This document shows positions 1 to 34,757 of a DNA stretch of 34,757 nt, one piece after another. The notes under the pieces were generated by a model. It did no database searches and was not told the DNA's origin. It was given only the letters and a program-made list of their open reading frames with translations. Position 1 is the stretch's first letter; every line of letters starts with the position of its first letter. Position numbers and translations under genes: made by a program. The stretch comes from a bacterium (GTDB taxonomy: Bacteria; Planctomycetota; B15-G4; JADJEK01): contig JAUIEL010000001.1 in assembly GCA_030428825.1 (NCBI GenBank), forward strand, positions 1 to 34,757. The letters are read 5' to 3'.

Positions 1-1
1 C

Positions 2-1150
2 GTCGTCTGCCACGCGGACGCCCCGTCGGCGCTCTCGGACCTGGAGCGCCGGGAGGACGCGGACGTCGGTCGCTTCGACATCGTCATCACCGACGCGCAC
101 ATGCCCTCGATGGACGGCTTCGAGTTCGCCTTGCGCATCCGAGCTCGCGCCGAGAGCGAGGCGCTGCCGATCGTCCTGCTGACGTCGATGGCCGAGTTCG
201 TCGACGGGAGCCGGTTCGAGCGGGTCGGGTTCGCGCGCCGCATCACCAAGCCGGTCAAGGAATCCGAGCTGATGCAGGCGATCGCCTCGGTGATCGAGAG
301 CGCGGACGGCCGGGCACGAGACGCGACCGAGGCCGTCGCGGGCCCTCCAGCGTCGTCCTCGACCCGGCCGCTCCACATCCTCCTCGCGGAGGACAGCGCC
401 GCGAACCGCAAGCTCGCGACGGCCGTCGTCGAGAGGGCGGGGCACAGGCTCTCGGTGGTGTGCGACGGTCGGGCCGCCGTCGAGGCCGTCTCGAGCGCCG
501 ACCCGCCGTTCGACGTCGTCCTCATGGATCTCCAGATGCCCGAGATGGACGGCATGGAGGCGACGGGCCGGATCCGCGTCGCCGAGAGTCAGCGGGGACG
601 GCGGACCCCGATCGTGGCGATGACGGCGCACGCCGTGCGAGGGATCGAGGAGGAGTGCCGCGCGGCCGGGATGGACGGGTACGTCGCGAAGCCGTTCCGA
701 GTGGAGAGGCTCTGGAGCACGGTCTCCGAGGTGCTGGGCCGGCGCCTCGATGGCGAAGCCGAGTCCGCCGCCGCCGCGGTCGAGACCGCGGAGGTGTCCG
801 GACCGGAGGTCCCGTGGCCGAGGCTGCTGGAGGTCGTCGGCGGGGACACCGACGCGCTCGTCGCGGTCGTCAGCGCGTATCGGGAGGAGATGACGGGCCT
901 GCTCGAGAAGATGCGAAGTCCGGAGTCGGACGACGACGCCGCGCGGGCGGCGCACCAGCTCAAGAACACGCTCCGATTCTTCGGCCAGGACCGGGCCGCC
1001 GACGTCGCGGCCTCGTTCGAGCGGCAGGGCGGCGGCGCGGACGGGGCGCAGGCGTCCCGGCTCGAATCGCTCGAGGTCGACGTCGAGCGTCTGGCCGCGC
1101 GGCTCGGCGAGGTGGAGGAGTCGCGGGAGATCCCCGTCGGCCAGGTCTGA
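2..1150 (+). CDS. Partial signalling protein (5' end off-window): REC (partial) - REC - HPt phosphotransfer domain. Probably the C-terminal part of a hybrid sensor kinase or a multi-domain response regulator.
   Basis: The frame of ORF 101..1150 stays open back to nt 2 (..GRFDIVITDAHMPSMDGFEF.. is the receiver DxxMPxMDG motif, so the gene starts upstream of the window). The second receiver reads HILLAEDSAANRKL..DVVLMDLQMPEMDGMEAT..IVAMTAHA..GMDGYVAKPF. The C-terminal HPt-like helix carries a candidate phospho-His (AAHQLKNTLRFFG). Confidence 0.85.
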   Translation, partial: VVCHADAPSALSDLERREDADVGRFDIVITDAHMPSMDGFEFALRIRARAESEALPIVLLTSMAEFVDGSRFERVGFARRITKPVKESELMQAIASVIESADGRARDATEAVAGPPASSSTRPLHILLAEDSAANRKLATAVVERAGHRLSVVCDGRAAVEAVSSADPPFDVVLMDLQMPEMDGMEATGRIRVAESQRGRRTPIVAMTAHAVRGIEEECRAAGMDGYVAKPFRVERLWSTVSEVLGRRLDGEAESAAAAVETAEVSGPEVPWPRLLEVVGGDTDALVAVVSAYREEMTGLLEKMRSPESDDDAARAAHQLKNTLRFFGQDRAADVAASFERQGGGADGAQASRLESLEVDVERLAARLGEVEESREIPVGQV

Positions 1151-1225
1151 CCCGCCGCCCCCTCCGGCATCGCGCGGGGTGGAGACCGGTCGCGGGCGGC
1201 CGACGCCTCGGCCGAGGCCCTCGAC

Positions 1226-2401
1226 CTACGACCGGACGCAGGGGATCGCGGGGCTCGGTTCCTCTCCGCGGACGTACTCGGCCGTCGGGATCGAGAAGCG
1301 GAACGTCGATCCGTGGCCGAGGACGCTGTCGACGGCGATCTCGCCGCCGTGCAGCCGGACGAGGTCGCGGCAGATGTTCAGGCCGAGCCCGGTCCCCGCC
1401 TCGAGCGCCGCGTCCCCCTCCCGCGCCTGGAAGAGGCGGTCGAAGATCAGCGGCTGCGACTCGGCGTCGATGCCGCGCCCCGTGTCGGAGACGAGGAACT
1501 CCACGAACTCCGTGCCCGCGGCCCGCGCCTCGACCCGGATCGTCCCCGACTCCTCGGTGAACTTCATCGCGTTCCCGAGCAGGTTGTTCAGGACCTGGGC
1601 GATCCGCACCGCGTCCGCGAACACCTCCGGGAGGTCGGGGTCGACCTTCGAGAGGAGTCGAAGCCCCTTCCGGCTCGCCACGGGGCCCGCGGAGGCGACC
1701 GCGTCCGACACGAGGCGGGCGGGCGCGTGGATCGCGCGATCGAGGGAGAGCTTGCCGGTCTCGATCCGCGTCACGTCGAGGATGTCGTTCACGTGACGAG
1801 ACAGGCGCCGGCAGTTCTGCTGGACGATCGAGAGGTACTCCTGCTGCTCGTCGTTGATCGCGCCGGGGATCTCGTCGAGGAGGATCGAGAGGAACTCCTG
1901 CATGGACGTGAGCGGCGTCTTCAGCTCGTGCGAGAGCGTGTGGTAGAACGACCGGACCTCCCGATTCTTCGCCCGGAGGTCGCGGACGGTCTCCTCCAGC
2001 AGTTGGTGGGCCGCGGCCTTCCGCTGCTTCAGGTCGCGGACCCGGAGCGCGTTCGTGACCGAGCGGTTCAGCGCCTCGCGGCTCAGCCGCTCCTTCGGCA
2101 CGTAGTCGACGACCCCTTGGCGCAGCGCGCCGATCGCGACGTCGATCGCCGTGTTGCCGGTCAGCATGACGATCGCGGCGTCCCCGTCCGCGGCGAGCAC
2201 CCGGCGGGCGACCTCCAGCCCGCTCATGTCGGGGAGCCCCTGGTCGAGGACGACGCAGTCGGGGCGATGGCGGGCGTGCAGAGCCACCGCCTCCTCGCCG
2301 AGCGAGGCCTCGAGGAACTCCCGCGGCGGAACGGCCTCGAGGATCACCTTGCAGAGCTGCCGGTCGGCCCGGCTGTCGTCCACGACCAGGATTTGACTCA
2401 T
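1226..2401 (-). CDS. Cytoplasmic hybrid histidine kinase: N-terminal receiver (REC) + HisKA + HATPase_c, with no obvious transmembrane or sensor domain
   Basis: REC is MSQILVVDDSRADR..VVLDQGLPDMSGLEV..IVMLTGN. The H-box is FYHTLSHELKTPLTSM, the N-box LNNLLGNAMKFT, G1 SDTGRGI and G2 GTGLGLNICRDLVRLHGGEI. ATG at 2401. Confidence 0.9.
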   Translation of the reverse strand: MSQILVVDDSRADRQLCKVILEAVPPREFLEASLGEEAVALHARHRPDCVVLDQGLPDMSGLEVARRVLAADGDAAIVMLTGNTAIDVAIGALRQGVVDYVPKERLSREALNRSVTNALRVRDLKQRKAAAHQLLEETVRDLRAKNREVRSFYHTLSHELKTPLTSMQEFLSILLDEIPGAINDEQQEYLSIVQQNCRRLSRHVNDILDVTRIETGKLSLDRAIHAPARLVSDAVASAGPVASRKGLRLLSKVDPDLPEVFADAVRIAQVLNNLLGNAMKFTEESGTIRVEARAAGTEFVEFLVSDTGRGIDAESQPLIFDRLFQAREGDAALEAGTGLGLNICRDLVRLHGGEIAVDSVLGHGSTFRFSIPTAEYVRGEEPSPAIPCVRS

Positions 2402-2658
2402 GGAGCGGCCCCCCGTCCGCGTCGAGCAGCGGGGCGGCGTCCCCCCGTCGGCCGGTCTCTCGGCACGCCCGTGACTCCTCTCCTATCGGTCCCCGAGGGG
2501 ACCGACTTCAGTACGAGCCCGCGACCCGGGCCGGAATTCGGGGGCGACCATCCCGCGGTCTCCGTTCGCGGGCGGTGGAGGCCCGGGGGGAGAGGCCGCG
2601 GGTGAGGCGGGAGGCTCGATCGGCCCAACGCGGCGGCCGGAGGGACGTTAAGGCTCCC

Positions 2659-3471
2659 ATGCGACGCGAGGCGACGCTCCGTCCCGGCCGGTTCTTCGGG
2701 CGCGTCGTCCGGGAGCGGCGCGTGGGGGGGCTCCGGTTCAACGAGACCGAGTACGCGCCGGGGGCGCACATCCCGCGGCACGCGCACGAGCGGGCGTACG
2801 TCTGTCTGGTCCGGCGGGGAGAGTACGTCGAGAGCTTCGGCCGCCGGGGACGCGAGTGCGGCCCCCAGACCGTCGCCTACCACCCGCCCGGCGAGGAGCA
2901 CGACGAGCGGATCCGCGGGGCGGAGGTCCGCTCGTTCAACGTCGAGCTCGACGCCGAGTGGCTCGCCCGGGTCGGCGTCCCTCCCGCGCGCCTCGCGGCG
3001 GGAGAGGCGGCGCCGGGAGGGCCGGCGACGTGGCGGGCGTGCGCGCTCTATCGCGACGTCCTCGTCGGCGCGGCCGACCTCGACCTCGAGGCCCGCACGG
3101 CCACCCTGGCCCGCGCGCTCGCCGGCGGGGACGACGTGCCGGCGCGGCTGCCGCGGCGGTGGCTCGAGCGCGTCCGGGAGCGCCTGCACGAGGACCTCGA
3201 CCGCCCGCTCCGCCTGGCCGAGCTCGCCTCCGCCGCGGGCGTCCATCCGGTCCACCTGTCGGCCGAGTTCCGCCGCCGCGCCGGCGCGACCGTCGGGGAC
3301 TACCGACGGACCGTCCGCGTGCGCTCCGCGTGCCAGGCGCTCGCCGCGACCGACCGGCCGCTCGCCGGCATCGCGTCGTCGACCGGCTTCTGCGATCAGG
3401 CGCACTTCACCCGCGTCTTCAAGCGGACGACCGGATTCACGCCGGCGCGGTATCGCGGTCTCTTTCGCTGA
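2659..3471 (+). CDS. AraC/XylS-family transcriptional regulator with a cupin-like N-terminal domain
   Basis: The C-terminal AraC double HTH reads LAELASAAGVHPVHLSAEFRR.. and ..TGFCDQAHFTRVFKRTTGFTPARYR. The N-terminus carries a cupin-like IPRHAHERAYVCLVRRGEY. I moved the start to ATG 2659 (MRREATL) because the 28 upstream codons of ORF 2575..3471 are Arg-rich low complexity. The start remains uncertain. Confidence 0.8.
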   Translation: MRREATLRPGRFFGRVVRERRVGGLRFNETEYAPGAHIPRHAHERAYVCLVRRGEYVESFGRRGRECGPQTVAYHPPGEEHDERIRGAEVRSFNVELDAEWLARVGVPPARLAAGEAAPGGPATWRACALYRDVLVGAADLDLEARTATLARALAGGDDVPARLPRRWLERVRERLHEDLDRPLRLAELASAAGVHPVHLSAEFRRRAGATVGDYRRTVRVRSACQALAATDRPLAGIASSTGFCDQAHFTRVFKRTTGFTPARYRGLFR

Positions 3472-3571
3472 CGACCGGTCGGCCGCGGGGCGCCTTGATC
3501 CCGTACAAGACCCGGGCCTCCTCGACCGTCTACCGTCGACGCCTCGTCACCCCCGTCCCGGAGGCCGCCGC

Positions 3572-4663
3572 ATGCTCCGCGCTCTCGTCCTCGTCCCGCC
3601 GCTCGTCCTCCTCCTCGCCGCCGCGCCGCCGGCCGACGGCCCCGCGCTCGGAGAGATCACGCCCGAGCACCGCGCCCGCGTCGTCGACGGCGTCCTCCGC
3701 GTCCTGCTCGAGTCGTACGTCTTCCCGGAGAAGGCGGTCGCGATGGACGAGGCGATCCGGGCGAGGGTCGCGGCGGGGGAGTACGACGCGATCGCGTCGG
3801 GGCACGAGCTGGCTCGCCGGTTGACGGACGACCTGCGGGCGGTCTGCCACGACCGGCACCTCGGCATCCGATTCAGCCCCGAGCCGCGCTCGCCCACGTC
3901 GCCCGACCGCGAGCCGTCCGCGGAGGAGCGGGCCGCGCGCCGGGCCGAGCAGGCGCGGCGGAACTTCGGGTTCGAGAAGGTCGAGCGGCTCCCCGGCAAC
4001 GTCGGCTACCTGAAGCTCGACGCGTTCGTCGACGCCGAGCTCGGCCGGGAGACCGCGAGCGCGGCGATGAACTTCCTCGCCCACGCCGACGCGATCGTCG
4101 TCGACCTCCGGGAGAACGGCGGCGGGAGTCCCGAGATGGTGCGCTGGATCAGCAGCTACCTGTTCGGGGACGAGCCGGTCCACCTGAACTCGCTCTACTT
4201 CCGGCCGAAGGACGAGACGACCGAGTTCTGGACGATCCCCGACGTCCCCGGGGCGCGGAACCCGGACGCGCTCGCCTACGTCCTGACCAGCGCCTACACC
4301 TTCTCGGCCGCCGAGGAGTTCACGTACAACCTGAAGGCTCGCGGGCGCGCGAGGATCGTCGGCGAGACGACGGGCGGCGGCGCGCATCCCGGCGGGCCGC
4401 ACGCGATCGACGAGCACTTCGCGATCTTCGTCCCGATCGGCCGCGCCATCAACCCGGTCACGGGGACGAACTGGGAGGGGACCGGCGTCGCGCCCGACCT
4501 CGAGGCGCCCGCGTGGGCCGCGCTCCCGACCGCGCTCCTCGACGCTCTGGAGACCCTCCGCGAGCGGGAGACCGACCCGGCGCGGCGGCGCGAGCTGCTC
4601 GAGGCGATCCGGTCCGCGAACCGCGAGCTCGCGGACCTCGAGATCGAGCACGACGCGCCGTAG
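3572..4663 (+). CDS. Secreted S41-family (tail-specific / IRBP-like) serine peptidase
   Basis: Signal peptide MLRALVLVPPLVLLLAAAPPADG. The IRBP/S41 N-terminal-type region reads VVDGVLRVLLESYVFPEKA. The core reads LPGNVGYLKLDAFVD..AIVVDLRENGGGSPEMV..VLTSAYTFSAAEEFTYNLKARGRARIVGETTGGGAHP. GGAGG lies 7 nt upstream of the ATG. Confidence 0.8.
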   Translation: MLRALVLVPPLVLLLAAAPPADGPALGEITPEHRARVVDGVLRVLLESYVFPEKAVAMDEAIRARVAAGEYDAIASGHELARRLTDDLRAVCHDRHLGIRFSPEPRSPTSPDREPSAEERAARRAEQARRNFGFEKVERLPGNVGYLKLDAFVDAELGRETASAAMNFLAHADAIVVDLRENGGGSPEMVRWISSYLFGDEPVHLNSLYFRPKDETTEFWTIPDVPGARNPDALAYVLTSAYTFSAAEEFTYNLKARGRARIVGETTGGGAHPGGPHAIDEHFAIFVPIGRAINPVTGTNWEGTGVAPDLEAPAWAALPTALLDALETLRERETDPARRRELLEAIRSANRELADLEIEHDAP

Positions 4664-4678
4664 GACGCTCGCGATCCG

Positions 4679-7372
4679 TCACGTCCCGAACGTCAGCGCC
4701 AGCCCGTTCGACGTCGCGATGCCGTTCGCCGCCCCGGCGTCGAGGACCGCCGCCTGGACGAACAACGTGAACCCGGCGACGACGGGGAGGACCGGCGCGA
4801 GGCCGACGTCGAGCGTCCCCGTGCCGACGGTCCCGGGCGTGCCGCCGGTCGGCACGGTGACCGTCGAGAGCGGGAAGTCGACGTACAGGGTCGCGCCGAA
4901 GACCGGGAGGTTCGGGAGCGCCGCCTCGTTCGCGCCGAACAGGAGGACGGCCGGCGCCCCGCCCGCGCCGCGACGGAGTCGAAGGGCGGCGGTCGTCGAG
5001 CCGAGTCGCATCGGGCCGGTCGCGCCGAGGAGGGGGACGGCGCCGCCGAGGCCGGGGATCCCCGCGCCGAACTGACGGATCCCCCCGTCGCCCGCGCCGT
5101 CGAACCGTCGCGAACGGACGACGACGCGGCCGGAGAGGTCCAGGTCGCCGTCGCCGTCGACGTCGGCCGGCGGGCCCATCGCCCCGCCGGCGTACGGACG
5201 GGCGGGTTCGAACGCGCCGCCGCCGAGGCCGCGGTAGAGCAGCACGTCGCGCGGCGTGTCGCTGTGCGTGCCGGTCGCGCCGGCGAGGAGGTCGGTCACG
5301 CCGTCGCCGTCGACGTCGTCGAACGACAGGGACGTCATCGGCGGGTCGTTCCCCGCGGTCAGTCCGGTGTCGAGGACCGCGCCCGCGGTGAACCCGCCCG
5401 CGCCGTCGTTCACGTACAGCCACGTCGTCTCGCCGTACGCCTGGGAGAAGGCGAGGTCGAGGTCGCCGTCCCCGTCCTGGTCCGCGAACGTCACCGAGTC
5501 CGGGTCGAGCGACGGGACGCCGGCGTGGACCACGGTGCTCGAGAACGAGAGCCCGCCCTGGTTCGTCCAGAGGGTGAGGAACGACCAGTTGTCGACGACC
5601 GCCACGTCCGCGTCGCCGTCCTGGTCGACGTCGGCGACGGCGCTCGGCTCGTGTCCCGATCCGAACAGGTTCACGAACGGCAGGAACGTCCCGTTCCCGG
5701 CGTTCGGGTAGTACCCGCCCGGCGTCGCGTCGAGGACGTCGAGGTCGCCGTCCGCGTCGAGGTCGAACACCACGTTCGCGACGCGCGAGTACGGCGCCAT
5801 GTTCGTCGCCGCCGCGAGGCCCGCGTCGACGAACGCCCCGAGCGCGTCCCCGGCGTAGAGGCGCATCTCCTGGAACACCGGGAGCGGCAACGGCTGTCCC
5901 GGCACGAAGTGAGCGACCAGCACGTCCGGCCGGCCGTCGCCGGAGAAGTCCCCGGCGCTCACGATCCGCCGCTCGATCACGCCCGCGGGGGCCGGCGGGA
6001 GGAGGACGGCCTCCGGGAACCGGCCGGTCGCGTCGTTCAGCCGCACGCTGCCGTCGTCGAAGAAGAGGTCGACGTCGCCGTCCCCGTCGTGGTCGAGCGC
6101 GGCGATCGGCGAGGGGCTGTAGTAATGGTAGGTCACCGGCTCGAGCGACGACTCGAACGCGCCCTGCCCGTAGAACGCGCCCTGCGGGAGCGTGACGTCG
6201 AGGTGCCCGTCCCCGTCGAGGTCCGACGTCCCGATCGGCGCCGAGCCGACCCGGACGGTCTCCGCCCGGGCGACCGGCCCCGAGAAGACGTCCGTGCCGT
6301 CGTTCTCGAAGAACGCGACGATCGCCTCCGTCCCCCCGCCCGACTCCTGCCACGGGTAGTTCAGCAGGTCGGGGTCGCCGTCGCCGTCCCAGTCGCCGAA
6401 CGCGAACCGGCCGCCGAACGTCTCGCCGGTCCCCGGCGTGAGCGTGTGCGCCGCGCCGAAGACGAGCCCGCCCGCGCCGTTGAGCACCGGGACGATGTCC
6501 GTCGAGTCGCTCGAGTTCGCCTTCACGATCAGCACCAGGTCCTCGGCGCCGCCGCCGGCGAGGTCGACGACGTACGGGTCGACGCGATGGAACGTCGTGC
6601 CGGGGACCGGGACGATCGTCTCGGCGCTCGGCGCGCCGGCGACGGTCGGGAAGACGTGGAGCACCGCGCCCGAGGCCTCGCCGACGACCACGTCGTCGTC
6701 CCCGTCGTGGTCGACGTCGACCGCGACGAGCCGCGCCGGCTGCTTGAACCCGAACGGTCCGGGGAACGGGACGGTCACCGGCGCGCTCGGCACCAGGGCC
6801 CCGCCGACGACGTCGTACCAGGTCACGATCCAGGAGAAGCCGGAGACCTCGAGGGTCGCGAGCTCCATCGCGGCGTCGCCGTCGATCTGCCCGAACGCCG
6901 CGCCCCGCATCGCGCCGGTCAGGGGCGCCGAGACCGGCGGTCCGAACGTCCCGGTCCCGATCGACGGGTGGAGGTGGAGCGCGAAGTCGGTCTGGTAGTC
7001 GATCTCCTCGACGACGAACACGTCGGGCCGGGAGTCGCCGGTGACGTCGTACGTCCGGAACGGGCCGTCCTCCGAGAGCGGGCGGAACCGGTTCGAGATC
7101 AGGTTGAACGCGACGTACGGCCCGGCGCCCGGGAGGTCTCCCGTGCCGTCGTTGAACATCACCTGGAACCCCTCGTAGTGCGTCGGCGTCCCGGGCGTGC
7201 CGCGGAACCGGACCAGGTCGTCGGCCCCGTTCCCGTCGACGTCCGCGATGGCGTGGAACTCGCCGGGATCCGGGAAGACGAAGTCCCGGGCCGAGTCGAG
7301 GTGGTCCTGGGCGCCGGCGGGCGACCCGAGGGCGAGGAGGAGGACGAGGGGGGGGATCGAGGAGCGGAGCAT
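4679..7372 (-). CDS. Secreted FG-GAP/VCBS repeat protein (about 14 units, possibly two beta-propellers) with the shared C-terminal domain
   Basis: Signal peptide MLRSSIPPLVLLLALGSPAGAQD. There are about 14 DxDxDGxxDh units (ADVDGNGADDLV, VDVDHDGDDDVVVG, GDWDGDGDPDLL, SDLDGDGHLDV, LDHDGDGDVDLFF, FDLDADGDLDVL, ADVDQDGDADVAVV, ADQDGDGDLDLAF, DDVDGDGVTDLLAG, ADVDGDGDLDLSG ...). The last ~130 aa (nt 4682-5071) end in ..FVQAAVLDAGAANGIATSNGLALTFGT. Confidence 0.85.
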   Translation of the reverse strand: MLRSSIPPLVLLLALGSPAGAQDHLDSARDFVFPDPGEFHAIADVDGNGADDLVRFRGTPGTPTHYEGFQVMFNDGTGDLPGAGPYVAFNLISNRFRPLSEDGPFRTYDVTGDSRPDVFVVEEIDYQTDFALHLHPSIGTGTFGPPVSAPLTGAMRGAAFGQIDGDAAMELATLEVSGFSWIVTWYDVVGGALVPSAPVTVPFPGPFGFKQPARLVAVDVDHDGDDDVVVGEASGAVLHVFPTVAGAPSAETIVPVPGTTFHRVDPYVVDLAGGGAEDLVLIVKANSSDSTDIVPVLNGAGGLVFGAAHTLTPGTGETFGGRFAFGDWDGDGDPDLLNYPWQESGGGTEAIVAFFENDGTDVFSGPVARAETVRVGSAPIGTSDLDGDGHLDVTLPQGAFYGQGAFESSLEPVTYHYYSPSPIAALDHDGDGDVDLFFDDGSVRLNDATGRFPEAVLLPPAPAGVIERRIVSAGDFSGDGRPDVLVAHFVPGQPLPLPVFQEMRLYAGDALGAFVDAGLAAATNMAPYSRVANVVFDLDADGDLDVLDATPGGYYPNAGNGTFLPFVNLFGSGHEPSAVADVDQDGDADVAVVDNWSFLTLWTNQGGLSFSSTVVHAGVPSLDPDSVTFADQDGDGDLDLAFSQAYGETTWLYVNDGAGGFTAGAVLDTGLTAGNDPPMTSLSFDDVDGDGVTDLLAGATGTHSDTPRDVLLYRGLGGGAFEPARPYAGGAMGPPADVDGDGDLDLSGRVVVRSRRFDGAGDGGIRQFGAGIPGLGGAVPLLGATGPMRLGSTTAALRLRRGAGGAPAVLLFGANEAALPNLPVFGATLYVDFPLSTVTVPTGGTPGTVGTGTLDVGLAPVLPVVAGFTLFVQAAVLDAGAANGIATSNGLALTFGT

Positions 7373-7406
7373 CCGGAGGCCTCCAGCGGAGCGCGGCGAA
7401 CGGGCC

Positions 7407-7448
7407 GGGGAAAGACGGAGCGCGGAGTCGGTGGCCGACCCCGCGCTC
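7407..7448 (-). terminator. Candidate intrinsic terminator downstream of the ELWxxDGT-repeat gene
   Basis: On the minus strand the RNA reads GAGCGCGGGGUCGG-CCA-CCGACUCCGCGCUC (8 bp + G.U + 5 bp stem, 3-nt loop), followed by CGUCUUUCCCC. It starts about 55 nt after the stop at 7504 and lies upstream of the next minus-strand gene. The U-tract is short, as is common in high-GC genomes. Confidence 0.4.
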
Positions 7449-7503
7449 GATCTTCACCGGAACGACCCGTGAGGGTTCAGACTCCTCGGCGAGAAACTCC
7501 GGA

Positions 7504-10500
7504 TCAAGGGCCGACGACCACCTCCAGGCCGGGCGAGCCGACCAGGATCCCGCCGCCGACGGTCGAGAGGGCCTGGACGACGGCCCGCGTCCCGACGAGG
7601 CCGGCCGGGACGGGGGACGAGAAGGTCAGCTGGCCCGTCGCGTCGCTCGTCCCCGGCAGGCCGACGAACGGTCCCGCCACGTGGAGCCGCTCGCCGCCGG
7701 GGAGGAGGAGGTCCGTCGGCGCGGCGCCGACCAGGAGGAGGACCGGGCTCGAGGGCGGGAGGTCGGTCACGCCGAGCGCGAGGGTCTGCCCCGCCACCGG
7801 CGGCTGGACGGCCGCGAGGGTCGGCGCGGTCTCGCCGGCCGGCGCGAAGCCGGCCCCGAACGGCTCCGCCGCGTGGTCGCCGAACGCGGCGAGCGGCAGC
7901 GCGTGCAGCTCGTCGCCGTGGTCGGCGTCGTCGGCGACGAAGAAGACGGTCCCGCCGACCCGCACGAGGTCGTGCGGCGAGGCGTCGAGCGGTCCCGGAG
8001 CGATGTCGGCGACCAGCGTCGGGGCGGCCGCGGAGCCGTCGCTCACGAACAGCTCCCGCCCGAACTCCGCGTTCCACGCGCCGAACGCCATCTTCCCGCC
8101 CGACCCGGGCGCGGCGAAGACGGCGGGGTAGATCGGCTCGAGGTCGCCGTTCAGCCGCCACGTTCCGGCCGTCGTCCCGTCGGTCCGCCAGAAGTCCCAC
8201 TCGCCGCTCGTGTTCCCGGTGGCGAAGAAGGCGAGGTCGCCGGCCCGGTGCAGTCCGGAGATCGGGTCGTTCGGCCCGAGCGTCGCCAGCACCGTCACCC
8301 CCTCCGGCGAGGCGGCGTCGGTCACCAGGAGGCGGTGTCCGTTCGTGGAGTCGTGGACGTGGAGCAGGGCCTCGTCGTCCCCGAACGGCTCGACGTCGTA
8401 GAGCGTCGTCGTGACGCCGCCCTTCGTCAGGTCGGCGACGACCCGCGTCCCCGCCGCCGTCCCGTCCGTCGTGAAGAGCTCGAAGCCGAGCACGGGGTCG
8501 GTCGCCTGGAACCAGGCTCGCGTGTCGGTCGCGGCCCGGAACGCGTTGAAGATGCCGCTCTGGACTCCCGGCAGGATCTCCGTCAGGAGCGTCGGCGGGA
8601 CGGTCGGGTCGTCGGTGACGAACAGCTCGATCCCGGTGGCGGGGCTGCCGGCGATCAGGAGGAGGCGCCCGCCGACGACCTTCATGTCGACCGGCGAGAG
8701 CGGCGCGACCGTGTGGGTCCCCTCCGGAGTCCCGTCGGTCACGAACAGGCTGCCGAAGAACGTCGGGTCGAGGGCTCCGAACAGGAGACGGCCGCCGAAG
8801 ACGGCGCGCGGGGTCTCGCCCCAGACCGAGTCGCCGGGGCCGGTGAAGACGTCCAGGAGGAGGGCCGTCCCCTCGGGCGTCCCGTCGGTGACGTGCGGCT
8901 CGAACCCGAACGGGCCGGACGCGAAGAAGAAGAGGCGCTCTCCGAACGGCTCGAACGACCCGAAGGTGGTCGACTCCGGTCCCGGGCGGAACGAGATCAC
9001 GCGCTCCGTGCCGGCGGCCGTGCCGTCGGAGATCCAGAGCTCGCGTCCCTCGACCTCGTCGGCGGCGGTGAAGAAGAGGCGGTCGCCGACCCGCGTCAGC
9101 TGCTCCGGGTCGGAGGACGCGGTCAGGGCCCCGACGGCGAGGTCGGCCAGCAGGGTCGTCCCCGCCGTGGTGCCGTCGCTGATCCACGGTTCGGCGCCGT
9201 GGACCTCGTCCTCGCCGGAGAAGAGGAGGCGGTCCCCGAAGGCGGCGAGCGGACCGACCGCCGTGATCGTCGCTCCCGGGGAGACGTCCTTCACCAACGT
9301 CGTCCCCGCCGCGGTGCCGTCGGTCACCCAGACCGCGACCCCGTGCGCGCCGTCGTTCGCGAGGAAGTAGAGCTTCCCGCCCAGCGTGATCCCGCGGCTC
9401 GGGTTCGACGAGCCGGAGGACGGCGAGATGTTCGCCACGAGCTTCGTCCCGGCGGTCGTGCCGTCCGTCGACCAGAGCTCGCGCCCCTCGTTCCAGGTCA
9501 GCGCGCTGAAGAGGTAGCGGGTGCCGAGCGCGCCGACCGGCAGCGGCTCCGATCCGAAGACCGCGCCCGGGAAGACGTCGGCGACCGGGAACGTGCCGCT
9601 CGCGTTTCCGTCGGTCACCCAGAGCTCGCGGCCGATCGCGGGGTTCACGGCGGAGAAGTAGACGACGTCCCCGACCCGGAACAGGCCGGTCGGCGCCGAC
9701 CCGGCCCCGCCCGGCGCGATGTCCTTCAGGACGCTCGTCCCCGCCGCGGTCCCGTCGCTCCGCCAGAGCTCGGAGCCGAGGGCGGGATCGACGGCCCGGA
9801 ACAGCAGGACCCCGCCGGCGTCGGTCAGCTCCTCGAGCGGCTGGAACGCGCCGTGCGTGATCAGCTTCACGGCGGCGGTCCCGCCCCCGGTCCCGTCGCT
9901 CCGGACGAGCACGTGCCCCGACGACGGGATCGGCGCGCCGAAGTAGAGGAACCCGCCGGAGGCGCAGAGCTCGCCGCCGGCCACGCCGGCCGCGCCGGGG
10001 AGGAGGTCGATCACGAGCTGGGTGCCGGCGACCGTCCCGTCGGTCCTCCAGAGCTCGACGCCGTGCGTGCCGTCGTTCGCGAAGAAGTAGACCGCGCCGC
10101 CGAACGCGGTGAACTCGCTCGGGTTCGAGGTCGCCGGTCCCGGTCGGAGGTCGCCGAGGGAGAACGTCCCGGCCGCGGTCCCGTCGCTCCGCCACGGCTC
10201 ACCGCCGGCCTCGAAGACGACCACGCCGCTCGGCAGCGCCGTGAACCCGTTCGGCGACGACGACGTCGGGCCGGGGGAGATGTCCTTCACCAAGACGGTC
10301 CCGGCCTCCGATCCGTCGGTCGCCCAGAGTTCGGACCCGAAGACGTCGGTCGCCGCGAAGTAGGCGCGGCCGCCGGCCTCGGCGAAGCCGCTCGGGCTCG
10401 ACGAGGCGGTCTCCGCCGGGGGCGCGGTGTTGATGTCCTCGACGAGCGTCTGGCCGACGAGCGGCGCGGTGGCCGCCAGTCCGAGGGCGAGGGGGAGGGC

Positions 10501-10524
10501 GGAACGGAGCACGGTGGGTCGCAT
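7504..10524 (-). CDS. Secreted ELWxxDGT-repeat protein (about 17 repeats) with the shared C-terminal domain
   Basis: Signal peptide MRPTVLRSALPLALGLAATAPLVGQ. The unit of ~50-55 aa recurs: GSELWATDGSEAGTVLVKDISPG, GVELWRTDGTVAGTQLVIDLLPG, GSELWRSDGTAAGTSVLKDIAPG, GRELWVTDGNASGT, GRELWSTDGTTAGTKLVANISPS, GRELWISDGTAAGTERV, GFELFTTDGTAAGTRVVADL, GRELFVSDGSAAAPTLVADIAPG and others. This matches the pattern I recall for the ELWxxDGT repeat family. The last ~118 aa (nt 7507-7860) are the shared C-terminal domain. Confidence 0.85.
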   Translation of the reverse strand: MRPTVLRSALPLALGLAATAPLVGQTLVEDINTAPPAETASSSPSGFAEAGGRAYFAATDVFGSELWATDGSEAGTVLVKDISPGPTSSSPNGFTALPSGVVVFEAGGEPWRSDGTAAGTFSLGDLRPGPATSNPSEFTAFGGAVYFFANDGTHGVELWRTDGTVAGTQLVIDLLPGAAGVAGGELCASGGFLYFGAPIPSSGHVLVRSDGTGGGTAAVKLITHGAFQPLEELTDAGGVLLFRAVDPALGSELWRSDGTAAGTSVLKDIAPGGAGSAPTGLFRVGDVVYFSAVNPAIGRELWVTDGNASGTFPVADVFPGAVFGSEPLPVGALGTRYLFSALTWNEGRELWSTDGTTAGTKLVANISPSSGSSNPSRGITLGGKLYFLANDGAHGVAVWVTDGTAAGTTLVKDVSPGATITAVGPLAAFGDRLLFSGEDEVHGAEPWISDGTTAGTTLLADLAVGALTASSDPEQLTRVGDRLFFTAADEVEGRELWISDGTAAGTERVISFRPGPESTTFGSFEPFGERLFFFASGPFGFEPHVTDGTPEGTALLLDVFTGPGDSVWGETPRAVFGGRLLFGALDPTFFGSLFVTDGTPEGTHTVAPLSPVDMKVVGGRLLLIAGSPATGIELFVTDDPTVPPTLLTEILPGVQSGIFNAFRAATDTRAWFQATDPVLGFELFTTDGTAAGTRVVADLTKGGVTTTLYDVEPFGDDEALLHVHDSTNGHRLLVTDAASPEGVTVLATLGPNDPISGLHRAGDLAFFATGNTSGEWDFWRTDGTTAGTWRLNGDLEPIYPAVFAAPGSGGKMAFGAWNAEFGRELFVSDGSAAAPTLVADIAPGPLDASPHDLVRVGGTVFFVADDADHGDELHALPLAAFGDHAAEPFGAGFAPAGETAPTLAAVQPPVAGQTLALGVTDLPPSSPVLLLVGAAPTDLLLPGGERLHVAGPFVGLPGTSDATGQLTFSSPVPAGLVGTRAVVQALSTVGGGILVGSPGLEVVVGP
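7887..10407 (-). repeat. Coding tandem-repeat region: about 17 degenerate ELWxxDGT-type units of roughly 150-165 nt (approximate boundaries)
   Basis: The xxDG[TS]xxGT core recurs periodically through the 1006-aa protein (ELWATDGS, EPWRSDGT, ELWRTDGT, VLVRSDGT, ELWRSDGT, ELWVTDGN, ELWSTDGT, AVWVTDGT, EPWISDGT, ELWISDGT, EPHVTDGT, SLFVTDGT, ELFVTDDP, ELFTTDGT, RLLVTDAA, DFWRTDGT, ELFVSDGS). The units are diverged at the DNA level and are not identical repeats. Confidence 0.75.
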
Positions 10525-10651
10525 CGAAGGGGTCCTTTCGGCGGGACGCGGAGTCGCGCGGGCGGTGCGGTCTTCGGGCGGCGACAGCGGTGCGCGCGCC
10601 CCTCCGGAGAGACCCTCGGCGACGCGGCGCTTGCACCCCGTCCCCCGGGTC

Positions 10652-11713
10652 TCAGCCGCCGGCCCCCTTCGCGTCGTCCCGGAACGAGTCGACGTGGGCG
10701 GACCACGCCTTCTCCAGCGCCCGCGCGAGGCCGTCCTGGAGGATCAGGATCCCCGTCCCCGAGAGCCCCTCCTTGGTCAGTTCGTCGAGGAGCTCGTCGC
10801 GGAGCCGCTTCGCGCGCCGGTCGGTCAGCAGGACGTCGATCACGGCCTCGGCCCAGGCGTCGTTCGACACGGTCGACGAGAGCGGCTGCCCCTCCCACGA
10901 GTTCTCGTTCAGGCGGAGGAGCCGATCGAGCGGCGGGGTCCAGTCCGAACGCGCCGACCCGAGGTGCGCCACGATCGCGGCCCGGCCCGGCGAGGCCGCG
11001 CTCCGCCGCGCGAACGCCTCCTTCCCCGGCGCGTGGACGTCCCACGACCGGAACCACTCCGCGGTCCCCTGCTCGAACCAGGCGGCGACGTGCGGTCTCC
11101 CGACCATCCCGATCACCACGGCCTTCGCCGCCTCCGCGCGGATCGCCGGGAGGTTCAGGTCGGTGAACGCCGGGTCGTCGTTCTCCTCGACGTAGGTGTA
11201 GAGGTGATTGTCGAGGATCTTGATGCGGTGCCGGCTCCGCCCCTTCGGCTCGGGGATCGCCTCGTAGCTGAGGCTCGCCCCGGACCGCATCGGCGCCGCC
11301 TCCTGGAACGCGGCGCGCGACGCGAAGACCTTCAGCGTCGGGCACTCCGCGAACTGGCGCTTGGCGTCGAACCGCTCCAGCACCGACTCCTCGAACGCCT
11401 CGAGGTAGACCCCGAGCTCGGCCGCCAGGCGCGCGGATCCGTACGTGTCGACCTTCCAGTTCGTCTCGGAGAGGCGGAACCGGCCGTCCGCGCCCTCGAC
11501 GACCTCCCGCTCGAGCTTCCGGATCCGCCGCTCCTCCTTCTTGTCGAACGCCCACTCCCGGTCGAACGCGAACGGGGATCGCTCGAACGACGTCGCGTCG
11601 TCGGGGTCGGGCGCCTCCTCGTCCGCCGCGGCCGGCGGGGCGTCCGCCGGCGGGGGAGGGTCCTGGGCGGCGACGAGGGCGAGGAGGAGCGGCAGCGGGG
11701 AGGGGGACGACAT
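10652..11713 (-). CDS. Hypothetical secreted protein (no family recognised)
   Basis: The internal ATG at 11713 gives MSSPSPLPLLLALVAAQDPPPP, a plausible signal peptide. The 93 upstream codons of ORF 10652..11992 are Arg/Ser-rich and overlap the divergent RidA gene start region. The remainder has normal amino-acid composition (..WFEQGTAEWFRSW.. with no HExxH). Function unknown. Confidence 0.6.
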   Translation of the reverse strand: MSSPSPLPLLLALVAAQDPPPPADAPPAAADEEAPDPDDATSFERSPFAFDREWAFDKKEERRIRKLEREVVEGADGRFRLSETNWKVDTYGSARLAAELGVYLEAFEESVLERFDAKRQFAECPTLKVFASRAAFQEAAPMRSGASLSYEAIPEPKGRSRHRIKILDNHLYTYVEENDDPAFTDLNLPAIRAEAAKAVVIGMVGRPHVAAWFEQGTAEWFRSWDVHAPGKEAFARRSAASPGRAAIVAHLGSARSDWTPPLDRLLRLNENSWEGQPLSSTVSNDAWAEAVIDVLLTDRRAKRLRDELLDELTKEGLSGTGILILQDGLARALEKAWSAHVDSFRDDAKGAGG

Positions 11714-11822
11714 GGGGCGCCTCCGGGGGCGGCGGGAGGTCGATCGTACCGGTCGAACGTGCCCGGAGGCGATCGGCCGCCGCGCGGGCTGGTAGCCTTC
11801 CGGGACCTCCCGGAGAGACAAG

Positions 11823-12233
11823 ATGCCTCGACCGAACCGTCTCGCGCTCGCCGTCCCGCTCCTCCTCGCCGCCTGCGCCGCCCCGGCCCCGGAGTTCCTC
11901 GTCGACGAGGCGGCGCTCGGGCCGTACTCGAGCGGCGTGGTGGTCGGCGACCTCGTCCTCCTCTCGGGGAAGATCGGCGAGCGCGGCGGCACGTTCGAGC
12001 ACGAGGTCGAGACCTGCCTCGACGCCGTCGAGCGCGACCTCTCCCGCGCCGGCCTGTCGCTCGCCGAGGTGGTGGAGGCGCGCGTCTACCTCACCGACAT
12101 GGCGCGCTACGGCGACTTCAACGCGATCTACGGGCGCCGGTTCCGGAGCCCGTACCCGGCCCGGACGTGCGTCGCCGTCCTCGCCCTCCCCGGCGAGGCG
12201 CGCGTCGAGGTTCAGGTCGCGGCGCGCCGCTGA
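11823..12233 (+). CDS. RidA/YjgF/UK114 (endoribonuclease L-PSP) family protein with a lipoprotein-type signal peptide
   Basis: The core GPYSSGVVVGDLVLLSGKIG..EVETCLDAVERDLSRAGLSLAEVVEARVYLTDMARYGDFNAIYGRRF..PYPARTCVAVLALPGEARVEVQVAARR is typical of RidA. The N-terminus MPRPNRLALAVPLLLAACAAP contains a lipobox-like LAAC. A GGAGAGA RBS lies upstream. Confidence 0.85.
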   Translation: MPRPNRLALAVPLLLAACAAPAPEFLVDEAALGPYSSGVVVGDLVLLSGKIGERGGTFEHEVETCLDAVERDLSRAGLSLAEVVEARVYLTDMARYGDFNAIYGRRFRSPYPARTCVAVLALPGEARVEVQVAARR

Positions 12234-12290
12234 CGCTCGCTCCCCGACGTTCGGGTATCCTCACGGCCGTTCGCCGTGTCGGAGGCCCCG

Positions 12291-13391
12291 ATGAGACCCT
12301 CGCGCGCTCCTCTCGCCCTCCTCGCGTCCCTCGCGCTGCTCCCCGCGGCGTCGGCCGGCGACATGATCGGGGTGACGTGGGGCGGCACGGTCGTCGACGT
12401 CGACTCGACGACCGGGGCGGGGACGGTCGTCGGGGCGGCGGGTGTCGGTTCCCTGAACGCGATGGCCGTCACCTCGGCCGGCGTGATCTACGCGTCGACC
12501 GGCAACTTCTCCTGGAGTCTCGTCACGATCGACGGGACGAGCGGACTGGCGCAGCCGACGGGGATCACGGCGCCGGGGGACGTCCGCGGGATGGCGTTCG
12601 ACGTGAGCGACGCGCTGTACGTGGTCGTCGACGCCTCGCCGTCCGACGTGCTGCACCGGATCGACGTCCCGACCGGTATCTCGACGCCGGTCGGGAAGAC
12701 CGGCGTGACCGGCGTCCACTCGCTCGCCTTCGCGGGGGGCGTCCTCTACGCGTGGGACGGCGGCAGTCCGTCGTTCCCGGGGAAGGGGCTCGTTCGGCTC
12801 GACACGTCGAGCGGCGCCCACACCGACGTCGGTCCGGCCGGCGGGTCGCTGCTCGACATGCAGTTCCTGACCGCGGACGGAGCCGGGACGCTCTACGGCG
12901 GCCGGCACGACCTCCACACGATCGACGTCGGGACGGGGCTCGCGACCCCGATCGGTCCGATCGGCGTCCCCGACCTGCGCGGCTGCGACTTCCGGACCCC
13001 GTCGGCCTGCCCCGGCGGGTGGTCGCACTACGGGAGCGGCGTGGCGGGCGAGACCGGACTCCCGGAGCTGCGCCTCGTCGGTCCCCCGATCGCCGGCACC
13101 GCCCCCGCGCTCGACGTCGACAGCTCGTCGTCGGCCCCGCAGACCGCGATCCTGTTCGTCGGCGCGGCGCCGGCGCAGATCCCCGGCTTCTGGGGCGGTG
13201 ACCTCCTGGTGCAGCCGCTCGCGAGCCCGACCCTCCCGCTCTCGTCGGCCGGGTTCCTCCTCCCCCTGCCGATCCCGAACGACGCGAACCTCTGCCAGCT
13301 GAAGGTCGTGCTCCAACTCCTGCAGTCCGACCCGATCGCGCCGCTCGGCGTCGCGTCGTCGCGCGGGCTGGAGATCGTGATCGGACTCTGA
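12291..13391 (+). CDS. Small secreted repeat (propeller-like) protein with the shared C-terminal domain
   Basis: GGAGG at 12281-12285 lies 5 nt before ATG 12291 (preferred over GTG 12276). Signal peptide MRPSRAPLALLASLALLPAASAG. There are about 4.5 repeats of ~45 aa with the pattern L..ID..TG..T.VG....h.GhAF...G.LY. The last ~120 aa (nt 13029-13388) end in ..VLQLLQSDPIAPLGVASSRGLEIVIGL. Confidence 0.75.
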   Translation: MRPSRAPLALLASLALLPAASAGDMIGVTWGGTVVDVDSTTGAGTVVGAAGVGSLNAMAVTSAGVIYASTGNFSWSLVTIDGTSGLAQPTGITAPGDVRGMAFDVSDALYVVVDASPSDVLHRIDVPTGISTPVGKTGVTGVHSLAFAGGVLYAWDGGSPSFPGKGLVRLDTSSGAHTDVGPAGGSLLDMQFLTADGAGTLYGGRHDLHTIDVGTGLATPIGPIGVPDLRGCDFRTPSACPGGWSHYGSGVAGETGLPELRLVGPPIAGTAPALDVDSSSSAPQTAILFVGAAPAQIPGFWGGDLLVQPLASPTLPLSSAGFLLPLPIPNDANLCQLKVVLQLLQSDPIAPLGVASSRGLEIVIGL

Positions 13392-13403
13392 CCCGGCGCC
13401 CGG

Positions 13404-16280
13404 TCAACCGCCGGTCCGCTCCGCCTCCTCGGCGAGGATCTTCTCCAACTGCTCGAGGTCGGCGCGCGCGTGGCGGGTGTGCGCGCTCTCGGTCCCGAGC
13501 GTTCGCTCGAGCCCCCGCGCCGCGCGCCGCAGGTGCGGGAGACCGTCCGAGAACCGGCCGACGCTCGCCAGCGCCGAGCCGAACGTCTGCTCCAGCCGGA
13601 GGGTCGTCGGGTGCTCGGCGCCGTGGCGCGCCAGCGATTGCTCGACCGCGCGCTCCATGAGGCGGACCCCCTCGTCGATCTCTCCCGTCTGGAACCGCGT
13701 GAGCGCCAGGCTCTGCCGCAGGCCGATCAGCGCGTGGTCGTCCGGGCCGTCCTCGCGTTCGATCCGCGCGATCTCCTCCTCGTAGACGCGCGCCGCCTCC
13801 GCGTTCCTTCCCCGTCGCCGGAGCGCGCCGGCGAGCGTGGACCGGAGGTCGCGTGCGGCGAGGAGTTCGCGCCCCCGGCACCTCTCCAGCGCGTCGCGGC
13901 AGATCTCCTCCGCCTCGGCGGCGCCGTCGCGCGTCATCATCAGGAGCGTCGCGAGGAGGGAGCGGGCGGCGAGCGTCCCCGCGTCGTCCGGACCGCCGAT
14001 CCGTTCCCGACTGGCCGCCTCCTCCCGCGCGAACCGGAGGCCGTCCTCGATCCGACCGAGCGTCAGGTAGAGGACGGCGAGCCCGCGGCGCGAGTCGTTC
14101 GCGTCCGCGGAGTCCGCCCCGTACGCGGCCACGACGTGGTCGAGCGAGGCGAGGCGGAGCTCCTCCACCTTCGCCCAGTCGCGGCGGCGCGCGTGGGCGT
14201 CGAACAGGGCCTCGACCACCTGCCGCGTCCGCGGGTGGGCCGGGCCGTGCCGTTCGGTGACCAGGGCGCGCAGCCGCTCGAGCCGTTCGATCCCCTCGCC
14301 GATGCGGCCGGCCTCGACGAGTCGACCGGCGAACGACGCCTCGAGCCCGACGGTGATCGTGTGCGCCGGACCGTGCACCGCCGTCGCGATCCCGATCGCC
14401 TCCTCCAGATGCGCCCGCGCGGCCTCGGGGTTCCCGGCCCGGCGCTCGACGCCGCTCATCGCCCGATGGAGCGAGATCACGCCGGTCTCGTCGAGCGGGC
14501 TCGGGTCGGATCGTTCGTGGACGTCGAGGACGCGCCGGACCAGCCGGTCCCCCTCGCGCCGGTGCGTGCTCTCCGAGAGGACGAGGCCGTGCAGGAGCGC
14601 GAGCTCGAGGGTCGCCGGATGCTCGAAGCCGAGGTCGCGCTCGCTCTCCGCGAGGATCGCGCCGCAGACCTCCCGCGCCTCCTCCAGCCGTCCGCTGCCG
14701 ATCAGCGCCTTCACGTGGTCGCGGCCGAGCGACCGGACCTCGAGCGGATCGCGCTCCTCCCGATCGGCCCGCAGCGCCCACGCGCGCGCGAAGTGCGGCG
14801 CCGCCTCCTTCGGCCGCCCGAGCGCGAGGTACGCCGCGCCGAGCGTGTGCTGCAGGCGCCACTCGACCGTCGGGTGGCGGCCGACGTCCGCCTCGAGCCG
14901 CGAGGACGCCCGGCCGAGGACGTCGGTCACGAGCACCTCGCGCCCCAGGTCGTTCGCGTCGACGGCCGAGAAGAGTCCGGCCAGGAAGCGCGTGACGGCG
15001 TCCGACGCGTCGCGGGCGGCGACCGCGGCCCGGCGTTCGCCGTCGGCGACGTCGAGCGCCTCGAGGGCGCGGGCGCGTTCGGTGAGCGCCCAGACCAGGC
15101 CGACGGCGAGCGAGAGGAGCGCCGCGGCGGCGCCGGCGACGAGCGAGCGGTGTCGGCGGGCGAACGTCCGGAGGAGGTAGAGCGATCCGTCCCCGCGGGC
15201 GGCGATCGGCTCGTGGCGGAGGTGGCGGCGCACGTCGTCGGCGAACGCGGCGGCGGACGGGTAGCGGCGCTCCTTCTCCTTCGCGAGCGCCCGCTCGACG
15301 ATCACCTGGACGTCGCCGGAGAGCCCCTTCACCGCGCGCGTCAGCGGCGGGACCGGCTCCTCGAGGATCGCGCGCGCCGCCTCGGTGATCGGCTTCCCGA
15401 CGACGTCGTGGGGGAGCCGGCCGGCGAGGAGCTCGTAGGCGAGCACGCCGAGCGCGTAGACGTCGCAGCGGACGTCGATCGCGTCCGGGTCGCCGCGGAG
15501 CTGCTCGGGGCTCATGTACGGCAGCGTGCCGACGATCTGGCCGACCTGGGTCAGGAGCGTCGTCGAGCGGTCGTCGTCCTCGAGCCGCGCGACGCCGAAG
15601 TCGAGCACCTTCGGCCGACCCTCGGCGTCGACGAGGACGTTCGCCGGCTTCAGGTCGCGGTGGATCACGCCGCGCTGGTGCGCGTGGTGGACGGCGTCGG
15701 CGACCCGGGCGACCAGCGCCAGCGCCTCGCGCGGGCCGAGCGCGTGACGGCGGACGTGCTCGGTGATCGGCGGGCCCTCGATCCGTTCGAGCGCGAAGTA
15801 CGGCCGCGCCCCCCGCGCGGTCCGTTCGACGCCCGCCTCGTGGATCTGCGCGATGCCGGGGTGCCGGAGCCGCCCGAGCAGCCGCGCCTCCGCCTCGAAG
15901 CGACGGACGACCTGCCTCGAGGCGACGCCGGGGCGGAGGACCTTCAGCGCCACCTCGCGATCCGGGTTCTCCTGGCGCGCGAGGTAGACCCGGCCCATGC
16001 CCCCTTCGCCGAGGAGGCCGACGATCCGGTATCCCCCGATCGATTCCGGCCGCTCGTCGTCGACCGCCCCGGCCTCCTCGAGCAGCGCGCGGTCCCAGTC
16101 CGTGTCGACGACCGGGTCGTCGACGACCGCCGCGCCGGCGTCCCGGGCGAGCAGGTCGAGCACCTCTTCGCGCACCGCCGGGTCGTCGCCGCACTCCGCC
16201 TCGACCCACGCGCGACGCTCGTCCGCCGGGACGTCGAGCGCGCGGACGAACAGCTCGGAGACGCGGTCGTGCCGGCTCAC
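13404..16280 (-). CDS. Membrane Ser/Thr protein kinase with a large C-terminal TPR-like repeat region; partner of the upstream ECF sigma factor
   Basis: The GTG start at 16280 overlaps the sigma-factor stop (GTGA). The N-terminal helix SELFVRALDVPADERRAWVEAECGDDPAVREEVLDLLA is the type seen in sigma-linked kinases. Kinase motifs are GEGGMGRVYLA, VALKVL, HRDLKPANVLV, DFGVAR and GTLPYMSPEQ. There is one TM segment (LVAGAAAALLSLAVGLVWAL), followed by about 560 aa of TPR-like helical repeats (..LGAAYLALGRPKEAAPHFARA..). Confidence 0.88.
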   Translation of the reverse strand: MSRHDRVSELFVRALDVPADERRAWVEAECGDDPAVREEVLDLLARDAGAAVVDDPVVDTDWDRALLEEAGAVDDERPESIGGYRIVGLLGEGGMGRVYLARQENPDREVALKVLRPGVASRQVVRRFEAEARLLGRLRHPGIAQIHEAGVERTARGARPYFALERIEGPPITEHVRRHALGPREALALVARVADAVHHAHQRGVIHRDLKPANVLVDAEGRPKVLDFGVARLEDDDRSTTLLTQVGQIVGTLPYMSPEQLRGDPDAIDVRCDVYALGVLAYELLAGRLPHDVVGKPITEAARAILEEPVPPLTRAVKGLSGDVQVIVERALAKEKERRYPSAAAFADDVRRHLRHEPIAARGDGSLYLLRTFARRHRSLVAGAAAALLSLAVGLVWALTERARALEALDVADGERRAAVAARDASDAVTRFLAGLFSAVDANDLGREVLVTDVLGRASSRLEADVGRHPTVEWRLQHTLGAAYLALGRPKEAAPHFARAWALRADREERDPLEVRSLGRDHVKALIGSGRLEEAREVCGAILAESERDLGFEHPATLELALLHGLVLSESTHRREGDRLVRRVLDVHERSDPSPLDETGVISLHRAMSGVERRAGNPEAARAHLEEAIGIATAVHGPAHTITVGLEASFAGRLVEAGRIGEGIERLERLRALVTERHGPAHPRTRQVVEALFDAHARRRDWAKVEELRLASLDHVVAAYGADSADANDSRRGLAVLYLTLGRIEDGLRFAREEAASRERIGGPDDAGTLAARSLLATLLMMTRDGAAEAEEICRDALERCRGRELLAARDLRSTLAGALRRRGRNAEAARVYEEEIARIEREDGPDDHALIGLRQSLALTRFQTGEIDEGVRLMERAVEQSLARHGAEHPTTLRLEQTFGSALASVGRFSDGLPHLRRAARGLERTLGTESAHTRHARADLEQLEKILAEEAERTGG

Positions 16281-16840
16281 CCCGCGCGCTCCAGCTCGCG
16301 CGTGAGCCACGCCCGGGCGAGCCGCCAGTCCCCCTTGACCGTCCGCTCGGAGACGTCGAGGACGGTCGCGACCTCCTCGACCGACATGGCGCCGAAGAAC
16401 CGCATCACGACGACCTCGGCCTGCCGCGGCGAACGGGCCCGGAGCGCCTCGATGGCCCGGTCGAGACGGACGAGGTCGACCTCCGCGGCGTCCTCCGCGG
16501 CCGGCTCGTCGTGGAGCGTCACCTTCCGGTCGGCCCCGCGCTTCGCCGCCCCGCGGCCGCGCTGGTGGTCGACGAGCACCCGCCGCATCGCGGTCGAGGC
16601 GACGGCCCGGAAGTGGGCGCGGTCCTTGTAGATCGCGCGCTCCTGCCCGACGAGCTTCAGGAACGCCTCGTGGACGAGGGCCGTCGGCTGGAGGGTGTGG
16701 CCGGACGCCTCCCGGCCGAGGTGCGCGGCGGCGAGCCGGCGCAGCTCGTCGTAGACGATCGGAAACAGCTCCTGCGCGGCCTCCCGGTCCCCCTCGCCGA
16801 GGCGGGAGAGGGGGCCGGTGACCGGGTCGGTCCCATCCAT
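16277..16840 (-). CDS. ECF-type RNA polymerase sigma factor (Ser/Thr-kinase-associated ECF class, resembling the Sig-70_X6-type family)
   Basis: GDREAAQELFPIVYDELRRLAAAHLGREASGHTLQPTALVHEAFLKLV covers region 2, with the characteristic HTLQ(P)TALVHEA motif. Region 4 is LRARSPRQAEVVVMRFFGAMSVEEVATVLDVSERTVKGDWRLARAWL. The size (187 aa) fits. Confidence 0.88.
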   Translation of the reverse strand: MDGTDPVTGPLSRLGEGDREAAQELFPIVYDELRRLAAAHLGREASGHTLQPTALVHEAFLKLVGQERAIYKDRAHFRAVASTAMRRVLVDHQRGRGAAKRGADRKVTLHDEPAAEDAAEVDLVRLDRAIEALRARSPRQAEVVVMRFFGAMSVEEVATVLDVSERTVKGDWRLARAWLTRELERAG

Positions 16841-17010
16841 GGCGCGGAGGATACCGAAGCGACGCAGGGGATGCCGGCGGGGGGCGGCGGAGGCGCGGCG
16901 CGGTCCGGGGCGATCCGCGAGAAAACGTCGGAATTCCCTGCCCCTCCGCCGGCGAACCTCGCGGGTCGGTTCGAACCGAGAACGATCCCCACGGACACCG
17001 GAGATTCGTC

Positions 17011-18696
17011 ATGAACCGTGCCCTCGCCCTCTCCCTCCTCGCCGCCGCCTCGCTCCCCTCCGCCGCCCGCGCCGAGAACGACTGCACTCCCGGCACCGCC
17101 GTCGGCGAGAGTCGCATCGCCCACGGCACCGGCGGGCTCGTCGCCGCCCTGGCCGACGAGGACCGCTTCGGCGCGTCGGTCGCCTCCCTCGGCGACCTCG
17201 ACGGCGACGGCGTCGTCGACGTCGCCGTCGGGGCGCCGGGGGACGACACCGGCGGCGTCGACCGGGGCGCCGTCCACGTGCTGATGCTGAACGCCGACGG
17301 AACGGTGAAGGCCGAGCGGAAGCTCGCGCACCTGAGCGGCGGGTTCGGAGCGCTCTCCGACGAGGACCAGTTCGGCGCCGCGGTCGACGCGATCGGCGAC
17401 CTCGACGGCGACGGCGTGGTCGACCTCGCGGTCGGCGCTCCCGGCGACTCCGACGGCGCGTTCCTGCCGGTCATCCACTACGGCGCGGTCTGGATCTGCT
17501 TCCTGAACCCCGACGGCACGGTGAGGTCGACCGCGAAGATCAGCGAGATCTCCGGCGGGTTCGCCGGCGGGCTGAAGAGCTCCGACGAGTTCGGCGCCTC
17601 GCTCGCCGCGCTCGGCGACCTCGGCGGGGACGGCGTGACCGAGCTCGCGGTCGGCGCCCCGGGCGACGACGAGGGGACGTACCTCGGCGGCTCGGTCTAC
17701 GTCCTCTCGCTCACCTCCGCCGGCGCGGTCACGGCGACGACGAAGCTCGCCCCGAAGAGCGCGGCGCTCGGCTTCGACCCGGGGGCGGTCCGGTTCGGCG
17801 CCGGGCTCGGCCGGATCCCCGACCAGGACCAGGACGGGCGCGACGAGCTCGCGGTCGGCGCGGTGTACGACGACGACGGCGGGCTGAACCTCGGCGCGGT
17901 GTACGTCCTGTCGCTGAACGCCGACGGCACGGTCCTGTCGCATCGGAAGATCAGCCAGACCTCCGGCGGCTTCCAGGGGTCGTTCCAGAACGGCAGCCGG
18001 TTCGGCAGCGACGTCACGGCGATCGGCGACGTCGACCAGGACGGGATCGACGACCTCGTGGTCGGCGCCCACTGGGCGGACGGCGTGACCGGCGGGATCT
18101 GGACCCTCTGCCTCGACGCGTCCGGGGATGTCGCCGACGAGTCGCTGGTCTCCGCGGGGTACGGCGGGCTCGCCGCGCCGCCGCAGTTCGAGGACTTCTT
18201 CGGCGCGAGCGTCTGCGCCCTCGGCGACCTCGACGGCGACGGGATCGACGACGTCCTGGTCGGCTCGCCGGGCGCGGACGACGGCGGTCCCGAGCGGGGC
18301 GCGGTGACCGTGGTCCGGCTCGGCGGCATGTGGATCGACGCGGAGAACGCGCTCGCCGGCGTGAGCGGCGCGCCGGAGCTCGCCGGATCGGGCGACCTCG
18401 TCCCGGGCGCCCCCACGACCCTCGCCCTGTCGAACGCGGCCCCGGACGCGGCGGTCCTGCTGTTCGTCGGGCTCACGAAGGTCGACGTCGAGACGAGCGG
18501 CGGGATCCTCGTGCCGGCGCCCGACCTGATGATCGTCGGTCTCGGCACCGACCCGACCGGCGCGCTCTCGCTCACCGCGCCGTGGCCGGCGACCGTCCCC
18601 TCGGACACGTCGTTCTACTTCCAGGCGTGGGTCGCCGACGCGGTCGCGCCGTTCGGCTACTCCGCCTCGAACGGGGTCGCGGCGACCACGCCCTGA
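17011..18696 (+). CDS. Secreted integrin-alpha-like FG-GAP beta-propeller protein (6-7 blades) with the shared C-terminal domain
   Basis: GGAG lies 7 nt upstream of the ATG. Signal peptide MNRALALSLLAAASLPSAARA. Blades include FGASVASLGDLDGDGVVDVAVGAPGDD, FGAAVDAIGDLDGDGVVDLAVGAPGDS, FGASLAALGDLGGDGVTELAVGAPGDD, FGAGLGRIPDQDQDGRDELAVGAVYDD, FGSDVTAIGDVDQDGIDDLVVGA and FGASVCALGDLDGDGIDDVLVGSPGAD. The last ~115 aa (nt 18349-18693) end in ..YFQAWVADAVAPFGYSASNGVAATTP. Confidence 0.88.
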   Translation: MNRALALSLLAAASLPSAARAENDCTPGTAVGESRIAHGTGGLVAALADEDRFGASVASLGDLDGDGVVDVAVGAPGDDTGGVDRGAVHVLMLNADGTVKAERKLAHLSGGFGALSDEDQFGAAVDAIGDLDGDGVVDLAVGAPGDSDGAFLPVIHYGAVWICFLNPDGTVRSTAKISEISGGFAGGLKSSDEFGASLAALGDLGGDGVTELAVGAPGDDEGTYLGGSVYVLSLTSAGAVTATTKLAPKSAALGFDPGAVRFGAGLGRIPDQDQDGRDELAVGAVYDDDGGLNLGAVYVLSLNADGTVLSHRKISQTSGGFQGSFQNGSRFGSDVTAIGDVDQDGIDDLVVGAHWADGVTGGIWTLCLDASGDVADESLVSAGYGGLAAPPQFEDFFGASVCALGDLDGDGIDDVLVGSPGADDGGPERGAVTVVRLGGMWIDAENALAGVSGAPELAGSGDLVPGAPTTLALSNAAPDAAVLLFVGLTKVDVETSGGILVPAPDLMIVGLGTDPTGALSLTAPWPATVPSDTSFYFQAWVADAVAPFGYSASNGVAATTP

Positions 18697-18775
18697 GCCG
18701 GCCGCCCGGCGCGGACCGTCCGGCGGCCGCCCGCCCCTCCCGTGGGGTCGGCGGCCGTCCTCGCGTCTCCTCGGC

Positions 18776-20203
18776 TCACGCGGACGCGGTCGCGGCGGCC
18801 GGGGCGGCGAGGAGCTCGTCGGCGACCGTGATCGACCGGTCGTCCGGAGGGCGGCGGAGGTCGACGGTGCGGAGGTCGGCCTCGTCCAGGGCGTCGCCGT
18901 CCGGGGTCGACTCCACCGTGACGATCGGGAGGGCGGGGGCGTCGGTCTGCGACTCGACCCGCGCGGTCTCGCCGGTGCTCAGGCGGACGCGGCTGCCGTT
19001 CGGGAAGATCCCGTTCAGCTCGATGAAGCGGCGCAGCAGCGGGCGGTGGAAGTGCCCGTCCATCGAGAGCATCAGCTTGTACGACCGCGTCGGGGACATC
19101 GCCTGCTTGTACGGGCGGACGGCCGTGAGCGCCTCGTAGACGTCGCAGATCTTCACGATGCGGGTGAGGGTCGAGAGCGGGAGGGGGACCGTCGTCCTCG
19201 GGTAGCCCCGGCCGTCCTCGGTCCGGTGGTGGCCGAACGCGACGGTCACCGCCAGCGGGTCGCACTCGGTCTGCTCGAGCAGGATCTCCCCGCCGTGGAT
19301 CGTGTGCTTCTGCATCTCCGTCCGCTCCTCCGCCGAGAGGACCTCGGTGGAGTGGAGCAGCTCGAACGGGAGCTTCGCCTTGCCGACGTCGTGCATCAGG
19401 CTCGCCACGCCGATCCGTTCGAGCGTCTCCTCGTCGCTCGTGAAGTTCCGCGCGAAGTTCAGCGCGAGGATGCAGACGCGGATCGAGTGTCCGAAGGTGT
19501 ACGCGTCGTAGTTCTCGTACCGCGACAGGTTCAGGATCGCCTTCGGGTCGTCGTCGAGCGTCGTCAGGACCTCCTGGACCATCGAGCCGACGGCGCCGAG
19601 CTCGAGCGAGTCGCCGCAGCAGACCTGCATCATCGTGGTCTGCAACGAGTCGACCAGCCCCTGGTACACCTGCTGCGGGACGTCGAGGGTCGTCCCGGCC
19701 CGCAACCGGTCCCCCTCCGGCGTGATCGTGGCGACCGGCGTGGTCGGCCCCACCGCGCCGACCATCCGGCCGAGGAGGCGGATCTTCCCGCAGCCGCTCG
19801 CGGCGAGCGCGGCGTTGGCGTCCTCGCGCGACTCGGGTCTTCGCCGGCGGTCGGTCAGCAGCTGGAGGAGGAGGGTGAAGTCGCTCGCGTCGACGCCGTG
19901 GTCGAACTCGAACCCGCCCGCCTTCAGCTCGCCGAGCGGCTTCATCAGCTTCGGCGCGCTCAGGGAGGCGCCGAGCAGGGCGCGCCCCTGGTGGACGATG
20001 CAACGATCGATGATCGTGAGGGACAGCGACGGCTCGTCCGTTCCGTCACAGTGCTCGTTCACCATCCGCGCGAGCTCGCGGACCGACGTCTCGACGCGCG
20101 GGTGCTGCGTCCAGTAGATGCCGGAGTTGATGATCCCGACCACCAGCTCGTCGACGAAGGCGGTGATCCCCTCGATCCTCTCTCGTTCGTCCAACCGGCA
20201 CAT
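18776..20203 (-). CDS. HD-GYP domain phosphohydrolase (probable cyclic-di-GMP phosphodiesterase) with an uncharacterised ~240-aa N-terminal domain
   Basis: HD-GYP motifs are FGHSIRVCILALNFA, ASLMHDVGKAKLP, MQKHTIHGGEIL and AFGHHRTEDGRGYP. The N-terminal region contains no REC, GAF or PAS that I can recognise. Confidence 0.85.
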   Translation of the reverse strand: MCRLDERERIEGITAFVDELVVGIINSGIYWTQHPRVETSVRELARMVNEHCDGTDEPSLSLTIIDRCIVHQGRALLGASLSAPKLMKPLGELKAGGFEFDHGVDASDFTLLLQLLTDRRRRPESREDANAALAASGCGKIRLLGRMVGAVGPTTPVATITPEGDRLRAGTTLDVPQQVYQGLVDSLQTTMMQVCCGDSLELGAVGSMVQEVLTTLDDDPKAILNLSRYENYDAYTFGHSIRVCILALNFARNFTSDEETLERIGVASLMHDVGKAKLPFELLHSTEVLSAEERTEMQKHTIHGGEILLEQTECDPLAVTVAFGHHRTEDGRGYPRTTVPLPLSTLTRIVKICDVYEALTAVRPYKQAMSPTRSYKLMLSMDGHFHRPLLRRFIELNGIFPNGSRVRLSTGETARVESQTDAPALPIVTVESTPDGDALDEADLRTVDLRRPPDDRSITVADELLAAPAAATASA

Positions 20204-20212
20204 CCGCCGCTC

Positions 20213-22153
20213 CTACGTCTCGTACCGGGAGAGCGCGCGCCGCGCGGCCTCCCGATACGCTTCCCCTTCGGACGGCGCGAGCAACCGGCGGCGGGTCGAG
20301 GAGATCTCCTCGAGCGCCTTCCGCGCGGCCTCGCACCGCAAGACCCCGAGCAGCGGGATCGCCTCGAGACGTCTCGCGGCGCTCGCGTCGTCGGTCCTCG
20401 TCACGAACTCGGCGAGGAGTCCGGCCGCCGCCTCGACCCGCGGCTCGTCCCCCTCCTGTCGCGAGCGCTCGGTCGTGATCGCAAGCAGGTATTCGACCGG
20501 GACCTCCTCGTCCGAGAGGATCCGGAGCGGGCCGGCGAGGCGCGCGTCGAGGTCGAGCGCGCGGAGCGCCTCCGCCACCGCGGGCGCGGCGGCGGGCTCG
20601 GCGCGGAGGAGGACGTGGTAGAGCGAGACGAGCTCCGGTCGCGGCCGCCGCAGGACCTTCGCGGTCCGGCCGTGTCGGGAGAACCCGCCCTCCAGCGCGA
20701 GGTGCGACGACGCGTCGCGCATCCGCGCCGGTCCGATCCGAGCGCAGACCTCCACGAGCGCGTCGAGGTCGACCTCCCGCTCGGCGTCGAGCGAGTCGAG
20801 GAACGAGTGGAACGTCGCCGGGAAGACCTCCACCACGTTCTCGACGCCGAACAGCCGCGACTCCTCGGCGAGCGACTTCAGGCTCGGATCGCACAGGAGG
20901 TCGAACAGCCGGTGGAGCTGGCGTCGTTCCAGCGCCGCCTCGAACCGGTCGCGGGCCTGGGCGATGTGCGCCTGCAGGAGGGCGCTCCGGCCCGGGATCG
21001 CCGGCGCGAGCGACGGTACGAGGAACCCGCGCAGCCGCTCCACCAGCTCCTCGTCCTCGAGCCGGACGAAGAAGTGGAGGAGGACGCCGAGCCGCTCGAG
21101 CTCGTCGGTCACGCGGTCGAGGAGGTGGCGCTCCTTCGCGAGGGGGGCGATCCCGTCGAGCTCGGCCAGGATCTCGTCGACCCGCTCCTCGGTCTCGGTC
21201 CGGGTCCCGATCTCCGCCGGCGGGGGCGCCGCCGCCTCGGCCGGCGGGGCGAACGCGAGCGGCTTCGGGCGCGGCGCGGTCTCCGCCGGACGGAAGAAGT
21301 ACTTCCGGCTGACCCGATGCAGGAGGTGGTCGACCTGCGCGGTGTCCGACGCGGGGACGCCGCCGGCGATCGCGTCCGTGATCCGGCTCAGGAGCTCGTC
21401 GGCCATCTCCCGCATCCGGCTCGGGTCGGCCATCGCCTCGGCCGGGAGGAGGTTGATCAGGCGACCGATGAGGTCGACCTTCCGCCGCGGCTCGTCCGAG
21501 GGCGCCGCCGGGGCGGACGATTCGAGGACCCGTTGCAGCTCGTCCAGCCGCCCCTGCAGCGACTCGTCCGAGTCGAGCATCTCCGCGAGCATCTGCCCCT
21601 GTCGGCTGGCGGTCTTCCACCGCGTGGCGACGGTCCCGCCCGCGCCCGCGCCGACCGGGAACGCCCCGTCGAACCGACGCTCGATCGGCCGCAGGCCCGC
21701 GAACTCCGTCGGCCAGAGGTCCGAGAAGAGGACCGACGCGCGGAGGTTGCCGCAGTTCTCCTGCAGCCGCGCGCAGAACTCGAGCAGCGACGCGCGGGTC
21801 AGCGCCGGCGAGAACCGGAGGCAGGCGACGCCGGTCCGGTCGAGGCGCTCGACCAGCCACCGGAGGCTCGGCCGGTAGTCGACCACCACCGTCGTCTCTT
21901 CGCACCGGACGCGTCCCTTGTCGAGCGTGAACTCGAGCTCCTCGCGCTCCTCGAACGCGGCCCGGAACGCCTCGAGACAGCGCTCGGCGGTCTCGCGGAC
22001 GCGCTCGTTCGACGGGGGGAGCAGCGCCGTCAGCTTGACGAACTCGGCGAACAGACCGATCCACGCGGCGTGCGGGCCGCCCTCGCCGTCGGCGTCGAGC
22101 GGTTCGCCGGGCCGGGGTCCGGCCGGGATGGGGGGGATCTCGGTGACGGCCAT
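20213..22153 (-). CDS. Hypothetical 646-aa cytoplasmic, largely helical protein, translationally coupled to the downstream HD-GYP gene
   Basis: The ORF has coding-like composition and is long and uninterrupted. Its TAG stop at 20213-20215 lies 9 nt upstream of the HD-GYP ATG (20203), with AGGAG spanning the stop. No signal peptide, TM segment or catalytic motif recognised. Confidence 0.7.
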   Translation of the reverse strand: MAVTEIPPIPAGPRPGEPLDADGEGGPHAAWIGLFAEFVKLTALLPPSNERVRETAERCLEAFRAAFEEREELEFTLDKGRVRCEETTVVVDYRPSLRWLVERLDRTGVACLRFSPALTRASLLEFCARLQENCGNLRASVLFSDLWPTEFAGLRPIERRFDGAFPVGAGAGGTVATRWKTASRQGQMLAEMLDSDESLQGRLDELQRVLESSAPAAPSDEPRRKVDLIGRLINLLPAEAMADPSRMREMADELLSRITDAIAGGVPASDTAQVDHLLHRVSRKYFFRPAETAPRPKPLAFAPPAEAAAPPPAEIGTRTETEERVDEILAELDGIAPLAKERHLLDRVTDELERLGVLLHFFVRLEDEELVERLRGFLVPSLAPAIPGRSALLQAHIAQARDRFEAALERRQLHRLFDLLCDPSLKSLAEESRLFGVENVVEVFPATFHSFLDSLDAEREVDLDALVEVCARIGPARMRDASSHLALEGGFSRHGRTAKVLRRPRPELVSLYHVLLRAEPAAAPAVAEALRALDLDARLAGPLRILSDEEVPVEYLLAITTERSRQEGDEPRVEAAAGLLAEFVTRTDDASAARRLEAIPLLGVLRCEAARKALEEISSTRRRLLAPSEGEAYREAARRALSRYET

Positions 22154-22263
22154 GCTCGCGCGGGCACCTCGGCGGCATCGACTTCTCGGAGAGACGATCG
22201 ACCAACCGGAGGGGGGCTCTTGAGGGCCGCTTCCCGCGAACGACCCGGGGTGAACGCCGCGGT

Positions 22264-23889
22264 TCAGTCCGCGGGACGGCCCGCGGGACGGGAGGAGACG
22301 GCCTCGAACGACAGCCCGAAGCGGGCCAGGTACTTCCGGAGCCGGTCCGCGTCGTTCCGCGAGCGCCGCCGGGCGCGGGAGGCGGCGAAGAGGGTCCGTC
22401 CCGCCTCGGAGAGGGTGGCCGACTCGGCGCAGACGTGCAGGACGTCGGCGAGCTGGACCCGGTCGAAGCGGTCGAGCGCCTCGACGCGGTCGTCGCCGAG
22501 CGCGTCCCGGAGTCGTGCCTCCCCGTCGTCGTCGCCGGCCGGCCGCACGCCGGAGCGCCAGGACGCGCGGAGGCGGAGGATCTCCTCGTCGACCTCGCCC
22601 GATCCGATCCGCCCGCTCGTCGCCAGGGTCGCCATCCGCGTCACCGCCGCGTTCAGATCCCGGAAGTTCCGGTCCCAGGTCGCCGTCGGGTCGGCGGCGA
22701 ACCGGAGGAAGGCGTCCCGCGCCTCGCGGTTCATGGTGATGCGACGGCCGCTCTCCTCCGCGACGCGGCGGAGCTCGTACTCGAGGTTCGGCGCCAGGTC
22801 CTCGCGGCGATCCCGGAGCGCGGGGAGGTCGAACGTCCAGAGGTCGAGGCGGGCGAGCAGGTCCTCCCGGAACCGGCCGTCGCGGACCGCCGCCCCGAGG
22901 TCGCGGTTCGTCCCGGCGAGGAGCTGGAACTCGCTCTCGACCTCGCGGTCCGCGCCGACGGGGAGGAAGCGTCGCTCCTCGATCGCCCGGAGCAGCATCG
23001 CCTGCTCGTCGGCGCCGAGCTCCGCGATCTCGTCGAGGAACAGCACGCCGCGATCGGCGCTCTTCAACAGGCCGGCCCGCGCGGTCGTCGCGCCGGTGAA
23101 CGCGCCCTTGGTGTGACCGAAGAGCGCCGGCATCGCCTGCTCGCCGCGCAGCGTGGCGCAGTTCACCTCGACCAGCGGACCGTCGACGAGGCGGCGGGAG
23201 CGACGGAGCTCGTAGATGCGGCGGGCGAGGGCGGACTTCCCCGCCCCCGTCGGTCCGGTCAGGAGGATCGGGGCGCGCGAGCGGGTGGCGATTCGCTCGA
23301 GCCGGTCCATCGTGCGGTTGAACGCGGCGCTCCTCGTCTCGATGCCCGCCTTCAGGAACGCGGTGCTCTCACGATGCTCGTCCTCGAACCGCGCGGCGAG
23401 CCGGTCGTACCGGGAGAGATCGAGGTCGATGATCGAGTACCGGCCGGGGCGGCCGTCGGCGCGCTTTGGCGGGGAGGTCTGGAGGAGCCGTCCCGGGAGG
23501 TGTCGCGACTCGGTCAGGAGGAAGAGGCAGATCTGGGCGACGTGGGTGCCGGTGGTGATGTGGACGAGGAGCCGCTCCTCGTCCGGGTCGAGCGACAGCG
23601 TCCGCGCCAGGTCGTGCAGCGCGGCGTACACCTCCTCGAAGTCCCAGGGGTCGTCGAGGTCGACGGCGCGGTGGCGGACCTCCGTCTCCGGCGAGACCGA
23701 GCGGAGGTCCGCCTCCACCTGCCGGGCGAGGTCCGCGTGACGCGCGTCCGACAGGAGCTCGAGTCGGTCGACGACGAGGTCGTCCTGACGGCAGAGGTCG
23801 ACCGTCGGACGCCACCGCTCCCATCGCTTCGGGCCGGGCGGCGCCGAGTCGAGCTGGGTCCCCAGGAAGCCGAAGACGACCGTGCGCAT
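22264..23889 (-). CDS. rtcR: RtcR, sigma-54-dependent transcriptional activator with an N-terminal CARF-type (RtcR) domain
   Basis: From ATG 23889 the N-terminus is MRTVVFGFLGTQLD..KRWERWRPTVDLCRQDDLVVDRLELL..DPWDFEEVYAALHDLAR..HITTGTHVAQICLFLLTESRHLPGRLLQTSPP..IIDLDLSRYD. As I recall it, this is co-linear with the E. coli RtcR N-terminal domain. The AAA+ domain has Walker A LTGPTGAGKSALA, the GAFTGA motif (HTKGAFTGA) and LFLDEIAEL. The 541-aa length is close to E. coli RtcR. The rest of ORF 22264..25371 is antisense to rtcB and was rejected. Confidence 0.93.
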   Translation of the reverse strand: MRTVVFGFLGTQLDSAPPGPKRWERWRPTVDLCRQDDLVVDRLELLSDARHADLARQVEADLRSVSPETEVRHRAVDLDDPWDFEEVYAALHDLARTLSLDPDEERLLVHITTGTHVAQICLFLLTESRHLPGRLLQTSPPKRADGRPGRYSIIDLDLSRYDRLAARFEDEHRESTAFLKAGIETRSAAFNRTMDRLERIATRSRAPILLTGPTGAGKSALARRIYELRRSRRLVDGPLVEVNCATLRGEQAMPALFGHTKGAFTGATTARAGLLKSADRGVLFLDEIAELGADEQAMLLRAIEERRFLPVGADREVESEFQLLAGTNRDLGAAVRDGRFREDLLARLDLWTFDLPALRDRREDLAPNLEYELRRVAEESGRRITMNREARDAFLRFAADPTATWDRNFRDLNAAVTRMATLATSGRIGSGEVDEEILRLRASWRSGVRPAGDDDGEARLRDALGDDRVEALDRFDRVQLADVLHVCAESATLSEAGRTLFAASRARRRSRNDADRLRKYLARFGLSFEAVSSRPAGRPAD

Positions 23890-24097
23890 GCGGGCAGTCC
23901 GTCGAAGAGGTGGCGTGCGGAGGCGGGGTCGGCGCGACCCCGCGCGATTCCCTCGGCAGGAGGATAGACCACAGGATAAGAGTCGAGACGACAGGCGCGC
24001 AACTCGTCCGATCGCGCTCGCCGCGCCGGAGCGGGGGATTGCGCTAGACCCTGAGTCACAATCTACTTGTGTGGGTCGCTCGAGGAGCGGGTCGGTT

Positions 24098-24113
24098 CGG
24101 CACGGCGTCTGCC
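24098..24113 (+). promoter_or_regulatory. Candidate sigma-54 (-24/-12) promoter of rtcBA
   Basis: cGGCAC-ggcgt-cTGCc matches TGGCAC-N5-TTGC at the invariant GG and GC with correct spacing (8 of 10 consensus positions). It ends 32 nt upstream of the rtcB ATG and is divergent from the GAFTGA-containing activator rtcR. Confidence 0.6.
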
Positions 24114-24144
24114 TGAGTCCCGGCGATACCTGACCCCCCGCCCG

Positions 24145-25404
<1,260 letters not shown>

Positions 25405-25406
25405 CG

Positions 25407-26444
25407 ATGGTGAACGACGCCGACCCGATCACGATCGACGGCTCGCGCGGCGAGGGTGGAGGGCAGGTCCTCCGCTCGGCGCTCGCGCTCTCCGCGGTGA
25501 CCGGCCGGCCTTTCCGGATCACGAGGATCCGGGCCGGCCGGCGAAAATCGGGCCTCCTGCGGCAGCACCTGACGGCGGTCCGGGCGGCGGCCGTGGCCTG
25601 CGGCGCGACGGTGGAGGGCGCGACCCCCGGCTCGGGCGAGCTGTCGTTCGAGCCGGGGCCGCCCGTCCGGGTCGAGGACCGCTTCTCCGTCGGGACCGCG
25701 GGCTCGGCGTGCCTCGTGTTCCAGACCGTGCTGCCGATCCTCCTCGTCGCGCCCGGCCGATCGCGCGTCGTCTTCGAGGGCGGGACGCACAACCCGGCCG
25801 CGCCGACGTTCGAGTTCCTCGCCCGCGCGTTCCTGCCGATCGTGCGACGCATGGGAGCGAAGGTCGACGCGACGCTCGAGCGACCCGGCTTCTTCCCCGC
25901 CGGCGGCGGTCGGTTCGTCGTCGAGGTCGCCGGCGGGGAGCCGCTCCGCCCGCTCGAGTTGGAGACGCGAGGGAAGGTCGTCGGTCGGCGGGCGTGCGTG
26001 CGCGTGGCGAACCTCCCCGATCACGTCGGCGAGCGCGAGCTTCGAGTCCTGCGGAGCAAGCTCGGGTGGCGCGACGAGGAGATCGGCATCGAGAGGTGCG
26101 ACGCGCTCGGACCCGGGAACGTCGTCTCGATCGAGGTCGAGGCCGAGCGCGTCGCCGAGGTCGTGACGTCGTTCGGTGCGCTCGGCGTGAAGGCGGAGGT
26201 CGTCTCGCGGCGGGCGGTCGACGGGGTGCGGCGGTACCTCGCCGCCGACGCGCCCGTCGGCGAGCACCTGGCCGACCAGCTCCTGCTCCCGCTCGCGCTC
26301 TCCCGCGGCGGGCGCTTCCGGACCGTCGCCGTCACGCCGCACTGCTCGACGAACGCCGCGGTGATCGAGCGGTTCCTTCCGGTCGCCATCTCGTTCGGGG
26401 ACGGGGGCGACGGCGCCGTGGCCGTGGAGGTCGCGCCCCGCTGA
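25407..26444 (+). CDS. rtcA: RtcA RNA 3'-terminal phosphate cyclase
   Basis: ITIDGSRGEGGGQVLRSALALSAVTGRPFRITRIRAGRRKSGLLRQHLTAVRAA. The C-terminal GEHLADQLLLPLAL contains the candidate adenylylated His. The ATG lies 2 nt after the rtcB stop. Confidence 0.93.
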   Translation: MVNDADPITIDGSRGEGGGQVLRSALALSAVTGRPFRITRIRAGRRKSGLLRQHLTAVRAAAVACGATVEGATPGSGELSFEPGPPVRVEDRFSVGTAGSACLVFQTVLPILLVAPGRSRVVFEGGTHNPAAPTFEFLARAFLPIVRRMGAKVDATLERPGFFPAGGGRFVVEVAGGEPLRPLELETRGKVVGRRACVRVANLPDHVGERELRVLRSKLGWRDEEIGIERCDALGPGNVVSIEVEAERVAEVVTSFGALGVKAEVVSRRAVDGVRRYLAADAPVGEHLADQLLLPLALSRGGRFRTVAVTPHCSTNAAVIERFLPVAISFGDGGDGAVAVEVAPR

Positions 26445-26473
26445 GCGAAGGGACGTTCCCTCCGTTCAAACTG

Positions 26474-26625
26474 TTCGACACGAATGAAAAACGCGACCGG
26501 TCGGAGGGCGGGTCCGGCCTCCGGTCCCGCCGACATCGCGGAATATTGCGGTTCAGGTCGGTTTTCGGTCGAGTTCCGCGCGCGTCCGGCCGAGGACTGG
26601 TGACGGGCCAGTCTTTCGTGTCGAA
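26474..26625 (+). promoter_or_regulatory. Candidate structured 5' leader or paired operator sites upstream of the polyamine operon
   Basis: TTCGACACGAA (26474-26484) and its exact reverse complement TTCGTGTCGAA (26615-26625) bracket about 130 nt that contain further hairpins (26500-26534; GACTGG-N7-CCAGTC at 26595-26613). This is the least GC-rich stretch I noticed in the window. Confidence 0.3.
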
Positions 26626-26648
26626 ACGAATGGGATGCCGGTCCGGAG

Positions 26649-27536
26649 GTGTTCGTGACGCAGGAAAAGGTCCGTCGGCGCGAGAGGTCCGCGCCCGTCG
26701 GGCGCAACGACGATTGCCCGTGCGGCAGCGGTCGGAAGTTCAAGCGCTGCTGCCGCGAGGGTGCGGGCCGCCCCGCGGCGTCCCCCGTCGCGCCGTCGGC
26801 GCGTCCGACGCCGACCGGCGGGCCGCCCCCCCCGGCGCCGGGGGCGGCGGACGCGATCGTCCCCCCGCTCACGCTGGTCCTGGCGTTCTGCAGCATCGTC
26901 TACGAGCTGCTGCTCGGGCAGGCGCTCTCCGCGTTCCTCGGGAACACGGTCCTCCGGTACAGCGTCACCATGGGGCTCTACCTGGTCTCGATGGGGATCG
27001 GCGCGATGCTGGCCCAGGCCCGCGTCCTCGCGCGCCCGGTCGTCTCGTTGCAGATCGTCGAGCTCGCCCTCACCGTCCTCGGCGCGGGGGCGGTGCTGCT
27101 CCTCTGCGTCGCCGACGCGGCCGGCGTCCCGGGGCCGCTGTTCTGGCTCCTCGCGCACGGTCTCATCGTGTCGATCGGCGTCCTCTCCGGGCTCGAGATC
27201 CCGCTGCTGATCGAGCTCCGTTCCCGCCACGACCCCCACGCCGCGAGCGGCGTCCTCGGCGTCGACTACGTCGGCGCGTTCCTGGGGACGGTCACGTTCG
27301 CGTTCTTCTTCTATCCCCGCCTCGGCCTGATCCCGACGACGTTCGTCGTGGCCGCGCTGAACGCCGCCGTCGGCCTCTCCCTGGGGGCGTTCCGCCGCCG
27401 GGTCGAGCCGTCCGTCCGGCCCCGGCACCGCCGGCTGCTGGGGGTCCAGGCGGCGCTCCTGCTCGTCCTCGTCGGCTGCATCGTCGCGGCTCCCTCCATC
27501 AACGAGTTCAGCCTTGACCTGTACCTGGATCGCTGA
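26649..27536 (+). CDS. Membrane protein: N-terminal SEC-C zinc-binding motif fused to a spermidine-synthase-type N-terminal transmembrane domain, with no catalytic domain
   Basis: The SEC-C motif CPCGSGRKFKRCC lies at nt 26715-26753. It is followed by a Pro/Ala linker and about 6-7 TM helices (LVLAFCSIVYELLLGQALSAFLGNTVLRYSVTMGLYLVSMGIGAML ...). These helices align with the N-terminal membrane domain of the 27909..29858 product. The start is GTG 26649 or GTG 26655, with GGAGG at 26645-26649. Confidence 0.75.
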   Translation: MFVTQEKVRRRERSAPVGRNDDCPCGSGRKFKRCCREGAGRPAASPVAPSARPTPTGGPPPPAPGAADAIVPPLTLVLAFCSIVYELLLGQALSAFLGNTVLRYSVTMGLYLVSMGIGAMLAQARVLARPVVSLQIVELALTVLGAGAVLLLCVADAAGVPGPLFWLLAHGLIVSIGVLSGLEIPLLIELRSRHDPHAASGVLGVDYVGAFLGTVTFAFFFYPRLGLIPTTFVVAALNAAVGLSLGAFRRRVEPSVRPRHRRLLGVQAALLLVLVGCIVAAPSINEFSLDLYLDR

Positions 27537-27912
27537 GTCCCCTCCCGCCGCCCCGGCGCCGACCGACGTCGTCGGGCGCCACCTGTTCGCCGAGCTCCTG
27601 CGGTGCGCGCCGGCCCGGATCGCGCGCGTCGACACCGTCGTGGCGGCGCTGAAGGCCGGCGTGGCCGCCTCCGGCGCGACCCCGCTGGAGGTGACGTCGC
27701 ACCAGTTCGAGCCGTACGGCGTGACGGCGGCGATGTTGATCGCCGAGTCGCACGTCGCGGTGCACACCTGGCCGGAGCGGCGCTACGTCGCCGTCGACTT
27801 CTTCACCTGCTCGGCCGACATGGACGCCGACCGGGGCCTGCGCGTGATGGCCGAACGGTTGGGCGCGGAGAAGGGCGTGCTCCGGGTCGTCGAACGCGGA
27901 GTCTCGGGATGA
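27514..27912 (+). CDS. speH: S-adenosylmethionine decarboxylase proenzyme, small pyruvoyl-dependent prokaryotic type (SpeH/SpeD)
   Basis: GRHLFAELLRC..GATPLEVTSHQFEPYGVTAAMLIAESHVAVHTWPERRYVAVDFFTCS, with the self-cleavage E|S site in AESH and the HTWPE motif. The only in-frame start I can find is TTG 27514, which overlaps the upstream gene by 23 nt, so the start is uncertain. Confidence 0.85.
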   Translation: MTCTWIAESPPAAPAPTDVVGRHLFAELLRCAPARIARVDTVVAALKAGVAASGATPLEVTSHQFEPYGVTAAMLIAESHVAVHTWPERRYVAVDFFTCSADMDADRGLRVMAERLGAEKGVLRVVERGVSG

Positions 27913-29858
27913 GCGCGTCTCCGCCGAACCGCTCGCACCTCGCGGACGCCGTCCTCCCGCGTCGGGAGTCCGACGCGGCCCGGCCCCGCGCGCCGACCGC
28001 GGTGTTCGTGCTCGCGGTGACCCTGTCGGCCTGCAGCATCCTGTACGAGCTCCTGATCGCGCAGACGATGGCGATGCTCGCCGCGAACACCGTCGTCTGG
28101 TACTCGATGGTGATCGGCGCCTTCCTCGGGGCGATGGGGCTCGGGGCCTGGTGGAGCCGGCGGCTCGGTCGGCGCGGGCCGTGGCCGACGCTGGTGCGGA
28201 TCGAGCTCGCGCTGACGGCCCTCGGCGCGGCGGTCGTGCCGCTCGTGCACCTCGGCCACCTCGGCTACGCGCGCTGCACGCTCACGGGGCAGGCCGGCCT
28301 CGCGATCGCCTCGTTCTACGGAGGAGCGGCGCTGCTGGTGATCGCGATCGGCGTCCTCACGGGCGCCGAGCTCCCGCTCCTGATGCGGATCGCCCGGGAG
28401 GACCGCGCCGACCGGGGGGTCGAGAACGTCGTCCTCGGTCTCGACTACTTCGGCTCGCTGGTCGGGGCGGTCCTGTTCCCGCTGGTCCTCCTCCCCGCGC
28501 TGCCGCTCTCGGCGATCGGCTTCGGCGTCGCGCTCGTGAACCTCGTCTCCGCGGCGGTCGTCTCGACCTTCGTCGTCGCGGGGCGCCGCGCGCGGTGGCT
28601 GTCGCGGCTCGTGATCGCCGGCCTCGCGGTGACCCTCGTCGCCGGGTTCCTGCACCTCGGTCGGATCGAGCAGTACCTGCTGAAGCGATACTACTACTAC
28701 GACCAGCTCGCGGGCGGGTTCGGGGTGCTCGCGCCGCGGGACGACCTGCCCGACGTCCTCCGTTCCAGCTCGCCGTACCAGAAGATCGACCTCGTGCGAC
28801 GCGTCGAGACCGACTTCTCGGTCGGGCTGATGCCGGCGTACAGCGACAAGCTCGCGCGTCACCCCGGCTTCCCGGTCGACCAGGTCCTGTTCCTGAACGG
28901 CGACTACCAGACGGACACCCGCTACGAGGAGGTGTACCACGAGTGGTTCGCGCACGTCCCGATCGTGGCGAACGGCCGGCCGCCGAGGGACGTCCTCCTC
29001 CTCGGCGGCGGCGACGGCTTCCTGCTCCGCGAGCTGGTGAAGTACGACGCGATCGAGTCGATCACGCACGTCGACATCGACCCGACGCTGATCGAGCTGG
29101 CGAAGACGAACGACGTCCTCCACCGCGCGAACCGCGACGCGTTCCGCGACCCGCGGCTCGACTCCCTCGTCACCGACGGCTACCGGTTCGTCCGGGAGTC
29201 GGAGCGGACCTTCGACGCGATCTACATCGACTTCCCGGTCGCGGCGGACTACGACCTCGCGAAGCTGTACAGCCGCGAGTTCTTCCACTTCGTGCGGCGA
29301 CGGATCGCGCCCGGCGGCTTCGCGGTCTTCGACTCGACCGGGACCAGCCACCTCACCACGCCGAACGAGGACGGCGAGCGCTGGATCTCGCCCGCGAACG
29401 ACTGGTCGATCTACTACCACACCCTCCGCCGGGCCGGGTTCCCGACCATCGTGCCGTACCTCACGACGCTCGAGCTCGACAACCAGGAGGCGCGGGAGGC
29501 GGTCCTGTCGCAGATCGAGATCGAAGGGGAGGTGGCGGCGCTCGAGGCGATCGACGACCCGGCGGAGCGCGAGGCCGAGCGGCGGCGGATGCTCTCGGAC
29601 GTCGTCGACCGGCTGATCTACTCGCACGTCATCTCGCTCGAGCAGGGGTTCGTGCTGCTCGCCCCGGAGGAGCGGGAGTTCTCGACCGAATGGACCGATC
29701 TCGGCGTCGATCTCCACCTGCTCGACGCGGAGCGGTTCGCCCTCGCCTTCGACGTCGAGTTCCCGAAGCCGTCCGCCGTCGACCCCGCGCAGGTGAACTC
29801 GATCATGCGCCCGACCTTCCCGACGCTGCCGTGGTGGCGGCCGCGCCTGCCGTTCTGA
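27909..29858 (+). CDS. Membrane-anchored spermidine-synthase-like polyamine aminopropyltransferase with a ~150-aa C-terminal extension
   Basis: The ATG overlaps the speH stop (ATGA at 27909-27912). The N-terminal multi-TM domain reads LSACSILYELLIAQTMAMLAANTVVWYSMVIGAFLGAMGLGAWW... The aminopropyltransferase core reads SSPYQKIDLV, LFLNGDYQTDTRYEEVYHEWFAHVP, VLLLGGGDGFLLRELVKYDAIESITHVDIDPTLIELAK, DAIYIDFP and LYSREFFHFVRRRIAPGGFAV. Confidence 0.82.
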   Translation: MSASPPNRSHLADAVLPRRESDAARPRAPTAVFVLAVTLSACSILYELLIAQTMAMLAANTVVWYSMVIGAFLGAMGLGAWWSRRLGRRGPWPTLVRIELALTALGAAVVPLVHLGHLGYARCTLTGQAGLAIASFYGGAALLVIAIGVLTGAELPLLMRIAREDRADRGVENVVLGLDYFGSLVGAVLFPLVLLPALPLSAIGFGVALVNLVSAAVVSTFVVAGRRARWLSRLVIAGLAVTLVAGFLHLGRIEQYLLKRYYYYDQLAGGFGVLAPRDDLPDVLRSSSPYQKIDLVRRVETDFSVGLMPAYSDKLARHPGFPVDQVLFLNGDYQTDTRYEEVYHEWFAHVPIVANGRPPRDVLLLGGGDGFLLRELVKYDAIESITHVDIDPTLIELAKTNDVLHRANRDAFRDPRLDSLVTDGYRFVRESERTFDAIYIDFPVAADYDLAKLYSREFFHFVRRRIAPGGFAVFDSTGTSHLTTPNEDGERWISPANDWSIYYHTLRRAGFPTIVPYLTTLELDNQEAREAVLSQIEIEGEVAALEAIDDPAEREAERRRMLSDVVDRLIYSHVISLEQGFVLLAPEEREFSTEWTDLGVDLHLLDAERFALAFDVEFPKPSAVDPAQVNSIMRPTFPTLPWWRPRLPF

Positions 29859-30009
29859 GCGGGCGCCGCGGACCGCCGAACCCGCGACGACGGACGCTGG
29901 GGCGGCCGCTCCCCGGCGAGAACCTCCCCCCGGGCCCGAGACTTCCCGTATCCTCGCCGCCGAGGGAACTCGCCGCCGCCGGGCCCTCGGGGGCCGTCCA
30001 GGAGAAGGA

Positions 30010-31722
30010 GTGTCCGTGAGGTACCATCCGCCGCGCGCCGCCGCCGTGTTCGCCGTCGTGTTCGCCGTCTCGACCGTCCCCGCCTTCGGTCAGGTCTCGC
30101 TCCACTCGATCGTCGACGAGGGGGCGGCCGACCTCACCGGGAGCGAGGTCGCGGGCCTCGGCGACGTCGACGGCGACGGGCGCGCCGACTTCGCGATCGG
30201 CTCGGGCGGGGTCTCCCACGCCGGGCGGATCGAGGTGCGTTCCGGCGTCGACGCGTCGCTCCTCCACTTCTTCCTCGGTCCCGCGTCGGGAGACGTCATG
30301 AGCCGGGTCGCGGGACCCGGCGACGTCGACGGCGACGGCGTCCCGGACGTGCTCGCCGGCGCTCCCTCGAACGACCACCACGGGGACGCCGCGGGGAGCG
30401 CGCGGGTCCACTCCGGGGCGACCGGCGCGCTCGTCGTCGTCCTGTACGGCGACGCGGCCGGCGACTCGTTCGGCAGCGCCGTCGCGGGGGTGGGGGACGT
30501 CGATCAGGACGGCTTCCGCGACTTCGCGGTCGCGGCCTCCGGCGACGACGACGGCGGCGACCAGGCGGGGAGCGTCCGCGTGTTCTCCGGACAGACGGGG
30601 GCCGCCCTGTTCACTCTCCACGGCTCGTCCGCGTTCGCCTCGTTCGGTTGCTCGATCGACGGCGCCGGGGACGTCGACGGCGACGGCGTCGACGACCTCG
30701 TGATCGGCGAGTGCCACGGGAACGCCGGCGGCGGCAACTCCGGCCGCGTCGCGATCCACTCCGGCGCCGGCGGCGCGCTCTTGCGCTCGTTCGCGGGCGC
30801 TCCGGCCGACCAGCTGGGCCAGTCGGTCGCCGGCGCGGGGGACGTCGATCAGGACGGGCACGCCGACGTGATCGCGGGCGCGATCCTCGCCGACGTGAAC
30901 GGTCCGACGTCCGGCGCGGTGAACGTCTTCTCCGGGAAGGACGGATCGACCCTCTTCCTGCTGCCGGGCGCGGGACCGGACGACCGCCTCGGCTGGCGGG
31001 TGACCGGCGGATTCGACTTCGACGGGGACGGCCGGCTCGACGTCGGCGCCTCCTCGCCGTACGCGGACGCCGGCGGCGGCGAGGTCGGCATGGCGCGCGT
31101 CTGGTCGGGGGTCGACGGATCGATCCTCCAGTCGGTCCTCGGGGAATCGTCGCTCGCCGACTTCGGCGCCGCGCTCGCGTTCACCGGCGACCTCGACGGC
31201 GACGGGCGGAGCGACATGGTGGTCGGCGAGCCGCGGTTCCAGACCGCCACCTTCGACCGCGGGAGGGTGCGCGTCTTCGTCGGTCTCCCCGCGTCGTGCC
31301 CGAACCTCCCCGGGAGCCTCGATTTCAGCCACGACGGCGTCCCCGACGCCTGCCAGGTCTGCCAGCCGGACCTGACCGGCGAGGGGCCGGGCAACATGAA
31401 GCTGAAGGTCTGCGGCGACGCCCTGACCACGGCGGGGAGCGTCGCGCGGCTCGCGGTGTCGAACGGCACCCCCGGCGTCCCGGTCTTCCTGCTCGCCGCG
31501 CTGACGAACCAGCCGACGGAGCTCCTCGGCGGGACGGTCCTTCCGTGGCCGGACCCGGCGGTCGTGGCGGCGACGCTCGACGGGAGCGGTCGGTTCCTGA
31601 TCGACGTCGCCGGCGGCGCCGGCGTCCCGGTCAAGGTGTACGTCCAGGCGGTCGCGCCGTGGCCGGGCGGGCCGTTCGAGGCCGAGCTCTCGGGCGCGAC
31701 CGCGGTCACGATCGGAACCTGA
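30010..31722 (+). CDS. Secreted 7-blade FG-GAP beta-propeller protein with the shared C-terminal domain
   Basis: The start is GTG 30010 or GTG 30016, after GGAGAAGGAG. Signal peptide ..AAAVFAVVFAVSTVPAFGQ. Blades: GDVDGDGRADFAIG, GDVDGDGVPDVLAGAP, GDVDQDGFRDFAVAASGDD, GDVDGDGVDDLVIGE, GDVDQDGHADVIAGA, FDFDGDGRLDVGASSP, GDLDGDGRSDMVVGEP. The last ~114 aa (nt 31378-31719) end in ..YVQAVAPWPGGPFEAELSGATAVTIGT. Confidence 0.85.
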   Translation: MSVRYHPPRAAAVFAVVFAVSTVPAFGQVSLHSIVDEGAADLTGSEVAGLGDVDGDGRADFAIGSGGVSHAGRIEVRSGVDASLLHFFLGPASGDVMSRVAGPGDVDGDGVPDVLAGAPSNDHHGDAAGSARVHSGATGALVVVLYGDAAGDSFGSAVAGVGDVDQDGFRDFAVAASGDDDGGDQAGSVRVFSGQTGAALFTLHGSSAFASFGCSIDGAGDVDGDGVDDLVIGECHGNAGGGNSGRVAIHSGAGGALLRSFAGAPADQLGQSVAGAGDVDQDGHADVIAGAILADVNGPTSGAVNVFSGKDGSTLFLLPGAGPDDRLGWRVTGGFDFDGDGRLDVGASSPYADAGGGEVGMARVWSGVDGSILQSVLGESSLADFGAALAFTGDLDGDGRSDMVVGEPRFQTATFDRGRVRVFVGLPASCPNLPGSLDFSHDGVPDACQVCQPDLTGEGPGNMKLKVCGDALTTAGSVARLAVSNGTPGVPVFLLAALTNQPTELLGGTVLPWPDPAVVAATLDGSGRFLIDVAGGAGVPVKVYVQAVAPWPGGPFEAELSGATAVTIGT

Positions 31723-31742
31723 AGCGAACGGAGGACCACGAG

Positions 31743-32774
31743 ATGCGCGCTCGATTCGCCGTCCTCGCCGTCGCCCTGCTGTCGCCCCTCCCGTCGGCCG
31801 TCGCCGCCCCCCCGCGCGTCGTGGTCCCGAACGTCCACGAGACATTGGAGGGGGCGCTCGACAACGCCTACCCGTACCGGTTCACCGCCGGCGCCGGGCG
31901 CTACCAGCAGGCGTTCGCCGCGTCCCAGTTCCCCGGACCGATCGTGATCGGCGAGATCGCCTATCGGTACCTGCACGACGAGCCGAACGGGAAGGCGCCG
32001 GCGGATTTCAAGATGACGCTGTCGTACAGCGCGTCGCCGTGGGACGCGCTCTCGCCGACGTTCGGCGCCAACGTCGGCCCCGGCGCGACCGTGGTGTTCG
32101 ACGGCGTCTGGACGATCAAGAAGTTCTCGGGGGATCCGCTCACGCCGAACCGGTTCGCGCAGCGCCTCGTCCTCACCAAGACGTTCCTCTACGACCCGTC
32201 GCTCGGCGACCTCCTGATGGACGTCGAGATGCGGTCGTCGGCCTTCCCGCTCGGCGTCGGGACGGGCGCGTTCGAGGCGACCGGCACCGCGCCGGGCGTC
32301 GGTCGCGTGTTCGCGAACGACGGGAACCCGACCAGCCCCGTCGGGGTGTTCGTGAAGACGGGCCTCGTCACCGAGTTCACGGCCTCCGGCGTCCTGGAGG
32401 TCGGGAGCGGGTGCCCCGGGAGTCAGCCGTCGGCGCCGGAGCTCGGATGGTTCGGGGCCCCGCTCCCCGGCGCGCAGGTCTCGCTCCTCCTCTCGAACGG
32501 GCTCGGCGGCGCCGCCTCGGTCACGCTCGTCGGCGCGGGGGCGGCGTCGGTCCCGATCGGGGACGGCTGCGACCTGCTCGTCTCGCCGCCGGTCCTGCCG
32601 CTCCTCGTCCCGCTCGGCGGCAGTGGGCCGGGCGCCGGCACGTACTCCCTGCCGGCGGTGATCCCGCCGACCGCGCCGTCCGGCACGATCCGGATGCAGG
32701 CGTTCGTCGCCGACCCCGGCGGTCCGATCGGGCTCTCCGCCACCCAGGGGCTGGCGATCACGATCGGCCCCTGA
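31743..32774 (+). CDS. Secreted protein: unnamed ~200-aa N-terminal domain (RYQQxFxASxFPG signature) + shared C-terminal domain; tandem paralog 1
   Basis: GGAGG lies 8 nt upstream of ATG 31743, and the gene starts 20 nt after the preceding stop. Signal peptide MRARFAVLAVALLSPLPSAVAAP. The N-domain reads VVVPNVHETLEG..YPYRFTAGAGRYQQAFAASQFPGPIVIGEIAYRY..PADFKMTLSYSA..GATVVFDGVWTI..YDPSLGDLLMDVEMR. The C-terminal domain is at nt 32403-32771. Confidence 0.8.
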   Translation: MRARFAVLAVALLSPLPSAVAAPPRVVVPNVHETLEGALDNAYPYRFTAGAGRYQQAFAASQFPGPIVIGEIAYRYLHDEPNGKAPADFKMTLSYSASPWDALSPTFGANVGPGATVVFDGVWTIKKFSGDPLTPNRFAQRLVLTKTFLYDPSLGDLLMDVEMRSSAFPLGVGTGAFEATGTAPGVGRVFANDGNPTSPVGVFVKTGLVTEFTASGVLEVGSGCPGSQPSAPELGWFGAPLPGAQVSLLLSNGLGGAASVTLVGAGAASVPIGDGCDLLVSPPVLPLLVPLGGSGPGAGTYSLPAVIPPTAPSGTIRMQAFVADPGGPIGLSATQGLAITIGP

Positions 32775-32801
32775 CCCCCCGGGCGACCGCGTCGGGGTAC
32801 G

Positions 32802-33836
32802 ATGGCCGGCATGTCGAACCACCGAACCGTCGCCCTCCTCGTCGCCCTCGCCTTCCCGTCCGCCCCGGCCCTCGCCGGCGTCGTCGTGCCGAACCAGTAC
32901 GCCGCCGCCGAAGGGATCGGCAACAACAGCTTCCCGTACCGGTACGTCTCCGGCGCGGGGCACTACCAGCAGAGCTTCTCCGCGAGCGAGTTCCCGGGCG
33001 CCATGGTGATCACCGAGATCGCGTACCGGTACTTCGACGACAACGCCGCCGCCGCCGCGCCCGCCGACTTCAAGATGACGCTGTCGTACTGCGCGACCGG
33101 CTGGAACACGTTGAGCGCGACGTTCGCGAACAACGTCGGCGCCGGCGCGACCGTCGTCTTCGACGGCGTCTGGACCATCCCCGCGTTCGCGGGGGACCCG
33201 GGGGCGCCGAACCCGTTCGACCAGCGGCTGAAGCTGACCACGCCGTTCACGTACGACCCGGCGCTCGGCGACCTGCTGATGGACATCGAGATGCGGGCCT
33301 CGACCTACCCGGGCGGCGGCCTCGCGGGGGCGTTCGCGTCGTCGGCGTCGGGGATCGGGATCAACCGCGTCTACCGGGACGATGGCAACCCGACCTCCAC
33401 CAGCGGCACGGTGTCGGCGTACGGGCTGATCACCGAGTTCGTCGCCGGCGACATCGAGCCTTACGGCGACGGCTGCCCGGGCGCGGGGCAGCTCGTGCCG
33501 CAGCTCTCGTGGACCGGGGCGCCGATCCTCGGGGGGCAGGTCGCGCTCTCGCTGGCGAACGGCCTCGGCGGCGCGCCGTCGGTCACGCTGATCGGCGCGA
33601 CCGCCGCGTCGACGCCGATCGGCGGGACGTGCTCCCTCCTGGTCGCGCCGCCGTTCCTTCAGCTCTTCATCCCGCTCTCGGGGAGCGGCCCCGGCGGCGG
33701 CGCGTACACGCTCCCGGGCCTCGTCCCGCTCTCCTCGCCGCTCGGGACGATCCGCCTGCAGGCGTTCGTCGCCGACCCGACCACCCCGGTCGGCGTCTCC
33801 GCCTCGAACGGACTGGCGGTCACGATCTCGGCGTGA
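32802..33836 (+). CDS. Secreted protein: same N-terminal domain + shared C-terminal domain; tandem paralog 2
   Basis: Signal peptide ..HRTVALLVALAFPSAPALAG. It is co-linear with the preceding gene over its full length (VVVPNQYAAAEG..FPYRYVSGAGHYQQSFSASEFPGAMVITEIAYRY..PADFKMTLSYCA..GATVVFDGVWTI..YDPALGDLLMDIEMR). An identical 21-nt stretch, ttcaagatgacgctgtcgtac, occurs in both genes. The C-terminal domain is at nt 33462-33833. Confidence 0.8.
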   Translation: MAGMSNHRTVALLVALAFPSAPALAGVVVPNQYAAAEGIGNNSFPYRYVSGAGHYQQSFSASEFPGAMVITEIAYRYFDDNAAAAAPADFKMTLSYCATGWNTLSATFANNVGAGATVVFDGVWTIPAFAGDPGAPNPFDQRLKLTTPFTYDPALGDLLMDIEMRASTYPGGGLAGAFASSASGIGINRVYRDDGNPTSTSGTVSAYGLITEFVAGDIEPYGDGCPGAGQLVPQLSWTGAPILGGQVALSLANGLGGAPSVTLIGATAASTPIGGTCSLLVAPPFLQLFIPLSGSGPGGGAYTLPGLVPLSSPLGTIRLQAFVADPTTPVGVSASNGLAVTISA

Positions 33837-33899
33837 TCCGGGGAGACTCGTCCGTCGCCGCGAGGACGACGTCCGGCCGGCGGCGCGAGCGGTCGAGGC

Positions 33900-34607
33900 T
33901 CACGCGGTCGGCCGGGCGACCAGCGCGGGGCGGGCGGCGTCGATCGCTCGCTCCGTGACCGCGACGAACTCGGGCCACGCCTCCGCCTCGTGTCGTCCGG
34001 GGCGCTGCTCGAGCCCGAACTCGAACGTCAGACAGGTCGGCTCACGTCGGTCGAGCCGCGACCACCGGAGGAAGCGCGAGTCGCCGCCCGCCTCGCGGGG
34101 CGCGTCGGACTCCAGCCGCCGCCCCTCGCCGCACCGGACGACGGTCTTCGCGGTGATCGAGTACGGGAACTCGAGGGCGAACGGCGAGCGCCGCCGCGCG
34201 ACCGGCCGGGGGAGGAGGTACTGGCGTTCCCAGGAGGCCGGGAGGCGCCCCACGAGCCGGCCGTCGGCCGAGGACCAGGCGTCCGCGATCCGGTACGCGA
34301 GCGAGATCTCCACCGGGTCGTCGACCGCCTCGAGCGCGCGGGCGTCGAGGCGCACGAGCTCGATGCCGCCGACGTGCGGGGAGATGGTGGCGCTCATCCC
34401 CGCGCGCCGGCCGTCCTCGTCGTTCCGCCGGAACCAGTTCCGCATCCAGCTCGCGGCGTGTCCGGTGAGCCGGACCTCCTCCTCGACCTCGATCGAGCCG
34501 TCGTCGCCGACCGCGACCTCCCGCTCGATCGAGAGCGCGTTCTCGCCGCCGGCGAGCGTCGGGACGCGGAGGAGCCCCGGGCCGTCGACGCCGACGACGA
34601 GCGCCAT
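33900..34607 (-). CDS. Hypothetical protein, possibly a 5'-truncated remnant (it resembles the C-terminal region of transglutaminase-associated DUF3858-type proteins; weak)
   Basis: A 235-aa ORF with coding-like composition. The frame stays open and coding-like for 44 codons upstream of the ATG (..YCINWCPDLGGGRFVDGVDKGLGPRIPVPEGLAGR-M) with no alternative start codon, until stops at 34740-34742 and 34746-34748. The family assignment comes from pattern memory only. Confidence 0.45.
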   Translation of the reverse strand: MALVVGVDGPGLLRVPTLAGGENALSIEREVAVGDDGSIEVEEEVRLTGHAASWMRNWFRRNDEDGRRAGMSATISPHVGGIELVRLDARALEAVDDPVEISLAYRIADAWSSADGRLVGRLPASWERQYLLPRPVARRRSPFALEFPYSITAKTVVRCGEGRRLESDAPREAGGDSRFLRWSRLDRREPTCLTFEFGLEQRPGRHEAEAWPEFVAVTERAIDAARPALVARPTA

Positions 34608-34757
34608 CCGGCCGGCGAGCCCCTCCGGGACCGGAATCCGCGGTCCGAGCCCCTTGTCGACGCCGTCGACGAAGCGGCCGCCGCCGAGGTCCGGACACCA
34701 GTTGATACAATAAACTCCCCGAGTGGGGCGATCGGTGCTTCACAGCTACGCCGACGG

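Follow-up and report, generated by a model that had tools for sequence, protein, structure and literature searches.

A previously unnamed C-terminal beta-sandwich domain on diverse secreted proteins of Planctomycetota as a possible cargo tag

A shared C-terminal domain in seven secreted proteins

Why should secreted proteins with unrelated passenger regions, encoded within one locus, all end in the same segment? This question is raised by a 34,757-nucleotide stretch of contig JAUIEL010000001.1 (the window), in which an initial annotation described seven open reading frames with N-terminal signal peptides and a common C-terminal segment, here called the tail, and proposed that this segment might serve as a sorting or anchoring tag. 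The translations agree with that description, each N-terminus being signal-peptide-like. The genes are listed below with their tails and the scores of the latter against an independent profile, which was built from 143 representative tails, all from outside the window and none >60% identical to any window tail over >80 aligned residues.

4679..7372 (-), whole gene: signal peptide, FG-GAP repeats and tail; tail at 4682..5071 (-), 75.3 bits, residues 768-895 of 897
7504..10524 (-), whole gene: signal peptide, 17 ELWxxDGT repeats and tail; divergent tail at 7507..7860 (-), 29.6 bits, residues 889-987 of 1006
12291..13391 (+), whole gene, small secreted protein: signal peptide, passenger without family assignment and tail; tail at 13029..13388 (+), 68.3 bits, residues 247-364 of 366
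17011..18696 (+), whole gene: signal peptide, FG-GAP propeller and tail; tail at 18349..18693 (+), 66.3 bits, residues 447-560 of 561
30010..31722 (+), whole gene: signal peptide, FG-GAP propeller and tail; most divergent tail at 31378..31719 (+), 19.6 bits, residues 469-568 of 570
31743..32774 (+), whole gene: signal peptide, RYQQ passenger and tail; tail at 32403..32771 (+), 123.3 bits, residues 221-341 of 343
32802..33836 (+), whole gene: signal peptide, RYQQ passenger and tail; tail at 33462..33833 (+), 128.7 bits, sequence used for the AF2 model

Among the passengers, 4679..7372 matched FG-GAP_3 and FG-GAP (Pfam), 7504..10524 matched TIGR04534 (NCBIfam, E 9e-192) and 17011..18696 matched FG-GAP (Pfam), while that of 12291..13391 had no match in Pfam or NCBIfam.

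With the independent profile, the seven tails scored 19.6-128.7 bits, whereas none of 1,400 shuffled tails exceeded 13.8 bits. Pairwise BLASTP between non-paralogous window tails gave E values down to 1e-4 to 1e-9, and the tails of the two RYQQ paralogs share 60% identity (E 2.6e-45). Most divergent are the tails of 7504..10524, where the profile aligned only its positions 1-104, and of 30010..31722, which matches the tail of 17011..18696 at a BLASTP E of 5e-6. The proposed homology of the seven segments is confirmed, and the profile boundaries fall within a few codons of the nucleotide limits first assigned. Cysteine covariation suggests that the domain truly starts ~10 residues upstream of block 1, the first conserved block of the initial annotation. 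A six-frame scan of the window detected the domain in no open reading frame beyond these seven.

An unnamed family seen so far in Planctomycetota

The tail is a homologous module previously without a name: as the initial annotation had supposed, profile and database comparisons with Pfam-A (2025 copy), NCBIfam (June 2026) and PDB sequences gave no match. The family is very large: when 1.84 billion representatives were searched exhaustively with a profile, 14,065 representative clusters matched at E<=1e-3 and 4,590 matches remained at E<=1e-10. Inspection covered the best 150 of the 14,065 matches. In species-representative genomes, the 43 confirmed loci, for which taxonomic restriction was assessed with a single 9-residue seed peptide, all belong to Planctomycetota metagenome-assembled genomes (MAGs) except for one contig, assigned to a 'Candidatus Aquidulcis' bin and assembled from the same sample. 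Host MAGs are high-GC and labeled Phycisphaeraceae or unclassified Planctomycetota. At least 12 tail copies occur in ~86 kb of one MAG (CAZYQW01) and eight in 23 kb of JB042, and groups of two to four tail genes are common among related loci. The family, so far seen in Planctomycetota MAGs, appears to be lineage-restricted and expanded.

Position in the protein and passenger variety

Domain position was near-universally C-terminal. The tail ends <=5 residues from the C-terminus in 143/146 top representatives, and in 67/70 genomic copies 0-4 residues separate it from the stop codon, the latter count coming from a position-unbiased six-frame scan of 43 related loci and the window. No protein carries more than one copy. 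The domain is internal in P0093, followed by ~216 residues; in P0117, 34 residues follow it. Passengers can be very short, with ~60 residues preceding the tail in P0003.

Signal-peptide-like N-termini, called with a crude heuristic, were present in 7/7 window proteins and in 99/114 representatives (>=250 residues, Met start), and several of the 15 negative representatives look like mis-called starts. Passengers of 93 representatives matched 46 Pfam families, among them FG-GAP, BNR/sialidase-like, DUF4394, subtilase, TIG, malectin and beta-helix, and none of the 25 most frequent families overlaps the tail. NCBIfam matches of passengers included 'choice-of-anchor Z', 'choice-of-anchor NxxGxxAF repeat', the PEP-CTERM protein ScyF, an LPXTG-anchored peptidase family and lipoprotein families. 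The pairing of the domain with signal peptides on unrelated passengers, first noted in the window, extends to >40 passenger types.

Predicted fold and conserved residues

The AF2 model of the 33462..33833 tail (pLDDT 95.5, pTM 0.87) is all beta, with ~10 strands and no helix. This confident model predicts a compact Ig-like sandwich of ~125-135 residues. Foldseek returned nothing at E<=1e-3; its neighbors were generic Ig-like only (TM 0.31-0.53, E>=2.8e-3), the nearest being CARDB, NPC2/ML lipid-binding domains, LPMO cores, the Wzt O-antigen-binding domain, FN3 and phage tail-tip Ig-like domains, all of them weak matches. A generic sandwich of this type fits ligand binding equally well.

Cysteines in the tail come and go in pairs: C5 and C57 are both present in 99/146 representative tails, with C57 lacking C5 in one, and an upstream Cys and C20 are both present in 86/146. 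This paired gain and loss indicates that the tail may be stapled by up to two disulfides, from which it would follow that its folding is extracytoplasmic. Two positions, P13 and Q101, do not vary, and D106 is 99% conserved. Conservation peaks in the junction motif YGxGCxGSGGxxPxL, where passenger and putative tag meet; this motif is, speculatively, a candidate recognition or processing site. The last residues are not conserved (the commonest final residues being P, G, Q and E), and the last ten hold 0-1 K/R.

These features bear on whether there is a domain at all, since Gly/Ala/Pro-rich translations of 74% GC DNA might align by chance. Such an artefact would accord with a window GC content of 71-76%, with word-indexed searches that were swamped and gave only 4 and 11 matches, and with P0005, which stood among the top matches of the exhaustive search and is spurious. 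We assign it a negligible probability: chance compositional resemblance is refuted by the profile scores, which set the seven tails apart from the 1,400 composition-matched shuffles, by the confident AF2 model and by the cysteine covariation, and the near-invariant residues and the coding frames, confirmed by GC3 frame analysis, likewise speak against it.

Alternative C-termini on RYQQ passengers

Homologs of the RYQQ passengers carry other C-termini elsewhere. P0164, P0165 and P0167 bear PF07589 (PEP-CTERM) and P0166 a VPEP-like tail, and these alternative tags begin directly behind the conserved GL[IV]T.F stretch that closes the passenger, the same point after which the beta-sandwich begins in the window RYQQ proteins, P0161 and P0162. 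Across 453 kb of tail-bearing loci, there were no PEP-CTERM-like C-termini versus 70 tail domains. Together with the 'choice-of-anchor' matches, the presence of alternative tags on homologous passengers supports the logic of a C-terminal cargo tag.

We propose that the tail is a cargo tag of a new type, serving in sorting to the surface or in anchoring, a reading to which we give about an even chance. The N-terminal signal peptides would first direct the proteins into Sec export, as the signal-peptide-like N-termini suggest. The C-terminal domain would then fold and oxidize outside the cytoplasm, consistent with the cysteine covariation, and would lastly, as a common 'cargo tag', decide what becomes of its passenger after Sec: the tag would be recognized, and the passenger transferred to the outer membrane or cell surface or retained there. 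By analogy, it would take the slot filled in other lineages by PEP-CTERM, T9SS CTD or LPXTG. The sorting-tag hypothesis of the initial annotation is partly supported, by a module that is real, almost always terminal, attached to varied passengers and, on RYQQ homologs elsewhere, replaced by PEP-CTERM; the search for machinery gave no candidate in the window or as a recurrent neighbor at 45 related loci.

Points against a cargo tag are the unconserved last residues, the internal copy in P0093, the 34 residues that follow the domain in P0117, the generic Ig-like fold and the lack of a recurrent machinery gene.

Neighboring genes and other roles for the tail

Neither the window nor the recurrent neighbors at 45 related loci offered a candidate translocon, sortase-like enzyme or receptor, and the only recurrent neighbors of tail genes were ECF-sigma/Ser-Thr-kinase pairs. 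The initial remark that the window encodes no candidate sorting enzyme is qualified by a secreted S41 (C-terminal-processing family) peptidase at 3572..4663, which adjoins one tail gene. That neighbor would suit a structural or maturation module, perhaps an intramolecular folding aid, a spacer or a PPC-like extension that is removed after aiding secretion or folding and specifies no destination, as would a compact, C-terminal, putatively disulfide-stapled domain found on subtilases and other enzymes besides propellers. We consider this role improbable, given that the tail matches neither PPC (PF04151) nor another Pfam family in sequence, that one folding aid for >40 unrelated folds is unlikely, that passengers can be as short as that of P0003 and that the S41 gene does not recur near tail genes in related loci.

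The initial annotation named a surface- or glycan-binding beta-sandwich as an alternative. A CBM-, lectin- or Ig-like adhesin-type module that binds passively would need no dedicated machinery; its target would be an external substrate or a polymer of the cell's own envelope, and C-terminal placement would then reflect modular architecture instead of sorting. The missing machinery gene, the generic fold with weak Foldseek neighbors, the internal copy in P0093 and the many adhesin-like propellers among passengers are compatible with this possibility, which we nevertheless hold to be less likely than a cargo tag: such modules usually lie at either end, internally or in tandem, whereas almost all tails are single and stop-adjacent, conservation is strongest in the junction motif and not in a sandwich surface patch, and in other organisms PEP-CTERM, a genuine sorting signal, takes this position on the same passenger.

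Comparison with known systems

Generic Ig-like, ML (NPC2, MD-1) and CARDB beta-sandwiches share the fold class of the tail and are its best Foldseek neighbors, but, with PDB TM values of only 0.31-0.48, E>=2.8e-3 and identities of 7-20%, a specific relationship cannot be claimed from the model. SLH, CWB2, PPC and dockerin domains are likewise shared modules on many secreted proteins and could retain them on an envelope or scaffold. SLH and CWB2 are usually present in three copies and at either end of a protein. The tail has no sequence match to any of the four, and its predicted fold differs from the alpha-helical SLH and dockerin domains.

The T9SS CTD of Bacteroidota cargo (Por_Secre_tail PF18962/TIGR04183; type B TIGR04131) is likewise a single folded beta-sandwich of the Ig-like type with which Sec-exported proteins end; its passengers are very diverse, a genome holds many copies, and cargo genes are scattered over the genome, unlinked to machinery. 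As the initial annotation had judged, the tail is unlike it by sequence, matching no T9SS CTD model, and no T9SS CTD structure was among the top 50 Foldseek PDB matches of the tail model. The tail is also larger (~125 residues, ~10 strands), the T9SS CTD having seven strands in roughly 80-100 residues. Its host phylum is Planctomycetota, which is not known to have a T9SS.

The PEP-CTERM/exosortase signal (PF07589) is a tripartite element of ~25-30 residues composed of a motif, a transmembrane helix and a basic cluster, whereas the tail, whose model lacks helices and which has next to no terminal K/R, is predicted to be a soluble ~125-residue beta-sandwich; this bears out its initial exclusion from the PEP-CTERM and LPXTG types. 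Both are lineage-expanded, C-terminal and found on proteins with signal peptides, and they occupy an identical position on homologous RYQQ-type passengers.

A C-terminal domain shared by seven exported proteins

Seven exported proteins of the window end in an unnamed domain of ~125 residues, here termed the tail. They are encoded at 4679..7372(-), 7504..10524(-) (an ELWxxDGT-repeat protein), 12291..13391(+), 17011..18696(+), 30010..31722(+), 31743..32774(+) and 32802..33836(+), the last two being paralogs with an N-terminal RYQQ passenger domain. Window GC is 71-76%; coding frames were set by third-position GC, and all seven tail ORFs fall in those frames. The initial annotation had assigned a signal peptide to each product, and every N-terminus indeed has a signal-peptide-like arrangement of a basic residue, an uncharged hydrophobic stretch and an AxA-like site. 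The last 115-130 residues of the seven proteins are mutually alignable, with BLASTP E values down to 1e-4 to 6e-9 for non-paralogous tail pairs and 60% identity over the tail for the RYQQ paralogs.

Because high-GC translations can resemble one another through composition, we built an independent profile from 143 representative tails, all from outside the window and none with >60% identity to any window tail across >80 aligned residues. This profile matched the seven window C-termini with 128.7, 123.3, 75.3, 68.3, 66.3, 29.6 and 19.6 bits, compared to a top score of 13.8 bits among 1,400 shuffled tails. The seven shared C-terminal segments proposed from the sequence were thereby all recovered, and the profile domain boundaries reproduced their nucleotide coordinates. 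A six-frame scan of the window detected no eighth copy.

A large family absent from domain databases

Searches of the seven proteins with Pfam-A and NCBIfam gave no match over the tail at E ≤ 1, and none of the Pfam or NCBIfam families listed for 93 full-length relatives (E ≤ 1e-3) covers it. A profile search of PDB sequences returned noise only (best E 1.2), so that the domain, described as unnamed at the outset, is without a named counterpart in all three resources. Nor is it described in the literature found by our searches. An exhaustive HMMER search, covering 1.84 billion cluster representatives, identified 14,065 proteins at E ≤ 1e-3, including 4,590 at E ≤ 1e-10; the tail family is, therefore, very large, though unnamed. 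Word-indexed searches with tail alignments yielded just 4 and 11 matches, since their candidate lists fill up with Gly-rich words, which makes these searches uninformative for taxonomy. One representative protein of 4,571 residues (P0005), with 31 weakly matching stretches, was considered as a case of internal tandem copies and discarded as a false positive on account of its very different composition and its lack of a match to the independent profile.

Taxonomic distribution, position and copy number

For a species-level survey, the seed peptide GCAGSGGFV, taken from nine closer tails, was scanned against one genome per GTDB species. All but one of the 43 confirmed loci lie in Planctomycetota MAGs (JB042, MAGs labelled Phycisphaeraceae or Phycisphaera, and others), a taxonomic restriction that is based on this single seed peptide. 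The exception is a contig of a ‘Candidatus Aquidulcis’ bin whose source sample also gave one of these Planctomycetota MAGs. One of the tails shares 95% identity with a JB042 fragment, and the source of the window is, to judge from this match, a close relative of JB042.

The extreme C-terminal position noted in the initial annotation extends to both larger sets. A position-unbiased six-frame scan of the 43 loci and the window retrieved 70 copies, 67 of which leave 0-4 residues between the domain and a stop codon. Contig ends cut two of the three exceptions, and the third is the divergent ELWxxDGT tail, whose local alignment stops 19 residues early. Among the 146 best true representatives, the domain ends ≤5 residues from the C-terminus in 143. 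Representatives P0080 and P0117 continue for 7 and 34 residues beyond it, respectively. The only clear internal copy occurs in a metagenomic subtilase of 863 aa (P0093), where the tail occupies residues 522-647 and is followed by ~216 more, so that an extension beyond the domain is evidently tolerated. This internal copy is in keeping with the main rival to a sorting role, namely that the tail is a passive binding module, which we consider possible but doubtful; the strict terminal position and the single copy per protein point away from it.

Tail genes are often clustered, both in the window and in other MAGs, where two to four occur within 6-12 kb: four lie within 8.7 kb of L001, a JB042 contig, and three or four in the related loci L009 and L019-L022. 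Copy numbers are high, with at least 12 in a single MAG for which ~86 kb was sampled and eight in 23 kb of JB042. Such clustering suggests local duplication or co-regulated islands of surface proteins.

Diverse passengers with signal peptides

The 93 relatives match 46 Pfam families, led by FG-GAP types (21 proteins), BNR/sialidase-like domains (8) and DUF4394 (8), with subtilase, TIG, malectin, beta-helix and other types in addition. NCBIfam names for these passengers include ‘choice-of-anchor Z’, ‘choice-of-anchor NxxGxxAF repeat’, PEP-CTERM protein ScyF, and LPXTG-peptidase and lipoprotein families. We take ‘choice-of-anchor’ to denote passenger types whose C-terminal anchor varies between proteins. 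A crude heuristic assigns a signal peptide to 99 of the 114 representatives with a Met start and ≥250 residues, and several of the 15 negatives are evidently mis-started gene calls.

Conservation, paired cysteines and predicted fold

Across the 143 representatives, conservation peaks at the passenger/tail junction with the motif YGxGCxGSGGxxPxL, a focus on the junction that also argues against passive binding. P13 and Q101 do not vary, D106 is conserved in 99% and several glycines are nearly invariant. Cysteines vary in pairs: among 146 representative tails, C5 and C57 co-occur in 99, with C57 present without C5 in one, and C20 is found together with a Cys ≤15 residues upstream of the motif in 86. 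This covariation indicates two putative disulfides and, therefore, folding in an oxidising, extracytoplasmic compartment. The pairing further suggests that the domain starts ~10 residues upstream of the [YF]GxG(C)xG motif with which the initial annotation opened it.

Structure prediction, proposed together with that annotation, returned a compact all-beta sandwich. The AlphaFold2 model of the 32802..33836 tail, computed from a 10-sequence alignment, reached pLDDT 95.5 and pTM 0.87 and comprises ~10 strands in 124 residues without a helix of ≥4 residues. A full-length model of the same protein (nine sequences) had pLDDT 52 overall and <50 over the tail. Foldseek searches of PDB and BFVD with the tail model retrieved only generic Ig-like, FN3, CARDB, ML and LPMO-core sandwiches (TM 0.3-0.53), none at E ≤ 1e-3 and none a specific structural relative. 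The tail is thus predicted to belong to the generic Ig-like class of two-sheet beta-sandwiches, and a fold this generic would suit a passive binding module. Chance or compositional similarity among the tails is excluded by the profile scores relative to shuffled sequences, the confident AlphaFold2 model and the cysteine covariation.

Tail and PEP-CTERM on homologous passengers

The RYQQ passenger (31743-32402 and 32802-33461), ~190 residues long and without a Pfam or NCBIfam model, is itself an unnamed surface-protein domain. Searches with the N-terminal passenger of 32802..33836 alone recovered homologues with two kinds of C-terminus. Two proteins of 335 residues (P0161, P0162) end in the same beta-sandwich, and three of 232-236 residues (P0164, P0165, P0167) in Pfam PF07589 (PEP-CTERM), and the C-terminus of P0166 consists of a VPEP-like motif followed by a hydrophobic stretch and basic residues. 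The short PEP-CTERM proteins P0164-P0167 come from other organisms. When aligned, the passengers close with a conserved GL[IV]T.F, and either PEP-CTERM or the beta-sandwich begins a few residues on. The tail therefore takes exactly the place that a known sorting signal occupies on a homologous passenger. On RYQQ passengers, the tail thus appears interchangeable with PEP-CTERM, a swap that argues against a passive binding module; some other passengers match ‘choice-of-anchor’ families. In 453 kb of host-lineage loci, a small sample, a regular-expression scan with a simple pattern found no PEP-CTERM-like C-terminus as opposed to 70 tail domains.

Genes neighbouring the tail genes

Besides the tail genes, the window encodes the following, with strand where assigned.

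Remaining genes of the window
2..1150, response-regulator/Hpt protein
1226..2401, hybrid histidine kinase
2575..3471, AraC regulator
3572..4663 (+), secreted S41 peptidase with signal peptide and IRBP-type N-domain
10652..11713 (-), secreted protein without Pfam match, with signal peptide and no tail domain
13404..16280 (-), Ser/Thr kinase with TPR repeats
16277..16840 (-), ECF sigma factor, PF07638
18776..20203, HD-domain (HD_5) protein
20213..22153 (-), 646-residue protein without Pfam match, directly downstream of the HD_5 gene 18776..20203
22264..26444, RNA-repair genes RtcR (sigma-54 activator, minus strand), RtcB and RtcA, unrelated to the tail finding
26649..27536, SEC-C-motif protein
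27909..29858, 649-residue protein with a spermidine-synthase domain
33900..34607 (-), 235-residue protein without Pfam match

The SEC-C-motif and spermidine-synthase-domain proteins have a multi-pass membrane appearance in translation. None of the remaining window genes, three of them in the coding frame but without a Pfam match, resembles a sorting enzyme or translocon, and nothing akin to the T9SS core components PorK/L/M/N, Sov or PorU/V is encoded in the window. The initial statement that the window lacks a sorting enzyme stands in this respect and needs qualification in another: a peptidase of the S41 tail-specific or C-terminal-processing family (3572..4663) adjoins the tail gene 4679..7372, convergent with it and 15 bp apart. 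A role for this peptidase as tail processor is conceivable, but its linkage to a tail gene is not repeated at other loci.

Neighbour clustering over about 45 loci revealed no recurrent linked candidate for a sorting enzyme, and this absence of candidate machinery is likewise compatible with passive binding; only ECF-sigma and Ser/Thr-kinase genes recur. We rejected these as sorting machinery, regulators being the possible alternative. In the window, the ECF-sigma/kinase pair sits between two tail genes, with a 170-bp divergent region (16841-17010) facing the tail gene 17011..18696. In another MAG, this pair is found immediately downstream of the P0161 tail gene at two loci (L044 11090-14463, L045 5727-6964), and similar pairs occur near tail genes in L014, L030, L020 and L027. 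The pairs described here may be dedicated regulators of tail genes, but ECF-sigma/Ser-Thr-kinase pairs are abundant in Planctomycetota.

Proposed role and significance

Several observations bear on function: the family is large and lineage-restricted, and its domain is terminal and single-copy on diverse passengers with signal-peptide-like N-termini. Paired cysteines, a confident compact beta fold and, on one passenger family, a position equivalent to that of PEP-CTERM add to these. We judge the chances that the tail is a sorting or anchoring tag to be evenly balanced. After Sec export, such a tail would fold and oxidise in the periplasm, and the folded domain would serve as a common cargo tag by which passengers are directed to, or retained at, the outer membrane or cell surface. 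It might act through recognition by a translocon, following T9SS-like logic, through processing at the conserved junction or through plain binding to an envelope component. More tentatively, the tail could mark cargo for a pathway that is specific to Planctomycetota and not yet described, one that takes folded, disulfide-bonded proteins after Sec export and places them on the outer membrane or carries them across it. Such a pathway would resemble the T9SS CTD system in function, with unrelated machinery and possible processing at the YGxGCxGSGG junction. That the tail is instead an extension for folding or maturation seems improbable.

How Planctomycetota deliver proteins to their unusual cell envelope, or hold them there, is poorly understood. 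If thousands of secreted proteins share one recognisable C-terminal module, it would define the surface or secreted proteome of this lineage bioinformatically and would offer a handle on the responsible machinery through phylogenetic profiling. Exosortase, rhombosortase and myxosortase were all found by such profiling. For this large unnamed family, the hypothesis is testable, and profiling, a kind of heuristic described for PEP-CTERM/EpsH (PMC1569441), is a direct route to possible new machinery. The tail could also serve as a portable tag for surface display. Even as a mere binding module, the family merits a name and a model because many MAG proteins that currently carry the label ‘hypothetical’ or ‘FG-GAP repeat’ would be better annotated.

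Comparison with known C-terminal tags

PEP-CTERM, LPXTG, GlyGly-CTERM and MYXO-CTERM signals combine a motif, a transmembrane helix and a basic cluster, whereas the tail lacks this tripartite arrangement. Tails have 0-1 K/R in their last 10 residues compared to three in the PEP-CTERM homologues. Kyte-Doolittle hydropathy did not separate Ala/Val/Leu-rich beta tails from PEP-CTERM transmembrane segments and was not used as evidence. The terminal composition, the lack of Pfam or NCBIfam matches and a model without helices of ≥4 residues uphold the initial view that the tail is not of the PEP-CTERM or LPXTG type. The T9SS CTD, to which no resemblance had been seen either, differs in sequence, its models (PF18962/TIGR04183 for type A, TIGR04131 for type B) leaving the tails of all seven proteins unmatched at E ≤ 1. 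The CTD is a seven-stranded Ig-like sandwich and the tail model an all-beta sandwich with ~10 strands in 124 residues; no CTD chain appeared among the top 50 PDB matches of Foldseek, none of which reaches E ≤ 1e-3. Like the CTD, the tail is a single-copy, extreme C-terminal module of signal-peptide-bearing cargo with diverse passengers, and by this analogy the T9SS CTD is probably its closest counterpart in working logic. The tail is a C-terminal cargo-tag-like domain, its function inferred, that is unrelated in sequence to known tags and occurs in a phylum without a described equivalent.
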